NCBI GenBank assembly: GCA_963748215.1
Contig: CAVVHS010000006.1
Location: 608,001 to 672,000, forward strand
Length of the DNA: 64,000 nt
Reading direction: 5' to 3'
From: an uncultured Gammaproteobacteria bacterium
Lineage (GTDB): Bacteria > Pseudomonadota > Gammaproteobacteria > UBA9214
The notes under the pieces: model-generated
The model's input: the letters and a program-made list of their open reading frames with translations, nothing else
Database searches by the model: none
Told to the model about the DNA's origin: nothing
Translations under genes and position numbers: made by a program
Shown: positions 1 to 64,000 of the stretch, piece after piece
Layout of the letters: the number at the start of each line of letters is the position of its first letter
Numbering within the stretch: position 1 is the stretch's first letter

Positions 1-57
1 CGCCGGCCGGTTGTCCTAATCCGCAGGACGTCAATAACCCAGCGGAGTGAATCCAAA

Positions 58-645
58 ATGAACATGACCGGAATCCTGTCCCTTGCCGGGCTGCTGGCCA
101 TTTCCGCCTTTGCCGTGGCGCGATACGGCATGACCGCCCCGGCCGACGGCGCGGCATCCGGCGCACCCGACCCGGAACATGCGGAACAGGCAGGCAACTA
201 CAACAAACCCTCGGACGAGGAGTTGCGCGCCAGGCTGACGCCGCTACAGTACGAGGTCACCCAGCGAGAGGCGACCGAGCGCGCCTTCCAGAATGAATAC
301 TGGGACAACAAGGCCGCGGGAATTTATGTCGATGTCGTATCCGGTGAGCCACTGTTCAGTTCCACGGACAAATTCAAGTCCGGTACCGGCTGGCCCAGTT
401 TTACCCGGGCGATTGCCGATGACGCGCTGGTCGAGCATACCGATACGCGTTTTTTCATGAAACGCACCGAACTGAAGAGCCGGCAGGCGGCTTCACATCT
501 CGGCCACCTGTTCAATGACGGCCCCCAGCCGACCGGCCAGCGCTATTGCATCAACTCCGCCTCGCTGCGTTTCATCCCGAAGGAGAAGCTGGCCGAGGAA
601 GGCTACGGTGAATACCTGCAGCTGTTCGAGGACGAGCAACCCTGA
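58..645 (+). CDS. msrB: Peptide-methionine (R)-S-oxide reductase MsrB with N-terminal signal/membrane anchor
   Basis: [18 protein letters not shown] and RYCINSASL motifs; hydrophobic N-terminus; no Zn-binding CxxC pairs. Confidence 0.95.
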
Positions 646-653
646 AAACCTGT

Positions 654-689
654 CTCGCGCACGACTACATCCCTGTAGTCGTGCGCGAG
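654..689. repeat. Perfect 16-bp-stem hairpin between convergent genes (REP-like / possible bidirectional terminator)
   Basis: CTCGCGCACGACTACA-TCCC-TGTAGTCGTGCGCGAG, flanked by GAAAAC/GTTTTC. Confidence 0.85.
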
Positions 690-737
690 GTGTTTTCCTG
701 AGTCCTTTGCGTCTTTGCGCGAGTTTATTCGTTCTGG

Positions 738-1916
738 CTAACCGTATACCGCGCGTGCCGCATCGACGGCCACGCCGGACCGGATCGGGGCCTTCATGCC
801 GGAGAGTACGGCATCCAGCGCGCCCAGGCAGAACAGCACATTGGTCTGGTTGCTGGCGTAGCCCATCAGGCCGACGCGCCAGATCTTGCCGGCCATGGCG
901 CCGAGTCCCGCGCCGATTTCGAGATTGTATTCGTTGAGCAGGGCACTGCGTACGGCGGCCTCGTTGACGCCCTCGGGAATCGACACCGCGTTCAGCTGCG
1001 GCAGGCGCTGTCCTTCCGGCACGACGAATTTCAGACCCATGGCCTCGAAACCCGCGCGCAGCGCATCATGGTTCTTGCGGTGACGCGCCCAGGAATTTTC
1101 GATGCCCTCTTCCTGCAGGATCACCAGTGCCTCGTGCAGTCCGTACAGCGTGTTGACCGGCGCGGTATGGTGATAGGCGCGCTTGGTGCCGCCGCCCCAG
1201 TAACCGAGGATCAGGTTCAGGTCGAGGAACCAGCTCTGCACCCTGGTCTTGCGCGTGGTGATGGTCTCGACCGCTTGCTTGCTGAAGGTAACCGGCGACA
1301 GGCCGGGCACGCAGGACAGGCACTTCTGGGTGCCGGAATACACGGCATCCAGCTGCCACTCATCGACCAGCAGCGGCGAACCGGCCAGCGAGGTCACGGT
1401 ATCGGCGATCACCAGGCAGCCGTGTTCATGCGCCAGCGCCGACAGCGTCTTGGCATCCGAGATCGCGCCGGTGGAGGTCTCGGCATGCACGAAGGCCATC
1501 ACCTTGGCATCCGGGTTGGCCTTCAGCGCGGCCTCGACCTTTTCCGGATCGACGGCGACACCCCAGCTGTCCTCGACCATCACCGCGGTAGCACCGCAGC
1601 GCTCGACGTTCTCCTTCATGCGGCCGCCGAACACGCCATTCTGGCACACGATTGCCTTGTCGCCCGGTTCGAGCAGGTTGACGAAGCACATTTCCATGCC
1701 CGCCGATCCCGGCGCGGATACCGGCATGGTCAGCTCGTTATTGGTATTGAAGGCGTAACGCAGCATGACCTTCATTTCGTCCATCATGGTGACGAACACC
1801 GGATCCAGGTGCCCCAGGGTCGGGCGCGACATGGCCTCGAGAATGCGCGGGCTGACGTCGGAGGGGCCCGGGCCCATCAGGGTACGGGTCGGTGGATGGA
1901 AGGACGTGATGCTCAT
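738..1916 (-). CDS. Alanine-glyoxylate/serine-pyruvate aminotransferase family (class V PLP enzyme)
   Basis: LMGPGPS, HAETSTG, DTVTS, PLP lysine in SGTQKCLS, YHHTAP. Confidence 0.9.
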   Translation of the reverse strand: MSITSFHPPTRTLMGPGPSDVSPRILEAMSRPTLGHLDPVFVTMMDEMKVMLRYAFNTNNELTMPVSAPGSAGMEMCFVNLLEPGDKAIVCQNGVFGGRMKENVERCGATAVMVEDSWGVAVDPEKVEAALKANPDAKVMAFVHAETSTGAISDAKTLSALAHEHGCLVIADTVTSLAGSPLLVDEWQLDAVYSGTQKCLSCVPGLSPVTFSKQAVETITTRKTRVQSWFLDLNLILGYWGGGTKRAYHHTAPVNTLYGLHEALVILQEEGIENSWARHRKNHDALRAGFEAMGLKFVVPEGQRLPQLNAVSIPEGVNEAAVRSALLNEYNLEIGAGLGAMAGKIWRVGLMGYASNQTNVLFCLGALDAVLSGMKAPIRSGVAVDAARAVYG

Positions 1917-2130
1917 GTCAGGCCTCTGTTTGCTGTTGTGGACAGGGTGAAAAATTCAAAGCGGTGATTCTAGCATCTTCCAGGCATGCCCCGTACAGCC
2001 GCACAAGGCGTGGACAGGGCGCCGGACCCGGGTCCTATGCCAGTTTCCGGTACCTGGTATTTATAGAGTGCATTCAGTGAGTAAGGACTGTTTCATGTTG
2101 TGCTTTCCGCAACCGTGTTGCGTTCCATGG

Positions 2131-4134
2131 TCAGCGGTACAGAAAACAGCGCACCGGGTGGCCGGGCGTGCCGTAGTCATCCGGGTAGGCACTGGCGCAC
2201 TGCGGCATGGCGTCGGGACAGCGCGGGTGAAAATGGCAGCCCGTCGGCGGACGCGCCGGTGACGGCATATCGCCTTCCAGGCGGATGATCTCGCGCCGGG
2301 CATCGGCATCGAGCGTCGGCACGGCCGACAGCAGGGAGCGCGTGTAGGGATGCTGCGGACGTTCCAGCACCTCGTTCACCGGTCCTTCTTCCACGATGCG
2401 GCCGAGGTACATGACCGCGACACGGTCGGCCAGGTACGACACCACCGACAGGTTATGGGTGATGAACAGGTAGGACAGGCCGAGCGAATTCTGCAGTTCC
2501 TTCAGCAGGTTCAGGATCTGCGCCTGCACGGACACATCCAGCGCACTGGTCGGCTCGTCGCAGATCACCAGTTGCGGATCGACCGCCAGGGCGCGCGCGA
2601 TGCAGATGCGCTGGCGCTGGCCACCGGAGAATTCGTGCGGGTAACGCTGCAGGTGCCTGGGCGACAGGCCGACCTGCGCGAACAGCGACGTCACCCGTGC
2701 CTGCCGCTGTGCGCGGGTCTTGCCGATGCCCTGCGCCACCATGCCCTCTTCCACGATATCGCCGACCATCATGCGCGGGTTCATGGAGGAATACGGATCC
2801 TGGAAGATAAACTGGAAATCCGCGCGCCGCTTGCGCAGGGCCTCGCCCCGCAGTTGCGTCAGCTCGACGCCATCGAAGCGCACGCTGCCGCCTGTCGGAC
2901 GGATCAGTTGCAGGATGCCCTTGCCCGCCGTGGTCTTGCCGCAGCCGGATTCGCCGACCAGCGCGAGCGTGCTGCCGCGCGGAATAGCGAACGACACGCC
3001 GTCGACGGCATAGACGTGCCCGGCGACGCGTTTGAAGACGCCTTTGTGAATCGGGAAATGCACCTTGAGATCGCTCACCTCGAGCAGCATGCCGTCGCGC
3101 ACCGCCTGCCTGTCGCTGCTCGCAACGGCTGGCGCGGCAGCAGTCAGTGCCGGCGCATCGATGGCCGGGTCGGCGCGGTGGCAGCGCGCATGCTGCTGTT
3201 CCGATACCGCGTTCCAGGCCGGGACGCGGGTTTTGCAATAGTCCCAGCCGACATCGCAACGGTCGGCAAAGCGGCAGCCGGTGAATTGCCGGTTCAGCGC
3301 CGGCACCGTGCCGCGAATGGTATCGAGCGCCTGCTCGCGCTTGCGCACGTCAGGCAGCGAGTCGAACAGTTTGCGGCTGTAGGGGTGAGCGGCGGCGGCA
3401 TAGAAGCGGTCGCGCCCGGCCTCCTCGACCAGCTGCCCGGCATACATGACGGCCACGCGGTCGGCCATGTCGGCGACGATGCCGAGATCATGGGTAATCA
3501 GCAGGATTGCCATGTGCATCTCCTGCTGCAGTTTCTGCAGCAGTTCCAGCACCTGGGCCTGGATGGTGACATCCAGTGCCGTGGTCGGTTCGTCGGCTAT
3601 CAGCAGGTCGGGCTTGCCGGCCAGTGCGATCGAGATCATCACGCGTTGCTTCATGCCGCCGGACAGCTGGTGCGGGTATTCGTCGATGCGGCGCCCGGCA
3701 TCGGGGATGCCGACCGCGTCCAGCAGTTCCAGCACGCGCTCGCGCGCCGCGCGTCCGCGCATTGCGAAATGCTGGCCAAGCACCTCACCGATCTGGTCGC
3801 CGATGGTCAGTACCGGGTTCAGCGAGGTCATCGGCTCCTGGAAGATCATGGAAATCCGCCGGCCGCGAATCCGCCGCATGCCGGATTCCGGCAGCGCGGT
3901 GAGTTCCTCGTCGCCGAGCCAGACATGGCCAGCGGTGATGCGGCCGATGGGTTGCGGGAGCAGGCGCAGGATAGACAGCGCGGTCATGGACTTGCCGCAG
4001 CCGGACTCGCCGAGCAGTGCGAAGGTCTCGCCGCGCCTGATGGACAGGCTGACACCGTCGACCGGGCGGATGGCATTGCTGCCGCTGCCCAGTTGCACCG
4101 TCAGGTCCTCGATTCTCAGTAACGGTTCGGACAT
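2131..4134 (-). CDS. Peptide/nickel-type ABC transporter ATP-binding protein with two fused ATPase domains
   Basis: Two Walker A motifs (GESGCGKS, GESGCGKT), LSGG/FSGGQ signatures, oligo_HPY-like C-terminal regions; start set at MSEPLL (4155 is an alternative). Confidence 0.92.
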   Translation of the reverse strand: MSEPLLRIEDLTVQLGSGSNAIRPVDGVSLSIRRGETFALLGESGCGKSMTALSILRLLPQPIGRITAGHVWLGDEELTALPESGMRRIRGRRISMIFQEPMTSLNPVLTIGDQIGEVLGQHFAMRGRAARERVLELLDAVGIPDAGRRIDEYPHQLSGGMKQRVMISIALAGKPDLLIADEPTTALDVTIQAQVLELLQKLQQEMHMAILLITHDLGIVADMADRVAVMYAGQLVEEAGRDRFYAAAAHPYSRKLFDSLPDVRKREQALDTIRGTVPALNRQFTGCRFADRCDVGWDYCKTRVPAWNAVSEQQHARCHRADPAIDAPALTAAAPAVASSDRQAVRDGMLLEVSDLKVHFPIHKGVFKRVAGHVYAVDGVSFAIPRGSTLALVGESGCGKTTAGKGILQLIRPTGGSVRFDGVELTQLRGEALRKRRADFQFIFQDPYSSMNPRMMVGDIVEEGMVAQGIGKTRAQRQARVTSLFAQVGLSPRHLQRYPHEFSGGQRQRICIARALAVDPQLVICDEPTSALDVSVQAQILNLLKELQNSLGLSYLFITHNLSVVSYLADRVAVMYLGRIVEEGPVNEVLERPQHPYTRSLLSAVPTLDADARREIIRLEGDMPSPARPPTGCHFHPRCPDAMPQCASAYPDDYGTPGHPVRCFLYR

Positions 4135-4183
4135 CGTCCTGCTTGCTCCTGTCATGCCGGTATCGGTGCGGTGTGAGCTGTCA

Positions 4184-5593
4184 TTACCGGTCACGGGTGT
4201 GCGGGTCGAAGGCGTCGCGCACGGCATCGGAAAAAAGGTTCGCGGCCAGCACCAGCGTAAACATGAACAGGAAGGCGGACAGCAACGACCACCAGACCAC
4301 CGGTTCGCGCGCCATTTCCAGGCGCGCGCTGTTGATCATGTTGCCCCAGCTGTTCATGGTCGAATCCACGCCCACGCCGACGTAGGACAGCACCGCCTCC
4401 GCCAGCACCAGGCCACTGAAGTCCAGCACCACGGTGATCAGCACGATGTGCATGACGTTCGGCAGGATGTGGCGCGTGATGATGCGGCCGTGCGACACAC
4501 CGAACGAGACCGCGGCCTGGATGTACTCTGCCTCGCGCAGCTTGAGCGACTCGCCGCGCAGCAGGCGGCACAGGCCGGTCCAGCTGGTGATGCCGAGGAT
4601 GATGCACAGGAACAGCAGACGGATATCCGCCCGTTCCACCGTGGTTTCGAACATCTCGGGATGATTGGCCATGTAGACCTGCAGCATCAGGATGGCCGCG
4701 GCGATCAGCAGCACGTGCGGGATGGAATTCAGCGTCGTATAGATATACTGCACCACGTCATCGATCCAGCCGCGCGCATAGCCGGCCACGATACCCATGA
4801 AGATGGCGAACGGCAGCATCACCAGCGTGGTCAGCGTGCCGATCAACAGGCCGGTGCGCACGCTCTTCAGCGACTGGTACAGCACGTCCTGGCCGACCTT
4901 GTCCGTCCCGAGCATGTGGTAGACACCGGCCAGGTTGACGACAAGCAGGAAGAACAGCAACAGCAGCGTGACAGTCACCAGGATCGTGCGCCAGGGCATG
5001 TCCGCCTGCCCTGACAGTATCCGGCCGGCCATGTCGCGTACCGTCTGCCCGTTGCGCCGGCCCTGCCATGCCGACAGCAGCCATAGCAGCATGACGCCAC
5101 CCAGCATGGCACCGGCCAGCGCACGCAGGCTGCGCTGCAGGATATCGGTGGCCTTGCTCATCCCGCTCGCAGCGAGGTGCGCCCCGCCGTACTGCAGCGG
5201 CGGGTACGCGCGCACCTCCGAGCCGTCATCCAGTTCCACCGTCTCCCGGGCATACAGATGCGTGGCGAACGGCGCGGAATAGGTCTTTTCCACCTGCGTG
5301 CGCAGCGGTCCGGCCAGCACGTCGAGCACGCTCAGCATCTCGACGGCATAGTGCACCTCGCCGTCCTTGCCGTTACCGTCCAGCGGCAGGCGAAAATGCA
5401 GCGAATCGAGCAGCCCTGTCAGCACGAAGGCCAGCAGCACCACGGCAGACGCCGCCGCGATACGACCGGTGAACACCCGCTTCCAGGGTGTCGCGATATG
5501 CGGCTTGCGGCGCGCGTACAGGATGAAGGCGATGACCACCAGCGTGAGCAGGAACACCAGCGCATCGGTCCACAGGATCGCCGGCCTGATCAT
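4184..5593 (-). CDS. Peptide ABC transporter permease (DppC/OppC-like)
   Basis: LGTDKVGQDV, EYIQAAVSFG EAA loop, RHILPN; start set at MIRPAILW, overlapping the upstream stop. Confidence 0.9.
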   Translation of the reverse strand: MIRPAILWTDALVFLLTLVVIAFILYARRKPHIATPWKRVFTGRIAAASAVVLLAFVLTGLLDSLHFRLPLDGNGKDGEVHYAVEMLSVLDVLAGPLRTQVEKTYSAPFATHLYARETVELDDGSEVRAYPPLQYGGAHLAASGMSKATDILQRSLRALAGAMLGGVMLLWLLSAWQGRRNGQTVRDMAGRILSGQADMPWRTILVTVTLLLLFFLLVVNLAGVYHMLGTDKVGQDVLYQSLKSVRTGLLIGTLTTLVMLPFAIFMGIVAGYARGWIDDVVQYIYTTLNSIPHVLLIAAAILMLQVYMANHPEMFETTVERADIRLLFLCIILGITSWTGLCRLLRGESLKLREAEYIQAAVSFGVSHGRIITRHILPNVMHIVLITVVLDFSGLVLAEAVLSYVGVGVDSTMNSWGNMINSARLEMAREPVVWWSLLSAFLFMFTLVLAANLFSDAVRDAFDPHTRDR

Positions 5594-6567
5594 GTCAGGC
5601 GCACCCTGGGGTCGACGATGGTGTAGGTGATATCGACCAGGATCAGGCCGATGATATACAGCACCGAGCCCAGGAACACCATGACGCGCACGATGGCGAA
5701 ATCCTGGTTGTTGATGGCGTCGATGGTGTAGCTGCCGAGCCCGGGGATGGCGAAAAACGACTCGGTGAGCAGGCTGCCCATGAACAGCAGCGGCAGGATA
5801 ACCACCACGCCGGTGACGATGGGGATCAGTGCGTTCCTGAGGATATGCCGGAACAGCACCAGCATTTCCGACAGGCCCTTGGCACGCGCGGTACGGATAT
5901 AGTCCTTGCCGGCCTCTTCCAGGAAAAATGTGCGGTACCAGCGTGCGCCGGAGCCGATGCCGCTGACCACGCCGATGATCACCGGCAGCACGATGAACTT
6001 GAGTGCGTCGATGCCGCCGGCGAAGCCCGAGATCGGCATCAGCCGGAACAGCTTGGCGAGCAGGAACTGGCCACCGATGATGTAGAACATGCCGGAGATG
6101 GACATCAGCACCACGCACAGGATGACGCCGGAGGTATCGAGATAACTGCCGCGGAAGAACGCCATCAGCAGGGCGAAGGTGATATTGACCAGCAAGCCGA
6201 GCAGCAGTGCCGGCAACGCAATGGCAAGACTCGGCAACATGCGCTGGCTGATATCGTAGCTGATATCGCGGCCGTCATCCGAATAGCCGAAATCGAAGGC
6301 AAACAGGCGTACCGACTTTTCGAAGAAGATGGTGTCGGTGACCTGGCCGATGCCGTCGGCCGCGCCGTTCAGCAACAGCGGCTTGTCGTAGCCGTGGCTG
6401 GCCTTCCATTTCTGGACGGCCTCCTCGGTGACGTGCTTCATGCCCAGGTGCATGCGCGCCATGTCATCCGGCGAGTTGACGACGAAAAACAGGTAGAAGG
6501 TGAGCACGTTGACCCCGATCAGGATCGGGACGGCATAGAGCACGCGGCGAATGATGTAGGCGAACAT
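5590..6567 (-). CDS. Peptide ABC transporter permease (DppB/OppB-like)
   Basis: MFAYIIRR start, DYIRTARAKGL EAA loop, HILRNAL, DPRVR C-terminus. Confidence 0.92.
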   Translation of the reverse strand: MFAYIIRRVLYAVPILIGVNVLTFYLFFVVNSPDDMARMHLGMKHVTEEAVQKWKASHGYDKPLLLNGAADGIGQVTDTIFFEKSVRLFAFDFGYSDDGRDISYDISQRMLPSLAIALPALLLGLLVNITFALLMAFFRGSYLDTSGVILCVVLMSISGMFYIIGGQFLLAKLFRLMPISGFAGGIDALKFIVLPVIIGVVSGIGSGARWYRTFFLEEAGKDYIRTARAKGLSEMLVLFRHILRNALIPIVTGVVVILPLLFMGSLLTESFFAIPGLGSYTIDAINNQDFAIVRVMVFLGSVLYIIGLILVDITYTIVDPRVRLT

Positions 6568-8793
6568 CAGGCCGCATCCTGCCAGGCTGGCTGGTGCTGG
6601 CGGCGCCGGTAACCCAGGTATGCCGGCAGCACGACCAGCAGCAGCAGGCCGCCGAGTGCATACAGCGGCCAGCGTACCGGCCGGTTCCATTCTGCCTGCA
6701 TCCTGGCGCGCAGCGCGGGATCGATGCGCCGGTACTTCAGCGAGTTGTTGGCCATGAGGTTGGGCTTGGCGTTTTTATACCAGGCGTGATGCAGCGAAAA
6801 CTGTTTCGGGAAGTAGCCCCACACCCAGGGTACATCGTGCCGCGCGATATCCATCATGCGCGTGATCAGTTCGGCGCGTTGCGGCGTATTGTCCATGTTC
6901 TTGACCTGGTCGAACAGGCGGTCGAATTCGGCGTTGTTGTAGTTCGCGGCATTCTCGCCGTTCAGGCCGACCTTGCTGTTGGGGCCATACAGCAGGAACA
7001 GGAAATTCTCCGGGTCGGGATAATCCGCGTTCCAGCCCCACTGGAAGATCTGCGCCGTGCCCTTGAGCATCTTGTCCTGGAAACGGTTGTAGTCGGTGCC
7101 GCGGATCACCAGCTGCAGATTGAGCTTGGCGAATTGCTTGGCCAGCCAGTCCAGCCGCGCCTTGGCATCCGGCCCGGTCGAGGCGGTATCGAAATTCAGC
7201 ACCAGTGGTTTGCCGGTGTTGATATCGCGCCCCTCCGGGTAGCCGGCCTCGGCCAGCAACCGGCGCGCGACCTCGATCGGCTTGCGCCGCGGCCCGCCCG
7301 GCGTGACAGTCGTAAACCTGCGTGTCGATGCCCGCGGCACCATCGGTAAAACCGAAGATCCCCGGGGGGATCATGCCATGTGCCGGTATGCCGCGGCCGT
7401 TGAGGAAGATCGAGACATATTCCTCGGTATCGATGGCGATCGCGATCGCCTGGCGCAGCTTGCGCGCTTGCTCGGTGTAACCGCCGACGACCGGGTCCTG
7501 CATGTTGAAGCCGGTGTAGAAAATCGAGGTCGAGACCGAGGTATTGAGCTGGATACCCTGCGCCTGCATGGCCTCGGTGAGATTGACCTCGCCGCCGGCA
7601 CCGACGTTGATCGCCTGGTCGAAACTGTCGGACGAAATGCCCGAGGCATCGTAGTAGCCCTGCAGGAACTTGTTCCAGTAGGGAATATCCTCCTTTTCCA
7701 GGCTGAACACGATCCGGTCGATGAACGGCAGCGGCTTGCCGGCATCATCCAGCATACCGGCCTCGCGATCGCCCGGTTCACCTGCGACGGGATAGGTCTC
7801 GCCGTGAAAGTTCGGATTGCGTTCCATCACCATCTGCCGGTTCGGGTTGTTGACCGTGAGCATGTAGGGGCCGGTGCCGACCGGGTACCAGTCGAGCGTG
7901 ATGTTACGCGCCGAAAGGCCGGGCTGTGCGTAGAAGGCATCGACCTCAGGCGGCACGGGTGCGAAAAACGGCATCGCCAGCCAGTACAGCAGTTGCGGGT
8001 ACTTGCCCTTGATGGTGATCCGGTAACGATAACGGTCCAGCACCTCGGCACCGGCCAGCGGGTACTGCGCCAGGTCGAGCCAGGCCCCTTCGCCCTGCGC
8101 GGCCGCCAGTTCTTCCCAGGCATTCTCCAGCGTCTTTGCGTAATCGCCGAGGCCGTCGATGTAGTCGCTCATCAGGCCGAAGATCGGCGAGTGCAGTTTC
8201 GGATGCGCCAGCCGCTTGATCTGGTAGACATAGTCGGCTGCCACCAGTTCGCGCGTCCCGGTCTGCGTGAAATCGGCCAGCGAGTGTATCTCGTCAAGCT
8301 GCTCGGTGCTCAACTGGTCATACAGCAGTCCGCCCGCACTGTCACGCGCAAACGCCGGATGTGGCTGGTAGTAAATACCGGGCCGGATCTCGATGTCGTA
8401 ATCACTGAAGGCGATCGCCTCGACCGGCGCATCATCGGCCAGGGGCTTGCCGTCCGCATCACGATAATGCGCAACCGGCACCGCCGTGACGGTCAGCGGA
8501 ATCAGTTCATAGGGGCGTTTCAGATAGTGATACTGCAGGGGCGGTTCGTAGATCTGCCCGGTGAAGGTCACCTCGTTGGAGCTGTAGGACTGCGCCGGGT
8601 CGAGGTGATTGGGACGTTCCTGGAACGACGAATAGAGAATGTTGTTGGCGGCATCCGCGGCCGGGTATGGCCGGTTCCACGGCTGTCCGTCACAGGCAGC
8701 GAGGAGCAGCACCGCGCACACCACACCGGCCACACCCGCCGGTAACAGTCTGTTCAGCCATGACCTGCCACTCTGTAGGGGTTCCGCATGCAT
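6567..8793 (-). CDS. ABC transporter substrate-binding lipoprotein (family 5), +1 frameshift near 7295
   Basis: Lipobox LAAC, LDPA, PVGTGPY; C-terminal half (WNADYPDPENF) continues in the 6567..7343 frame. Confidence 0.85.
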
Positions 8794-8837
8794 GGTCGGC
8801 TATTATAGGGATCGCCCTGCCAGGATTCATGCTTTTC

Positions 8838-9101
8838 GTAGCCCGCCTTTTGCGCCAGCATCCGGGATGCTGGCGCTGGACAGGTGCGGCTGGGCGCTGC
8901 TCTGGAACGAAAGTGGTAGTTGTAGCTACCACTTGAGTGAAGAGCAAGTCCAGGCGTGACTGGACCAGTCAGAGCCCGGATAGGCTGCGGTCCGACGAAA
9001 AACTACCCTTCGGAAATTATCCTGAACATTGACAGGTACACGTTTGTTGTACAGCAGTGTATACGCGGGTCCGCGGCCGGCTGGTGCAAAAGGCGGGCTA
9101 G
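8838..9101. mobile_element. Diverged long-form copy (264 bp) of the CTAG-bounded MITE-like family
   Basis: Inverted ends GTAGCCCGCCTTTTGCGCCAG ... CTGGTGCAAAAGGCGGGCTAG; internal 8862-8981 aligns with segments of the 52777-53279 copy. Confidence 0.8.
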
Positions 9102-9201
9102 GCTTCAACTGGCGGACCTTTTCCGGTAACGTATCGGCTCTGCTCGCGGGCGCAACCGGCCCGTGCTTATCCGGACTTCAATTACATATCAGGGAACTGC
9201 C

Positions 9202-9996
9202 ATGGGATTCTTGAGCGGGAAACGTGCACTCATCGTCGGGCTGGCCAGCAACCGGTCGATCGCCTGGGGCATTGCACGGGCCATGCTGCGAGAAGGCGCC
9301 GAACTGGCCTTCAGTTATCCAAACGACAAGATGCGCGAACGGGTCGCCAAGATGGCCACGGAGTGCGGCACTGATATCGTGCTGCCCTGCGATGTCAGCA
9401 GTGATGCGCAGATCGAGGCCCTGTTCGGCGACCTGGGCAAGCGCTGGGACGGTCTGGACATCATCGTGCACTCGGTTGCCTTTGCCCCGGCCGACCAGCT
9501 GGCCGGCGATTTTCTCGACTGCATCTCCCGCGAAGGCTTCGCGATCGCCCACGACATCAGCTCCTATAGCTTCGCGGCGCTGGCCAAGGCCGGCTACCCG
9601 CTGATGAAGGGACGCGGTGGTTCCCTGCTGACCCTCAGCTACCTGGGCGCGGTGCAGACCATCCCGAACTACAACGTCATGGGCCTGGCCAAGGCCAGCC
9701 TGGAAGCCAATGTACGCTACCTGGCACAGAGTCTAGGTCCGAAGGGTATTCGCGTGAACGGCATTTCCGCCGGCCCGATCCGGACCCTGGCCGCCTCGGG
9801 CATCAGCAACTTCCGCAAGCTGCTGGACAACTTCGCCCACACCGCGCCGCTGCGCCGCAACGTCACCATCGATGACGTCGGCAATACCGCCGCGTTCCTG
9901 TGTTCCGATCTCGCTGCCGGCATTACCGGTGAAATCACCTACGTGGACGGCGGCTACAACATCGTCGGCATGGCACCGCTCAGCCAGGACGGCTGA
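9202..9996 (+). CDS. fabI: Enoyl-ACP reductase FabI
   Basis: [39 protein letters not shown]. Confidence 0.97.
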
Positions 9997-11263
9997 GACG
10001 CGGCGCCGACAGGATGCCCGGCTCGCCCTCGAGACGACCGATCAGCACCGCCCCGCAGGAATCACTGAATACGTTCACGCCGGTCCGGCACATGTCGAGA
10101 ATGCGGTCCACGGCCAGGATCAGGCCGACCGCCTCGACCGGCAGACCGATCGCCGTGAGAATGATGGTGATGGCGACCAGGCTGGCTGCCGGAATACCCG
10201 CCACACCGATGGATGTCAGCAGGGCCACCAGCACGACCGTTAACTGGGTGGCGAAGCCAAGCTCTATCCCGTAGGCCTGCGCGATGAACATCGCGGCCAC
10301 GCACTCGTACAGCGCGGTACCGTCCATGTTCACCGTTGCGCCCAGCGGGAGTACGAAACTGCTGGTGCGATTAGACACCCCGGCGCGTTTCTCGACGCAA
10401 TCCATTGTGATCGGCAGGGTCGCCGACGACGAGGCCGTGGAAAATGCCGTCAGCAGGGCCGGCGACATGGCCTGGAATTGCCGCAGGGGATTGACGCGCG
10501 CGACCAGGCGCAGCAGCAGGGGCAGTGTGACCAGGAGGTGCACGGACAGCGCCGCCAGCACGGTGAAAAAGAAGGCCATTAGCGGCGCGAAGGCGGCAAA
10601 CCCGGTGGTGGCCACGACCTTCGCGACCAGCGCGAACACGCCGACCGGTGCGAACAGCATGACCCAGTCGGTGATCTTCATCATCACCGAAAACATGCCG
10701 CGCCAGAAATCACGCAGCACCTGCGCCTGCACGCCATCGATACGGGTCATGAAAAAACCGAACAGCAGGCTGAAGAAGATCATTCCCAGCATCTGTCCCT
10801 CGGCGGCGGCCGCGACGATGTTGGCAGGAATCATGCGCAGGAATATCCCGACCACGTCGCCGGCGCCCTGCCCCTGTACCCGTGCGGCGATGTCCGCCGT
10901 ATCGGTTTCCGACAGCGGGATGATGTCACTCGCAGGCATGCCGTCGACGATCCCCGGTGCCACCAGGTTCACCGCGGTCAGCCCCACCAGCACCGCCAGC
11001 AGGCTGGTGGTCAGGTAATACAGCAGGGTTTTCAGGCCGAGGCGCCGCATGGCGTTGCCACTGCCCATGCCGGCCACGCCGGTAATGATCGAGGAAATGA
11101 TCAGCGGGACGATCAGCATCTTCAGGGCATTCATGAACATGCTGCCGAGGAAGGAATAGATATCGATGAACAGGACGCCGAAGATACTGCCGTCCGCGCC
11201 ACCCAGCCGACCGGCGATCACGGCCAGCGCCAGTGCTATCAGGATTTGCCAGTGCAGCTTCAG
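9980..11263 (-). CDS. Dicarboxylate/amino acid:cation symporter (DAACS, GltP/DctA family)
   Basis: [12 protein letters not shown] and [13 protein letters not shown] motifs; N-terminus extends in frame to (L)[13 protein letters not shown], with a probable CTG start at 11263. Confidence 0.9.
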
Positions 11264-11302
11264 CGTCTCTGTCCTCTAGCTGCCGGTGCTGCGGACAAGG
11301 TG

Positions 11303-11430
11303 CTAGCCCGCATTTCTCACCGGGTTGCAGTTAACCGACATAATGAGCCGAAACCATGAAGCTAATACCCATTCGTCAACCAACAGTGTGTCAGTGGGCG
11401 GTGCCTAACCCGGTGAGAAATGCGTGCTAG
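11303..11430. mobile_element. Short-form MITE-like element (128 bp); right CTAG contains the ppiD stop codon
   Basis: TIRs CTAGCCCGCATTTCTCACCGGG / CCCGGTGAGAAATGCGTGCTAG. Confidence 0.9.
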
Positions 11431-13340
11431 AGTTCGTCTTCCCGCGGGATCCGGATGCTGGCCTGTGACCTGAGCTGGCCCAGCACCAGTTGCAGAGCGT
11501 TGGCACCGTCGATTTCGTTCAGTGATCGCCAGGCCTGCTTGCGTGCGTCCTCGGGCAGGGCATCGTAATCACCCGGCTGCACCTCTTCCAGTGCGATCAG
11601 CGCATAATCGCCGCTGGAAAGCAGCACGCCGGTGTATACGGGCTTGTCCGCTTCCGGCAGCGGCATGGAAAACGCCCGGCCGACCAGTTCCCGCGACGGC
11701 TGCTCCGCATTACGCGGCAGCAGGATGCTGTTTTCAAGCTTCAGCGATTCGGCCGCCGCGACAGAGTCCATGGTGGCCTTGCCGCTGTCGAGTTCCGCGA
11801 GAACGGCGGCGCCCTTCGCCTCGAGCAAGGCCCGGGTCTTGTCCTGGCGCGCGGCCTCGGCCACGCGCTCCCTGACGCTGTCCAGTGTTTGCTGCTCGGC
11901 CGGCTGGTGTTCCAGTATGCGCAGCACGACGACATGGTCATCACCGATCTCTATCGCCTGACTGTTGTTGCCCTGCACGAGCACGTCGTCAGTGAAAATG
12001 GCTTCCCGTACGTCCGGGTTGGCGGCAATGCCGGTGGCGCTGTCACGCTCGATCCAGTCCGATTCGACGATCTTGAGTCCCAGGGCATCGGCCGGGCCCT
12101 GCAGTGAGTCCGGCTGTTCGAACGCCAGGTTGGACAGGGTCTCCGACTGGTCGTAGAACAGTTCACCGCGCTCCTTGTCGAGTAGCTGCGTCACCAGCTG
12201 CTCGCGCACGTCGGCCAGCGGTGTCGCTACCTCTGGCTTGATTTCCAGCAACTCGATGATGTGGAACCCGAACTCGGTCTGCACCGGTGGACTGCGCTCA
12301 CCGACGGCCATGGCGTAAACCGCATTCTCGAATTCCGGAGTCATGAGCCCCCTGGCGAATAATCCCAGGTCGCCGCCTGCGGGAGCCGAGGCAGGATCAT
12401 CCGATTCCGTCCTGGCGAGGGTCTCGAACGACTCACCGGCCTCAAGACGCTGTTCGATGGCCTCCGCCTTCGCCCGGGCTGCCGCTATGTCGTCAGCGGT
12501 CTGGCCCTCGACCTGCACCAGTATATGCCGGGCACGACGCTGTTCCGGTGTGACAAATTTCTCGCGCTGCTCTTCATACAGCGCCTTGATCTGGTCCTCG
12601 TCGACATCGGTAGCGAGGCTGATCCCGTCAGCATTGAGCTCCACGTACGCGATCCTGACGCGTTCCTTGCGCATGAACGCGCCGGGATGCGCCGCGTAGT
12701 AGTCCTCGATCTCCTGGTCCGATACGGCGGCCTTGTCGGCGACCACTGCGGCCGGGATCAGCAGGTAGTTGAAACGGCGCCGTTGCCCCTCCAGGCGGAA
12801 GGCTTCACGCAGGGCCTGCTCGGTACCCGCGGCGGTCAGGGCGATGCCGGACTTCAGCTGGTTGGCCATGATTTCCTGCTTCAGCCGCCATTCGAATTCG
12901 TGCGGGGCAAGCCCCTGGTAGCGCAATACCTGGACATAGCGCTCTTTCGAGAACACGCCATCCTTCTGGAAACTTTCGACAGTCTTGATGCGTTCCGCGA
13001 TCTGGCGCTCGCTGGCCGAAAATCCCTCGGCCTCGGCGGCCTGCAGGACGAGTTCGTCGTTGACGAGCTTGTTGATGGTGCTTTCCCTGATCAGCTTTTC
13101 GTCGAATCTGGCCGGGTCGAAGGCAGCACCCAGGGCCCGCTGCAGGTTCGACATCATCTGGTTATAGGCACTCTGATACTGCCGGGGTGTAATCTCGACA
13201 TCATTGATCTTCGCCACGGCGCTGGTGGCGTTCGACTGCAGGTAGGAGTTCAGACCGAAGAAGGCGAAGGCAACGAACAGGATGCCGAGCACGATCCAGC
13301 CCACGATCCCCATCACCTTTTCACGTATGGCAAGTAGCAT
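11427..13340 (-). CDS. ppiD: Periplasmic folding chaperone PpiD (SurA-N + parvulin)
   Basis: N-terminal membrane anchor, ARHIL, SDDPASAPAGGDLG, FGFHII; canonical position after hupB; start set at MLLAIREK. Confidence 0.93.
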   Translation of the reverse strand: MLLAIREKVMGIVGWIVLGILFVAFAFFGLNSYLQSNATSAVAKINDVEITPRQYQSAYNQMMSNLQRALGAAFDPARFDEKLIRESTINKLVNDELVLQAAEAEGFSASERQIAERIKTVESFQKDGVFSKERYVQVLRYQGLAPHEFEWRLKQEIMANQLKSGIALTAAGTEQALREAFRLEGQRRRFNYLLIPAAVVADKAAVSDQEIEDYYAAHPGAFMRKERVRIAYVELNADGISLATDVDEDQIKALYEEQREKFVTPEQRRARHILVQVEGQTADDIAAARAKAEAIEQRLEAGESFETLARTESDDPASAPAGGDLGLFARGLMTPEFENAVYAMAVGERSPPVQTEFGFHIIELLEIKPEVATPLADVREQLVTQLLDKERGELFYDQSETLSNLAFEQPDSLQGPADALGLKIVESDWIERDSATGIAANPDVREAIFTDDVLVQGNNSQAIEIGDDHVVVLRILEHQPAEQQTLDSVRERVAEAARQDKTRALLEAKGAAVLAELDSGKATMDSVAAAESLKLENSILLPRNAEQPSRELVGRAFSMPLPEADKPVYTGVLLSSGDYALIALEEVQPGDYDALPEDARKQAWRSLNEIDGANALQLVLGQLRSQASIRIPREDEL

Positions 13341-13386
13341 AATCCGTCTCGGATATTCCGGGTGACCTGATAGTTCAGCGTCTGAC

Positions 13387-13418
13387 AAAGAAAGGGCACC
13401 CGTACGGGCGCCCTTCTC
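13387..13418 (-). terminator. Intrinsic terminator after tRNA-Val/tRNA-Asp
   Basis: AAGGGCACCCG..CGGGCGCCCTT hairpin followed by a T-rich run on the minus strand. Confidence 0.7.
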
Positions 13419-13426
13419 TGGTCATA

Positions 13427-13503
13427 TGGCGGAGTGGACGGGACTCGAACCCGCGACCCCCGGCGTGACAGGCCGGTATTCTAACCAGCTGAACTACCAC
13501 TCC
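13427..13503 (-). tRNA. tRNA-Asp(GTC)
   Basis: Cloverleaf GGAGTGGTAGTTCAG...CCTGTCACG...GTTCGAGTCCCGTCCACTCCGCCA. Confidence 0.97.
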
Positions 13504-13510
13504 TGATCCT

Positions 13511-13586
13511 TGGTGGGTGCTGAGGGGATCGAACCCCCGACATTCGCCTTGTAAGGGCGACGCTCTCCCAGCTGAGCTAAGCACCC
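13511..13586 (-). tRNA. tRNA-Val(TAC)
   Basis: GGGTGCTTAGCTCAG...CCTTACAAG...GTTCGATCCCCTCAGCACCCACCA. Confidence 0.97.
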
Positions 13587-13596
13587 CGAAGGCGCG

Positions 13597-13870
13597 CTAG
13601 TTTACGGCATCCTTGAGGGCTTTGCCAGCCTTGAAGCCCGGCGACTTTCGAGGCCTTGATCTGGATGGTTTCGCCGGTCTGCGGATTGCGTCCGGTGCGT
13701 GCGGCACGTTCCCGGACCGAGAAGGTGCCAAATCCGGAAATGATGACCTGGTCGCCGCCAGCGAGTGCGCTGACAATGCTGTCCAAAACGGCATCGGTGG
13801 CGCTGGCCGCATCGGTGCGGGACAGGCCGGAGGAACTGGCAACAGCGTCGATCAATTCTGATTTTTTCAT
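13597..13870 (-). CDS. hupB: DNA-binding protein HU, +1 frameshift near 13642
   Basis: MKKSELIDAV...GFGTFSVRERAARTGRNPQTG; C-terminal PGFKAGKALKDAVN lies in the adjacent frame. Confidence 0.92.
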
Positions 13871-13989
13871 ATGGGGTTCCCTGGTGTAGTTGTGGTTTAT
13901 CTTGTTTGATACTGCTGGAAAACGTCCTGCCCGGCCGGCAAATGCCGCCACTGGTGGCGAACATTATCAGAACTCGGTTACCGGGTGCA

Positions 13990-14029
13990 AAATACCGCCG
14001 CTACCCACCAGGTGGTGAATAGCGGCGGT
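13990..14029 (-). terminator. Probable terminator after lon
   Basis: ACCGCCGCTA...TAGCGGCGGT inverted repeat followed by ATTTT on the minus strand. Confidence 0.6.
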
Positions 14030-14048
14030 CACTGCTGGCGCATGGCTG

Positions 14049-16457
14049 TCAGTGCGCAGTCAGATTTTTTACCTTTGCCTTCGGCTTCGTGGTCTTGCGG
14101 GGTGCGCTCTTGGTCTCGGTATTCGGCAGCGGAGTCGGCTGGTGCGTGAGCGCGACCTCCAGAACCTCGTCGATCCAGCGCACCGGCCTGATATCCAGCT
14201 TGTCCTTGACGTTGCTGGGGATCTCGGCAAGATCCTTCCGGTTTTCCTCAGGGATCAGCACGATGGAGATCCCGCCACGATGTGCCGCCAGCAGTTTCTC
14301 CTTCAGTCCACCGATCGGCAGCACCTCGCCGCGCAGGGTGATCTCACCCGTCATGGCCACATCGGCCCGCACCGGAATATTGGTCAGCGCCGACACCAGC
14401 GCGGTGCACATGCCGACACCGGCACTCGGCCCGTCCTTCGGGGTGGCCCCTTCCGGCACGTGAATGTGGATATCGTATTTCTGATAAAACTCGGGATCGA
14501 TACCCAGCGATGCCGCGCGACTGCGCACAACGGTCATGGCCGCCTGGATGGACTCCTGCATGACGTCACCCAGCTGCCCGGTGTGGATCATCTTGCCCTT
14601 GCCCGCGACAATAGCCGACTCGATGGTCAGCAGTTCACCACCGACTTCTGTCCAGGCCAGACCGGTGACCTGGCCGACCTGGTCATTCTCTTCCGCGCGT
14701 CCGTAACGGAAGCGCTTGACGCCGAGGTATTTCTCCAGGTTCTTCGGCGTGACGGCAACCTTCTTGCCCTTCTCGTGCAGCACCAGTTCCTTGACCACCT
14801 TGCGGCAGATCTTGGATATTTCGCGCTCGAGATTGCGCACACCCGCCTCGCGTGTGTAGTAGCGCACAATGTCGCGTATCGCATGCTCACTGATGGAGAT
14901 CTCGTTCTCCTTCAGGCCGCTGTTTTCGACCTGTTTCTTGAGCAGGTAGCGCATGGCGATGTTGATCTTCTCGTCCTCGGTATAGCCGGGGATACGAATG
15001 ACTTCCATGCGATCGAGCAACGGTGCGGGAATGTTCAGGGTATTCGCCGTGGCGACGAACATCACGTCGGACAGGTCGAAGTCGACCTCCAGGTAATGAT
15101 CCGCAAATGTGTTGTTCTGCTCGGGATCCAGCACCTCCAGCAGCGCGGACGAGGGATCGCCACGGAAATCCATGGACATCTTGTCCATTTCATCCAGCAG
15201 GAACAGCGGATTCCGCACACCCATCTTGGACAGGTTCTGGATGATCTTGCCGGGCAGTGAACCGATATAGGTACGGCGGTGGCCACGGATCTCGGCCTCG
15301 TCACGCACGCCGCCCAGCGACATGCGCGTGAATTTGCGGTCGGTGGCGCGTGCGATGGAACGTCCCAGCGAGGTCTTGCCGACGCCGGGCGGACCCACCA
15401 GGCACAGGATCGGGCCCTTCAGTTTCTTGACCCGTTGTTGCACGGCCAGGTACTCGAGGATGCGTTCCTTGACCTTTTCCAGGCCGTAGTGATCCTCTTC
15501 CAGTATGCTTTCCGCTGCGGCAAGGTCGTGGCGGATCTTGGAGCGTTTTTTCCAGGGCACACTGACCAGCCAGTCGATATAGTTTCTGACCACCGTCGCC
15601 TCGGCGGACATCGGTGACATCATCTTCAGCTTGTTGAGTTCGGTGGTGGCCTTTTCCTTGGCTTCCTTGCTCATGCCGGCCTTGTCGATTTTCTGCTCCA
15701 GTTCCTCGATCTCGTTCGGCGCATCCTCCATGTCACCGAGTTCTTTCTGAATAGCCTTCATCTGCTCGTTCAGATAGTACTCGCGCTGACTCTTCTCCAT
15801 CTGCTGCTTGACGCGGCCACGGATGCGCTTCTCGATCTGCAGGATGTCGATCTCGCCCTCGATCAGCACCATCAGGCGCTCGAGGCGGGCGCGGTCGTTG
15901 TCGATCTCGAGGATCTTCTGTTTCTCCTCGAGCTTGAGCGACATGTGTGCGGCGATGGTATCCGCCAGGCGTCCTGGTTCCTCGATACCGGACAGCGACG
16001 TGAGTATTTCCGGCGGCACTTTCTTGTTCAGCTTCACGTACTGGTCGAACATGGCCAGCAGCGAACGTGTGAGAATTTCCAGTTCCTTTTCGTCCTCTTC
16101 GGCTTCCGGCTGCATTAACTCGACATGCGCCGTGAAGAACGCATCGGTATTGTCATAGCCGGTAATGCGCACGCGCTCGGCGCCCTCGACCAGCACCTTC
16201 ACGGTGCCGTCTGGCAGCTTGAGCAATTGCAGGATAGTGGAAAGCGTTCCGATTTCGTGGATGTCGGCTATCTCGGGATCGTCGATTTCGGCATTCTTCT
16301 GTGCGACCAGCAGGATCTTCTTGTCTTCCTGCATCGCGGTATCCAGCGCATTGATCGATTTCTCGCGCCCGACAAACAGCGGGATGACCATGTGCGGGTA
16401 TACAACCACATCCCTGAGGGGCAAGACGGGTATCGCTTTCGAAGCCTGGTCTGTCAT
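14049..16457 (-). CDS. lon: ATP-dependent protease La
   Basis: [29 protein letters not shown] catalytic Ser, GGLKEK. Confidence 0.98.
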
Positions 16458-16590
16458 AAATGTGTCCGTCCGTTAGTGAATTCGGTGAAATGAGCCAACG
16501 CCGTGCTGGCTGCCTGTCCGTGCATCGCCGGATCAGCAGCCTTCCCCACCAGTACCCGGGTAACGCGCTCCAGCTGCATATGACCCTACT

Positions 16591-16616
16591 ATGGGGTCGA
16601 ACAGCGCAACATCAAC
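16591..16616 (-). promoter_or_regulatory. Sigma-32-type heat-shock promoter for lon
   Basis: Minus strand GTTGAT-N14-CCCCAT, close to the CTTGAA-N13/14-CCCCAT consensus. Confidence 0.65.
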
Positions 16617-16714
16617 CGTTTTTTTGACAGGTAGTTACTATACAGCAAGGAATGTGCCAGCTTTTCCGGAATCCCGGCAATCGGGTAACTCTCTATTTCC
16701 GGTAAAGAAGTTAT

Positions 16715-17986
<1,272 letters not shown>

Positions 17987-18165
17987 GTCTCGCCCTCACG
18001 GTTATCAACATTTATGCTGCACCTTGTTTTTAACACTAAATGTTATTATCGTTCAACTCCTTCGACAGCGTTTTCTTTTATTTTATCTGACAGATAAATA
18101 AGGGTTTTTGCCGACCCGGCCCGCTGGTATCGCCGGACAGTGCATGGACGGCGTGTAGAAATCTG

Positions 18166-18810
18166 CTATTCCTTGTCCTTGCCAGCCACCATGGGCCGGT
18201 GTTCGAGGATCTGGTCGATCAGGCCGTATTCCTTGGCGGCAGTGGCACCCATGAAGTTATCACGATCGGTATCTTTCTGGATCTGCTCGAGTGACTGCCC
18301 CGTGTGCCTGGCAAGAATCTGGTTCAGGCGCTCCCTGATATGCAGTATTTCCCGGGCATGGATGTCGATGTCCGTGGCCTGTCCCTGGAAGCCGCCCAGT
18401 GGCTGGTGGATCATGATGCGCGAGTGCGGCAGGCAGACACGCTTGCCCTGCGCACCGCCAGCCAGCAACAGCGCACCCATGCTGGCAGCCTGCCCGATGC
18501 ACATGGTGCTGACATCCGCCTTGATGAATTGCATGGTGTCGTAGATGGCGAGTCCGGCCGTGACCGAGCCACCCGGCGAGTTGATGTACAGGTGGATGTC
18601 CTTGTCGGGATTCTCCGACTCGAGAAACAGCAACTGCGCGACGATTACGTTCGCCATGTAGTCTTCGACGGGGCCGACCATGAACACCACGCGCTCTTTC
18701 AGCAGGCGCGAGTAGATGTCATAGGAGCGTTCGCCGCGTGCGGTCTGCTCGACGACGATGGGAACCAGGTTCAGCGCCTGTATGTCATTAGCATTATTCA
18801 TGTTTTTCAT
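18166..18810 (-). CDS. clpP: Clp protease proteolytic subunit
   Basis: [22 protein letters not shown]. Confidence 0.98.
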
Positions 18811-18822
18811 ATCGGTCCGGGG

Positions 18823-20115
18823 TTATTTTCCTTGAGTCTGACGGGCTTCTTCGACAAGATCACTGAACGACATGCGTTTATCCTCTACCGTTACCCCGCC
18901 GTGCTCGATGATCCACTCCACAACCTGCTCCTCGATCACGGTGGACTGGACACCGTAGAGCATTTCCTGGTTGCCATAGTACCACTGGATGACTTCTTCC
19001 GGCTTTTCGTAGGACGCCGCAATGGTCTCTACCATTTGCCGCACCCGGTCCGGATCGAGCTGAATCTGGTTCTGCTTGGCGACCTCGGAAACGATCACGC
19101 CGAGCTTGACGCGCTTGCCGGCGAGCGCGTCCAGTTCCGCCAGCGGGCGCTGCCGGTTGCCCTTTTGTGATTTGAGTGTCTCGACCTCTTCGCTGATCAG
19201 TTTCTTTGGTGCATCGACAGGGTTGTGTTCAAGCAGGCTGTCGAACACCTGCTGCTTCAGCTTCGAGGAAATCAGGCCCTTGAGTTCACGCTGCATATTC
19301 CGCTGCACTTCGTTCCTGAGGCCCTCCATGCCGCCTTCTGCGACGCCGAAGGCCCGGGCAAACTCGTCATCGAGTTCGGGCAGCTCCATCTCCGCCACCG
19401 ATTTCAGCTTGACCGAAAAACTCGCGTCCTTGCCCGCCACCCCGGCCGACGGGTAATCAGCCGGGAACGTAATGGCGAGCGTCTTCTCGTCACCGGCCGA
19501 GAGGCCTTCCAGCTGTTCTTCGAAACCCTTGATCATGCTACTCGAGCCCAGCACGACCGGCATGTCATCGGCCTTGTTGCCGGGAAACGGCTGGCCGTCG
19601 ATCGACCCTTCGAAATCGATCACCACCTGGTCGCCGGACCGTGATGCACGATCAACGGTGTTCCAGCTCACCCGTTGTTTTCTCAGGGTATCCAGCATGC
19701 CGTTGATGTCTTCGTCGGTGATTTCAACCACCGGCCTGGACACCGTGAACCCGTAATTCAGCAGTCCCTGCAATTCGGGGAAAACCTCGAACGTGGCGAC
19801 ATATTCAAACGGCGCGCCGGGAGGCATGTCCCTGGTTTCGATACTCGGCGCACCGGCTGGACGGATATTGTTCTGGCTGAACGCCTCCTGCAGGGTGGCA
19901 TTCACCACTTTGTCGACGATCTCCATGCGCACCTGCTTGCCGTATTTCTGCGCGACTACCTTCATCGGCACCTTGCCGGGCCGGAAACCATCCAGACGCA
20001 CGGTCTGCGACATCGATTGCAGGCGTGACTGCACCTCCTGATCGATGCGTTCCGCTGGTACCTGCACCGTCATGCGTCGCGCAAGCCCCCCGGTATTTTC
20101 TACAGAAACTTCCAT
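18823..20115 (-). CDS. tig: Trigger factor
   Basis: GFRPGKVP ribosome-binding motif, FKBP domain, upstream of clpP. Confidence 0.97.
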   Translation of the reverse strand: MEVSVENTGGLARRMTVQVPAERIDQEVQSRLQSMSQTVRLDGFRPGKVPMKVVAQKYGKQVRMEIVDKVVNATLQEAFSQNNIRPAGAPSIETRDMPPGAPFEYVATFEVFPELQGLLNYGFTVSRPVVEITDEDINGMLDTLRKQRVSWNTVDRASRSGDQVVIDFEGSIDGQPFPGNKADDMPVVLGSSSMIKGFEEQLEGLSAGDEKTLAITFPADYPSAGVAGKDASFSVKLKSVAEMELPELDDEFARAFGVAEGGMEGLRNEVQRNMQRELKGLISSKLKQQVFDSLLEHNPVDAPKKLISEEVETLKSQKGNRQRPLAELDALAGKRVKLGVIVSEVAKQNQIQLDPDRVRQMVETIAASYEKPEEVIQWYYGNQEMLYGVQSTVIEEQVVEWIIEHGGVTVEDKRMSFSDLVEEARQTQGK

Positions 20116-20227
20116 TACCTCACCTCATGCTGGGAATTGATGCACTGTCGATTTTGCGATGGCTGCCGTTCCGGACCGGCCGGGTCCGGCCAAGGCATTG
20201 TATATCAGCCAGGTATATCAGCCAGAT

Positions 20228-20312
<85 letters not shown>

Positions 20313-20451
20313 CTTGTTCCCGCCCCCTGGGTCTCACGGCATTTTACCTAAATTTCACTGGAATGATAATGGGTTATAACTCTTTATTCGGCACTGCGGC
20401 TGTCCCGTCAGCGATATGCGCTGCGGTGCAGCGGCGGCAAGCGCCGCCTAC

Positions 20452-20474
20452 AAAAAACCCGTGCTGGGCACGGG
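20452..20474 (-). terminator. Intrinsic terminator after tRNA-Lys
   Basis: CCCGTGC-3nt-GCACGGG followed by TTTTTT on the minus strand. Confidence 0.75.
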
Positions 20475-20480
20475 CATGTC

Positions 20481-20556
20481 TGGTGGGCCGTGTAGGAATC
20501 GAACCTACAACCAATGGATTAAGAGTCCACTGCTCTACCAATTGAGCTAACGGCCC
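20481..20556 (-). tRNA. tRNA-Lys(CTT)
   Basis: GGGCCGTTAGCTCAATTGG...GACTCTTAATC...CACGGCCCACCA. Confidence 0.96.
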
Positions 20557-20624
20557 AAAGAGGCGGTATTGGACCACAGCGTCAGAAGTGGATCAAGCGA
20601 TGGCGGCGGTCTGTCAGGGTTGAA

Positions 20625-20701
20625 TGGGGTGGACGATGGGACTCGAACCCACGACGACTGGAATCACAATCCAGGGCTCTACCAACTGAGCTACGCCCAC
20701 C
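20625..20701 (-). tRNA. tRNA-His(GTG), including encoded G-1
   Basis: GGTGGGCGTAGCTCAG...GATTGTGATTC...CCACCCCA. Confidence 0.96.
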
Positions 20702-20741
20702 ATTGACATTCAAATCTGCTGGCACCCGCACCGTTTCGAAC

Positions 20742-20818
20742 TGGCGCGCCCGGCAGGACTCGAACCTGCAACCCTCGGCTTAGAAGGCCGATGCTCTATC
20801 CGGTTGAGCTACGGGCGC
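20742..20818 (-). tRNA. tRNA-Arg(TCT)
   Basis: GCGCCCGTAGCTCAACCGG...GCCTTCTAAGC...GGGCGCGCCA. Confidence 0.96.
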
Positions 20819-20860
20819 AGTTCAGCAGTCTTGCCGTGATTGCCCGCTCCTCGTACTGTT

Positions 20861-20937
20861 TGGTCGGGGTAGAGAGATTCGAACTCCCGACATCCTGCTC
20901 CCAAAGCAGGCGCGCTACCAGGCTGCGCTATACCCCG
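20861..20937 (-). tRNA. tRNA-Pro(TGG)
   Basis: CGGGGTATAGCGCAGCCTGG...CTTTGGGAG...ACCCCGACCA. Confidence 0.96.
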
Positions 20938-21138
20938 ATACAGAAACAGGTTCATGGTCACCCTGCACAGCCAAGCGATGATACGTGCTGCCCCTGCAGG
21001 GGTCAACAATATGCCGGTCTGGAGTGGCCTGCGGCTAATGGCTGTCACGACCGCGGGTACGGCTTGCGCGGCTTGTCCCTGCCATTGGCTGCATGCGAGA
21101 ATCCCGTGCTTATTCCAGATCCTGCAAGCAGCCTTCGA

Positions 21139-21993
21139 ATGACCGCGAAACTGATTGACGGCAAGGCCATTGCCGCCCGTGTGAAAGAGTCCGTCAGGCT
21201 GCGTATCGACGAGCGCCGCCTGAACCGGCAGCGCATCCCGGGGCTGGCGGTCATCCTGGTGGGCACCGACCCGGCATCCGAAGTCTACGTGCGCAACAAG
21301 CGCAAGGCCTGCGATGATGCCGGCCTGCTGTCGCATTCCTACGACCTGCCCCGGGAGACGAGCGAACAGGAGCTGCTGACCCTGATCGACAGGCTGAACG
21401 ACGATCCGAGCATTGACGGCATCCTGGTGCAGTTCCCGTTGCCGGACCATATCAATCCGGACCTGGTGACCGAACGCATCCAGCCGGACAAGGATGTGGA
21501 TGGATTTCATCCCTACAATATCGGGCGCCTGGCATTGCGCCGTCCCGCGCTGCGATCCTGCACGCCGCGCGGTGTCATCACCCTGCTGGAACACACCGGT
21601 GAAGCGTTTTACGGGCGCGAGGCAGTCGTCGTGGGTGCCTCCAACATTGTCGGCCGGCCGATGACCCTGGAACTGCTGCTGGCCGGCTGCACGGTCACGA
21701 CCTGCCATCGCTTCACCCGCGATCTGGACCAGCATGTGGCGCGTGCGGATATCCTGGTCGTCGCCGTCGGCAAGCCCGGCGTGGTAACCGGCGAATGGGT
21801 GAAACCCGGCGCGACCGTCATCGATGTCGGCATCAACCGGCAGGCAGACGGCTCACTGGTCGGCGATATCGGGTTTGATGCCGCGCGTGAACGCGCGGCG
21901 TGGATCACGCCCGTCCCGGGCGGTGTCGGTCCCATGACCGTCGCCACCCTGCTTGAAAACACGCTCTACGCGGCGGAGCACCTGCACGACTGA
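21139..21993 (+). CDS. folD: Bifunctional methylenetetrahydrofolate dehydrogenase/cyclohydrolase
   Basis: Start MTAKLIDGK; [24 protein letters not shown]. Confidence 0.97.
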
Positions 21994-22006
21994 CTAACGG
22001 GCAGGG

Positions 22007-23441
22007 TCAGCTGCGTCGCCAGCTGGTGATCCCCGATGGATCGTCCTCCAGCACGATACCCTGCCGTGCCAGTTCGTCGCGAATGCGGTCGGCCTCCGCC
22101 CAGTCTTTTTCCTTGCGTGCCTGCAGGCGCTGCTGGATCAGCGTATTAATCCGTTCTTCAGTTAGCCCAGCCGCTGTTGCGGAGTCACCTTGCTCTGAAA
22201 TATTGGCCATCCCACTTATGCCGGATTGGAGATACTGCTCGGGTTCCGCCTGCAGCAACCCCAGCACCCCGGCCAGCTGCTTCAGGCAGCCGGCCAGCAG
22301 GCCGGCCTTGCCGGCGTCAGACTTGCTCACCCGGTTGATTTCGCGCGCCAGCTCGAACAACACGGCCACCGCCTCCGGCGTGTTGAAGTCATCGTCCATG
22401 GCTGCATGGAACTGGTCGACATAGCGCTTGCACGCATCATCCGTCGGTTCAGACAGCGGCTCCAGGCCACGCAGCGCAGTGTACAGGCGGGTTAGCGCCG
22501 CCCTGCTGTTGTCGAGGTTTTCCTGCGAATAATTGAGCGGACTGCGGTAGTGGCTGGCGAGAATGAAGTAACGCACTTCCTCCGCGCGGTAATTTTTGAG
22601 GATCTCGCGCACGGTGAAGAAATTGCCCAGCGACTTGGACATCTTTTCGTCGTCAACGCGGACGAAACCGTTATGCATCCAGTAGTTCACGAACGGCTTG
22701 CCGGTGGCGGCCTCCGACTGGGCAATCTCGTTTTCGTGGTGGGGAAACTTCAGGTCCATGCCGCCGCCGTGGATGTCAAAATGATCGCCCAGGTGATGGG
22801 TGGACATGGCCGAGCACTCGATATGCCAGCCCGGCCGGCCGGGCCCCCACGGCGACTGCCAGCTTGGCTCGCCCGGCTTAGCGCTGTTTCCACAGCACGA
22901 AATCCAGCGGATCACGCTTGGCCTCGTCGACTTCGATGCGCGCACCCGCCTGCAGGTCATCAAGCTGCTTGCCCGACAGCCTGCCGTAGCGGGCGAAGCT
23001 GCTGACGGCATAATAGACATCGCCGTTGCCGCCCTGGTAGGCATGCCCCTTCTCCACCAGCTTCGCAATCATGGTGATGATGTCATCCATCGAATCGGTG
23101 GCCTTCGGCTCGAGGTCCGGACGTGCAACGCCCAGCGCATCCGCATCCTCGTTCATGATATCGATGAAGCGTGCGGTCAGGGCGTGGAAGTCCTCGCCGT
23201 TCTCGTTAGCGCGGCGGATGATCTTGTCGTCGATGTCGGTGATGTTGCGCACGTAGGTCACGGCATAACCCTGCTCCCTGAGGTAACGCGCGACCACGTC
23301 GAATACCACCATGACGCGCGCATGCCCGAGGTGACAGTAGTCGTACACGGTCATGCCGCACACATACATCCTGACCCTGCCTGCGTCGATCGGGACGAAA
23401 ACATCTTTCTGACTGGTCAGGCTGTTGTAGATTCTAAGCAT
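22007..23441 (-). CDS. cysS: Cysteine-tRNA ligase, +1 frameshift near 22883
   Basis: [18 protein letters not shown] (HIGH) in 22878..23441; [12 protein letters not shown] and KMSKS in 22007..23068. Confidence 0.95.
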
Positions 23442-23629
23442 TCCGGGCTCACGGTGCGGACAGGCGAGGCGTGTATTGCTGTTGTTCCGGACCAGCCAGG
23501 CCGGTGGCCGGCAACAGCATCACATACACAGGCACGGCAACCGGTCCTGCCGGCAAGGCCGTGTGATCGCTCTTGTAATGAGTGCCAGAGCTTATATCAT
23601 TGGCACACCCTCACATCAACCGGAGCACT

Positions 23630-24232
23630 ATGATGAAATACCTGAATGGCCTGCTGCTGGCAGTCAGCATCGGTCTGGCGCCGACCAGCGCCTTCACCCA
23701 GAATAATCAACCAGACACAGAAGGAAACCACATGGTCAAGGTCACGATGGATACCAGCAAGGGCGTCATAAAGCTTGAGCTGGATGCCGACAAGGCGCCG
23801 CTCACGGTCACCAATTTCGTCGAGTATGCGAAGTCCGGTTTTTACGACAACACCATTTTTCACCGCGTCATACCCGGCTTCATGATCCAGGGCGGTGGCT
23901 TTGAGCCCGACATGAAGCAGAAAACCACCCGCGCGCCGGTTAAAAACGAGGCCGGCAACGGCCTGAAGAACCTGGCCGGCAGCATCGCCATGGCGCGCAC
24001 CAGCGACCCACACTCGGCCACCGCGCAGTTCTTCATCAACTGCGTGGATAACGATTTTCTGAACTTCAAGTCGGAGACGCCGCAGGGCTGGGGCTATACC
24101 GTGTTCGGCAAGGTCGTCGAGGGCATGGATACCGTCAAAACGATCGAAAAGGTCCCTACCGGCACCAGCTCCGGCATGGGTGATGTACCCGTCGAGCCAG
24201 TCATTATCAGGGCAGTGACCATCGAGGACTAG
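23630..24232 (+). CDS. ppiB: Cyclophilin-type peptidyl-prolyl isomerase with signal peptide, at the ppiB position
   Basis: [24 protein letters not shown]; between cysS and lpxH; GGAG RBS before ATG 23630. Confidence 0.88.
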
Positions 24233-24252
24233 GCCGCGGGCCGCCTGCCGCC

Positions 24253-24990
24253 ATGCCCTGCACCCTGTTCATTTCGGACCTGCACCTGGATCCGGAACGG
24301 CCGGCGATCACCGCCCTGTTTCTCGACTTCCTCGCGGCGCGTGCGGGTCACGCCGATGCGCTGTACATCCTGGGCGACCTGTTCGAGGCATGGATCGGCG
24401 ATGACGATGATTCGGAGCTGAACCGGGGCGTGTGCCACGAACTGGCACGCTGCGCTGCGGCGGGCACCGCCGTTTACGTCATGCACGGCAACCGCGACTT
24501 CCTGCTCGGCGAGCGCTTTGCGAAGCAGTCGCACTGCACGCTGCTCGATGATCCCGCCTGCATCGACCTGTACGGCACGCCCACCCTGCTCATGCACGGT
24601 GATCTGCTGTGCACGGATGATACCGAATACCAGGCCTTTCGGGTCCAGGCGCGCAGCGCGGCATGGCAGGAAGAACTGCTGGCGAAAACTCTGCAGGAAC
24701 GCCGTGCCATCGCCAGCGAAATGCGCCGGGTCAGCCGCGAGAAGACCGGCGGCAAGCCTGAATCCATCATGGATGTCAACGCGACAGCGGTCATCGAGCG
24801 CATGACAAGGCACGCCACGATCCGCTTGATTCACGGTCACACGCACCGCCCGGACATACACGAACTGGTCATCGACGGCAGGCCCGCACAGCGCATCGTG
24901 CTGGGCGACTGGTACGAACAGGGCAGCGTGCTCGAATGTACGCCGAACGGATGCGAGCTGGAGTCACTCGAACCGCGGCGGACTTCCTAG
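24253..24990 (+). CDS. lpxH: UDP-2,3-diacylglucosamine diphosphatase
   Basis: FISDLHL, LGDLFE, HGNRDF, HGD, HGHTH. Confidence 0.96.
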   Translation: MPCTLFISDLHLDPERPAITALFLDFLAARAGHADALYILGDLFEAWIGDDDDSELNRGVCHELARCAAAGTAVYVMHGNRDFLLGERFAKQSHCTLLDDPACIDLYGTPTLLMHGDLLCTDDTEYQAFRVQARSAAWQEELLAKTLQERRAIASEMRRVSREKTGGKPESIMDVNATAVIERMTRHATIRLIHGHTHRPDIHELVIDGRPAQRIVLGDWYEQGSVLECTPNGCELESLEPRRTS

Positions 24991-25114
24991 CCCGCATTTC
25001 TCACCGGGCAGCTGTAGACAGACATAATGAATTGAAATCACGAAAGTGATACCCATTCAGCAAACAACAGTGTGTCATCAGGCGGTGCCTATCCCGGTGA
25101 GAAATGCGGGCTAG
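24987..25114. mobile_element. Short-form MITE-like element (128 bp); both terminal CTAGs contain the stop codons of the convergent flanking genes
   Basis: Perfect 22-bp TIR CTAGCCCGCATTTCTCACCGGG / CCCGGTGAGAAATGCGGGCTAG. Confidence 0.93.
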
Positions 25115-25845
25115 TCGGTGGCGAGTCGAATGCGCTGATAGTCTTCCGGCAGCGCAAACAGCCCCGGCTCGACCTGCGCACCGGCGCGGAAGTTCACCAG
25201 CGAACGCTGGTAACCGGCACCATCCCACTCCTGGATCGGCAGTCCGTGGCGCAAATACCGGTCCGGCGCATACACGTAGCGGGACAGAAAACACGGCGTC
25301 TGCATCTCGGCCGGGACAGTGTGCAGACTGCCCAGCTGGCGATTGCCTAGCACCCTGGCGTAGTCGGCAAGACCGGCCACGGCATCGTCCAGCAGACCGG
25401 GCACGGCAGCAACCCGGAAGCAGGTCGTGTCGTTGGCCGTGAAGCGGACCAGCAACGGCTGCTTCCCGGCGACAGCCGGCGTCGCGTCATCTTCCTCGAT
25501 CACCTCGTCGAAGTGTAGCGTGTCAGGTACTCGCTGCTCGCGTGTCTGGAATTCGATCACCAGGATATTCCGCTCCTCGTGGTTGACGCTGTACAAGGTG
25601 CGTGTGCCACGATCCAGCAGCACGAAGTCACCGCCGTCGTCATCGTCGTCGAGACGCACGAACCCCGCGCTCACGATAATCCGGACCGGGTAGATATCGG
25701 TGCCTGCCTCCTTCTCCTGGTACCAGAGCATGCTGGCCGTGTGTGGCGCTGCATTTTCCTGCGCGGCTACCGGGCCCGCCACGGCAATCAGCATGCCGGC
25801 AAGACAACCCGCCGCCGCGTTCAGGATGTGTCGTCTGATATTCAC
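25111..25845 (-). CDS. Exported hypothetical protein
   Basis: Signal-peptide-like N-terminus; C-terminal LFALPEDY motif as seen in DUF4412-like exported proteins; overlaps the upstream stop. Confidence 0.7.
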   Translation of the reverse strand: MNIRRHILNAAAGCLAGMLIAVAGPVAAQENAAPHTASMLWYQEKEAGTDIYPVRIIVSAGFVRLDDDDDGGDFVLLDRGTRTLYSVNHEERNILVIEFQTREQRVPDTLHFDEVIEEDDATPAVAGKQPLLVRFTANDTTCFRVAAVPGLLDDAVAGLADYARVLGNRQLGSLHTVPAEMQTPCFLSRYVYAPDRYLRHGLPIQEWDGAGYQRSLVNFRAGAQVEPGLFALPEDYQRIRLATD

Positions 25846-26663
25846 GTCGTCTCACTACCCATCGTTTCCAGCATCTCGATCTCCACGTCGTCGAACCCGG
25901 CCTGTTGCCGTGCCGCGGTATTGAGTGGCTTCCTGACCGGGCCCAGCCGGTATTCGCGCCACAGGTTTCCGAATGTCAGTACCGGGTCCAGTCCGCGCTG
26001 GCGGCACAGATACCGGTACCAGTGCGTACCGATTCTGACATGCCCGATCTCGTCGGCCAGTATCCGCTCCAGAATACGCACACTGCGTGTATCGCCCACC
26101 TGCTCGAGACGCGCGATCATCCCGGGTGTGACGTCCAGTCCGCGCGCCTCCAGCACCCGCGGCACCAGCGCCATGCGTACCAGCACGTCATGCGCGGTTT
26201 TCTCCGCCATCTCCCACAGGCCGTCATGCGCGGGAAAATCACCATAGACATGACCCAGTTCCTGCAGGCGGACGCGAAGCATATCAAAATGCAGGGCCTC
26301 CTCGCCGGCCACCTGGCTCCAGTCGCGGTAGAAACGTTCGGGCAGACCGCGGAACCGGCACACCGCGTCCCAGGCCAGGTTGATGGCATTGAACTCGATA
26401 TGGGCCAGCGCATGCAGGAAGGCCGCACGCCCCGCCGGCGTGCCCAGCTTGCGCGGCGCCAGCCGTGCATGGTGCACCAGCACCGGCCGCGCCGGCCGTC
26501 CCGCCCGCAACGCGGTTGCCGGGACATCGTCAGCCGGCCGTGCCCGGCCGCCGTCAGCCCAGAGGCTGGCCGCTCGCAGGGTCATGGCAACCTTGTCGAC
26601 CGGTTCTTCGGCCGCCAGGCAGTCACGTGCCAGCATCATCAGATTTTCCATGTCGGGTATCAA
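25842..26663 (-). CDS. Ferritin-like DUF455 family protein
   Basis: HIEFNAINLAWDA, EEALHF, LEARGLD, DEIGHV diiron-type motifs. Confidence 0.85.
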   Translation of the reverse strand: MIPDMENLMMLARDCLAAEEPVDKVAMTLRAASLWADGGRARPADDVPATALRAGRPARPVLVHHARLAPRKLGTPAGRAAFLHALAHIEFNAINLAWDAVCRFRGLPERFYRDWSQVAGEEALHFDMLRVRLQELGHVYGDFPAHDGLWEMAEKTAHDVLVRMALVPRVLEARGLDVTPGMIARLEQVGDTRSVRILERILADEIGHVRIGTHWYRYLCRQRGLDPVLTFGNLWREYRLGPVRKPLNTAARQQAGFDDVEIEMLETMGSETT

Positions 26664-27892
26664 TCGGGCAGTCTCAGGCCAATGACCAGATCCATCACAT
26701 TGGTCCCGGTCGGACCGGTTTGCAGTACGTCGCCGGCCGCCGCCAGGCAGGTGCCGGCATCCGCCCGCCGTAACGCGCTTGCGGCGTCCTGGCCGGCGCT
26801 TGCCGCCCGGCTGACACTCAGGCCATCGACGATGGCGCCTGCCGCCGGAGTGGAACCGTCATTGCCATCGGTGCCGGCGGCCAGCAACAGTATAGTCTGC
26901 TGCCCCTGCAGCACGAGCGCGGCGGCCAGGGCCAGCTGCTGGTTGCGGCCGCCCTGGCCCGGCTGTTCCGGCAGCACCACCGTGGTCTCGCCACCCCAGA
27001 GGTAAATACCCGGTGCGGCGCTGAACAGCTGCTGTGCGATGTGCTGCGCGGCGGACTCGGCCGGACCGGCGAGCGCCTCGGGCATGACCCGCGCCGGGTA
27101 ACCGATGTCAGCGGCGCAGGCCGCGGCGGCCGTCAAAGCGTCCGCGAGACTGGCGACCACGTGATGCGGAAGCGTCTCCGGACAGCGCAGCAGGTCACCG
27201 GCCGCTGGCAGCACCAGCCAGTCCGGCAGCACTGGCAGCTCGCGCGCCGCTAGCGCGTCGGGATACAGCGGCCCGGAACCGATGATGGCCGGATCATCGC
27301 CCGGCACGTCCGAGATCAGCAGCACGCTGGCCGGGCGCTTGCCCAGCCAGGCCGTCAAGCGGCCGCCCTTGATGGCGGACAGTGCCTGCCGCACGCGGTT
27401 CACGGCGCGGATATCCAGACCGCTGCCGATCAGCCAGCGGTTGGCGCGGCGCAGCAGATCGAGGCTGACCCCGTCGGGCAGCACCTCGACCAGGCTGGAC
27501 GCCCCGCCCGACAGGAGGAACAGGACCGGCAGATCCGCCGGCAACCCGGCGAGGAAGCGGAGCAGCCGGGTACCGGCCGCGAGGCTGTATTCGTCGGGCA
27601 GTGGATGCCCGCCCTGCAGGCGAGTGATGCGGTCATCCCGCTCGAGTGAGGCGTCGAAATGACCGGGCTTGGTGATCAGCAAGGCACTGAACAGCTGCAC
27701 CCCCGGCGCCTCACGTGCGCCGGCGAGCATCGCGGCCCCCGCCTTGCCTATGGCGACTACCGCGATCCTGCCGGCCGGCGGCCGATTGCCAAGGAAGCGC
27801 CGCACGACCGTCCGACCGTCGACAGCGGCCAGTGCCGCGCGAAAAATCGTCTCGAGGTGTTGCCGCGCCAGGGCCGGCTCGGTGTGCCTCAT
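26660..27892 (-). CDS. Glycerate 2-kinase (TtuD/MOFRL family)
   Basis: IGKA, SGGASSL, ISDVPGD, GGETTV, GGRNQ, GTDGNDG, TGTNVMD. Confidence 0.9.
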   Translation of the reverse strand: MRHTEPALARQHLETIFRAALAAVDGRTVVRRFLGNRPPAGRIAVVAIGKAGAAMLAGAREAPGVQLFSALLITKPGHFDASLERDDRITRLQGGHPLPDEYSLAAGTRLLRFLAGLPADLPVLFLLSGGASSLVEVLPDGVSLDLLRRANRWLIGSGLDIRAVNRVRQALSAIKGGRLTAWLGKRPASVLLISDVPGDDPAIIGSGPLYPDALAARELPVLPDWLVLPAAGDLLRCPETLPHHVVASLADALTAAAACAADIGYPARVMPEALAGPAESAAQHIAQQLFSAAPGIYLWGGETTVVLPEQPGQGGRNQQLALAAALVLQGQQTILLLAAGTDGNDGSTPAAGAIVDGLSVSRAASAGQDAASALRRADAGTCLAAAGDVLQTGPTGTNVMDLVIGLRLPD

Positions 27893-27928
27893 GTCAGCCG
27901 TGACGGTAGCGCGCCGGGGCCGCGCCGT

Positions 27929-29116
27929 TCAGCCGCCCACGGCGTCGAAGCCACGCTCCAGGTCATCACGCAGGTCATCCACCGCTTCCAGGCCGACGGC
28001 CAGCCGGATCAGGCCGTCCGAGATCCCCGCCTGTGCGCGCTGCCCGGGGTCCAGGCGGCCGTGCGTGGTGGTCGCCGGATGCGTGATAGTGCTCTTGGTA
28101 TCGCCCAGGTTGGCGGTGATCGAGAACAGCCGGGTGGCGTCGATGAAGGCCCAGGCATCGCGCTGCCCGCCCTTGAGTTCAAACGACAGCACACCGCCGA
28201 AGCCCTGCTGTTGCTGTTGCGCCAGTGCGTGTTGCGGGTGCGAGGCAAGACCCGGGTGATGGACGCGCGCCACGGCCGGCTGCTGCTCCAGCCAGCTCGC
28301 CAGTGCCAGCGCGTTTTCGCAATGTGCGCGCATGCGCAGCGCCAGGGTTTCCAGTCCCTTCAGAAACACCCAGGCATTGAACGGGCTCATGGACGGGCCG
28401 GCGGTACGCAGGAAACCGTACACTTCCTTGCCGACCTGTTCGGCGTTGCCGACCACCGCCCCGCCGATGCAGCGCCCCTGCCCGTCGAGATACTTGGTCG
28501 CCGAGTGGATCACGATATCGGCACCGAGTTCCAGTGGCCGCTGCAGGGCCGGTGTGCAGAAACAGTTGTCCACCACCAGCACGCAGTCATGCGCACCGGC
28601 CAGGGTCGCCAGTGCCCGGATATCCGCCAGTTCGGTGAGCGGATTGGACGGCGTCTCCAGGAACAGCAGCCGGGTCTGCGGCCGGATGGCAGCTTCCCAG
28701 GCATGCAGGTCGGCCAGCGCGACAAAGCTCGTCTCGATACCGAAGCGCGCCAGGTAGGTCGTGAACAGCACTGTGGTCGTGCCGAAGATGCTGCGCGAGG
28801 CGACGATGTGATCGCCGGCCTTCAGCAGCCCGGCGCAGGTGGCCAGGATCGCGGCCATGCCGGACGCCGTGGCCACGCAACGCTCACCGCCTTCCAGCGT
28901 CGCCAGCCGCTCCTCGAACGTGCGCACCGTCGGATTGGTGAACCGTGAATAGATATTGCCGGGCGCATCCCCGGCAAAGCGTGCGGCGGCTTCCGCGGCA
29001 CTGGCGAATACGTAACTGGAAGTCGGGAATATCGGTTCGGCATGTTCGCCCTCGGCGGTACGATGCTGACCGCTGCGCACTGCGCGGGTCTCGAACTGGT
29101 ACTCATCGTATGACAT
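27929..29116 (-). CDS. metZ: O-succinylhomoserine sulfhydrylase
   Basis: YSRFTNPT, ETPSNP, HSATKYLDGQGR, ANLGDTKS; follows purF. Confidence 0.95.
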   Translation of the reverse strand: MSYDEYQFETRAVRSGQHRTAEGEHAEPIFPTSSYVFASAAEAAARFAGDAPGNIYSRFTNPTVRTFEERLATLEGGERCVATASGMAAILATCAGLLKAGDHIVASRSIFGTTTVLFTTYLARFGIETSFVALADLHAWEAAIRPQTRLLFLETPSNPLTELADIRALATLAGAHDCVLVVDNCFCTPALQRPLELGADIVIHSATKYLDGQGRCIGGAVVGNAEQVGKEVYGFLRTAGPSMSPFNAWVFLKGLETLALRMRAHCENALALASWLEQQPAVARVHHPGLASHPQHALAQQQQQGFGGVLSFELKGGQRDAWAFIDATRLFSITANLGDTKSTITHPATTTHGRLDPGQRAQAGISDGLIRLAVGLEAVDDLRDDLERGFDAVGG

Positions 29117-29161
29117 GATTCATTGTCCTCTCATGTAACACTAACGGCTTGTCGCGGGCAC

Positions 29162-29194
29162 AAAAAAACCTGCTTGCAGTACGCGAAAGCAGGT
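29162..29194 (-). terminator. Intrinsic terminator forming the riboswitch expression platform before metZ
   Basis: ACCTGCTT...AAGCAGGT stem followed by a T run on the minus strand. Confidence 0.8.
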
Positions 29195-29199
29195 GCCGT

Positions 29200-29249
29200 C
29201 GCTTTAGCTGCATTTGTCAGGCGCCCGCAAGCTGAAATCAAATCGGCGC
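29200..29249 (-). ncRNA. SAM-II riboswitch aptamer
   Basis: Minus strand GCGCCGAUUUGAUUUCAGCUUGCGGGCGCCUGACAAAUGCAGCUAAAGCG has SAM-II hallmarks (GAUUU, UUGC, AAAU, GCUAAA) and lies upstream of a Met biosynthesis gene. Confidence 0.85.
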
Positions 29250-29260
29250 AGTTCACGAGG

Positions 29261-29289
29261 AGCGTAGTTGACGGCCGACGGGCTGTCAA
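29261..29289 (-). promoter_or_regulatory. Sigma-70 promoter for the riboswitch-metZ transcript
   Basis: TTGACA-N17-TACGCT; the predicted start lies a few nt before the aptamer. Confidence 0.7.
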
Positions 29290-29307
29290 CCTGGCCAGTC
29301 GCGGGTT

Positions 29308-30819
29308 TCAGGCGGTGTTGTGCAGGTCGATCACCTCGTCATCCTTGTCGCGACGTCCCTTCTTGGCGGCATCGTTGCGCAGGGTTTGCAGGTCATTGAG
29401 GTAATCGCCGCTGACGTCGCCGGTCACGTATTCGCCGGTGAACACCGAGTCGTCGAAGCGCTTGATCTTGGTGTTGCCCTTGCTGACCGCCTTGATCAGG
29501 TCTTCCATATCCTGGAACACCAACCAGTCGGCGCCGATCGCCGCACCGACCTCGTCTTCGCTGCGCCCCGCGGCGATCAGTTCATCGCTGCTCGGCATAT
29601 CGATTCCGTAGACATTCTGGTAGCGCACCGGCGGCGCTGCCGAGGCAAAATAGACCTTGTTGGCGCCGGCATCGCGCGCCATGTCGATGATCTGCGAGGA
29701 CGTGGTGCCACGCACGATCGAGTCATCTACCAGCAGCACGTTCTTGTCCCGGAATTCCAGTTCGATGGCATTCAGCTTCTGGCGCACGGACTTCTTGCGC
29801 TGTTGCTGGCCGGGCATGATGAAGGTACGGCCAATATAGCGATTCTTGATAAAACCCTCGCGGTACTTGACACCCAGGTTAAAGGCCAGTTGCAGCGCCG
29901 AGGTGCGGCTGGTGTCGGGTATCGGAATGACCACGTCGATATCGTGTTCGGGCCACACCCGGAGGATCTTGTCGGCCAGCTTGTCGCCCATGCGCAGCCG
30001 CGCCTTGTAGACGGAGATCCGGTCGATGATGGAATCCGGCCGTGCCAGGTAGACGTATTCGAAGATGCACGGTGACAATACCGCCTGCTCGGCACACTGC
30101 TTGCGGTGCAACTTGCCGTCCAGCGTGACAACAATCGCCTCGCCCGGGGCCACGTCGTCGATGAGTTCGAAATCGAGTGCGTCCAGCGCGACGCTCTCGG
30201 ACGCCATCATGTAATCGGTGCCCGCCGGGGTCTCGCGCTTGCCATACACCACCGGGCGAATCCCGCAGGGGTCACGAAACGCGACCACACCGTAGCCGGT
30301 GATCATCGCCACCGCCGCGTAGGCGCCACGACAGCGCCGGTGCACACTGGCCACCGCCTTGAAGATATCGTTGACGTCGATCTTGAGCTTGGCGTGCTGT
30401 TGCAGCTCGTGTGCAAATACGTTGAGCAGCACCTCGGAATCGGAGTCTGTGTTGATCTGCCGCAGGTCTTCCTGGAACAGTTCCTGCTTCAGCTTGTTGG
30501 CGTTGATGAGATTGCCGTTATGGGCCAGGCTGACGCCGTAGGGCGAATTGACATAAAACGGCTGCGCCTCTGCCGAACTCGCACAGCCGGCTGTCGGGTA
30601 GCGTACATGGCCGATGCCCATGTTGCCGCGCAGTCGGCGCATGTGACGGGTATGAAAGACATCCCGCACCAGGCCGTTGTCCTTGCGAAGGTTCATCCTG
30701 CCACCCTCGCAGGTCATGATGCCGGCGGCATCCTGGCCGCGATGCTGCAGCACGGTCAGTCCGTCGTAAATGGCCTGGTTGACCGGACTGTGTGCAACTA
30801 TCCCTATGATGCCGCACAT
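29308..30819 (-). CDS. purF: Amidophosphoribosyltransferase
   Basis: MCGI N-terminal Cys, [19 protein letters not shown]. Confidence 0.98.
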
Positions 30820-30852
30820 GCTGGTACCTCCAGGACGCCCGCGACCGAACGG

Positions 30853-31350
30853 TCAGGCGTAGTTGATATTGCTGGCAATCTCTTCAGGCAGGAAGCTGCG
30901 CATCCACAGCGCGAACTCTTCGAAATAACTGAGGAACTGCGAGTCCTGCCACCAGGAATCATGCGGGAATGGCGTCAGGCCGGCGAGCAGAACCAGGATC
31001 GCGACGATGACACCGCCGCGTGCGATACCGAATACAATCCCCAGCATCTTGTCCGTACTGGTCAGTCCGGTACGCGAGACCAGCTTGCTGGCGAGGTAGT
31101 TGACCACGGCACCAAGCAGCAGCACACAGACGAACAGCAAGGCAAAGGCGGTGATCTTCTGTGCCGAGGCGAGCGTGATCCATTGTGACAGCCAGGTGGC
31201 AAAAGGCTCGTAAAAGGACATGGCCACCCACAGGGCGATCAGCCAGGTCGCCAGTGCCAGCGCTTCCTTGACGAAGCCGCGAAACAGACTCAGTATCGCT
31301 GACAGCACCACCAGCGCCAGTATCACTATATCAATCCAGGCAATTGCCAT
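30853..31350 (-). CDS. cvpA: Colicin V production protein CvpA
   Basis: WID...RGFVKEAL, DKMLGIVFG; dedD-cvpA-purF synteny. Confidence 0.93.
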   Translation of the reverse strand: MAIAWIDIVILALVVLSAILSLFRGFVKEALALATWLIALWVAMSFYEPFATWLSQWITLASAQKITAFALLFVCVLLLGAVVNYLASKLVSRTGLTSTDKMLGIVFGIARGGVIVAILVLLAGLTPFPHDSWWQDSQFLSYFEEFALWMRSFLPEEIASNINYA

Positions 31351-31440
31351 ATCGACCTCGTGCTCCAGAGTACATAGACGGCCCCGAACTGGCCAGGCGG
31401 CCATTTTAGCAGATAAGTGCCGGAAATCACCACGTTCGCG

Positions 31441-32052
31441 TCATTCCGGCGTCGCGGGCAATTCGATGACGATCCCCTTGAGTTGCAGCTCCCTGGCCAG
31501 CTTTTGCAGCAGTTTCTCCGCATTCCCCCGCCCTTTTTCCGGCCCGACCAGAACGCGATAGCTGCTGCCCTTGCCAATGTCGGTTTGCTGCAGGTGCGCC
31601 GGGTAGCCGGCCTTGCCCAGTCGTTCGTGCAACCCGGCGGCATTGTCCTGCTGGCTGAAACTCCCTACCTGGGCATACCAGCCCTCCGCCGGTGCCGCGG
31701 CTGCCGGTGGATTGCGGGTAACCGGCACCTCCGCCACGGGTACCGAGGCCGGTTCGGGCACCGCGGGTAACGACGCAGGCTCCGGCCCCGTATCAGCACC
31801 GTCGGCCTGAACCGGGTCAGCCTGCGTCTGGCCGGGAGGCGCCGCGACCGGACCGGCAGCCGTGGCGCCTTCGGTTTCCGGCAAGGGCAGCTCCATGCTC
31901 GTGCGGAATTCCAGTGGCGGCGGTTGCGGAATGTTCTGGTTGCGCGGCGTCCATTCGTCTCCCGGGCCTTCGAGGATGACGGGAATGAAAATGACGGCCA
32001 GCGAAACCAGCACGACCGCACCGACCAGCCTTTGCTTGAGTTGCTGCTCCAT
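31441..32052 (-). CDS. dedD: SPOR-domain cell division protein DedD
   Basis: LKQRLVGAVVLV membrane anchor, Pro/Ala linker, WYAQVGSF SPOR domain. Confidence 0.9.
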   Translation of the reverse strand: MEQQLKQRLVGAVVLVSLAVIFIPVILEGPGDEWTPRNQNIPQPPPLEFRTSMELPLPETEGATAAGPVAAPPGQTQADPVQADGADTGPEPASLPAVPEPASVPVAEVPVTRNPPAAAAPAEGWYAQVGSFSQQDNAAGLHERLGKAGYPAHLQQTDIGKGSSYRVLVGPEKGRGNAEKLLQKLARELQLKGIVIELPATPE

Positions 32053-32115
32053 GGATACCCCGTAAAGAAGTGATTACCGTGTCTCCGCTGTGCGCGGACC
32101 GGAAACTATACCTGA

Positions 32116-32137
32116 CTGGCCCGCATTTCTCACCGGG
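32116..32137. repeat. Solo terminal repeat of the MITE family; supplies the folC TGA stop
   Basis: CTGGCCCGCATTTCTCACCGGG, 21/22 identical to the TIR; no partner end nearby. Confidence 0.8.
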
Positions 32138-33413
32138 CTGTCGGCGGAAAATACGGGCTGGCCAGCGCCTCTCCCACGGTGATAAAGGAACCGCTTACCA
32201 CGATGCGGTCCGCCGGCGCGGCCAGCTCCAGCGCCTGCGCCAGGGCCGCCGCGACAGTGTCGAACAGCCGGATTTCCCGGTGCGTGCCCGGTATGGCAAT
32301 ACGCTGCGCCAGTGCCTCGGCCGGGAGGCCACGCGCCACGGCCAGACTGGCCAGGCACCAGCGATCGATACGGCCGTCCAGTGCGGCGGCAAAGGCCGCG
32401 GCGTCCTTGTCCGCGAGCATGCCCAGCACCAGCCAGGTTCGGCCGGCCACGGGGCTGGCATGCAGCTGTCTGGCCAGCATGCCGGCACTGTCCGGGTTGT
32501 GCGCCACGTCGAGGATGACCTGCGGCGTACCGGGAAATACCTGGAAACGGCCGGCCAGCCGGACCGTGCGCAACGCCTGCTCAAGCGCGTCGCGGCTGAC
32601 CGGTAAATGCGCATCGAGCAATTCAACGACTGCCAGCACCCCGGCTGCATTATTCAGCTGACATTCTCCAGACAGTGCGGGCAACGGCAGCGCGTCATGC
32701 CCTCCGTGCCAGCCGCGCCAGCTCCAGTACTGGCCGGCGCGGGTGCGGGTGAATTGCCCGCCCAGCGCATACCAGTGCGCACCGATGCCGGCAGCGTGCT
32801 GCCGCAGGCTGGTCGGCGGTGACGGGTCGGAACAGACTGCCGGGCGGCCAGCGCGAAAGATCCCCGCCTTCTCCCGGCCGATGGTTTCACGATCATTGCC
32901 CAGCCAGGCGCTGTGGTCGATGCCGATTGACGTGACCAGCGCGACATCGGCGTCGATGATATTCACGGCATCCAGGCGTCCGCCCAGGCCTACTTCCAGC
33001 AGCGCGATATCGAGTCCGGCACCGTCGAACAGCAGCAGGGCGGCGAGCGTGCCGAATTCGAAATAGGTCAGCGACACCCCGTCACGTGCCTGGTCGACAC
33101 GCTCGAATGCCGCACACAGCGCGGCATCATCGACCTCGCGGCCGTCGATGCGGATGCGTTCGTTGTAACGCAGCAGGTGCGGCGAGGTGTAGCTGCCGGT
33201 GCGATACCCGGCATTACGGTAGATTGCCTCCAGCAGGGCGACGCTGGATCCCTTGCCGTTGGTGCCCGCGACGGTGACGATCCGGTAGCCGGGTTGCAGC
33301 ACCTCCAGGCGCCGCGCCACGGCGACCACCCGTTCCAGGCCGAGGTCGATCTTGCGCGGATGCAGGCTGTCCTGCCAGGTCAGCCAGTCGGCAAGGGTTT
33401 GGAAACGTGGCAT
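32130..33413 (-). CDS. folC: Bifunctional dihydrofolate/folylpolyglutamate synthase
   Basis: VAGTNGKGS, YTSPHL, EVGLGGRLDAVN, DVAHNP. Confidence 0.97.
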   Translation of the reverse strand: MPRFQTLADWLTWQDSLHPRKIDLGLERVVAVARRLEVLQPGYRIVTVAGTNGKGSSVALLEAIYRNAGYRTGSYTSPHLLRYNERIRIDGREVDDAALCAAFERVDQARDGVSLTYFEFGTLAALLLFDGAGLDIALLEVGLGGRLDAVNIIDADVALVTSIGIDHSAWLGNDRETIGREKAGIFRAGRPAVCSDPSPPTSLRQHAAGIGAHWYALGGQFTRTRAGQYWSWRGWHGGHDALPLPALSGECQLNNAAGVLAVVELLDAHLPVSRDALEQALRTVRLAGRFQVFPGTPQVILDVAHNPDSAGMLARQLHASPVAGRTWLVLGMLADKDAAAFAAALDGRIDRWCLASLAVARGLPAEALAQRIAIPGTHREIRLFDTVAAALAQALELAAPADRIVVSGSFITVGEALASPYFPPTAR

Positions 33414-33496
33414 GGTATGCGTGCCTGGCGGGCGGCGACCGGTTGCAGTGATGTGTTGCCGGTCAGTCAGCGCGGCACAGGTGCGGCGGTAATGAA

Positions 33497-34363
33497 TCAG
33501 TCGGCCGGGACCGGCTGTCTCGTAAGGATTTTCAGGATGCCGGCAATACGATCGCTCATTTCACGGCGGTCGATGATCATGTCGATGGCACCGTGCTCAA
33601 GCAGGAATTCACTGCGCTGGAAACCTTCCGGAAGGGTTTCGCGCACGGTCTGCTCGATGACGCGCGGACCGGCGAAGCCGATCAGGGCGCGCGGTTCCGC
33701 AACATTGATATCGCCAAGCATGGCAAAACTGGCCGACACGCCGCCCATGGTCGGGTCGGTGAGTACGGAAATGTAGGGAATACCCGCTTCCGCGAGCCGG
33801 GCCAGTGCCGCGCTGGTTTTTGCCATCTGCATAAGCGAGAACAGCGCCTCCTGCATGCGTGCCCCGCCACTGGCGGAAAAGCAGATCAACGGCCGCTTCT
33901 CCTTGATGCACAGTTCAACGGCACGGACGAAGCGTTCGCCGACCACCGCGCCCATGGAACCGCCCATGAACCTGAACTCAAAGGCCACGGCTACCACCGG
34001 CAGGCTGCGCAGCGTGCCTTGCATTGCGATCAGGGCATCGGTCTCGCCGGTCTCCTTCTGCGCGGCGTTCAGGCGATCACGGTATTTTTTGCTGTCCTTG
34101 AACTTGAGCACATCCACGGGTTCGATGGACTTGCCGATTTCCTTGCCGGAATCGTCATCCAGGAACATTTTCAGGCGCAGCCGGGCGCCGATGCGTATGT
34201 GATGACTGCACTTGGGGCAGACGTCGAAGTTTCGCTCCAGCTCGGAGCGGTACAGTACCGCACTGCAGCCGTTGCACTTGATCCAGAGGCCTTCCGGCAC
34301 GGTGCGCTTGTTGCCACCGACGGTGCGGATCTTGGACGGGACGAGTTTACTGAACCAGCTCAT
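33497..34363 (-). CDS. accD: Acetyl-CoA carboxylase carboxyltransferase beta subunit
   Basis: C4 zinc finger, [24 protein letters not shown]. Confidence 0.98.
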
Positions 34364-34413
34364 GACATGAATTGTACATGGCGTGAAGTCAGGATGTCAT
34401 TCCGCTGTATCTT

Positions 34414-35219
34414 TCAGGCACCGGCATCGATGGCGGCACGCATCTCGCCGACAATGGCCGCCAGCTGTCCGGGAATGCTTTCCGGCTGCTCGAGCAGTTC
34501 CGGAATCCGCCCGACCAGGGCGCTGCCGACCACGACGGCATCGGCAATGGCGGCCACCTGTGCGGCCGATGCAGCATCGCGAATACCGAAGCCGACCCCG
34601 ATCGGCAGTTGCGTGTGCCGGCGCAGTTCCTGCAGCTTGCCCTTCACTGCACCGACGTCAAGCCGGTTGGCACCGGTGACGCCCTTGAACGAGACGTAGT
34701 ACAGGAATCCGCTCGCCAGCTCGCTGACCAGCCGCATGCGCTCTACATTACTGGTCGGGGCCAGCAGGAAGATGGTGTCAATCTCATGCTTGCGCAAGGC
34801 GTCCACCAGCCCGCCCGCCTCTTCCGGCGGCATATCCACCGTCAGCACGCCATCCACGCCGGCCGCCGCGGCCGCGGCCGCGAAATCCACGTACCCCCAC
34901 ACCTCGATCGGGTTGAGATAGCCCATCAGGATGACCGGCGTGGACATGTCCTGGCGACGGAATTCCCTGACCATGTCGAGCACCTGGTGCAGTGTGACAT
35001 GGTGTTCCAGTGCCCGCTCGCAGGCGGCCTGGATGACCGGCCCGTCGGCCATCGGGTCGGAAAACGGCACCCCGACCTCGAGCAAATCGGCACCGGCGCC
35101 GACCAGTGCATGCAGCAGCGGCACGGTAACAGTCGGCAGCGGGTCGCCGGCGGTGATATAGGGGATCAGTGCCTTGCGCCGCTGTTGCCGCAGCCGGGTA
35201 AAGCACTCTGCGATGCGGC

Positions 35220-35223
<4 letters not shown>
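34414..35223 (-). CDS. trpA: Tryptophan synthase alpha chain
   Basis: [22 protein letters not shown]. Confidence 0.98.
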
Positions 35224-36426
<1,203 letters not shown>

Positions 36427-36449
<23 letters not shown>

Positions 36450-37062
36450 TGTTAGCCACTCCTTTCATGAATGCAGCGATCTTGCCGGCGGACTTGATGC
36501 CCCGCGCCTGTTCGACGCCGCTGCTGACGTCCACCGCGTATGGCCGGGTCGCGCGAATCGCCGCCGCCACGTTCTCCGGCGTCAGGCCACCGGCGAGAAT
36601 CAGCGGTGCCGGTATGCCGGTCGGCACCCGATCCCAGTCGAAGGTCTCGCCACCACCACCGTGGGTGGCCGGTTGCCAGGCATCAAGCAGGAAACCCGCG
36701 GCGTCCGGATACTGATCCATCGTCGCAACGACATCGGTCCCCGGTTGCATGGCGATGGACTTGATGAACGGCAGTCCAAAACGTTTGCAGTCCGGATTGG
36801 TCTCCTGTCCGTGAAATTGCAACAGACCCAGCGGCACTTGCGCAAGCACCGCACGGATTGCATCCTCGCTGGCATTCACGAACAGGCCGGTGACGGTGAC
36901 AAACGGCGCCACCGACATGGCAATAGCACGCGCCGTCGCCGTGCTGACACAACGCGGGCTGCGCGGAAAGAACACCAGACCCAGGGCATCGGCCCCGCTG
37001 TCCACCACCACGGCCGCGTCTTCCGTCCGGGTAATGCCACATATTTTAACGCGCGTGCGCAT
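36427..37062 (-). CDS. trpF: Phosphoribosylanthranilate isomerase
   Basis: [24 protein letters not shown]. Confidence 0.96.
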
Positions 37063-37133
37063 AGTTACCATCGATCTTGTCATCCAGCCTGATGAATGTA
37101 ACAGAATTCCTTACCTGGCAGTGACTTATCGCA

Positions 37134-37919
37134 TCAGGCCTGGTCAAACACCGGCCACCAGCCGGTCGCCGGGATCTGGAAATGACCGTCATAGACAACC
37201 CTGACCAGGTATAGCCCCTCCGCCGGGGCGTTGACCCCGCCCGCCGTGCGGTCGCGCGCCGCGAGCAGTTGCGCGGACCAGCCCGGCGCCTGATCGCCCC
37301 GCCCGACCGCGATCAGCACACCGGCGATACCGCGTACCATGTGATGCAGGAAGGCATTGGCGACCACATCGATATACAGGCACCGGCCGGCGCGCGTCAC
37401 ATCCAGCCGGTGAATCGTGCGTACCGGGCTTTTCGCCTGGCACGCCGCTGCGCGAAAGGAGGTGAAATCGTGCTCGCCGAGCAGGTGCCGGGCCGCCACC
37501 TGCATGCGTTCCACGTGGAGCGGCAATCGCTCCCGGCACACCCGGTTGCGCAACAGCGCCGTTGCCGCCGGACTGTTGAGGATAACGTAGCGGTAATGGC
37601 GCCGGCGCGCGGAAAAACGCGCATGAAAATCCGCAGCAACTTCAGCCGCCCACTGCACGCGAATATCGCCGGGCAGATTCGAATTTACACCACGTACCCA
37701 GTTATCGGGCGCACGCACGGCCGCGCTGTCGAAGTGAATCACCTGGCCGGTCGCGTGCACGCCGGTGTCGGTGCGCCCGGCGCAGACCACGCTGACGTCC
37801 TCGTTCGCCACGCTGGACAGTGCCTGCTCAACGCAGCCCTGCACCGTGCGCCCGTCAAGCTGGCGCTGCCAGCCGATAAAGGCGGCCCCGTCATACTCGA
37901 TACCCAACGCGGTACGCAT
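37134..37919 (-). CDS. truA: tRNA pseudouridine(38-40) synthase
   Basis: IEYDG, GWQRQ, AGRTDTGVHA, FLHHMVR. Confidence 0.97.
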   Translation of the reverse strand: MRTALGIEYDGAAFIGWQRQLDGRTVQGCVEQALSSVANEDVSVVCAGRTDTGVHATGQVIHFDSAAVRAPDNWVRGVNSNLPGDIRVQWAAEVAADFHARFSARRRHYRYVILNSPAATALLRNRVCRERLPLHVERMQVAARHLLGEHDFTSFRAAACQAKSPVRTIHRLDVTRAGRCLYIDVVANAFLHHMVRGIAGVLIAVGRGDQAPGWSAQLLAARDRTAGGVNAPAEGLYLVRVVYDGHFQIPATGWWPVFDQA

Positions 37920-38051
37920 GTGTGTGGTGGCTGTGAAAGCTTGCGTCAACAGTTGGCAGCGACCCGGATGCGGTCGCGATGTGCGCCTGACCACATGGCC
38001 GCGCAGCTATCACGGCATGCTGTTACAGGCGCATGGCTGTGCGTCAGGACC

Positions 38052-40277
38052 TCAGGCAATTTGCGAATATATTTTTTCTGCTTCCTGCTTCTGTTCCGAG
38101 TTACCCTCTTCCATGACCTCGCCGAGGATACTGCGCGCACTGTCCTTGTCATCCATGTCGATATAGGCACGGGCAAGATCGAGCTTGGTGGTCACCTCGT
38201 CCTCGCTGGCCAGCGTGCCATCGAAGCTGTCCTCGTCTTCCAGTTGATCGAGACCGTACTCGATTGTCCCGGGCAGATCCTGGTCGCGATTCGGCGACTC
38301 GCCGAGATCGAGACCGAAGTCGTCCTCGGCCGCGGTGCCGGATACGCTGTCCATGCCGGACAGATCCATGTCGAATTCGATGCTGTTGTCCTGCCGCTCG
38401 CCGCTGTCCGGTGACTCCCCGGCGTGGTCACTGGCCTCCTGCGCCGGGGCGCCGGCACGGTAGAGGTCGTTCTGCGGCGCCATGGTATAGCCCATGGTCG
38501 CGACCTTGATCCAGCGCTCGTCGTCTTCCGCGACGCCATCCCGGAAATCGCTGGCCGCCTGTTCAAACGCCGCCGTGTTACCGGCAATGTGATAGACCTC
38601 CAGCAACTTGAGCCTGACGGCATCGTCGTCCGGATCACGCTGCAGAGCCGCCTGCAGCACGTCCTCGGCCTGCTGGATCCTGCCGTAGGCGAGATAGACC
38701 TCGGACTCCGTAACCGGATTATTATCGGTAGCCTCCTGCGTGACCTGCTCTTCCTGGCGTGGCTCGGACTCATCGACATCGACATCGAACATCGGCTGCG
38801 GCCAACTGCGCTCCGCTTTGGCGGCGTCACTGGCAAGCTGACTGGACAGGGTCATTTCTTCGTCGAACATGTCGGAGGTGTCTTTCTGGCGATTCGCCAG
38901 CCACAGGAAACCACCGAGCAACAGCGCCACCAGGACACCCGCACCGGCCAGGATCGGGTTGTCCAGGACCTTGTTCATGATGGCCGACGGTATCCCTGCC
39001 GATTCGCCGGGTTCCGGCGTCGCGGCAGCCGCTTCCTCGATTTCTGCCTCTGTGGTTGTTGCGGCCGCCATCGCCTCATCCGTCGCTTCGGGGAATGCTG
39101 CGCCATCTGCGGCCGCCGGGTCCCCGGCCGTTGCCACGCCGTTTTGCAGGTTCGCCAGGGCATCGTCTTTCAATACCAGCAGCCGCTTCATGGTCTCGAT
39201 CTGCTGTTCGAGCTCGTCGACGCGGGATTGCAGTTCGCGCGACTGCGCCTTGCCGGCCTCCACCTCTTCCGTGGCCAGCGCGAGCTGCTGGTTCAGGTCC
39301 GCGTCACCACCGGTTTCGGCCGTGATGGTCTCAGGGTCGCCGGGCATGGCCGCACCCTCGACGGCATCGCCTTCGGGCGCCACCAGCTGCAGGCGAGCAC
39401 TGCCGGCGGATTCTGCCTGCGCAGCTGCCCCGGGCATTGCCGGCGTTTCCGCGCCGGGAGCGTCGGCGACCGTATCGCCGTCGGATTTCCATTCACTGTA
39501 CTGGCGTCGCGTCTCGGCCAGCGCCTCGCGGGCGCTTAACGCAACGACTTCATCACGCGCCGGCACCTTGAGTGTCGCGCCGGCCTTGAGCAGGTTCATG
39601 TTGCCGTTGACGAAGGCATCCGGATTGGCACGCAGCAGTGCCAGCATCATCTGATGCATGGAGATACTGTCATCGGGCCGGACCCGCTCGGCAATCGACC
39701 AGAGCGTTTCACTGCGCCGGATCGGGCCGTACTCGCCGGCCGCGGTCGGCGCCACCGACACGGTGGCCGGGGCCGATGCAGCGCGAGTCGCCGGCGCGCG
39801 CACCTGGCGCACCGGTTGCGGTGTAACAGGCCGGGTGGCCGCCTGCGACACCGGTGCGGGCGGCACCGAGGGCGTGGCCGGCATGGTGACAGGCGGGTCG
39901 ACCAGCACGGTGTACTGGCGCAGCAGGCGCCCGTTCGGCCATTCCAGCTCCAGCATGAATTCCAGGTATGGCTCGCGCACCGGGTCCGCGCTGGTCACAC
40001 GTACCACGGCATTGCCGGTGCGTCCCGGCTCCACCGTGAACTTGAAATTGGCCAGCAGCGCTGACTTGGTCAGCCCGGCGCGCCGATGTGCCTCGAGCGA
40101 GGCCAGGGATACCTTGATGGTGTCGACAGGAGTGCCGGCCGAGGATGTCAGATCTATGACGGCCTGCATCGGCTGATTGAGTGCCGACGTCATGTTGATC
40201 TCGCCAAGCCCGAGGGCAAATAAACGGGGCGATGTCACTATCAGCAAGGCCGCGGCGACAGCCATTTTTCTGAGCAT
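38052..40277 (-). CDS. fimV: FimV/HubP polar landmark protein
   Basis: LGLG...SALNQP N-terminus, LysM (ETLWSIA), coiled coil, TM helix, C-terminal TKLDLARAYIDM. Confidence 0.92.
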   Translation of the reverse strand: MLRKMAVAAALLIVTSPRLFALGLGEINMTSALNQPMQAVIDLTSSAGTPVDTIKVSLASLEAHRRAGLTKSALLANFKFTVEPGRTGNAVVRVTSADPVREPYLEFMLELEWPNGRLLRQYTVLVDPPVTMPATPSVPPAPVSQAATRPVTPQPVRQVRAPATRAASAPATVSVAPTAAGEYGPIRRSETLWSIAERVRPDDSISMHQMMLALLRANPDAFVNGNMNLLKAGATLKVPARDEVVALSAREALAETRRQYSEWKSDGDTVADAPGAETPAMPGAAAQAESAGSARLQLVAPEGDAVEGAAMPGDPETITAETGGDADLNQQLALATEEVEAGKAQSRELQSRVDELEQQIETMKRLLVLKDDALANLQNGVATAGDPAAADGAAFPEATDEAMAAATTTEAEIEEAAAATPEPGESAGIPSAIMNKVLDNPILAGAGVLVALLLGGFLWLANRQKDTSDMFDEEMTLSSQLASDAAKAERSWPQPMFDVDVDESEPRQEEQVTQEATDNNPVTESEVYLAYGRIQQAEDVLQAALQRDPDDDAVRLKLLEVYHIAGNTAAFEQAASDFRDGVAEDDERWIKVATMGYTMAPQNDLYRAGAPAQEASDHAGESPDSGERQDNSIEFDMDLSGMDSVSGTAAEDDFGLDLGESPNRDQDLPGTIEYGLDQLEDEDSFDGTLASEDEVTTKLDLARAYIDMDDKDSARSILGEVMEEGNSEQKQEAEKIYSQIA

Positions 40278-40358
40278 TCCGGAATCCCCTTTTGGTTGAC
40301 TCATCCTGAGAAGCCACTCCCAAATCAACAGCTTGTTGGCATGGTGGCAGACTATAAC

Positions 40359-41381
<1,023 letters not shown>

Positions 41382-41411
41382 GATTGTTGAACCTGTTCGG
41401 TTGCTTCGTGT

Positions 41412-42488
41412 TTAAACCCGCAATGCCGCTACCACGGCATCACCCATTTCCTGCGTGCCCACCGTGCGCGTGCCCGGCGAAGCGATATCCGGCGTGCGCA
41501 GACCCTTGTCCAGCACGCGTCCGACTGCCTGCTCGATGCGCTCCGCCTGCGCCGGCAGTTCGAGGCTGTAGCGCAGCATCATCGCCACCGACAGGATCGT
41601 TGCCAGCGGGTTGGCCACGCCCTGGCCGGCAATATCCGGTGCCGAGCCGTGAATCGGCTCGTACATGCCCTTGCCGGCTTTGTCCAGCGAGGCCGATGGC
41701 AGCATGCCGATCGAGCCGGTCAGCATGGCCGCGGCATCCGACAGGATGTCGCCGAACATGTTTGACGTCACCATGACGTCGAACTGCTTCGGCGCGCGCA
41801 CCAGCTGCATGGCGGCATTATCAACGTACATGTGGCTCAGCTCGACGTCCGGATATTCCTGCGCGGTCCGCACCACCACCTCGCGCCACAGCTCGCTGCA
41901 TTCCAGCACATTGGCCTTGTCGACCGAGCACAGCCGCTTCGAGCGCTTGCGCGCAATCTCGAACGCCACCCGCGCGATTCGCTCGATCTCGGACTCGCTG
42001 TACACCAGGGTGTTGAAGCCCTCGCGCTGGCCGTCTTCGCGGATTCGGATGCCGCGCGGCTTGCCAAAATAGATGCCGCCGGTCAGCTCGCGCACGATCA
42101 TGATATCCAGGCCGCTGACGATTTCCGCCTTCAGCGTCGACGCCTCGGCCAGCTGCGGGTAGAGCATCGCCGGCCGCAGGTTGGCGAACAGACCGAGTTC
42201 GCTGCGCAGACCGAGCAGGCCCTGTTCCGGCCGCAGCGAGCGTTCCAGTTTTTCCCAGCGCGGGCCGCCGACTGCGCCCAGCAGGATGGCGTCCGCCGCA
42301 CGCACCAGCTCCAGCGTCGCGGCCGGCAGCGGGTGGCCGTGGGCGTCGTAGGCCGCGCCGCCCACCGGCGCGTGCTCGATTTCCGCATCCAGACCGTATT
42401 CTGAACCCAGCACGGCCAGTACTTTTTCCGCCTCGGCCACGATCTCCGGGCCGATACCGTCACCGGCTAATATTGCTATTTTATACAT
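41412..42488 (-). CDS. leuB: 3-isopropylmalate dehydrogenase
   Basis: [28 protein letters not shown]. Confidence 0.98.
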
Positions 42489-42511
42489 ATTTCATTTAGT
42501 TACACGTTTTT

Positions 42512-43159
42512 TCAGGAATCAGTATTAAATAACCAGGGCGCCTGCTCGCGCCGCTGGGCCTCGAACACGCGTATCGCGTCGGCATGCTGCAGGGTCAGGC
42601 CGATATCATCCAGCCCGCGGATCAGGCAGTCCTTGCGGAAACCGTCCACTTCGAAAGTGATCTCTCCCTGGTCCGGCGTGCGGATCGTCTGTGCGGGCAG
42701 ATCGACTTCCAGCGCATAGCCCGGCGTCGCCTCGGTCGCATGGAACAGCCGGCTGACCGTGTCAGCCGCCAGCACGATGGGCAGCACGCCGTTCTTGAAA
42801 CAGTTGTTGAAAAAGATGTCGGCAAAGCTCGGCGCGATCACCACGCGCAGACCGTAATCCAGCAACGCCCATACCGCGTGCTCACGCGATGAACCGCAGC
42901 CGAAGTTTTCCCTGGCCAGCAGTATACGCGCACCCTGGTAGCGCGGGTGATTCAACACGAAATCCGGATTCAGCGGTCGGGTGCTGTTATCCCCGCCCGG
43001 TTCGCCATGATCCAGGTAGCGCCATTCGTCGAACAGGTTCGGCCCGAAACCGCTGCGCCGGATCGACTTCAGGAACTGCTTGGGGATGATGGCATCGGTA
43101 TCGACATTGGGCCGGTCAAGCGGCGCCACGATTCCTGCTACGACGTTAAATTTCTCCAT
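42512..43159 (-). CDS. leuD: 3-isopropylmalate dehydratase small subunit
   Basis: [24 protein letters not shown]. Confidence 0.97.
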
Positions 43160-43173
43160 GGCTCGGTCCCGGG

Positions 43174-44586
43174 CTAGTCGGTGTCGGTGCAAACGTTGGC
43201 AAAATGGCCGGTCACGGCAGCCAGCGCGGCCATGGCCGGGCTGACCAGGTGCGTGCGTCCACCCTGCCCCTGGCGCCCCTCGAAATTACGGTTCGAGGTC
43301 GACGCGCAGCGCTCACCGGGCTCCAGGCGGTCGGCATTCATCGCCAGGCACATCGAGCAGCCCGGCTCGCGCCACTCGAAGCCTGCCGCCCTGAAGATGG
43401 CGTCCAGCCCCTCGGCCTCGGCCTGGCGCTTCACCAGGCCGGAACCCGGCACCACCAGCGCCTGCTTGACGCCCTCCGCCACCCGGCGGCCACGAATGAC
43501 GCTTGCTGCGGCACGCAGGTCTTCGATGCGCGCGTTGGTACAGGACCCGATGAACACGTGATCGGGGCGGATAGCGGTGATCGGCATGCCAGGCAGCAGG
43601 TCCATGTAGGCCAGCGCCTTGCGCATGCTCTCGGCCTTGACACCGTCAGGTTCGCTCTCGGGATCAGGGACGACACCGTCGACGGACGCTACCATTTCCG
43701 GCGAGGTACCCCAGGTCACCTGAGGGGCGATTGCGGCGGCATCCAGCACCACGGTCTGGTCGAACACCGCGTCGGCATCGCTGTGCAGGTCGCGCCAGGC
43801 CGCCACGGCCTGGTCCCACTGTGCACCCCGGGGGGCGTACGGGCGGTTCTTCAGGTAGTCGATGGTGGTGTCATCCACTGCCACCATGCCGGCACGCGCA
43901 CCGGCCTCGATGGCCATGTTGCAGACCGTCATGCGGCCCTCCATCGACAAATCCCGAATGACGCTGCCGCCGAACTCGATGGAATAACCGGTGCCGCCGG
44001 CAGTGCCGATGCGGCCGATGATGGCCAGCACGACGTCCTTGGCGGACACACCCGGCGCGAGGGTGCCGTCAACGCGCACCAGCAGCGTCTTCGTCTTGCG
44101 CAGTATCAGGCACTGGGTGGCCAGCACGTGCTCGACATCGGAGGTACCGATGCCGAACGCCAGCGCGCCGAACGCACCGTGTGTCGAGGTATGCGAGTCA
44201 CCGCACACCACGGTCATGCCCGGCAGCGTGGCACCCTGCTCCGGTCCGATCACGTGCACAATGCCCTGGCGCGGATCATTCATGGTGAATTCGGTGATGC
44301 CGAACTCCGTGCAGTTGCGGTCCAGTGTCTCCACCTGCAGGCGCGATACCGGGTCGGCGATACCCGCGCTGCGATCGGTAGTGGGCACATTGTGGTCGGG
44401 CACCGCGAGAATCGAGCGGATGCGCCACGGCACGCGCCCGGCCAGGCGCAGCCCCTCGAAGGCCTGCGGTGAGGTGACCTCGTGCACCAGGTGCCGATCG
44501 ATGTATATCAGCGCCGTGCCATCGGCCTCCTGGCGCACGCAGTGCGCATTCCAGAGCTTGTCGTACAGGGTGTTGCCGGACATCAC
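43174..44586 (-). CDS. leuC: 3-isopropylmalate dehydratase large subunit
   Basis: [34 protein letters not shown]. Confidence 0.98.
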
Positions 44587-44658
44587 ATCATTACCGCAGT
44601 CGGGACCAGTTAAAGCGCTGGATTATATTAGGATAGACCGGTGGAAGTCATCCATGCG

Positions 44659-45798
44659 CTACAGCTGCTCTCCGGGACGCATGCCGAACAGCACCACGAA
44701 CACGCTCGCCAGGCTGACGCCCGCCGCCAGCAGGTACATGGATTGCGCGCCCATGCCGGTCCACAGATAGCCGCTGATCAGGCTGCCGATCGCCCCGCCG
44801 GCACCGAAACTGATACTGCTGTACAGCGCCTGGCCACGCCCCTGGTGAGCGCCGGTAAACAGCCGGTGCACCATGTAGATGGCCACGGCGTGGTACAGGC
44901 CGAAACTCGCGGCATGCAGGGTCTGCGCCAGCAACATAACCGGCAGCCGGTCGGCAAAGCCGGCGATCAGCAACCAGCGCAGCGTGGTCAGCGAGACAGC
45001 GGCCAGCAGCAGGCGGCGCGCGCCGAAGCGCGGCAACAGGCGCGGCATGATCAGGAAAACGCCGATTTCCGCCACTACACCCAGCGCCCAGAGCTGGCCG
45101 ATCACGGCCGTCGAGTAGCCGTAGCTCTCCAGGTAGATGCTGAAGAAGGCATAGTACGGGCCGTGGCTGGCCTGCACCAGGAAACAGACCGCGAGCAGTG
45201 CCAGCACCACCGGGCGGCGCAGCACGTCACGCAGGCGCGCCTGGTCCAGCGGCAGATGGCCGGCGGCGGATTCCGGCACGACCAGGCTGCTCAGCCAGAT
45301 CAGGATGAACACCACGGCCAGCACCTGCGGCAAGCGGTGGGTGCCGTACATATCGAGCATCGGACCCAGCGCCGCCACCGTGATAATGAAACCGACCGAT
45401 CCCCATAGACGGATGCCGCTGTAGCGATGCGTTTCACCGCCCAGGTGATTCATGGTGGTGGCCTCGAACTGCGGCAGCGCGGCGTTCCAGAAAAAACTGA
45501 ACGCGATCATGACCAGCGCCATCCACCAGAAACCACTAGCGAAGAACACACCCGTGAAGCTCAGTGCCGCCAGCAGCGAGGCACCGCGCACGATGGTCAT
45601 GCGATGGCCGGTCGTATCGGCGATCCAGCCCCAGACGTTGGGCGCCACGATCTTGGTCGCCATGAGGATGGCGATCAGCTGACCGATCTGGGTGACGGAA
45701 AAATCCAGCGACTTGAGGTACAGCCCCCAGTACGGCACCAGGGCACCGAGCGAGGCGAAATAAAACAGGTAGAAACCGGACAGCCGCCAGTAGATCAT
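44659..45798 (-). CDS. MFS transporter (HcaT/MFS_1_like)
   Basis: About 12 hydrophobic segments, YSGIRLWGSVGF motif. Confidence 0.85.
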   Translation of the reverse strand: MIYWRLSGFYLFYFASLGALVPYWGLYLKSLDFSVTQIGQLIAILMATKIVAPNVWGWIADTTGHRMTIVRGASLLAALSFTGVFFASGFWWMALVMIAFSFFWNAALPQFEATTMNHLGGETHRYSGIRLWGSVGFIITVAALGPMLDMYGTHRLPQVLAVVFILIWLSSLVVPESAAGHLPLDQARLRDVLRRPVVLALLAVCFLVQASHGPYYAFFSIYLESYGYSTAVIGQLWALGVVAEIGVFLIMPRLLPRFGARRLLLAAVSLTTLRWLLIAGFADRLPVMLLAQTLHAASFGLYHAVAIYMVHRLFTGAHQGRGQALYSSISFGAGGAIGSLISGYLWTGMGAQSMYLLAAGVSLASVFVVLFGMRPGEQL

Positions 45799-45836
45799 GG
45801 CACGGGGTAATACAGTCCTGTCACCCGCCGTGGTGG

Positions 45837-46005
45837 CCGGGAATCCGCCGGATTCGGTACTGATCTACTGCGCCGGCGGGACAGCGGTCCGTATTCCGGA
45901 TGCGCCGCGTTAAACAGCGGCAGCTGTTCTCCTCGAACGATTCGAAAAATGACCTCACGCTCCCGCCCGGCTCGCTACGATCCCCCAAATCCGGCCAACT
46001 CCTAG
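45837..46005. repeat. Second-family imperfect palindromic element (~170 bp) ending in the CTAG that holds the aroC stop
   Basis: Nested inverted arms: CCGGATTCGG/CCAAATCCGG, GATC/GATC, GGCGGGA/TCCCGCC, GGTC/GACC. Confidence 0.6.
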
Positions 46006-47105
46006 TCGGCCGCGCTGGCAGGCACCGCCGGCGTGGTCGAGGTCACATCCGGGTTCTGCGCACGGTGCCTCAGGACATGGTCCATCAGCACAATGGCCAG
46101 CATGGCCTCCGCAATCGGCGTGGCGCGAATACCGACACAGGGGTCATGCCGCCCCGTGGTAACCACCTCGACCGGCCGGCCCTCGACATCGACCGTGCGA
46201 CCCGGGATGCGGATACTCGAGGTCGGCTTGAGGGCGATGCTGGCGAGGATGTCCTGGCCGCTGGAGATGCCACCCAGCACACCGCCGGCATGATTGGAGA
46301 GAAAGCCGTGCGGCGTGATTTCGTCACGGTGTGCGGTCCCTTTCTGCTCGACGCAGTCGAAACCGGCGCCGATTTCGACGCCCTTCACGGCATTGATGCT
46401 CATCATGGCGTGGGCGATATCGGCTTCCAGGCGATCGAAGATCGGCTCGCCCAGGCCGGCCGGGACCCCGCTCGCGACCACGTTGATCCGCGCGCCGATC
46501 GAGTTGCCCTCCTTGCGCAGGGCATCCATGTAGTCTTCCAGTTCACCGACCCGCGCGGGATCCGGCGCAAAGAACGGGTTCTGCCCGACCGCCTCCCAGT
46601 CCTTCAGTTCGAGGCGGATGGGCCCGAGCTGGGCCAGGTAGCCACGGATCCTGATGCCATAGCGCTCGCGCAGGTATTTTTTCGCGATCGACCCGGCCGC
46701 CACGCGCATCGCGGTTTCGCGCGCCGAGGAACGGCCGCCGCCGCGGTAATCGCGCAGGCCGTATTTCTGCTGGTAGGTATAGTCGGCATGGCCGGGCCGG
46801 AAGCGGTCCATGATGCCGGTATAGTCCTTGGACTTCTGGTCGGTATTGTGAATGAGCAGGCCGATCGGCGTGCCGGTGGTGCGGCCCTCGAACACGCCGG
46901 AGAGGATCTGCACGGCATCGGCCTCGCGACGCTGGGTGGTATGGCGGGACTTGCCCGGCTTGCGGCGGTCGAGGTCGGTCTGCAGGTCCGCCTCGGACAG
47001 CTCCAGCCCCGGCGGGCAGCCATCGACGATGCAGCCCAGCGCCGGTCCGTGACTTTCGCCAAACCCGGTTACGACAAACAGTTTTCCGAAGCTGTTACCA
47101 GACAT
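46002..47105 (-). CDS. aroC: Chorismate synthase
   Basis: [26 protein letters not shown]. Confidence 0.98.
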
Positions 47106-47267
47106 CGCGATATTGTAGCGAGTCTTGTCGCGGGCGTCGCCACTTTCTTGTCCAGCGTGATATGCGCAGGCCTGCGGCCGACCCCAACAAGCGACGGGTT
47201 AAAGCCCTGTACGGCGCGACCGATAGGGTTTGTGTCCTTGCCTTTAATTGAACTTCAGGAGCACACC

Positions 47268-47468
47268 GTGGCACAACCGAACACACTCAGGGGCTCGCAG
47301 GTGGGCAACTATCTCGGCCAGCCGATCTTCGAAACCATCACCTCGCGGAACGGGACCTACATTTTCGACCGTATCGCGGAAAATATCGATGGCGAATTCC
47401 CGCTCGATCAGCTGAAAGAAGACGAGTTGCTGATCAGGCCGGGACTGATCTACCGTCCCGCACGCTGA
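47268..47468 (+). CDS. Small hypothetical protein (66 aa)
   Basis: CAGGAG RBS before GTG; MAQPNTLRGSQVGNYLGQPIFE...PGLIYRPAR; fills the gap between aroC and the next gene. Confidence 0.7.
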   Translation: MAQPNTLRGSQVGNYLGQPIFETITSRNGTYIFDRIAENIDGEFPLDQLKEDELLIRPGLIYRPAR

Positions 47469-47470
47469 CT

Positions 47471-47788
47471 TCAGTCCGCACTGACATCCAGGCCCTCCCG
47501 GTGGGTCTGGTTGATCGTGTACAGCAGGCGGATGCACGGCAGTTCCTTGTCCGTGTATTTCTTCACCACGCGCATGAATGGCAGGTCGTGCCGGCCGAAC
47601 TGGTAACTGCCGTCCGCCATTGCTGCGCGCATACCGCGCAACTCCTTCAGCAACACCTCGACGTAACCGAGATGGTGCTCGACCTCGTCGATGTCGAAGC
47701 CCGCCGCTTCCAGAATATCCTCGAGCTCGAGGATCGCCTGCCTGACCAGCGCGGCATACGCCTGCGCTGTACCGGGTCGTGTGCTCAT
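47471..47788 (-). CDS. Hypothetical protein (105 aa)
   Basis: GAGG RBS, ATG 14 nt past the prmB stop, helical acidic N-terminal half. Confidence 0.75.
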   Translation of the reverse strand: MSTRPGTAQAYAALVRQAILELEDILEAAGFDIDEVEHHLGYVEVLLKELRGMRAAMADGSYQFGRHDLPFMRVVKKYTDKELPCIRLLYTINQTHREGLDVSAD

Positions 47789-47801
47789 GATGTTCTCTTC
47801 C

Positions 47802-48779
47802 TCACTGTTTGTCCCGGTCACTCCCGCGCCCGGCGACTGCCTGATCGAATACCGTCCGGTAGTGTTCCAGCTGCTTGCGCTCCAGCAGAAATACCCCCTC
47901 ACCGCCAAAGGCGAAATCCAGCCACATGAACGGAACATCCGGGAACCGCGCCGCCAGGATGTCCTGGGTATTGCCGACCTCGACGACCAGGATGCCAGTC
48001 GTCGTCAGGTGAGACACCGCGTCGCGCAGGATACGTACTACGATATCAAGCCCGTCGTCCCCGGCCACCAGTCCGAGTGCCGGCTCGTGAAGAAATTCCG
48101 CGGCCAGTCCCTGCATCTCACCGCGCGGCACGTAGGGCGGGTTGGAGACTATGATGTCATAGTGCCGGCCATCAAGGGCCGAGAACACATCGGACCGCAG
48201 CACATCGATACGCCGCCCCAGGTCATGCCGATCGACATTGCATCGCGCCACCGCCAGCGCATCGATTGACAGGTCGGTCAGGGTAACGTGCGCCTGTGGA
48301 AAATAATGCGCGCAGGCAATGCCGATACAACCGCTGCCGGTGCACAGGTCCAGGATCTGCCCCACCCCGGCCGGATCCACCCAGGGCGTGAACTGCGCCT
48401 CGATCAGCTCGGCGAGCGGCGAGCGTGGCACCAGCACCCGTTCATCGACATGGAACGGCAGCCCGGCGAACCAGGCCTCTCCGGTGAGGTAGGCCGCCGG
48501 CTTGCGGCTCGCGACGCGCTGTTCCAGCAGGTCGATGGCCCGGGTCCGCTCGCCAGTGCCCAGCTCGCGATCGAGCACGTCATCGGGCTGCTCGTAGCCT
48601 ATCTGTAGCGCATACAGCACCAGGCACGCGGCCTCGTCCAGTGCATTGTCGGTGCCGTGATAAAAACCGAGGTCCGACGCCTCGAAATAAGCGGCGCCGC
48701 GCTGAATAAGATCACGCGCGGTCTGTGCGGTATTCAGGGCGTTGTGGCTGACGGATACGCGAAAATCGGCTGCTGTCAT
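47802..48779 (-). CDS. prmB: 50S ribosomal protein L3 glutamine N5-methyltransferase
   Basis: HGTDNALDEA, VLVPRSP, LDLCTGSGCIG, SNPPY; close to aroC. Confidence 0.95.
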   Translation of the reverse strand: MTAADFRVSVSHNALNTAQTARDLIQRGAAYFEASDLGFYHGTDNALDEAACLVLYALQIGYEQPDDVLDRELGTGERTRAIDLLEQRVASRKPAAYLTGEAWFAGLPFHVDERVLVPRSPLAELIEAQFTPWVDPAGVGQILDLCTGSGCIGIACAHYFPQAHVTLTDLSIDALAVARCNVDRHDLGRRIDVLRSDVFSALDGRHYDIIVSNPPYVPRGEMQGLAAEFLHEPALGLVAGDDGLDIVVRILRDAVSHLTTTGILVVEVGNTQDILAARFPDVPFMWLDFAFGGEGVFLLERKQLEHYRTVFDQAVAGRGSDRDKQ

Positions 48780-48817
48780 GATGTATCGCTGCTGGCTATG
48801 TGGAATAATCGCGGCCC

Positions 48818-49456
48818 ATGAACAACTTCAGCAATCCGGGCCGCATCCTGATGGCGGTGATTATAGCCGCAATTGCCGTTGGCGCCGGCATCTGGGCGGC
48901 ACGCGTCTTGCTCGAGCCAGCGGCGCAGGTCGGCACCCTGTCAGCGACCCGCTTTCCGGTCGCGCGCCCCTTGCAGGCGTTTAAGCTGGTCGATCATAAC
49001 GGCCAGCGCTTCGACAACCAGGCCCTGCAGGGGCACTGGACGTTCCTGTTCTTCGGCTACACCCATTGCCCGGATGTCTGCCCGACCACCCTGTCGGTGC
49101 TCAACACGGTCGCGCACCGGCTGGCCGACAGCGGCGCCAGCGCGCGTTTCGCCTTTATCACGGTCGACCCGCAACGCGACACACCGGAACAACTGGCCCG
49201 CTTCGTTACCTATTTCAATGGCGATTTCATCGGCGTCACCGGCGAGCCGGGCGCCATCGAGCAACTCACCAAACAGCTCGGCGTGCTGTTCATGCAGGTC
49301 AGTAGCGACCCCGACCCGGACAGCTACCTGGTCGATCATACCGCCAGCGTGTTCCTGATCGACCCGGACGGACGCTACCAGGCGGTATTCACGCCACCAC
49401 TGGACGCCGCTGCCATCAGCGCTGATTTCAACACCATGCTCAAGGCCTACCCGTGA
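48818..49456 (+). CDS. SCO1/SenC copper chaperone
   Basis: N-terminal TM, FGYTHCPDVCP (CxxxC), VDPQRD, distal DH copper ligand. Confidence 0.93.
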   Translation: MNNFSNPGRILMAVIIAAIAVGAGIWAARVLLEPAAQVGTLSATRFPVARPLQAFKLVDHNGQRFDNQALQGHWTFLFFGYTHCPDVCPTTLSVLNTVAHRLADSGASARFAFITVDPQRDTPEQLARFVTYFNGDFIGVTGEPGAIEQLTKQLGVLFMQVSSDPDPDSYLVDHTASVFLIDPDGRYQAVFTPPLDAAAISADFNTMLKAYP

Positions 49457-49920
49457 ACGCAATCCGCCCCGCGCGAGAGCTTGCCAGACTCGTATTGTGC
49501 TGGTGTCTGGCCGGCATGGCACATGCCGATACCACCTTGCAGGTAGCCGATCCCTGGATCCGGGAAGCACCGCCCGCGGCCAGCGTGCATGCGGGCTACA
49601 TGACCCTCGTGAATACCGGCACCGAGGCCATACTGATCGATTCGGTCAGCAGTCCGGACTTCGAGGGCGCGGAAATCCACCGCAGCTGGGTCGAGGAGGG
49701 TGTCGCGCGCATGCAGCCGGTGCGGCAGCTCGAGGTGCCGGCAACCGCGACGCTGGCACTGGAGCCCGGCAGTTATCACCTGATGCTGTTCGACGCCCGG
49801 CGTGCATTGCAGGAAGGTGACAGCGCCACCCTGTTGCTGCACCTGGCCGATGGCACCTGCATCCGCGTGACCGCCCCGGTCAGGCGCAGCACAGGCAGTG
49901 AACATCATCATCACCACTAG
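49453..49920 (+). CDS. Periplasmic copper chaperone PCu(A)C
   Basis: Signal peptide; EIH...M...PGSYHLML motif; His5 tail. Confidence 0.9.
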   Translation: MNAIRPARELARLVLCWCLAGMAHADTTLQVADPWIREAPPAASVHAGYMTLVNTGTEAILIDSVSSPDFEGAEIHRSWVEEGVARMQPVRQLEVPATATLALEPGSYHLMLFDARRALQEGDSATLLLHLADGTCIRVTAPVRRSTGSEHHHHH

Positions 49921-49935
49921 CCGGAGTTTCGCTGC

Positions 49936-50823
49936 ATGACTGACCGCAAGGCCAGCCTGCCGGACAAGCTCAAGTCCTGGCCGCTGGCACTGCTACCCCA
50001 CCAGCTGCTGTCGCACGCGGTTCGCCGTGCCACGCGCTGGCGCACGCCGTGGTGGAAAAACCTGCTGATCCGCACTTTTATCCGCCACTTCCATGTTGAC
50101 ATGAGTGAGGCGGAACAGCCGGATCCCGGCGCCTATGCAGACTTCAACAGCTTTTTCACGCGTGCCCTGCGCCCCGGCGTGCGTTCGCAGCCGGACGATA
50201 TGGCCGCCATCGCCTGCCCGGTTGACGGTCGGGTCAGCCAGGCCGGCGCGATCACGGGTGACCGGGTACTGCAGGCCAAGGGACATGACTACTCGCTGAC
50301 GGCCCTGCTCGGCGGCGATCCGGCCCGCGCCGCAGCGTTTGCCGAGGGTCAGTTCGCCACGCTTTATCTCTCGCCGCGGGACTACCACCGCATTCACATG
50401 CCCTGCTCCGGCACGCTGCTCTCGACCACCTACGTGCCGGGGCGCCTGTACAGCGTGGCGCCACATACCACGCGTGCCATCCCCGGGCTGTTTGCACGCA
50501 ACGAACGCCTGGTCGCACTGTACGACACGCCCACCGGCCCGATGGCCATGGTGCTGGTCGGGGCGATCTTCGTGTCCTGCATGGAAACCGTGTGGGGTGG
50601 TATCGTCAACCCGCGGCACGGCATGGCGATGCAAACCACGCATTTCGATGCACCCGGCAGCACGCCGGTCAGGCTCGGGCGCGGCGCCGAAATGGGGCGT
50701 TTCAACATGGGTTCCACCGTGATCCTGGTCTACGGCCCGGGACAGGTGGCCTGGGCGGAGTCCCTGTCGCCCGGACAGGCCGTCCGGACAGGCCAGGTTA
50801 TCGGTCACGGCCTGCCCGGATAA
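49936..50823 (+). CDS. psd: Phosphatidylserine decarboxylase proenzyme
   Basis: FNSFFTR, PVDG, YLSPRDYHRIH, ARNER, MGST self-cleavage motif. Confidence 0.96.
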   Translation: MTDRKASLPDKLKSWPLALLPHQLLSHAVRRATRWRTPWWKNLLIRTFIRHFHVDMSEAEQPDPGAYADFNSFFTRALRPGVRSQPDDMAAIACPVDGRVSQAGAITGDRVLQAKGHDYSLTALLGGDPARAAAFAEGQFATLYLSPRDYHRIHMPCSGTLLSTTYVPGRLYSVAPHTTRAIPGLFARNERLVALYDTPTGPMAMVLVGAIFVSCMETVWGGIVNPRHGMAMQTTHFDAPGSTPVRLGRGAEMGRFNMGSTVILVYGPGQVAWAESLSPGQAVRTGQVIGHGLPG

Positions 50824-50835
50824 CATCACTTCCTG

Positions 50836-50861
50836 TTAACCAAATCCGCGGTTCCGCGTTA
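50836..50861 (+). promoter_or_regulatory. Candidate ECF-sigma promoter
   Basis: TTAAC-N16-CGTTA (AAC...CGT pattern) upstream of the operon that encodes an ECF sigma. Confidence 0.5.
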
Positions 50862-50896
50862 GCTGTCATTGAGACAACCAACACAGGAGCTGCATC

Positions 50897-51247
50897 ATGA
50901 AAATCCGGTCACTCATCAGTTCGACTCTGCTGGCCGCCAGTCTGGGCCTTGGCATCAATGCCCCGGCACAGGCGGATCACGGTAAATTCTCGCAACGGTT
51001 GCATGATCGGCATGATTCATGCCCGATATATTCCCGCAACCGGCACGACGGCAAGCATAATCAACACAGGTATCTGAAAACCAACTGGAGGTTGCATAGC
51101 TGGCGCCATCACGACAACGACGGCCACGACCGGCGCCATGATGGCCGGGGTCGCGATTATGACAGGCACCATGACGACCGGTACCGTGCTGACCGGGGTC
51201 GCGATTATGACAGACACGATGACCATGACAGGCAGCGCCGTCACTGA
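50897..51247 (+). CDS. Exported His/Asp/Arg-rich repeat protein
   Basis: CAGGAG RBS, signal peptide ending AQA-DH, RGRDYDRH repeats (21-bp direct repeat 51145-51165 / 51193-51213). Confidence 0.8.
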   Translation: MKIRSLISSTLLAASLGLGINAPAQADHGKFSQRLHDRHDSCPIYSRNRHDGKHNQHRYLKTNWRLHSWRHHDNDGHDRRHDGRGRDYDRHHDDRYRADRGRDYDRHDDHDRQRRH

Positions 51248-51401
51248 GACTCGCACCCGTCGTGCTTCGGGTATACTCGATGCCAAACGCGGCCATACGT
51301 CGATGCAGGGACGCATTGGCGGACCGGCCGTTACCTGGCCGGTGCTGACGCGCACCTACAGTCTGCACGAAACCGGCAGACCCACCACCCCGGGGACAGC
51401 C

Positions 51402-52004
51402 TTGGACAGATCGGCCAATAATAACCAGGCACTGGAGACATTCTTTGTCGAGCAGGAGGACAAGGCATTCTATGTTGCCTACGCGGCGCTCTGGGACAGG
51501 GAAGCGGCCATGGATGCCGTCCAGGACAGCATGCTGCGCCTGGTCCAGTATTACCGGCACAAGCCGGCAGAGGAATGGCCGGCCCTGTTTCGCACCATCC
51601 TCAACAGCCGGATCAACGATGTGCGTCGCAAGCGGCTGCTCGAGCAGGGCAAACACAAGCTGGTATCACTGACCGGCCTGTTTCGCGGCAAACGCGAGGA
51701 TGAGCACGACAACACTGAATTCGAGTTACCGGCGCAGGAACGCGATGACGGGGTTAGCGCCCCGGAGGTCGAATACATCGCGCAGGAACTCAGGCAGCAG
51801 ATCGCGCAGGCCCTGCAAGCCTTGTCAGAAAGACAGCGCCAGGTCTTCATTCTGCGCGAATGGCGTGGTATGAGTATTAACGAAACGGCCACGACGCTGG
51901 GCTGCTCGGAAAACACCATCAAGCAGCACCACTTTCGGGCCATGCGTGAACTGCGCAAACAACTGGCGGAGGTATGGGATTATGCACAGCCAACAACATC
52001 CTGA
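51402..52004 (+). CDS. ECF RNA polymerase sigma factor
   Basis: Region 2 (AMDAVQDSML, WPALF) and region 4 (LSERQRQVFILR...SENTIKQHHFRA); TTG start inferred. Confidence 0.9.
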   Translation: MDRSANNNQALETFFVEQEDKAFYVAYAALWDREAAMDAVQDSMLRLVQYYRHKPAEEWPALFRTILNSRINDVRRKRLLEQGKHKLVSLTGLFRGKREDEHDNTEFELPAQERDDGVSAPEVEYIAQELRQQIAQALQALSERQRQVFILREWRGMSINETATTLGCSENTIKQHHFRAMRELRKQLAEVWDYAQPTTS

Positions 52005-52455
52005 CCGGGAACAACTGGATCGCCTGCGTGCCGGCCTGCTGGATGATTCGCCACAGGACAAGGCCCTGCTGGAAGCACATCTCGCAGCGTGTGACACCTG
52101 CCAGGCCCAATTCGGCAGCTGGGAACAGCTCGGGCCCGGCTCACTGGGCCCGGACCTCGAACCGGCCGCGCTCGGACGTGACCTGCGTGCGGCCAGGATG
52201 CTCGCCCTGGACAGCGGCACGCCGCGCCAGCGCCATGCCTTCGCACCCTACGCGACGGCCGCCCTGCTGCTGATCGCCGTCACGGTCGGGATCTGGACAG
52301 GCCAGCACTGGCTGCAGCCACAACAGCCACAGCTAACCGCCCAGGCGCCGCATGAAGTGCCCGATATCTACGAGGACCTGGACTTCTATCTCTGGCTGGC
52401 GGGCCAGCATGACTCCGAATCCGAGACACACAGTGACAACCCGAACAACACCTGA
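51982..52455 (+). CDS. Zinc-binding (ZAS) transmembrane anti-sigma factor
   Basis: HLAACDTC (HxxxCxxC), single TM, EDLDFYLWL C-terminal motif; overlaps the sigma gene. Confidence 0.85.
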   Translation: MHSQQHPDREQLDRLRAGLLDDSPQDKALLEAHLAACDTCQAQFGSWEQLGPGSLGPDLEPAALGRDLRAARMLALDSGTPRQRHAFAPYATAALLLIAVTVGIWTGQHWLQPQQPQLTAQAPHEVPDIYEDLDFYLWLAGQHDSESETHSDNPNNT

Positions 52456-52456
52456 C

Positions 52457-52780
52457 ATGAAAGCACGCAACATCATCAGCGCCGCAATCCTCGCCGTGTA
52501 TCTCGCCGGCGGGATGCAACCCGTACACGCCGACAACGACATTCCCTGGAACAGCCTGAGTCGGAGCGAACAATCCCTGCTCATGAAACACCAGGGTGGA
52601 TGGACGAGCCTGAGCGGCAAGGAACAGCGCCGGCTGGTAAGTGGTGCAAGAAAGTACCTGGAGTTGCCGCCCGACCAGCGCAAGGCGGTCGAGGACAAGC
52701 GCAACCAGTACAAACGCATGTCCCCTGAAGAGCGGGAGCAACTGCGCGACAGATACAGCAAGCAGAAGAAATACCGCTAG
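52457..52780 (+). CDS. Exported DUF3106-like protein
   Basis: Signal peptide; repeated W/Y-x-x-L/M-S/P-x-x-E/Q helical units; TAG stop lies in the MITE CTAG. Confidence 0.8.
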   Translation: MKARNIISAAILAVYLAGGMQPVHADNDIPWNSLSRSEQSLLMKHQGGWTSLSGKEQRRLVSGARKYLELPPDQRKAVEDKRNQYKRMSPEEREQLRDRYSKQKKYR

Positions 52781-53279
52781 CCCGCATTTCTCACCGGGAT
52801 CCCGGAAGCTGGCGCACGACTGAAAGGACGCAGGAGGTAGAGCAACGCAGGGAGCAGTTGCCGAGGGCTCGTGTGACCGGGCGCCGCTCTGGAATGAAGG
52901 ACCCGCTCGAGGCGCAGAGCAGGGGCCCCGGCGTAGCCGGGGATGCGACCGCCGGTGGGCGGAAGATCGCTTCGAACACCACCGCGGGTCTTCGCTCCAC
53001 CGGGGGTCAGATCCCCACCGCTGCGCGGCGGGGCCCCTCTTCCGCCCCTCGAAGCGATGCAGCCGTAGCAACCACTTGAATGAAGAGGCCGCTCCCGGCT
53101 TCCTGCCTCCCGCGGCACTTGCACTTCCCTGTACATCGCAAGTACGGGTGCACGAGAACCAGTCAGGGCCGGGATAGGCGCCGCCCGATGACACACTGTT
53201 TGTTACTGAATGGGCATCACTTTCATGATGTAAATTCAGTATGTCCGTCAACAGCCGCCCGGTGAGAAATGCGGGCTAG
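52777..53279. mobile_element. Long-form MITE-like element (503 bp) with three nested insertions
   Basis: Perfect TIRs; core at 53169-53279 is the reverse complement of the short form; CCGGGAT direct repeats at 52794-52800 and 53169-53175. Confidence 0.9.
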
Positions 53280-53384
53280 GCCCGGCAGCGCCCGCACCGG
53301 GGACCGGGCCGGCGATACCGCGGGCCGACCATCTCTGGTATGCTTCGCTGCCATTTTCACGGGCACGCAGGCGACGCCATCATC

Positions 53385-54206
53385 ATGCAACCCATGCTCA
53401 ACATCGCGGTTCGCGCCGCACGCAATGCAGGCAATATCATCGTCAGGAGCCTGGACCGTCTCGACAGCCTTGCCATACATACCAAGGACCGCAACGATTT
53501 CGTGACCGAGATCGACCAGCATGCGGAACGCGAAATCATCGGCACCCTGCGCAAGGCCTTTCCCCGACACAGCATCCTGGCCGAGGAAAGCGGTACGCAC
53601 GACGGTGACGAATACCAGTGGATCATCGACCCGCTCGACGGGACGACCAATTTCCTGCACGGATTCCCTCATTTCGCCGTCTCGATCGCCCTCCGCCACC
53701 GCGGCAGGCTGGAGCAGGCGGTGATCTACAATCCACTGAGCCAGGAACTGTTCACGGCCTCGCGCGGAGCAGGCGCACAGCTCAATGACCGGCGGATTCG
53801 CGTCAGTTCCCGCAAAAGCCTGGACGGTGCCCTGCTGGGTACCGGCTTCCCCTTCAAGACCCAGCAGTATCTCGACCCCTACCTCGATATGTTCCGTGCC
53901 CTGTTTCCGGAAACTGCCGGCATTCGACGTGCCGGCTCGGCGGCACTCGACCTGGCATTTGTTGCCGCCGGCAGGCTCGACGGTTTCTGGGAGATCGGCC
54001 TGAATATCTGGGACATGGCGGCCGGTGTCCTGCTGATCCAGGAAGCCGGCGGGCTGTGCAGCGATTTTGTCGCCGGTCACGACTACCTGGAGAACGGCAA
54101 TCTGGTAGTTGGCAATCCGAAAGTGTTCGCCGAAATCCTCAAGGCCATCCGGCCGCACGTAACGCCCGAACTCGCCGCCCGTCACCTGCCCCTGCACCCG
54201 ACCTGA
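53385..54206 (+). CDS. suhB: Inositol monophosphatase family protein SuhB
   Basis: MQPMLNIAVRAAR, WIIDPLDGTTNF, WDMAAG. Confidence 0.96.
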   Translation: MQPMLNIAVRAARNAGNIIVRSLDRLDSLAIHTKDRNDFVTEIDQHAEREIIGTLRKAFPRHSILAEESGTHDGDEYQWIIDPLDGTTNFLHGFPHFAVSIALRHRGRLEQAVIYNPLSQELFTASRGAGAQLNDRRIRVSSRKSLDGALLGTGFPFKTQQYLDPYLDMFRALFPETAGIRRAGSAALDLAFVAAGRLDGFWEIGLNIWDMAAGVLLIQEAGGLCSDFVAGHDYLENGNLVVGNPKVFAEILKAIRPHVTPELAARHLPLHPT

Positions 54207-54328
54207 CGCAGGTCACGCTGCCTGCAGCCGTCCTACTCAAGCACCACATGCCGGTGCCGATGCCTTCAGGAAGGGGCCGATGTTGTGGCTGAACCTGAAG
54301 CGGTATCGGACCGAGCGAGGAACCCGGC

Positions 54329-54550
54329 ATGCAGAACAGACAACAGGACAGAAGAATCAACGGCGCGGCACTGGAAATGATCATGCAGGATGTGCTGAGG
54401 GGCATGCAGGACTTTACCCGCGACGCCTGTTGCGGATGTCCTGCGACAAGCCTGGAAATTCTCGGTGTGGAGGACGCTGGCAATGCAGCGGTCCGGACCG
54501 CACAGGTGCTGCCGTTCCCGGCAGCACGCGGCAATATCTCCGGGGACTGA
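54329..54550 (+). CDS. Small hypothetical protein (73 aa)
   Basis: GAGGA RBS, ATG, CCGC and VLPFP motifs; fills the suhB-secF gap. Confidence 0.5.
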   Translation: MQNRQQDRRINGAALEMIMQDVLRGMQDFTRDACCGCPATSLEILGVEDAGNAAVRTAQVLPFPAARGNISGD

Positions 54551-54575
54551 ACCGCTTACCCGGCTGCCTGCCCGA

Positions 54576-55514
54576 TCAGGGTTCCGCTCCGGTACTGCCC
54601 TCCTCCTGCGGCTTGCTGACCATCAGGTCCGCCTTGCTCACACCCAGCGCCAGGGCGATCGCGCTTGCCACGTATACCGACGAATAGGTGCCGACCAGGA
54701 TGCCCAGGATCAGCGCCAGGGAGAAATTATGGATCGTTTCTCCGCCAAAATAGTACAGCGCCACCAGCACCAGCAACGTCGTCAGGCCCGTCATGATAGT
54801 GCGCGACATGGTCTGGTTGATGGCGGTATTTATGATATCGTATGAGCTGGCCTTGCGGATGCGGCGGAAATTCTCTCGAATACGGTCATAGACCACGATG
54901 GTGTCATTGAGCGAATAACCGATCACCGCCAGTATGGCCGCCAGGACCGTCAGGTCGAATTCGTACTGTAAGAACGAGAAGATCCCCAGAATAATAACCA
55001 CGTCGTGCGCGGTGGCTATGATGGCCCCCGGGGCAAAACGCCACTGGAAGCGCACGATAATATAGATAAAGATGCCGATCAGGGCATAGAGCATCGCCAG
55101 GCCGCCCTGCTCTGCCAGTTCCTTGCCGACCTGCGGACCGACGAATTCCACGCGGCGCATTTCGACGGCCGGGTTCTGTACCCGCAGGGCCTGCATGGCG
55201 GTCTCACTGAGTTGCGCGCTTTCCTTGCCGGGTTCCGGGGCGAGCCGGATCAGCACATCGGTGGAGGTACCGAAATGCTGCGCCTCGGCCTGCGGGAATC
55301 CGCCTTCGGCCAGCGTTGTGCGTATATCCTCGAGCACCACCGCTTCCGGATAACTGACCTCGAGCAGGGTGCCACCGGTGAAGTCGATACCGAAGTTCAG
55401 CCCGCGCGTGGCCAGCGACCAGACCGTCAGCAGCACCAGCAGGATGGATGTCGCGCCAACGATATAGCGTATCTTCAGGAAATCGACGTGATAGGTTTTC
55501 TTGAACATTTCCAT
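54576..55514 (-). CDS. secF: Protein translocase subunit SecF
   Basis: GIDFTGG, VGPQVG, GYSLNDTIVVYDRIRE. Confidence 0.98.
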   Translation of the reverse strand: MEMFKKTYHVDFLKIRYIVGATSILLVLLTVWSLATRGLNFGIDFTGGTLLEVSYPEAVVLEDIRTTLAEGGFPQAEAQHFGTSTDVLIRLAPEPGKESAQLSETAMQALRVQNPAVEMRRVEFVGPQVGKELAEQGGLAMLYALIGIFIYIIVRFQWRFAPGAIIATAHDVVIILGIFSFLQYEFDLTVLAAILAVIGYSLNDTIVVYDRIRENFRRIRKASSYDIINTAINQTMSRTIMTGLTTLLVLVALYYFGGETIHNFSLALILGILVGTYSSVYVASAIALALGVSKADLMVSKPQEEGSTGAEP

Positions 55515-55533
55515 GATGGTCGTCCTCGCGCCG

Positions 55534-57387
55534 CTAGATCATGAGCCGGGCGTTGCGGCGCCCGCCGTACAACAGGTTGATGACCGCGCGCGTTCCCATG
55601 ATCGCGGTGAACATGGATGTGAGAATGCCGATGGAGAGCGTCACGGCGAAGCCCTTGACCGGGCCGGTACCGAAACTGAGCAACACGACAGCGGCGATCA
55701 GGGTGGTGATATTGGCATCGGCAATGGTCGAGAAGGCCTTCTCGTAGCCGGCCTGGATACTGGCCTGCGGGCTGTTGCCGTTGCGCAGTTCCTCCCGGAT
55801 GCGCTCGAAGATGAGCACGTTTGCATCGACCGCCATACCCACGGTAAGCACGATACCGGCGATACCCGGCAGCGTAAGCGTTGCCTGCAGCATCGACAGC
55901 ACTGCCACGGTGAGTATCACGTTCAGGGCCAGCGCCAGGTTCGCGACCACGCCGAACACACGGTAGTACGCCGCCATGAATACCAGCACCAGACAGAAGC
56001 CGATCAGCACCGACTTGAAGCCCTGCTCGATGTTGTCCTTGCCCAGGCTCGGTCCAATGGTACGTTCCTCGATGATCTCGATCGGCGCAGCCAGTGCACC
56101 TGACCGGAGTACCAGCGCCAGCTCATGCGCCTCTTTCGGACTGTCCAGCCCCGTGGTCTGGAAACGCTTGCTGAACACTTCGCGGATGGTCGCAACACTG
56201 ACGACCTCCTCGACCTTGACGGCCTTCTTGACCGGCACACCGTCGACCAGCACGGTTTCCGTGCGGTTCTCGATAAATACCACGGCCATGGGCTTGCCGA
56301 CGCTCTCCTTGGTGAACTTCAGCATGCTCCTGGCACCCTTGGCGTCCAGGGTGACCGACACCATCGGTGACCCGCTTTGCGGATCGAAGCCGGAGCGGGC
56401 ATTGATGATCTGGTTGCCGGTCGCGATGACCGATTTCTTCAGCAATACCGGGGTGCCATCGCGCTCGTAGTACAATCGCGATCCCGCCGGCACCTTGCCG
56501 GCCACGGCCCGCTCGACGTCATGTTCGATGTCCACGGCACGGTATTCCAGTGTTGCCGTGGCACCGAGAATACGCTTGGCCTGGGCGGTATCCTGCACGC
56601 CGGGCAACTGCACGACGATACGCTGGCTGCCCTGCTGCTGGATCACGGGCTCGGCAACACCGAGCTCGTTTACGCGGTTGCGCAGGGTCAGGATATTCTG
56701 CTGCAGCGCAAAATCCTGGATCTCCCTGACCTCCTGCTCGGGCGGCCTGACCCTCAGGCCGGTCTTGCCTGCGTCGGCCAGAGGTTCGACGACCAGCGCG
56801 GGGAAATCCTTTTTGATGGCACTGCGCGCCGCATCGGCATCCTGCTGCTCCCTGAACTCGATACGTACCGAGGATTGCTCCGGGCGCAGCACGGTATAGC
56901 GCAACTTTGCCTCTCGCAGCAGGGTACGAAAGTCGTTCGCGTAACTTTCGAGTGCCTGCTTGAAGGCCGCGCCCATATCCACCTCGAGCAGGAAGTGCAC
57001 GCCGCCGCGCAGGTCCAGGCCCAGGTACATGGGCTGGGCATTCAGGCTTTGCAGCCAGGCAGGTGTCGTCGGCGCCAGATTGAGCGCCACGACATAGTCG
57101 TTGCCGAGGGTCGCCTTGACGAAATCAACCGCTTTCAGCTGGGTCTCGGTATCATCGAAGCGCACCAGTATCCGGCCGGCGTCGAGATCCGCCTGTTTCA
57201 CCGCAATGCCGGCCTTTTCCAGCGTGGCGGTCACACTGCGGATCACCGATTCATCGACCTCGGCCCTGCGCGTACCGGATATCTGCAGGGCAGGGTCCTC
57301 GCCAAACAGGTTGGGCAATGCATAGATCATACCCACCACCAGGACAAGGATGATGAGCAGGTATTTCCAGAGCGGGTACCGATTCAT
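55534..57387 (-). CDS. secD: Protein translocase subunit SecD
   Basis: LGLDLRGG, RVNELGVAEP, GMAVDANVLIFERIREE. Confidence 0.98.
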   Translation of the reverse strand: MNRYPLWKYLLIILVLVVGMIYALPNLFGEDPALQISGTRRAEVDESVIRSVTATLEKAGIAVKQADLDAGRILVRFDDTETQLKAVDFVKATLGNDYVVALNLAPTTPAWLQSLNAQPMYLGLDLRGGVHFLLEVDMGAAFKQALESYANDFRTLLREAKLRYTVLRPEQSSVRIEFREQQDADAARSAIKKDFPALVVEPLADAGKTGLRVRPPEQEVREIQDFALQQNILTLRNRVNELGVAEPVIQQQGSQRIVVQLPGVQDTAQAKRILGATATLEYRAVDIEHDVERAVAGKVPAGSRLYYERDGTPVLLKKSVIATGNQIINARSGFDPQSGSPMVSVTLDAKGARSMLKFTKESVGKPMAVVFIENRTETVLVDGVPVKKAVKVEEVVSVATIREVFSKRFQTTGLDSPKEAHELALVLRSGALAAPIEIIEERTIGPSLGKDNIEQGFKSVLIGFCLVLVFMAAYYRVFGVVANLALALNVILTVAVLSMLQATLTLPGIAGIVLTVGMAVDANVLIFERIREELRNGNSPQASIQAGYEKAFSTIADANITTLIAAVVLLSFGTGPVKGFAVTLSIGILTSMFTAIMGTRAVINLLYGGRRNARLMI

Positions 57388-57410
57388 AGTCTTCAGTTTC
57401 CTGTGCGGCC

Positions 57411-57737
57411 TTACAGCCCCTTGATGGTTCCCTTGGGCATGAGGTTTGCGACCGCATGACGCTGCACCTTGACGGTGACACCTTCGGTAACATCCAGTTC
57501 GATGAAATTGTCGCCCACTTTCGAAATACGGCCCAGCAGGCCGCCGTTGGTGACCACCTCGTCACCCTTGGCCAGAGCCTGGACCATCATCTTGTGCTCC
57601 TTCGCCTTCTTGGACTGCGGACGTATCAGCAGAAAGTAGAATACGACAAAGATAAAGATCAGCGGCAGAAAACTCATCAGGGCGTCACCCTGGCCCTGCG
57701 GCGCCGCCGCCAGTGCGTCATTAATAAAGAAATCCAT
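57411..57737 (-). CDS. yajC: Preprotein translocase subunit YajC
   Basis: FYFLLIRPQ, GDEVVTNGG. Confidence 0.97.
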   Translation of the reverse strand: MDFFINDALAAAPQGQGDALMSFLPLIFIFVVFYFLLIRPQSKKAKEHKMMVQALAKGDEVVTNGGLLGRISKVGDNFIELDVTEGVTVKVQRHAVANLMPKGTIKGL

Positions 57738-57816
57738 GTCTGCTCCTCAAAATCATGCGGTTCTGTTCGTCCGGAGGCGGCACCTGCTCATGCCGGCGAC
57801 CGGTCAAACCAGCGCA

Positions 57817-59973
<2,157 letters not shown>

Positions 59974-60073
59974 GGCGCGGCATGTTAGCACAGGATTTAG
60001 TGCCCGCCGCTTGCCCGTATGCCCGGATTCCCCGATACTAGCGGGCCTTGCCGGCAGCATGCCGGCACCCGAT

Positions 60074-60160
60074 GCCGAGGTGGTGAAACTGGTAGACGCA
60101 CTGGACTCAAAATCCAGCGGAGGCAACTCCATGCGGGTTCGATTCCCGCCCTCGGCACCA
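60074..60160 (+). tRNA. tRNA-Leu(CAA)
   Basis: GCCGAGGTGGTGAAACTGGTAGACGC...CTCAAAA..., long variable arm, CCA end. Confidence 0.97.
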
Positions 60161-60183
60161 CATCACCGGCCCGAAGCGGATAT

Positions 60184-60672
60184 TCAGCGCGACACGGGCA
60201 CCAGCCACGCAAACACGAGCGTCGCCAGCAACAGCGTCAGCAGCAGTGTTCGCGTGCGTCCGGATTTTGTGCTGTCATGCGGTTCGAGCCCCTGAAAACC
60301 GAACATGTAACTGTCGATCATGCGTAAGTTATCTTCGCGCCTGCGGTCAGTGCCGGCACGCCGTTCACTGGCAGCCGTATTGCACCGGGGACAGGTATCG
60401 CGCCGCCTGTCGGTGCTGCGTTCGTCGACCTGCATGCGTGCCTCGATGTAGCGCTGATAATCCTCCCAGCTGGACAGGTTCAGCATCTCGTGCGGCAGCA
60501 GCCCGGTCAGCACCCTGGCATCCGACCAGGACGAGCGGTCCCTGCTCAGCTCGTCCTCGAGACGTATGCGGCCGAGCAGGATGTGGCGGGTGACTTCTGC
60601 AGCCGGGAAAGGCCCGCGCACCACGCCTTCACGGCGTGTGTACCATTTGTCAGTGTCTCCCCGCCGTTTCAT
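60184..60672 (-). CDS. Hypothetical protein: GYF_2-like N-terminus, (D/E)RR-rich middle, C-terminal TM
   Basis: WYTRR...GPF...W pattern; DERSTDRR and ERRAGTDRR; hydrophobic C-terminus; 20 nt downstream of fliA. Confidence 0.7.
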   Translation of the reverse strand: MKRRGDTDKWYTRREGVVRGPFPAAEVTRHILLGRIRLEDELSRDRSSWSDARVLTGLLPHEMLNLSSWEDYQRYIEARMQVDERSTDRRRDTCPRCNTAASERRAGTDRRREDNLRMIDSYMFGFQGLEPHDSTKSGRTRTLLLTLLLATLVFAWLVPVSR

Positions 60673-60692
60673 GTGTGCGCCGCGTGCGGCCC

Positions 60693-61421
60693 TCAGTCAC
60701 TCAGCCATTCCCCCATGCGCGCGCGCAGGCGAATCAGCGCCTGGCCATGTATCTGGCAGACTCGCGATTCGCTGACGCCCAGGATTTCGCCGATCTCGCG
60801 CAGGTTCAGCTCCTCGTCGTAATACAGCGCCATCACCAGCCGCTCGCGTTCCGGCAAGCCCTTGATCTCGTCGGCAAGGCCCTGCTTGAAATCGCTCTTC
60901 TGCAGGTTTTCCAGGGGTTGATCGATATGCCGTCCGGACTGCGGCATCCCCTCTTCGCCCAGCATGCCGGGATCCTCGAAACTGAAAATACGGCAACCGG
61001 TCGAGTCCTGCAGGATCTTGTGATATTCCACGAGGCTGATGTCCATCACCTCGGCGACCTCGACATCACGCGCGTCCCGGCCCTTCTCGTTCTCTATCTT
61101 GCGCACTGCCTCGGCAACCTCCCGGGCCTTGCGATGTACCGAGCGGGGCGTCCAGTCGGTACGCCTGATCTCATCAAGCATGGCGCCGCGAATACGGATG
61201 CCGGCATAGGTTTCGAAGCTCGCACCCTGTTCGGGGTCGAATTTTCTGGAGGCCTCGATCAGCCCGATCATGCCGGCCTGGATCAGGTCGTCTGCCTGGA
61301 CACTGGCGGGCAACCGGCTCATCAAATGATAGGCGATCCGCTTGACCAGTGGTTCGTGCAATACAACCAGTTCGTTGCTTGATGCAAATTCAGCTGCCGC
61401 CTTAGCTGCGTTACCTTTCAT
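60693..61421 (-). CDS. fliA: Sigma-28 (FliA/WhiG family) RNA polymerase sigma factor
   Basis: LVKRIAYHL, DDLIQAGMIGL, RIRGAMLDE, DWTPRS, ESRVCQIH. Confidence 0.95.
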   Translation of the reverse strand: MKGNAAKAAAEFASSNELVVLHEPLVKRIAYHLMSRLPASVQADDLIQAGMIGLIEASRKFDPEQGASFETYAGIRIRGAMLDEIRRTDWTPRSVHRKAREVAEAVRKIENEKGRDARDVEVAEVMDISLVEYHKILQDSTGCRIFSFEDPGMLGEEGMPQSGRHIDQPLENLQKSDFKQGLADEIKGLPERERLVMALYYDEELNLREIGEILGVSESRVCQIHGQALIRLRARMGEWLSD

Positions 61422-62305
61422 GACCTCACCTCCATATCCCTGTTTTCGTTCTGAATGAGACGTTCAACAAAAAACTCGAGATGGCCGCCCGCATACTGCT
61501 GGCGCGGCCATTTCATGATCTGCCTGGCAAGATTCTTCAGTGCCATGGCGGAGCGACTGCGGGGAAACGCACTCAGTACGGTCTGGCGCTGTGCGATCGC
61601 ACGCTGCAGGCATTCATCGCGCGGCACGTAGCCGCAACAGGACAGCACCATGTCGTGATTGTCGTTAAAATGCCCGAATAGCCATGCAAACAGCTCGCCA
61701 GCCTCGGTCGCGGATGCGACCATGTTCGGCAATACATGGAAACGTGCGATCCCGTGCGCCCTGTACAGCGTGTCGATCAGCGCCACCGCGTCCCTGATCG
61801 AGGCCGGTTCGTTGCAAATCACCACCACGATATCGGTCGCCGCGCGACAGAAACTGGTGACGATCTCGGAGATTCCGGTTGCCGTGTCTATAACGAGTGC
61901 ATCGATCGGTTCGTCGAGGTCGCTGAATGCGCGCATCAGGCCCGTGCATTCATTCATGCCGAGTTCGGCGAGTTGCTTTTCCCCGGATGCGGCGGGTATC
62001 AGCCGCAAGCCGCCCGGGCCATTCGTCAGGATATCCCCGAGCGACTTGTTGCCATTGAGCACGTCATGCAGGGTGAACTCGACTTCGAGACCGAGCAGCG
62101 CATCGATATTCGCCATGCCGAGATCGGCATCCAGCAACAGGGTCCGCTGTCCCTCGCTGCTCAGCGCCTGCGCGACATTGAGGGCAATGCTGGACTTGCC
62201 GATGCCGCCCTTGCCGCCGGTGAACGCGATAACCTGTACCGGCGGATGCATGGCAGGTTTGACGGGGTCACCGCTGCGGCCAAGTTTGATATCAGCGAAC
62301 TGCAT
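61418..62305 (-). CDS. fleN: MinD-like ATPase FleN/FlhG
   Basis: GGKGGIGKS deviant Walker A, LLDADLGMAN, GHLEFFVERL C-terminal helix; ATGA overlap with fliA. Confidence 0.88.
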   Translation of the reverse strand: MQFADIKLGRSGDPVKPAMHPPVQVIAFTGGKGGIGKSSIALNVAQALSSEGQRTLLLDADLGMANIDALLGLEVEFTLHDVLNGNKSLGDILTNGPGGLRLIPAASGEKQLAELGMNECTGLMRAFSDLDEPIDALVIDTATGISEIVTSFCRAATDIVVVICNEPASIRDAVALIDTLYRAHGIARFHVLPNMVASATEAGELFAWLFGHFNDNHDMVLSCCGYVPRDECLQRAIAQRQTVLSAFPRSRSAMALKNLARQIMKWPRQQYAGGHLEFFVERLIQNENRDMEVRS

Positions 62306-62582
62306 GGTGTTTCCCGCGGCGGGTCTGGATAGAAAAGGTCATTTGCATCTGCGCTACCTGTTGCTGATTCAGGGATGAGTTCTGCATGCAACAGTGATAG
62401 CAACTTGCGTACCAACATCTCCGACAGACGACAAATGCGTCCGCTGTCGATATAACTACATGTATTAGAATGGAATTCTTTCTATCAGTTTGCGGGGGTA
62501 TTTTTCGGAATTACGTCACATTTTTGACTTTTTAGCCGGGAATGACAGCAAAATGACTTATTGACGCCGGCGGTGGGGATGT

Positions 62583-62709
62583 CTCGCCCGCATTTCTCAC
62601 CGGGCGGCTGTTGACGGACATAATGAATGAAATCATGAGAGTGATGCACATTCAGCAACAAACAATGTGTCATCGGGCGATGCCTATCCCGGTGAGAAAT
62701 GCGGACTAG
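62583..62709. mobile_element. Short-form MITE-like element (127 bp)
   Basis: CTCGCCCGCATTTCTCACCGGG ... CCCGGTGAGAAATGCGGACTAG; core nearly collinear with the 24987 copy. Confidence 0.9.
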
Positions 62710-62757
62710 CTTGCCTGGACGGCAAGCAACGGGACGGGGCAACCCGCGCAGGCAGGA

Positions 62758-63999
62758 CTACAGCGGCAAGCGGTCCGTACCGGAGATAAGCGAGGTGAAC
62801 AGATCTTCCGCCAGGGGACGGCTGATGTGGAAACCCTGGGCTGCATCACAACCCAGGCTGATCAGCAGGTCCCAGGCCCTGACATTCTCGACACCCTCGG
62901 CAACCACCTTGAAACCCAGGTTATGCCCGAGATCGATGATGGTACGGACGATCGCAACGTCCTGCTCGTCGAAGGCAATGTCCATGATGAAGGACTGGTC
63001 TATCTTGAGCGTGTCGATCGGCAGGGTTTTCAGGTAGGACAACGACGAATAGCCGGTACCGAAATCATCGATGGCAATCGTGATACCCATGTCATTCAGC
63101 CGGTTCAGTACTTCCGACGCACGCTCTATATCCTGCATGAGCGTGGCCTCGGTGATTTCGATCTCGAGGCAGTCACCCTCGACATCCGCCTCGCGCAATG
63201 CCCATTTGATCTTGTCGAACAGGCGCGGATTCTGGAAAGACCGGGCTGAAACGTTCACTGACACCGGGATGTCCAGCCCCTCGTGCTTCCACTGCCGGCA
63301 CTGCCGCAGTGCGGTAACGAGCACCCAGTCGGTAATCGGGGTAATCATGCCCAGTTGCTCGGCGACCGGAATGATGCGTTTCGGCATGACCGTTCCCTCG
63401 ACCGGGTGATCCCAGCGCAGCAGCGCCTCGGCGCCGACAATCCTGGATGTCTGCAGTTCGACCTGTGGCTGGTAATGGAGTGTGAACTCGTTGTTGTCGA
63501 TCGCCGCCCTGATCTGTCCGGAGTAATGCAATTGCTGGGCGGCAGTGACGTCGTTCGCCGGATCGTAGTACTGGTATGGCAGGCCGTTGCGTTTCGCCCT
63601 CTGCATTGCGCTCTCGGCATGGAGGAGCAGCGTTTCCTCGTTATCGCCATCACCGGGAAAGCAGGAGATGCCCAGTGTCAGACTGACCCACAACTGCTTC
63701 TCCTTGTAGGCAAAGGGGATATCGAAGGAATCCAGTATCTTGGTGATTACCCGTTCGGTCGCTTCGTTGATATTGTGTACCGGCTGCAACAGGATGCCGA
63801 ACTGGTCACCCCCCAGTCTCGACAGTGAGTCGGACTCCCGCACGATGGATTTCAGGCGTTCGGAAATATTCCTCAGCAGGATATCGCCGACATTACGACC
63901 CAGCGTATCGTTGTACATCTTGAACTGGTTGATATCGATAGAAATCACGACCACCTGTGAACCGGGCGCGCGACGCGCGGTAGCCAGGGCCATATTCAG
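62758..63999 (-). CDS. GGDEF-EAL protein, 5' end beyond the window; probable c-di-GMP phosphodiesterase
   Basis: Degenerate GGDQF with RESD I-site; intact EAL, EITE, DDFGTGYSS, KID, EGVE. Confidence 0.92.
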   Translation of the reverse strand: MNMALATARRAPGSQVVVISIDINQFKMYNDTLGRNVGDILLRNISERLKSIVRESDSLSRLGGDQFGILLQPVHNINEATERVITKILDSFDIPFAYKEKQLWVSLTLGISCFPGDGDNEETLLLHAESAMQRAKRNGLPYQYYDPANDVTAAQQLHYSGQIRAAIDNNEFTLHYQPQVELQTSRIVGAEALLRWDHPVEGTVMPKRIIPVAEQLGMITPITDWVLVTALRQCRQWKHEGLDIPVSVNVSARSFQNPRLFDKIKWALREADVEGDCLEIEITEATLMQDIERASEVLNRLNDMGITIAIDDFGTGYSSLSYLKTLPIDTLKIDQSFIMDIAFDEQDVAIVRTIIDLGHNLGFKVVAEGVENVRAWDLLISLGCDAAQGFHISRPLAEDLFTSLISGTDRLPL

Positions 64000-64000
64000 G

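Follow-up and report, generated by a model that had tools for sequence, protein, structure and literature searches.

A modular family of CTAG-flanked miniature inverted-repeat elements in a gammaproteobacterial genome, with ends probably shared with IS1380-family insertion sequences

The window analysed here, a 64-kb stretch of DNA from an uncultured gammaproteobacterium, carries six short repeats of 50–503 bp that are devoid of a transposase gene. We consider it very probable that these repeats are miniature inverted-repeat transposable elements (MITEs), and that the terminal inverted repeats at their ends are those of an IS1380-family subclade of insertion sequences (IS). An abundant repeat that had no name is now assigned to a likely partner, and the obvious guess, that CTAG flanks point to IS630, is corrected.

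The end sequence CTAGCCCGCATTTCTCACCGGG matches the window nine times, with at most one mismatch each, against 0.00 matches expected from 100 shuffles. These matches form the pairs 11303/11430, 24987/25114, 52777/53279 and 62583/62709, which delimit copies of 128, 128, 503 and 127 bp, and leave one unpaired match at 32116. A sequence-only reading had described six non-autonomous miniature inverted-repeat elements flanked by CTAG, with near-invariant ends, a variable core and copies in both orientations. All six are present where it placed them, both orientations are seen in the element alignments, and a search of the window with profile HMMs of three element types brought up no additional member. 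Across the four paired copies, 20–22 of the 22 end positions agree, versus 60–74 of the 84 core positions, a core divergence of 12–29%. The word abundant, also used in that reading, is accurate for the window, where 64 kb hold six copies, and for certain other metagenome-assembled genomes (MAGs). The claim that one end is common to all six holds for five members, whose terminal inverted repeats are 22 nt long with the CTAG included; the sixth has a variant pair of its own, TAGCCCGCCTTTTGCRCCAGC. What had been taken for a solo end at 32116 is in fact a degenerate mini-element with a decayed second end.

The sixth member, 264 bp long and belonging to a sister subfamily (8838–9101, +; profile E-value 6.8e-49), bears the variant end on both arms (2 matches, 0 expected), in the order variant end, hairpin module B, diverged core and variant end. 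Its left flank is GTAG and its right flank CTAG; it has an RNA fold z of −9.2, with an enoyl-ACP-reductase-like gene on one side and a divergent solute-binding-protein gene on the other. Its module B hairpin covers about 122 nt (8860–8981, +; covariance model R1, 108.5 bits, E-value 1.2e-20). The same internal module recurs in the 503-bp member (52777–53279, +), in which the two ends enclose module B, its apex expanded and further inserts added, and then a reversed module A (53152–53257), and which equals a 248-bp form known from other loci with its hairpin apex greatly expanded. Its left CTAG provides the TAG stop of a DUF3106 gene (52352–52780, +). Two members have the 128-bp form: one at 11303–11430 (+), with two 22-nt ends around the 84-bp module A, and one at 24987–25114 (+), with perfect ends and a DNA fold z of −9.2. 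The right-hand CTAG of the former contributes the TAG stop of a ppiD-like gene (11427–13388, −), and the two flanks of the latter give the TAG stops of the convergent lpxH (24253–24990, +) and an open reading frame (ORF) at 25111–25845 (−). The 127-bp member (62583–62709, +), also of the module A form, has CTCG as its left flank and CTAG as its right flank, and is placed between genes of the ParA/MinD-like and GGDEF-EAL types. The mini-element (32116–32165, +) has kept its left end intact, followed by a short spacer and a right end that has decayed, and both flanks now read CTGG; folC (32130–33413, −) runs into it with its final ~11 codons and its TGA stop, and the element aligns with mini-elements of 55–64 bp from other genomes.

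The window has no transposase of the IS1380 type, as tblastn with an IS1380 transposase gave no match there, in keeping with the earlier reading. A transposase-bearing element with the same ends, which that reading had proposed to look for, lies in locus L070, where positions 225–1972 form a 1748-bp insertion sequence with the ends of the window elements (18 of 18 positions) and CTAG flanks. Its sole ORF (298–1749, 483 aa) matches Pfam PF13701 (E-value 5.6e-161) and the NCBIfam model NF033539, 'IS1380 family transposase' (E-value 1e-121). The same transposase also lies inward of an end in L091, and L007 and L057 have decayed copies of it in the corresponding position. The L070 protein shares 55–59% identity with IS1380-family transposases annotated on plasmids of cultured bacteria. 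The element of P. putida pKF715A carries CTAGCCCGCATTTCTCACAG on both arms within CTAG flanks, and those of the Bradyrhizobium and Rhizobium plasmids have CTAG-flanked ends that are close variants (three elements checked directly). Among the matches listed, full-length elements with exact ends were seen only in MAGs whose labels name other lineages (an unclassified bacterium for L070, Planctomycetales for L091), and neither in the window organism nor in a 94%-identical relative; the locus scan demanded the exact end, and partners with slightly different ends would escape it. No similarity links the interior modules to the full-length elements, either by eye for leader and tail or with model R1 in L070 and L118–L122. 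The ends alone are therefore common to both, and from these comparisons a descent of the window elements from the insertion sequence would not follow.

The earlier reading had looked instead to IS630-type or IS5/IS701-type elements as partner. IS630-type elements target CTAG, and the CTAG flanks could stem from duplication of the TA within CTAG by an IS630/Tc1-type partner, since the palindrome hides the difference. We nevertheless regard such a partner as very improbable: the transposases found between or just inside the ends, including the bracketed DDE enzyme of L070, are of the IS1380 family only, three annotated IS1380-family elements have these ends, and 88 ORFs lying inward of 20 unpaired ends contain no IS630, IS5 or IS701 domain when compared with Pfam. 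The same ORFs include only one ISL3 transposase (L016), probably nested, and one integrase (L005). Another class of interspersed, intergenic and hairpin-forming repeats is that of the REP/BIME units, clustered palindromes of 20–40 nt associated with a RAYT transposase. That the window repeats are palindromic units handled by such a Y1 enzyme has, in our estimate, a negligible probability, as they measure 50–503 bp, their 22-nt terminal inverted repeats enclose an interior of 0–460 nt within CTAG flanks, and an element with a DDE transposase has the same ends.

The flanks agree with an IS1380-family partner. Among the matches listed for the window and the loci, 47 of 71 end pairs are flanked by CTAG on both sides; one pair belongs to the 1748-bp insertion sequence, and the other 70 span 55–503 bp. 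Flanks other than CTAG, for example CTGG/CTAG, all resemble point mutations of CTAG and never form concordant direct repeats. On these variants, the duplication may accordingly be of 2 bp or of 4 bp, and the earlier remark that the palindrome makes target duplication indistinguishable from an extended inverted repeat stands. If CTAG is the duplication, the element starts with CCCGC, as fits the IS1380 family, with the 4-bp length concealed by the palindrome. Ends beginning with CC and direct repeats of 4–5 bp are typical of this family. For IS1247, a 5-bp repeat is given in Table 2 of PMC3281130. An empty site with a single CTAG, which had been suggested as a check, was found for a full-length relative and not for a MITE copy itself: CTAG stands at either side of the Rhizobium element and once at the orthologous site in plasmid p2 of strain GLR17. 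Loci L071 and L090 have only a tRNA in common with the window at 13.4 kb and are divergent beyond it.

Of known systems, the closest is the IS1380 subclade with CTAG-flanked CCCGC(A/T)TTTCTCAC ends, represented on P. putida KF715 pKF715A, Bradyrhizobium sp. CB82 pCB82_1 and R. leguminosarum pRle248d, and by the L070 MAG element. As in the plasmid copies, the window ends start with CC inside CTAG on both sides, and they match over the first ~14–18 nt; unlike the full IS1380-family elements of 1.64–1.75 kb, the window elements are far shorter, lack the transposase and have interiors that resemble neither leader nor tail. IS1380A of Acetobacter pasteurianus, the founding element, belongs to the same transposase family (50% identity to the L070 protein), but its locus has no CTAG-flanked CCCGC end among the five longest inverted repeats listed, so the window MITEs belong with another subclade. 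ERIC, Correia/NEMIS, RUP and the cyanobacterial MITEs are likewise short, intergenic, hairpin-forming elements with terminal inverted repeats, present in many copies and moved by a transposase in trans. The window elements are like them in size range, inverted repeats, hairpins and intergenic location, and are set apart by other ends and another partner family; strict CTAG targeting, a modular interior and a 22-nt end found across many labelled phyla further distinguish them from classical bacterial MITEs. TIMEs are inverted-repeat miniature elements derived from Tn3 (PMC4133298); they too consist of little more than the ends of their partner and form mosaics, whereas here the partner is IS1380 rather than Tn3, and ends and target differ. 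MITEs are defined in PMC2779907, and in passages of that article, PMC3281130 and PMC3542288, the families appear only as separate entries. In the papers searched, no MITE of the IS1380 family was found described, no bacterial miniature inverted repeat of the CTAG-target kind was found, judging from listings, and the end sequence searched as text returned only unrelated primers. Mobile DNA of this kind is ordinary, and no description of this particular family was found.

The elements are built in four forms, namely ends only (about 50–64 bp), ends with the 84-bp core (128 bp), ends with the hairpin module (167 bp), and ends with both (248 bp or more). The exact 22-nt end is present at at least 117 loci, in MAGs labelled as many different phyla, while a plasmid collection queried with the 128-bp element (blastn, distant mode) gave no match. 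Between L036 and L074, the copies agree at 127 of 128 positions amid unrelated flanks, which shows recent spread in another genome. In the window, the copies look old. The site of the 11303–11430 copy is occupied by a 248-bp form in the 94%-identical relative DATKZN01 (L088), and part of the 52777–53279 copy is also common to that relative (L113). With two copies shared in this way and cores that differ by 12–29%, current activity here is doubtful. It is quite possible, if a little short of an even chance, that the family is a fossil in this organism, inserted before the split from the relative, with no partner left and its hairpins inert or co-opted. One copy decayed to a mini-element, two copies with mutated flanks and the window's want of a transposase fit that history; against it, the ends of four copies are intact at 20–22 of 22 positions, which is unexpected in long-dead elements unless the ends are selected, another gammaproteobacterial MAG holds near-identical copies, and the window covers 64 kb of the genome.

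The least ordinary part of the family is its covarying, strand-asymmetric hairpin, module B. This ~122-nt hairpin occurs in the 8838 and 52777 copies and in the 167- and 248-bp forms, and its carriers are MAGs labelled Gammaproteobacteria, Alphaproteobacteria and Acidobacteriota. In its alignment, 96% of cells are paired, 21 of 31 pairs are compensatory versus 5–7 in slid controls, and G.U cells outnumber A.C cells by 87 to 9, which indicates one strand. The loop motifs ATG.TGGCGCAGG and AC.AGCCAG are conserved. The conserved ATG was considered as the start of a small ORF, a possibility that was rejected, as a reading of the alignments has the stems covarying at the nucleotide level and the implied residues not conserved.

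These features, together with the very stable element folds (z −5 to −9) and the stop codons that adjoin many copies, could also mean that the repeats act chiefly as functional elements of structured RNA or single-stranded DNA, such as UTR hairpins for mRNA stability or termination, whose ends are simply the base of a stem. We find this improbable for the family as a whole. The ends demonstrably belong to a transposase-bearing element, and the 128-bp form conserves nothing beyond its end stem, with 1 of 25 pairs compensatory. Rfam at the gathering threshold found only eight tRNAs in the whole window, and in E-value mode it placed nothing on the elements of 13 element-bearing loci and window positions 52700–53350. 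Three copies lack a promoter- or terminator-like consensus, and module orientation has no bias relative to the genes reading in and ending in the flank TAG (11/44, 16/48 and 7/18). In L085 and L110, weak matches to miRNA models fall within a different repeat, outside the elements.

Placement at gene ends is a recurrent feature of the family. The window contains 21 CTAG sites where 96 ± 9 are expected, and element flanks account for 8 of these 21. Among the matches listed, 32 of 108 evaluable element ends supply, in their flank TAG, the stop of an ORF of at least 150 codons; for TAGs overall the figure is 188 of 3553, and for the remaining CTAGs 46 of 394. The best explanation is that CTAG is strongly avoided here and survives largely as C plus a TAG stop, so that insertions tend toward the exact ends of genes.

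A mechanism in line with these observations may be proposed. A DDE transposase of the IS1380 family, encoded elsewhere and possibly no longer in this genome, would bind the ~18-bp repeat CCCGCATTTCTCACCGGG at both ends and insert the element at the palindrome CTAG, which then flanks it left and right; judging by other members of the family, the duplication is most likely 4 bp. The interior is a set of exchangeable modules, that is none, the AT-richer 84-bp module A, the structured hairpin module B, or both, and the duplicated TAG would preserve stop codons. The window copies were presumably mobilised in trans, and any role of module B is likewise presumptive.

For annotation, CTAG followed by CCCGCATTTCTCAC is a usable signature, which recurs in MAGs of many labelled phyla, complete chromosomes included. 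A reason why such insertions are tolerated is also suggested: in CTAG-poor genomes, the duplicated CTAG keeps the stops of the genes on either side. We further propose, as a tentative and on balance unlikely extension, that module B is a functional single-strand element, most likely RNA, which IS1380-type MITEs spread across phyla and deposit at gene ends. If this is true, targeting of CTAG and TAG stops would be a route that places a structured RNA domain at the ends of genes, and module B offers a concrete candidate for study at the RNA level.

The repeats of the window are a real family of miniature inverted-repeat transposable elements (MITEs) with the terminal repeats of an IS1380 subclade. 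The end CTAGCCCGCATTTCTCACCGGG has nine matches in the window, with at most one mismatch each, against none expected from 100 dinucleotide-preserving shuffles. The matches are paired at 11303/11430 (128 bp), 24987/25114 (128 bp), 62583/62709 (127 bp) and 52777/53279 (503 bp), and one additional match, at 32116, is without a full partner. This last match had been taken for a solo end in the sequence-only reading; it is instead part of a degenerate mini-element, 32116-32165, with an intact left end, a short spacer and a decayed right end, which aligns with the 55-64 bp end-to-end mini-elements of other genomes. The copy at 8838-9101 carries its own variant end, with both arms identical except for one base, and has an internal hairpin module in common with the 503-bp copy. 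The same reading had described near-invariant ends, a more variable AT-richer core and copies in both orientations, and the alignment agrees on all three: 20-22 of the 22 end positions are identical between window copies, only 60-74 of the 84 core positions agree among them, and both orientations occur. No further members were found in the window by profile HMMs of three element types, and the 64-kb window yielded only 8 tRNAs with Rfam at gathering thresholds. The tRNA arrays (Asp-Val and Leu-Lys-His-Arg-Pro; 13427-13586, 20228-20937), the tig-clpP-clpX-lon cluster on the minus strand (14049-20115) and a lower G+C (0.57-0.60) around 12-20 kb are also seen, and this region looks like an ordinary housekeeping context.

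A collection of species-representative genomes was scanned with the end, three variable positions being left free, and at least 117 loci were obtained, all of them in metagenome-assembled genomes (MAGs). Among the matches listed, record titles place the MAGs in the Gamma- and Alphaproteobacteria, Acidobacteriota, Planctomycetota, Verrucomicrobiota, Actinomycetota, Nitrospira, Spirochaetales and others. Binning error cannot account for the whole taxonomic spread, since several matches come from complete chromosomes or from contigs of megabase size. Relaxed end matching gave 71 paired elements among the matches listed and the window, 70 of them of 55-503 bp and one of 1748 bp. This long element (locus L070, 225-1972) has ends identical to the MITE ends, CTAG on both sides and a single ORF, which encodes a 483-aa IS1380-family transposase (PF13701, E 5.6e-161; NCBIfam NF033539, E 1e-121). 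The proposal of MITEs mobilised in trans was right in outline, but it had named the wrong partner family, as it is an IS1380 transposase that the ends bracket in L070. When this protein was searched by tblastn against the window and the loci, four places were found, all outside the window, which itself gave no match; an L070-type gene lies inward of an end at L091, decayed copies are present at L007 and a fragment at L057.

Alternative partners were sought by comparing with Pfam the 88 ORFs, each 180 residues or longer, that lie within 2.5 kb inward of 20 unpaired ends. Apart from one ISL3 transposase and one integrase, these ORFs are housekeeping genes; domains of the families suggested earlier (IS630, IS5 and IS701) are absent from them. 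The ISL3-family gene (L016, 991-2223; PF01610, E 2.1e-69) sits immediately inside an unpaired end, where a nested insertion has probably split an element.

The IS1380 assignment extends to annotated elements. In a plasmid collection, the L070 protein shares 55-59% identity with annotated IS1380-family transposases from Bradyrhizobium, Rhizobium and Pseudomonas, and 50% with that of IS1380A. The three annotated plasmid elements that were fetched have CTAG-flanked ends nearly matching those of the window: both arms of the Pseudomonas putida pKF715A element read CTAGCCCGCATTTCTCACAG, and close variants of the window end are found in the elements from Bradyrhizobium and Rhizobium. The subclade signature is CTAG followed by CCCGC(A/T)TTTCTCAC. 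In the IS1380A locus, the five longest inverted repeats include no CTAG-flanked end of the window type. In the leaders of the plasmid elements L118, L119 and L121, a stretch soon after the left end was seen by eye to be complementary to sequence spanning the transposase start codon (CATCGGGGC ... GCCCCGATG in L118), a pairing that could mask this codon in read-through transcripts.

At its target site, the Rhizobium element of plasmid pRle248d has CTAG on both sides. The single CTAG anticipated for an empty site is present at the orthologous position in plasmid p2 of strain GLR17, a result that concerns this full-length relative rather than a MITE copy. The flanks are CTAG/CTAG in 47 of the 71 element pairs. 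In the others the flanks vary by single bases and in no case agree as direct repeats, so that these variants look like later mutations. Because CTAG is palindromic, duplications of 4 bp and 2 bp are indistinguishable here. IS1380-family elements generate direct repeats of 4-5 bp, and with a 4-bp duplication the element would start with CC; a 4-bp target duplication is favoured for these reasons. For IS1247, a direct repeat of 5 bp is given in Table 2 of PMC3281130. At L092, a 128-bp element (177-304) and a 167-bp element (301-467) stand head to tail with one CTAG in common, the arrangement expected from insertion of the second at the flank of the first.

CTAG is scarce in the window, with 21 occurrences against 96 +/- 9 expected from dinucleotide shuffles (about 4.5-fold under-represented), and element flanks make up 8 of the 21. 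Four window genes stop in a flank TAG, namely lpxH, a ppiD-like gene, a DUF3106 gene and ORF 25111-25845. Around the element at 24987-25114, lpxH (plus strand) and ORF 25111-25845 (minus strand) are convergent, and the TAG stop of each comes from a different flanking CTAG. An ancestral CTAG in which the stops of the two genes overlapped, duplicated by the insertion, would give this arrangement. Across the window and loci, the flank TAG is the stop of an ORF of 150 codons or more at 32 of 108 evaluable element ends; the same holds for 188 of 3553 TAGs overall and for 46 of 394 CTAGs elsewhere. The 108 ends are non-independent, as many come from the same genomes. The folC gene (32130-33413, minus strand; NF008101, residues 6-417 of 427 matched) runs for about 11 codons inside the mini-element 32116-32165 and stops at a TGA within its end, and its C-terminal tail appears to be element-derived.

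By clustering, 59 of 79 elements fall into one related group, and alignments reveal a modular build. The ends alone form elements of about 50-64 bp; with the 84-bp core (module A) they give the 128-bp form, with a hairpin of about 122 nt (module B) the 167-bp form, and with B and A together the 248-bp form. Longer forms of 290, 377, 476 and 503 bp have inserts or an expanded hairpin apex. One and the same site holds 128 bp in the window (11303-11430) and 248 bp in DATKZN01, a 94%-identical relative (L088, 301-548). The segment that separates the two has a short direct repeat at its boundaries (ATCCCGG in L088), a pattern in keeping with either deletion or conversion between forms. Another type, of 181-255 bp, has the same ends around a different interior with one long hairpin (compensatory changes in 27 of 59 predicted pairs). 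It lies outside the window (L001, L015, L018, L035, L060, L065, L076 and others), in MAGs labelled Gammaproteobacteria, Actinomycetota, Acidobacteriota, Spirochaetales and Planctomycetota. A further hairpin-forming repeat, of about 170 bp, is found in one gammaproteobacterial MAG, where it repeatedly adjoins the element on one side and stops at a CTAG common to both (L048, L068, L085, L103 and L110; also L039, L044 and L051). It has weak matches to Rfam miRNA models and may be another CTAG-targeting element.

Conserved structure was seen in module B. The 128-bp form has a compensatory change in just 1 of 25 predicted pairs and no conserved structure outside the end stem, which alone accounts for its fold z-scores of -5 to -9. 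Among 17 sequences of module B, pairing holds in 96% of cells and two-sided changes occur in 21 of 31 pairs, against 36-47% and 5-7 pairs in slid controls. In 30 model-aligned sequences, an alignment that leans towards structure, the count is 27 of 31 against 7-14 in controls. Many of the sequences are close relatives, and the independent events are fewer than the cells. There are 87 G.U cells against 9 A.C cells, an asymmetry that favours the structure on one of the two strands. No bias was found in module orientation relative to genes reading into the elements, no Rfam match was found in the element-bearing sequence searched, and R1, the covariance model of module B, found no similarity to full-length elements.

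In the papers searched, no description of an IS1380-derived MITE or of the end sequence was found; IS1380 elements and MITEs are listed separately in passages of PMC3281130, PMC2779907 and PMC3542288. The window copies differ by 12-29% in their cores, two of them are common to DATKZN01 and one has decayed. Another gammaproteobacterial MAG holds two copies that agree at 127 of 128 positions and whose flanks are unrelated, and the MITE family has therefore moved recently somewhere.

Follow-up and report, generated by a model that had tools for sequence, protein, structure and literature searches.

Hairpin units of about 50 bases nested in a MITE upstream of suhB in a gammaproteobacterium

Between the stop codon of an upstream ORF (52780) and the start of a suhB-like gene (53385) in an uncultured gammaproteobacterium (G000), 503 of ~604 nt belong to a single block. 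We consider it probable that this block is a layered non-autonomous element, composed of a MITE, the hairpin units A and B, and a segment, H, that is bound to the MITE, and that it was built elsewhere and copied as a whole. Besides the anatomy and the target motifs, the analysis shows the following. A and B are independent units of families of ~50-base hairpin repeats (42 to 51 nt); the nest of A, H, and B was not built at the suhB site but arrived there as a unit; and two precise 48-nt gains of A, polarized by outgroups, took place in the lineage of G000 and its sister species, G045. The stretch of DNA analyzed (the window) is 64,000 nt long, and the features of the locus are listed in Table 1.

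The composite block at suhB

The first-pass annotation had placed three extra segments at about 52816-52863 (A), 52901-53056 (H), and 53087-53137 (B), all within one 120-bp module, in a composite that fills most of the region upstream of suhB. Each of these points is upheld by comparison with the best uninterrupted reference, a 246-bp copy of the same subfamily in this genome (C9:28845-29090; 93% backbone identity), and the sizes add up (501 = 246 + 48 + 156 + 51). The copy used for the original comparison, at 8838-9102, is indeed from the same MITE family but represents a diverged subfamily, 77 to 79% identical over the module. Likewise, the flanks had been said to resume in register after all three segments, which is true of A, bounded by GCTGGCGC^...^AGGGCTCG with a 1-nt ambiguity, and of B, bounded by GAATGAAGA^...^GCAAGTACGGG, but not of H. 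There, 162 nt stand in place of the AGTGGT of other copies, a net gain of 156 nt, and to the right the flank has TGCAGCC where TGGTAGCC would be expected; the insertion of H was thus not perfectly clean. No direct repeats flank A or B. In an alignment of 16 MITE copies, A, H, and B are present or absent independently of each other, and the three-segment pattern is therefore not due to chance.

Table 1. Features of the block upstream of suhB (positions in the window)
Feature	Position	Strand	Remarks
Upstream ORF (142 aa)	52352-52780	+	Counterpart in G045 terminates in CGT TAA, where no MITE is present
Composite MITE, including TA duplications	52778-53278	+	TA at 52778-52779 and 53277-53278
126-bp MITE core	52778-52800 plus 53176-53278
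Left terminal inverted repeat	52780-52799	+	GCCCGCATTTCTCACCGG(GA)
Right terminal inverted repeat	53257-53276	-
M120, palindromic central module	52801-53175	+	120 bp; 375 nt here through A, H, and B
Unit A	52816-52863	+	48 nt; two hairpins, then AGG
Segment H	52901-53057	none	Long near-perfect hairpin
Unit B	53087-53137	-	51 nt; GGA-loop strand is the minus strand
suhB-like gene	53385-54206	+	MQPMLNIAVRAARNAG...; name from the first sequence reading

The outer layer is a non-coding MITE that duplicates TA at CTAG in the manner of IS630/Tc1. Its terminal inverted repeats (TIRs) span 20 to 22 bp, and the 22-nt arms are perfectly complementary. Among the 36 paired copies in G000, which range from 123 to 683 bp (one further pair measures 40 bp), most are flanked by cTA...TAg, indicating a TA duplication within CTAG. 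By size, 14 copies are ~126 bp, 7 are ~246 bp, 13 are longer, and 2 are of other lengths. A 7-nt direct repeat, CCGGGAT, lies on either side of the M120 module, and all 40 HSPs of the module fall inside the MITE family; M120 may have been inserted, or its deletion between these repeats may have produced the 126-bp form. The G000 assembly, which is 95% complete, contains no match to an IS630-type transposase (PF13358), nor does G000 contain a MITE TIR pair spaced ~1.1 kb apart. The IS427 group of IS5 also prefers TA/CTAG, and the MITE may have originated from that group instead.

Comparison with relatives reveals how the block came to suhB. The suhB-like gene is 74 to 95% identical at the DNA level in five same-genus relatives, and the site upstream lacks the MITE in all five relatives examined (G045, G008, G002, G049, and G018). 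The empty site of G045, which is compatible with a CTAG ancestor, reads ...ACCG TTAA GCCC..., versus ACCG CTA[G...C]TAG GCCC here; the TAG stop codon of the upstream ORF (52778-52780) consists of the duplicated TA and the first G of the MITE. A 1,085-nt metagenome contig skips 52777-53279, so that 52776 directly precedes 53280, and its two sides measure 183 and 521 nt. Read joints that pass over precisely the 48 nt of A, or the 162 nt of H and retain AGTGGT, have sides of only 21 to 35 nt; they may stem from other MITE copies, and we do not count them as evidence of polymorphism. A sister composite (C6:568415-568915) is 95.2% identical over 502 nt (match at C6:568416-568916), and its A (48/48) and B (51/51) are identical to those upstream of suhB; G045 has A+H+B composites at other loci. 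Because the suhB sites of relatives are empty and a sister copy carries identical A and B, we conclude that the composite transposed here ready-made. The first-pass view that three insertions had struck this particular MITE copy is thus not sustained.

Hairpin units in and outside the MITE

Unit A begins with ACGAC, finishes with GCCG, and folds into two hairpins, CTGAA-AGGA-CGCAG (the degenerate hairpin 1) and GCAAC-GC-AGGGA-GC-A-GTTGC. In the alignment, 97.3% of cells are paired, versus 89.8% in shuffles, a value that none of 500 shuffles attains. There are 44 double-change cells, with 10.5 expected, and four pairs of the stems covary; loops and linkers are invariant. On the minus strand, its GGA-loop strand, B has GTACA-GGGA-AGTGC followed by GCCGC...GCGGC. 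C, a related 42-nt unit, is present in 28 full copies, with GGA on the left in 25 and TG on the right in 27. Each of the unit types A, B, C, D, and E has xGGA in its hairpin loops, and A also has AGGAGG.

A is widespread. In G000, nhmmer finds 50 matches, of which 32 have E values of ≤1e-3 and 21 are full length; the full-length matches lie mostly outside the MITE. Stand-alone A and B matches occur in 23 of 24 other genomes of the genus. At the level of the class, the A core is found in 27 of 301 sampled genomes, representing 24 of 264 genera, with no control matches. Named public genomes contain at least 119 A stretches, in Methylobacter, Shewanella, Thalassotalea, Pseudomonas, Sedimenticola, Thiohalomonas, and Lysobacterales, among others; in Methylobacter tundripaludum SV96, 42 copies divide evenly into 21 in forward and 21 in reverse orientation, and a reversed control pattern has no match. 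In four metagenomes, word depth is 324 to 1,441 over A and 4 to 19 on its flanks. As for B, 5 of 15 matches lie away from the canonical MITE site, and all five copies examined in other species are outside the MITE, four of them in hairpin or REP loops. H behaves differently: all 8 copies in G000, and both of the copies examined in G045, lie inside this MITE and none lies elsewhere, and there is no sign that it is independently mobile. The 161-nt stretch around it (52899-53059) folds at -107 kcal/mol. The proposal that several classes of tiny mobile units are present is hence borne out for A and B but not for H.

The sequence next to A is constrained. Among 76 unique sites, the first base after A is A in 69, the second is G in 68, and the third is R in 67; this AG is part of a host palindrome arm, e.g., CCTTCTCCCTCAGGG^AGAAGG. 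Insertion produces no target duplication. Gains are seen at the ends of a GxxExxY cassette, where A is absent in G002, G008, and G018, present at one end in G045, and present at both in G000, as exact 48-nt differences at CTCGCGC^AGAGACGC. The earlier suggestion that A is a mobile unit is supported by these gains. The second cassette A sits in an arm inverted to the arm that holds a near-identical A (1 mismatch). Another A, at C2:269377-269424, is found only in G000, and its flanks are only ~75% like the cassette ends (by eye, over ~32 nt). The region C6:858-878 kb has no synteny with G045 and is uninformative. The polarized gains are at the loci named above; inside MITE copies, A and B may have been gained or lost.

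A is found in ORFs and between genes, in both orientations. In G000, it is mostly intergenic, and no unit was seen within an ORF in the window. An in-frame A adds 16 codons, and the host ORFs score above the Pfam cutoff in 11 of 12 cases. Hosts with such inserts include UvrD_C, SHC, TrpRS, and CoaBC-type flavoprotein domains, and the domain matches spanning the insert are UvrD_C, Flavoprotein, SQHop_cyclase_C, and tRNA-synt_1b. Other locations of the units are CCCTCTCCC palindromes, REP loops, and, in G100, a different MITE.

The first-pass annotation had also inferred a preference of the units for other palindromic repeats. Repeats are indeed favored: 16 of 21 full A units have repeated flanks, versus 25.6% of ORF-free control positions (binomial P = 1.8e-6), and each of the 28 full C copies lies within another unit or the MITE. 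Hairpin loops as such are not, since 40 of 76 A sites and 262 of 468 control AGR sites fall in predicted loops. Reconstructed empty A sites are slightly more structured (-15.7 versus -13.4 kcal/mol).

Probable assembly of the nest and competing readings

Three layers would make up the block in the reading that we favor. The first would be the MITE, inserting at CTAG and duplicating TA, with a 126-bp core that carries M120. The second would consist of A and B, modules of 42 to 51 nt with two short hairpins and xGGA loops, which may enter precisely at the DNA level, without target duplication, beside a short motif, which is N^AGR in the A type and GGA^TG in C, a related type. Other palindromic repeats, like the units themselves, abound in these motifs, so tandem and Russian-doll arrays would result. 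The third would be H, a 157-nt hairpin restricted to this MITE lineage. The nest was probably assembled elsewhere, before the split from G045, and then copied whole by MITE transposition; after that split, it would have entered the suhB locus at a CTAG that overlaps the stop codon of the upstream gene. We infer that the units move in trans as folded single strands and that recombination further shuffles insert states among MITE copies.

Among 19 MITE copies, all four character combinations are seen for A and H and for H and B. H-bearing copies are not monophyletic on a backbone tree, although this tree has 246 columns and support of only 0.4 to 0.98, an alignment too short to tell recurrent insertion from recombination. 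Given this polyphyly and the lack of independent H copies, recombination or precise loss must be invoked for H, and exchange between copies by recombination, not repeated targeting, may underlie the mosaic of insert states. Carried further, this argument would do without transposition of the units altogether: copies of host repeats, such as MITE copies, octamer-array ends, and palindrome arms, would pass them on to one another by gene conversion or template switching. The second cassette A could then have been copied from the inverted arm by intra-palindrome correction, and four A units in C2:248-270 kb have private variants in common, which is in keeping with such copying. We nevertheless consider this broader claim unlikely. 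It does not explain first arrivals at non-homologous sites (unrelated genes in-frame, palindromes, REP loops, and the G100 MITE), nor the conservation of the AGR target across orders, and the flanks of the A at C2:269377 bear too little resemblance to the cassette ends.

A second alternative is that the GGA-loop hairpins are selected regulatory modules, e.g., CsrA/RsmA sites, which here would control suhB posttranscriptionally. The xGGA loops shared by every unit type, the AGGAGG of A, and the combination of invariant loops and linkers with covarying stems all fit such a role, as does the frequent location of units next to gene starts or ends. Hairpin 1 of A matches the SELEX consensus ACARGGAUGU; CsrA/RsmA binding itself is putative, suggested by the GGA in the loops. 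Other observations speak against this role. A occurs in both orientations relative to genes, inside and outside ORFs, and in the block itself A and B are antisense to each other. An Rfam scan of the whole window returned eight tRNAs and nothing else, and at E values of ≤10 the block region gave no Csr/Rsm sRNA, its sole matches being weak ones, within H, to generic miRNA models of long hairpins; 0 promoter-like and 0 terminator-like sites were predicted in 52600-53450. Moreover, selection for function supplies no copying mechanism. This explanation therefore strikes us as improbable.

Still less probable is a history in the opposite direction, in which the composite is ancestral and the shorter MITE copies, including that at 8838-9102, lost A, H, and B precisely. 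The first-pass annotation had linked this derivation to inserts that never occur in other contexts; A and B do occur elsewhere, and H does not. The confinement of H to the MITE and the interspersion of H-bearing and H-less copies on the backbone tree are what loss would produce, long perfect palindromes are unstable, and the 7-nt direct repeat around M120 could mediate slippage. For A and B, loss is already refuted: they are found in many unrelated contexts and genomes, outgroups indicate gain rather than loss of A at two sites, and no direct repeats flank either unit. For H, the H-less copies, including those of the diverged subfamily, keep an intact central hairpin, GTGGTAGC-CGTA-GCTACCAC, that H disrupts. 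Finally, it is very doubtful that a reverse transcriptase of the retron or group II kind made an RNA or small single-stranded DNA intermediate that was pasted at nicks; the lack of target duplication, the small size and strong folding of the units, and their high conservation across orders (consistent with a conserved template) are in keeping with it, but there is no poly-A or other retro-signature, and units lie in both orientations relative to genes.

Candidate movers and known relatives

We carried out the search for a RAYT-type mobilizer that the first-pass annotation had recommended, and neither a RAYT nor any other mobilizer candidate flanked by units was found. G000 has five Y1 genes, one with its own GTAG REPs on the flanks; A or B flanks none of the five. 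Four Y1 proteins are encoded at C3:109354-110121, C9:315993-316769, C9:71345-72160, and C2:111830-112333. There is no autonomous A element in G000, where every right half of A lies within ~260 nt of a left half with no gene between, and M. tundripaludum has no close inverted A pairs. We rejected the GxxExxY (PDDEXK_3) nuclease: a single G000 gene lies between inverted A units, yet M. tundripaludum and G024 lack the family, and there is no A near the gene in G002, G008, and G018. Of the 27 genomes that have A, 25 carry Y1_Tnp genes, compared with 152 of the 273 that lack it (Fisher P = 1.2e-4), a comparison confounded by phylogeny and mobilome size, and the A-bearing G007 and G038 have no Y1 match at E values of ≤1e-8. 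Escherichia coli TnpAREP is described, in passages of PMC3333891, as cutting single-stranded DNA at C^T, and the A target corresponds to CT on the opposite strand. Orphan Y1 HUH proteins (TIRYT subclass 2.1) have no known DNA substrate (PMC6006769). Our best guess, a weak one, is that the units are moved in trans by a HUH Y1 nuclease of the RAYT/TIRYT kind or by another structure-specific enzyme. An IS608-like lagging-strand mechanism would predict strand bias; A shows none by local GC skew in G000 (16 versus 14, P = 0.86, with a small n of 30), which counts against it.

Among known repeats, one close parallel is with REPs, BIMEs, and REPINs, the partners of RAYTs (TnpAREP; Y1 HUH). These too are tiny non-coding hairpin repeats with many dispersed copies and mosaic or tandem arrays, and the A hairpin is likewise maintained by compensatory change, at its four covarying pairs. 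REPs are described, in parts of PMC3733652, as occurring within other palindromes and, at times, as in-frame parts of genes. By the family definitions in the same parts, A differs in having no GTAG or CGTC tag at the end of an imperfect palindrome. It consists of two 5- to 7-bp hairpins rather than one long imperfect palindrome and forms one family conserved across orders, whereas REPs form species-specific families. REPs flank a single-copy RAYT gene (the REPtron), unlike A and B, and the units have a defined target motif and nest in themselves. Rickettsia palindromic elements (RPEs) are repeats described as in-frame within functional genes (passages of PMC10969869 and PMC3733652), as are the 16-codon inserts of A in functional ORFs. 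RPEs, however, measure ~100 to 150 bp and are confined to Rickettsia, whereas A is 48 nt long, gammaproteobacterial, and mostly intergenic in G000.

The cyanobacterial small dispersed repeats SDR4-6 are reportedly hairpin modules of 21 to 27 nt that are nested in each other. They resemble our units in being very small, in inserting precisely into another repeat, and in having no identified mobilizer; the phylum, sequence, and size are different, and the gammaproteobacterial units have two GGA-loop hairpins and other target motifs. For SDR5, insertion at a fixed position within HIP1 is described in part of PMC4390886. The host MITE shares TIRs, TA duplication in CTAG, lack of coding capacity, and high copy number with IS630/Tc1-mariner MITEs, except that a cognate transposase was not found in the assembly. 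The palindrome-associated elements derived from IS200/IS605 (PATEs) are like A in that a hairpin lies close to each end, the target is not duplicated, and a short specific sequence beside the insertion is retained. In contrast, 48 nt is far below the known minimal ends, the hairpins of A are unlike each other, and A has neither a replication-strand bias nor an autonomous partner enclosing tnpA, the only enclosed gene being the GxxExxY nuclease. Searches of the literature for nested or small dispersed repeats and for the sequence motifs, supplements aside, found no description of the A/B/C family, and the portions of a 2024 MITE review that we consulted do not mention nesting.

It is possible, and we suggest it only tentatively, that A/E, B/D, and C form an undescribed guild of 42- to 51-nt GGA-loop modules, the smallest mobile DNA in Gammaproteobacteria, each with short targets of its own, N^AGR in the case of A and the GGA^TG loop of other units in the case of C, and moved in trans by an unlinked enzyme. 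If so, these modules would parasitize each other as well as MITEs, REPs, and, by in-frame insertion, even essential genes, and orphan Y1 HUH proteins of TIRYT subclass 2.1 would be possible movers. The movement of REP-like and smaller repeats is a long-standing question; most families are old, and their gains cannot be pinned down. This unit family offers precise, polarized gains between sister species, simple target rules, and cultured hosts, which make trap assays (with targets such as CTCGCGCAGAGACGCAGAG and a GGA-loop hairpin) and in vitro nuclease tests feasible. For the organisms, the A family lengthens conserved enzymes by inserts of 16 residues and fills DNA close to promoters, suhB being the example here, with strongly folding sequence; for those who study them, the A family is a practical nuisance in assembly and annotation.

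A composite element upstream of suhB

The block upstream of suhB occupies window positions 52778-53278, starting with TAGCCCGCATTTCTCACCGG and ending with the exact complement of its start. It is a copy of a MITE, a small noncoding transposon with terminal inverted repeats (TIR) that targets CTAG/TA, and it holds three extra segments (A, H, and B). The segments were placed by a 16-copy alignment and by pairwise alignment to the 246-bp copy at C9:28845-29090 in the source genome, G000 (9 contigs, 3.52 Mb, G+C of ∼60%), and the length sum closes (246 + 48 + 156 + 51 = 501). Rereading the sequence confirmed the first-pass annotation of 52777..53279, with coordinates correct to 1 to 2 nt. BLAST of the block against the whole G000 genome gave 133 HSPs; several 246-bp copies align solely at query positions 1-40, 88-122, 285-311, and 362-503. 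A consensus scan detected no promoter or terminator consensus within the block.

Segments of the block, related copies, and tRNA genes (C, contig of G000; bare coordinates, window positions)
Feature	Position	Remarks
Segment A	52816-52863	48 nt
Segment H	~52901-53057	net +156 nt; 162 nt replace AGTGGT of other copies
Segment B	53087-53137	51 nt
Near-full copy	C6:568416-568916	95.2% over 502 nt (BLAST)
Near-full copy	C6:112246-112747	89.1% (BLAST)
Near-full copy	C6:221561-222000	89.2% over query positions 63-503 (BLAST)
Diverged MITE copy	8838-9102	265 bp
Minimal MITE forms	11304-11429, 24988-25113, 62584-62708	125-126 bp
Unpaired TIR	32117	
tRNA genes, minus strand	20484-20937, 20231-20312, 13430-13586	five, one, and two genes

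The TIR (≤4 substitutions) occurs at 97 sites in G000, forming 36 convergent pairs: 14 of ∼126 bp, 7 of ∼246 bp, 13 longer, and 2 others. Most flanks read cTA...TAg, consistent with TA duplication within CTAG, as for IS630/Tc1; a search of G000 for a PF13358 transposase gave no match. A 120-bp palindromic module between CCGGGAT repeats distinguishes the 246-bp form from the 126-bp form, and all 40 HSPs of this module fall inside the window MITE's own family; either the module was inserted into the longer form or the shorter form arose by deletion. In the sister genome G045, the site orthologous to C9:27758 and C9:26313 holds a 126-bp minimal MITE (122 nt plus TA ends) and a second, 125-nt insert, both absent from G000, and an additional nested A/E-type block lies at C2:2617xx (E is a related small hairpin unit).

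In five same-genus genomes, suhB and the upstream open reading frame (ORF) are adjacent, without the block. The empty site in G045, the closest species (95% identity), reads ...AAATACCG TTAA GCCCGG..., and a 1085-nt contig of one metagenome run continues from 52776 through TTAA into 53280. A+H+B composites are present at other G045 loci, and at C6:568415-568915 of G000, A and B are 100% identical to those of the window copy. Given these composites, the empty G045 site, and the A/B identity, the composite predates the G000/G045 split and entered the suhB site after it, as a unit, at a CTAG that overlaps the stop codon of the upstream ORF. The proposal that three insertions occurred at the suhB locus itself is thus contradicted by the empty site in relatives and by the preexisting composite in G045.

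Segment H is a long hairpin; the 161-nt stretch 52899-53059 folds at -107 kcal/mol. It had been taken for an independent mobile unit, but all eight G000 copies sit at one and the same MITE site and both G045 loci examined lie within the MITE; nothing indicates that H moves on its own. Beyond G000, full copies are found only in G045 (7 matches), and a search of 37 genus genomes matched 4 in total, 2 of them weakly. Among 19 MITE copies, all four character combinations occur for A/H and for H/B, and H-bearing copies are scattered on the backbone tree (246 columns, support of 0.4-0.98). Recombination among MITE copies, or precise loss, must have taken place, so the mosaic is no proof of repeated targeting by A or B.

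Distribution, structure, and targets of unit A

As had been anticipated, A and B also occur outside the MITE. When the 503-nt query was compared with 24 other same-genus genomes, 23 matched only A (positions 36-90) and B (311-366), and among the matches listed (150 more exist), the MITE backbone was matched in G008 only. For A in G000, nhmmer gave 50 matches at E of ≤1, 32 at E of ≤1e-3, and 21 at full length. In public genomes, a 30-nt degenerate core pattern hit 119 stretches or more, among them stretches of Methylobacter (many), Methylococcaceae, Sedimenticola, Acidiferrobacterales, Thiohalomonas, Endozoicomonas, Shewanella, Thalassotalea, Pseudomonas, Lysobacterales, Ectothiorhodospiraceae, a Mariprofundaceae MAG, and a tubeworm endosymbiont; Methylobacter tundripaludum SV96 has 42 copies and the reversed control pattern 0. 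When the class was sampled evenly, 27/301 genomes and 24/264 genera had the core (≤2 mismatches); the two unpublished genomes G154 and G308, which lack it, are part of this count, and control matches were 0. As a module, A is both independent and widespread.

Summed word depth within 52810-52860 in four metagenomes, from sediment or marine samples, is 324-1441 over A versus 4-19 on unique flanks, and A is therefore abundant across many organisms there. In M. tundripaludum (G041), two A pairs (C3:65531-65850 and C3:81779-82106), each on one strand with ∼290-297 nt spacing, lie in opposite orientation 16 kb apart and may delimit a larger segment that was duplicated or inverted.

The A consensus, ACGACTGCAnGGATGCAGGAGGTAGAGCAACGCATGGAGCAGTTGCCG, forms two hairpins. 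Across 47 distinct copies, 97.3% of cells pair versus 89.8% in shuffles (0/500 reach the observed value), the right half of the units having been preselected by a search pattern that permitted nonpairing combinations, almost never seen. Stems contain 44 double-change cells versus 10.5 expected, four pairs covary, and neither the loops (xGGA in each hairpin) nor the linkers vary. A simple perfect hairpin at window 635-682, CCTCGCGCACGACTACAGGGATGTAGTCGTGCGCGAG, resembles hairpin 1 of A within inverted CTCGCGC ends.

On the 3′ side of A, 76 unique sites have A at +1 in 69, G at +2 in 68, and a purine at +3 in 67, with weak constraint on the left. In recognizable palindrome hosts, AG is part of the host arm, e.g., CCTTCTCCCTCAGGG^AGAAGG; thus, AGR belongs to the target and not to the element. 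The motif is still intact after insertion, which explains tandem arrays and self-nesting at GGAGGT^AGAGCAA.

Direct evidence for gain of A comes from the ends of a GxxExxY cassette that separates xth from its neighbor: three same-genus relatives (G002, G008, and G018) read CTCGCGC|AGAGACGC at both ends, and the 48-nt A is present at one end in G045 and at both in G000. The A copy at C2:269377-269424 of G000 is exactly absent in G045, and no target duplication accompanies A insertions in the G000, G045, and relative comparisons. The cassette (G000:C2:264448-265135, outside the window) carries a PDDEXK_3/GxxExxY nuclease gene, and its inverted ends consist of CTCGCGC and three AGAGNCGC octamers; it is present in G000, G045, G002, G008 (broken), and G018 and absent from G049 and G024 (19-25 nt between anchors), and so is itself an insertion polymorphism.

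In other genomes, A also lies in frame within ORFs, as 16 codons; 11 of 12 such ORFs match Pfam families above the cutoff, and domain matches run across the insert in UvrD_C, Flavoprotein, SQHop_cyclase_C, and tRNA-synt_1b.

Nesting of units A, B, and C

Preferential targeting of other palindromic repeats by the units, also proposed in the first-pass annotation, stands in part: flank repetition and unit C favor it, but the insert mosaic among MITE copies cannot establish it for A or B. Flanks are repeated elsewhere for 16/21 full A units versus 25.6% of ORF-free control positions (binomial, 1.8e-6); biased survival in neutral DNA could account for part of this enrichment. Unit C (42 nt, 28 full copies) always lies within a GGA loop, either the MITE's own or that of another unit, with GGA to its left in 25/28 and TG to its right in 27/28. 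Sister MITE copies hold further nested units.

Reverse-complement B shares the A architecture (GTACA-GGGA-TGTAC and then GTCGC...GCGAC). Ten of its 15 G000 matches are at the canonical MITE site, where both stem variants (GTCGC/GCGAC and GCCGC/GCGGC) occur, and 5 are elsewhere. None of the five copies examined in other species lies in the MITE: the loop of TTCGCGCCT^GCAAGGCGCGAA holds two, GTAG-REP loops hold another two, and one is elsewhere. Distant genomes offer three kinds of A host (L211, G100:C57; L217, G100:C18; L218, G166:C176): the center of an unrelated palindromic MITE of ∼250 nt, a GTAG-REP loop beside a RAYT gene, and a CCTTCTCC...GGAGAAGG palindrome.

Candidate mobilizing enzyme and relation to known repeats

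A would be mobilized in trans by an HUH Y1 nuclease, an assignment that we regard as possible but rather doubtful. The hairpin-plus-short-motif logic recalls REP/RAYT and IS200/IS605, and the opposite strand of the A target reads CT; C^T is required by E. coli TnpAREP (PMC3333891). G000 has five Y1 genes: three subclass 2.1-like, one subclass 2.5-like with its own REPs (subclasses after PMC6006769), and a related long copy, C9:71345-72160, outside the subclass assignments. In support, Y1 genes are found in 25/27 genomes with A versus 152/273 without (Fisher, 1.2e-4; unchanged minus the two unpublished genomes), an association confounded by phylogeny. However, no unit adjoins any of the five Y1 genes of G000, and A but not Y1 is present in G007 and G038. 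Neither a replication-strand bias (16 versus 14) nor enrichment of loop positions was seen.

Other short repeats abound in G000: 14-mers in CGTAGGGTGCGTTTTACGCACCGG occur up to 161 times genome-wide (GTAG REP), GATAATGGCCACGGAATCCACGGAAGAACACGGAAAAAT 97 times, GACGTGAGACGTGAGACGTGAAA 59 times, and TGTAGGAGCGCATCTCATGCGCGATG, similar to the REPs on either side of the RAYT at C2:111830-112333, 60 times.

Main texts, searched by motif string and topic, held no description of an A/B-type family. Cyanobacterial SDRs are known to nest. A/B-type units resemble REP/BIME in their tiny hairpins, mosaics, and insertion in palindromes and genes (PMC3733652), RPE in their in-frame inserts, cyanobacterial SDRs in precise insertion into another repeat (PMC4390886), and IS200/IS605 derivatives in the absence of duplication and the retained target, but each of these kinds has defining features that they lack. 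The genome comparisons show that A, a folded 48-nt module, inserts as DNA precisely, without duplication, and next to a motif, and that it has spread inside a MITE that itself transposes. We moderately favor the overall account of layered mobile units.

Follow-up and report, generated by a model that had tools for sequence, protein, structure and literature searches.

Minimal mobile cassettes with twin GGA-loop hairpins and a strong CsrA-site signature, nested in a MITE and widespread in Gammaproteobacteria

A composite MITE lies between the gene for a DUF3106 protein and a gene of the inositol monophosphatase family, and it carries two cassettes of about 50 bp, A and B, on opposite strands. 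These features and related ones elsewhere in the window (the whole stretch of DNA that was analysed, 64 kb long) are listed below.

52460..52780, plus strand: upstream gene, encoding a DUF3106 protein; its stop codon lies in the left end of the host MITE
52777..53279, no strand assigned: composite host, a 128-bp MITE with 22-bp TIRs grown to 503 bp by nested inserts
52801..53168, no strand assigned: inner segment missing from the 128-bp copies, consisting of about 120 bp in common with 8838-9101 and three nested inserts
52816..52863, plus strand: cassette A, a 48-bp twin-hairpin insertion (family A), missing from the relative at 8838-9101
52820..52833, plus strand: hairpin 1 of cassette A, hexaloop AAGGAC, top stem pair broken (alignment columns 5-18)
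52842..52861, plus strand: hairpin 2 of cassette A, bulged stem, AGGGA loop, with GTAG just before it (fold and alignment)
52899..53054, no strand assigned: third of the nested inserts, a long, GC-rich hairpin of 156 bp that has no GGA loops, missing from 8838-9101
53088..53138, minus strand: cassette B, a 51-bp twin-hairpin insertion (family B), missing from the relative at 8838-9101; fold z -3.38
53340..54206, plus strand: downstream gene, inositol monophosphatase family, presumably suhB-like
8838..9101, plus strand: diverged 264-bp relative of the host that represents the empty site of both cassettes and of the central hairpin (global alignment)
11303..11430, no strand assigned: plain host MITE copy, 128 bp
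24987..25114, no strand assigned: plain host MITE copy, 128 bp
62583..62709, no strand assigned: plain host MITE copy, 127 bp
662..682, minus strand: lone derivative of family A hairpin 1 with an AGGGAT loop (22.2 bits with the family A model)

The 22-bp TIRs of the host are located at 52777-52798 and 53258-53279, and the window holds nine such repeats. The inner segment is bounded by a 7-bp direct repeat (52794-52800 and 53169-53175), and the 156-bp hairpin at 52899-53054 has no second copy in the 64-kb window. The first 18 bases of the host TIR are identical to both ends of a complete IS, annotated as IS1380 family, found on two plasmids. This IS (WP_034018616.1) has CTAG flanks at each end, and the host MITE also has CTAG at both ends. 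From the common ends we infer that the host is an ordinary MITE of that IS1380-family element. No YANGGANR motif was found on the scanned strand of the IS, which thus accounts for the host and not for the cassettes. The CTAG ends of the MITE overlap stop codons at 11303-11430, 24987-25114, 52777-52780 and 62583-62709; the copy at 24987-25114 lies between two convergent genes and supplies the stop codons of both, and a solo terminal repeat of the host MITE (32116-32137) is found at the 3' end of a minus-strand ORF. Cassette A is on the mRNA strand, 36 bases past the stop of the DUF3106 gene, and cassette B is antisense to both flanking genes. Within 52700-53400, neither promoter-like sites (sigma-70 consensus only) nor terminator-like sites were found.

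Both ~50-nt sequences described in the initial annotation are present, on opposite strands. In the global alignment of 8838-9101 with the host, A corresponds to a 48-bp and B to a 51-bp insertion, and both can be defined as insertions because the 264-bp relative aligns end to end without either block; the boundary of B is ambiguous by one base, 53087-53137 being equally good. The motifs noted earlier were likewise found, namely three GGA (52826, 52833 and 52851) and an AGGGA loop on a bulged stem in A, and an 11/12 match to the quoted CsrA consensus together with a GGC[AGGAA]GCC hairpin in B. The proposed two-hairpin design holds for cassette B, which folds well compared with shuffled sequences (z -3.38) and has a purine-rich internal loop, but only in part for cassette A, the first hairpin of which is damaged in the window copy. 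Indeed, A does not surpass its shuffled versions in folding (z -1.09), and hairpin 1 is not formed in the single-sequence fold. The window copy has A where 115 of the 120 listed relatives have the C that closes loop 1, and this replacement marks it as a damaged twin hairpin. Cassette A scores 67 bits with the family A model, which was built with the window copy included. The lone derivative at 662-682 (minus strand) is a perfect hairpin sitting inside another palindrome. By itself, the window is weak evidence for CsrA sites: at least three GGA occur in 2.7% (plus strand) and 4.1% (minus strand) of its 48-nt windows, and the CsrA consensus is matched at 11/12 in three places over the 64 kb. Chance is removed by the family data, since 120 of the 123 scan matches listed have a common structure and helix 1 covaries.

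Cassette A matches Pseudoalteromonas replicons at 86-88% with identical ends. It is also matched inside pglX, and E. coli pglX alleles without it lack exactly 48 bp and show no duplication. This BREX methyltransferase gene thus occurs in nature both empty and filled, the cassette being in frame in the filled alleles (L003:1201-1248, L128:220-267 and L127). The ZF34 allele of pglX has an additional 30-bp deletion just upstream of the cassette. We scanned GTDB genomes for family A with the ends and linker fixed and with both loops and most stem positions left free, which yielded at least 123 matches in at least 119 loci. According to the record titles, the listed loci comprise 114 from Gammaproteobacteria, one from Mariprofundaceae, one from an unclassified proteobacterium and three from other phyla. 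Three matches (L024, L032 and L036) with non-proteobacterial titles, 0-1 of four stem pairs and no loop GGA were treated as chance and dropped as family members, leaving 120 copies. In E. coli, family A is matched in only 2 of 5426 genomes, both times in an imported pglX. The flanks of family A copies are unrelated, and tandem and self-nested copies occur. Moreover, 37 of the 120 listed sites (8 of them trivial tandems) have their exact empty junction at another place in the collected loci, whereas each of six shifted junctions gives 0-1 empty matches. As an observation apart, cassette A lies in similar non-coding flanks in two genera (L029:1057-2048 and L008:1890-2000); an IS110-family fragment upstream in L029 suggests that this flank may be an IS110 end.

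Family A has fixed ends without terminal inverted repeats and without target duplication: duplications of at least 2 bp in the flanks are found in at most 5 of the 120 listed copies, and the ends are ambiguous by at most one base. The base following the cassette is A in 113 of 119 listed cases, the next is G in 94, and then mostly a purine follows. Family A therefore inserts directly 5' of A(G)R, and the target on the bottom strand reads YCT. Among the listed copies, the target information at positions +1 to +4 is 1.67, 1.07, 0.61 and 0.32 bits, compared with at most 0.30 bits on the 5' side, and the base preceding the insertion point is C in 39, G in 36, T in 32 and A in 12 of 119. Empty sites rebuilt from the listed loci exceed control windows in self-complementarity (median z -1.62 versus -0.27; 70 loci; p 5.5e-6). 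Furthermore, another GGA loop motif is found within 45 nt of 48 of the 120 listed sites, compared with 73 of 1097 control windows. Named by eye, the hosts include REP-like and ERIC-like repeats, other GGA cassettes and family A itself, either nested or head-to-tail. The cassette is inside an ORF in 23 of 77 long loci, and 14 of these ORFs have a Pfam family. In-frame inserts of 16 codons (L021, L054, L065, L071, L023, L084, L034 and L040) are found in genes for Rep/UvrD helicase, squalene-hopene cyclase, CobN, DabA, FliH, an M23/LysM protein, DUF1015 and rotamase, and transposase genes, judged by eye, are the hosts at L090 and L110. Family A thus writes 16-residue inserts into conserved proteins such as PglX, Rep/UvrD helicase, squalene-hopene cyclase and CobN, which bears on both annotation and protein evolution.

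Given the empty sites, the unrelated flanks and the tandem and self-nested copies, cassettes A and B are almost certainly mobile, as the initial annotation had proposed. That they are chance GGA-rich hairpins or an alignment artefact in a GC-rich repeat is virtually inconceivable, being refuted by 120 structured relatives with fixed ends, by the pglX alleles and by covariation.

The loops, which were free in the scan, are strongly conserved. Among the 123 listed matches, GGA is present in loop 1 of 117, in loop 2 of 117 and in both loops of 114; for distinct listed sequences (n=86) the corresponding numbers are 83, 83 and 80. In the 120 kept listed copies, the invariant positions of loop 1 are A in 119, G in 120, G in 118 and A in 119, and the variable ones are N (T 73, G 23, A 17, C 7) and X (T 106, C 11, A 2, G 1). 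Variation in loop 1 is thus limited to the positions that RsmE tolerates (A-N-GGA-X): a stem capped by an ANGGAX hexaloop, in which N and X may vary, is a high-affinity RsmE site (Duss et al., PMC4005645). Loop 2 reads A(N)GGA(X) in 107 of the 120 listed copies, and AGGGA and AAGGA pentaloops are also strong RsmE sites (PMC4005645). Stem 1 swaps pairwise, with CTGC/GCAG in 84, CTCC/GGAG in 13 and CCCC/GGGG in 5 of the 120 listed copies, besides other combinations. Helix 1 is paired at 97.1% in the 87 distinct listed rows, and none of 500 shuffles reaches any of five covariation measures; over the whole structure, two-sided changes number 74 versus 19.9 in shuffled alignments. This shuffle control ignores the relatedness of copies; nevertheless, slid pairings score far lower. 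GGA-loop conservation with stem covariation across copies had been set as a test in the initial annotation, and both were found (114 of 123 listed matches; 0 of 500 shuffles).

The two GGA are 24-25 nt apart in all 114 listed A copies that have both, and a CsrA dimer bridges GGA sites 10-63 nt apart (PMC7652899). Loops of this kind are also recognised by RsmE and RsmQ when the hairpin is ssDNA, in the case of RsmE with ATGGA and AGGGA loops (PMC9928087), which are the two commonest loop-1 types among the listed family A copies; a DNA intermediate would thus be compatible with binding. The six inner stem pairs contain 6 G-U and 7 A-C mismatches, i.e. no RNA-type asymmetry, and folding energy, better for the top strand by ~0.4 kcal/mol, does not separate the strands; neither measure distinguishes RNA from DNA. 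Because the loops match the published Csr/Rsm recognition code, they are probably bound by a CsrA-family protein. The near-restriction of the listed loci to Gammaproteobacteria fits the prevalence of CsrA, reported to be lower in other Pseudomonadota (PMC13443453), but it is confounded by descent. A loose protein motif for csrA, which is not informative on whole genomes, has no match in the window or in the collected loci.

Cassette B represents a second cassette family. It was sought by its stems only, which gave 14 matches: 11 have the B design and 3 are chance-like matches in the window (3.3 expected in shuffles). In these 11, the window copy and 10 relatives, GGA is present in loop 2 of all and in loop 1 of 10. 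Family B also has fixed ends, no TIR and no target duplication; it usually starts with C and then has C 3' of the cassette. GTAG is missing from it. Plasmid and phage searches for B relatives returned short matches or none. A scan of the collected DNA for twin GGA hairpins, with family A removed, produced 38 matches compared with 0-2 in Markov controls. Part of these are A variants that escaped removal or chance matches, and the rest represent further families with ~25-27 nt from loop to loop. At L086:1760-1930, a twin-GGA cassette of 50 bp that belongs to a further family forms a tandem array of at least three units, and a separate copy of the same cassette nearby is interrupted by cassette A. 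In L039, a twin GGA hairpin (~3006-3073, minus strand) lies directly upstream of a tmRNA gene on the same strand.

Judged from sequence, the cassettes are real, widespread and minimal mobile elements with a strong CsrA-site signature. The interpretation in the initial annotation stands as regards mobile units and GGA loops with covariation, but is not supported as regards their role as a dispersed sponge or 3' UTR regulators. We regard it as improbable that the cassettes are maintained for the benefit of the host, be it as a dispersed CsrA sponge or as 3' UTR/mRNA-stability modules, even though their site code and spacing are perfect for it. One 3'-UTR-derived RNA, RsmU, does sequester RsmA in Xanthomonas (PMC7694677). 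In P. putida, ISPpu8 flanks and a palindromic remnant are enriched in pull-downs with Rsm proteins (PMC7937890), which would be relevant if these RNAs contain such cassettes. However, where a Pfam-backed gene lies no more than 500 bp from an intergenic copy, the gene ends pointing at the cassette have GGA on the mRNA strand in 22 cases and antisense in 20 (p 0.88), and between tandem gene pairs the numbers are 5 and 3. Copies within Pfam-backed ORFs are sense in 11 of 14 cases versus an expected fraction of 0.425 (p 0.007; small n), which would favour a role in mRNA, but this bias can stem from peptide tolerance, and one of the 11 sense copies (L074) is probably upstream of the true start. Moreover, the sites are non-orthologous and mostly inside other repeats. 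At the locus itself, where cassette B runs antisense, cassette A is damaged and neither a sigma-70-type promoter nor a terminator was found, a regulatory role is unsupported.

We tentatively favour another explanation, which as a whole we regard as close to an even proposition, if slightly short of one: the cassettes may be selfish and single-stranded, with CsrA-type loops selected at the spreading step. As non-coding mobile units of 47-51 bp, they favour palindromic repeats, including each other. Their GGA strand would fold as a single strand, either DNA or RNA, and one CsrA/Rsm dimer would bind both loops, 24-25 nt apart, and protect or fold the single-stranded intermediate for a trans-acting enzyme. 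The loops would be selected during spread and not by each copy regulating its neighbour, and if transcribed copies titrate CsrA, this would be incidental. The constraint is most simply placed at spreading because the copies are young, non-orthologous and randomly oriented, yet the spreading subfamilies have kept both loops; selection at this step also fits the absent intergenic strand bias (22:20) and the damaged window copy. Several observations weigh against this explanation. A scan of the 259 ORFs that lie within 2 kb of 77 loci, of which 180 have a Pfam family, revealed no mobilising gene (loci L088-L126, with short flanks, left out); it gave only an IS110 fragment and an IS256-type host gene. 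The G-U versus A-C comparison (6 versus 7) lacks RNA-type asymmetry. Targets starting with AGGA number 25, compared with 22.6 expected from the AGRR consensus, so that there is no sign of CsrA tethering, and targeting to GGA loops by tethered CsrA is rejected for now. E. coli has CsrA, and yet family A is matched there only in the two imported pglX. Finally, the family data come from a sample of 119 listed loci, a pattern with fixed ends and linker and a covariation control that ignores relatedness. Plasmid and phage searches found no autonomous element with cassette ends, and in the phage search the cassette itself gave short matches only. Three half-matches (H73, H41 and H54) were considered as autonomous elements and rejected, as they do not adjoin transposases.

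It is possible, though unlikely, that the loops are instead recognition hairpins for the cassettes' own mobilising enzyme, an alternative already named in the initial annotation, here a single-strand transposase of the HUH/Y1 type, as in REPs and IS200/IS605 ends, and that the likeness to CsrA sites is incidental. The absence of TIRs and target duplication, the two hairpins, the short target rule and the palindromic targets are all hallmarks of HUH systems; family A has GTAG just before hairpin 2, and the bottom strand of its target reads YCT. Loop bases are indeed read by the TnpA-REP enzymes of group 3 (PMC8266576). TnpA-REP, however, cuts CT/CA on the GTAG strand (PMC8266576), whereas C precedes the insertion point in only 39 of 119 listed cases. 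In addition, family B is without GTAG, no Y1 gene is found within 2 kb of the 77 loci, and several unrelated families, as well as clostridial TwoAYGGAY, keep one loop code, which would suit a single conserved host protein better than co-evolving transposases. We also consider it improbable that mobility proceeds through RNA, with a twin hairpin protected by CsrA being reverse transcribed at a nicked target in a SINE-like manner, primed by pairing of the 3' flank of the RNA with the target. Such a route would agree with target information that is almost only 3' and decays (1.67, 1.07, 0.61 and 0.32 bits), with head-to-tail tandems despite the rare AC target (6 of 8 listed sites with C at +2 start with ACG), with the different 3' flank rules of families A and B and with the sense bias in ORFs. 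Yet no reverse transcriptase is encoded near any locus (ORFs within 2 kb of 77 loci), there is no G-U signal (6 versus 7), the 5' ends are precise, which is partly forced by the scan pattern, and the literature search found no bacterial precedent. Selection of CsrA-type loops at the spreading step, with the nature of the single strand left as DNA or RNA, remains the reading that we prefer.

Compared with known systems, the cassettes differ from MITEs, which have TIRs and target duplications, in having neither; the host in this case is such a MITE. ERIC-type MITEs are known to carry short hairpin inserts in some copies. To our knowledge, Rickettsia palindromic elements (RPEs) do not carry GGA loops. 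RPEs are similar to the cassettes in being palindromic repeats tolerated in frame in proteins, but they are longer, ~150 bp (PMC10969869). With REP/REPIN elements mobilised by TnpA-REP (RAYT) and with IS200/IS605 ends, the cassettes share small hairpins, the absence of target duplication and, in family A, GTAG before a bulged hairpin; GTAG is fixed by the scan pattern, but most copies not selected by that pattern retain it, GCAG and GTTG being the variants. Unlike REP/REPIN, the cassettes insert into REP-like repeats and form no doublets, the CT/CA cut rule on the GTAG strand does not fit them, family B has no GTAG and there is no Y1 gene within 2 kb of the 77 loci. IS200/IS605-type elements insert 3' of a target of 4-5 nt, selected by an internal guide, without duplication; family A also causes no duplication, but its target is the short degenerate YCT and no guide was identified. 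Like CsrB/CsrC/RsmX/RsmY/RsmZ and RsmU, the cassettes have A(N)GGA(X) loops, short stems and a spacing that a dimer could bridge. In contrast to these sponge sRNAs, they have two sites and not many, no promoter or terminator was found, no Rfam family matches, and they are dispersed and mobile and do not form a dedicated gene.

The literature search, thin on subscription papers including those on ERIC insertions, found no description of the cassette families or of the insertion rule. The available text of two repeat reviews (PMC3184786 and PMC10969869) contains none either, the accessible parts of PMC5737381, PMC9788540 and PMC4383904 add nothing further on the families, and the motif name 'GGAM' has no literature match. 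Rfam searches at the cassettes gave no family and only weak miRNA-type hairpin matches, and ivy-DE scores 17.8 bits on one GGA hairpin (gathering 41.4).

The closest known system, not named in the initial annotation, is TwoAYGGAY (RF01731), in which two AYGGAY loops stand on a basal stem (Weinberg 2010, PMC2864571) and which has been proposed as a CsrA binder (Gardner and Eldai, PMC4333381). According to a recent preprint, it reaches up to 202 copies per Pseudomonas genome, is repeat-associated, has variants with extra AYGGAY hairpins and may act as a multivalent sponge that expands like a mobile element; how its mobility relates to Csr sponging is left unresolved there (Li et al. 2026, 10.64898/2026.09.22.753630). 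The cassettes likewise consist of two sequential GGA-loop hairpins with a purine-rich linker, and they are multicopy in Gammaproteobacteria and repeat-associated. TwoAYGGAY has tandem G-A pairs in one stem; hairpin 2 of family A has G-A in 25 and A-G in 16 of the 87 listed rows, in adjacent columns, the remaining rows having canonical pairs or other combinations. However, loop 1 is AYGGAY in 75 of the 120 listed A copies and loop 2 is an AYGGAY hexaloop in none, its forms being AGGA, ANGGA or AGGAN. Folds of the window copies and of the six commonest variants show no basal stem within the cassettes, although host palindromes may supply one. Furthermore, the cassettes are only 47-51 bp, they insert precisely, and both their empty sites and a target rule could be defined, features not described in the available TwoAYGGAY literature. 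RF01731 has no match in the window, in 20 short loci (E<=1), in 20 long loci (gathering) or in a B copy (E<=10). Since no model matches, loop 2 is not AYGGAY and a basal stem is lacking, we do not file the cassettes as TwoAYGGAY members; by analogy, they may nevertheless work like TwoAYGGAY. A bolder extension, to which we assign little likelihood, is that a TIR-less ~50-nt superfamily in Gammaproteobacteria needs the host CsrA dimer to mobilise, possibly via target-primed RNA as a SINE analogue. In that case, TwoAYGGAY would represent a cassette family of this kind, observed within the MITEs that host it, and new multi-site Csr sponges and 16-residue protein inserts would arise by nested insertion. 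Should spreading depend on CsrA, a mobile element that is among the smallest known would have a global regulator of RNA as its host factor. Overall, a multicopy twin-loop element proposed to bind Csr proteins is an already published concept, embodied by TwoAYGGAY; what is new is the minimal and precise insertion unit with its target rule, and the question of mobility and Csr becomes directly testable with a unit of 48 bp that has exact ends, occurs in natural alleles with and without it and follows a simple target rule.
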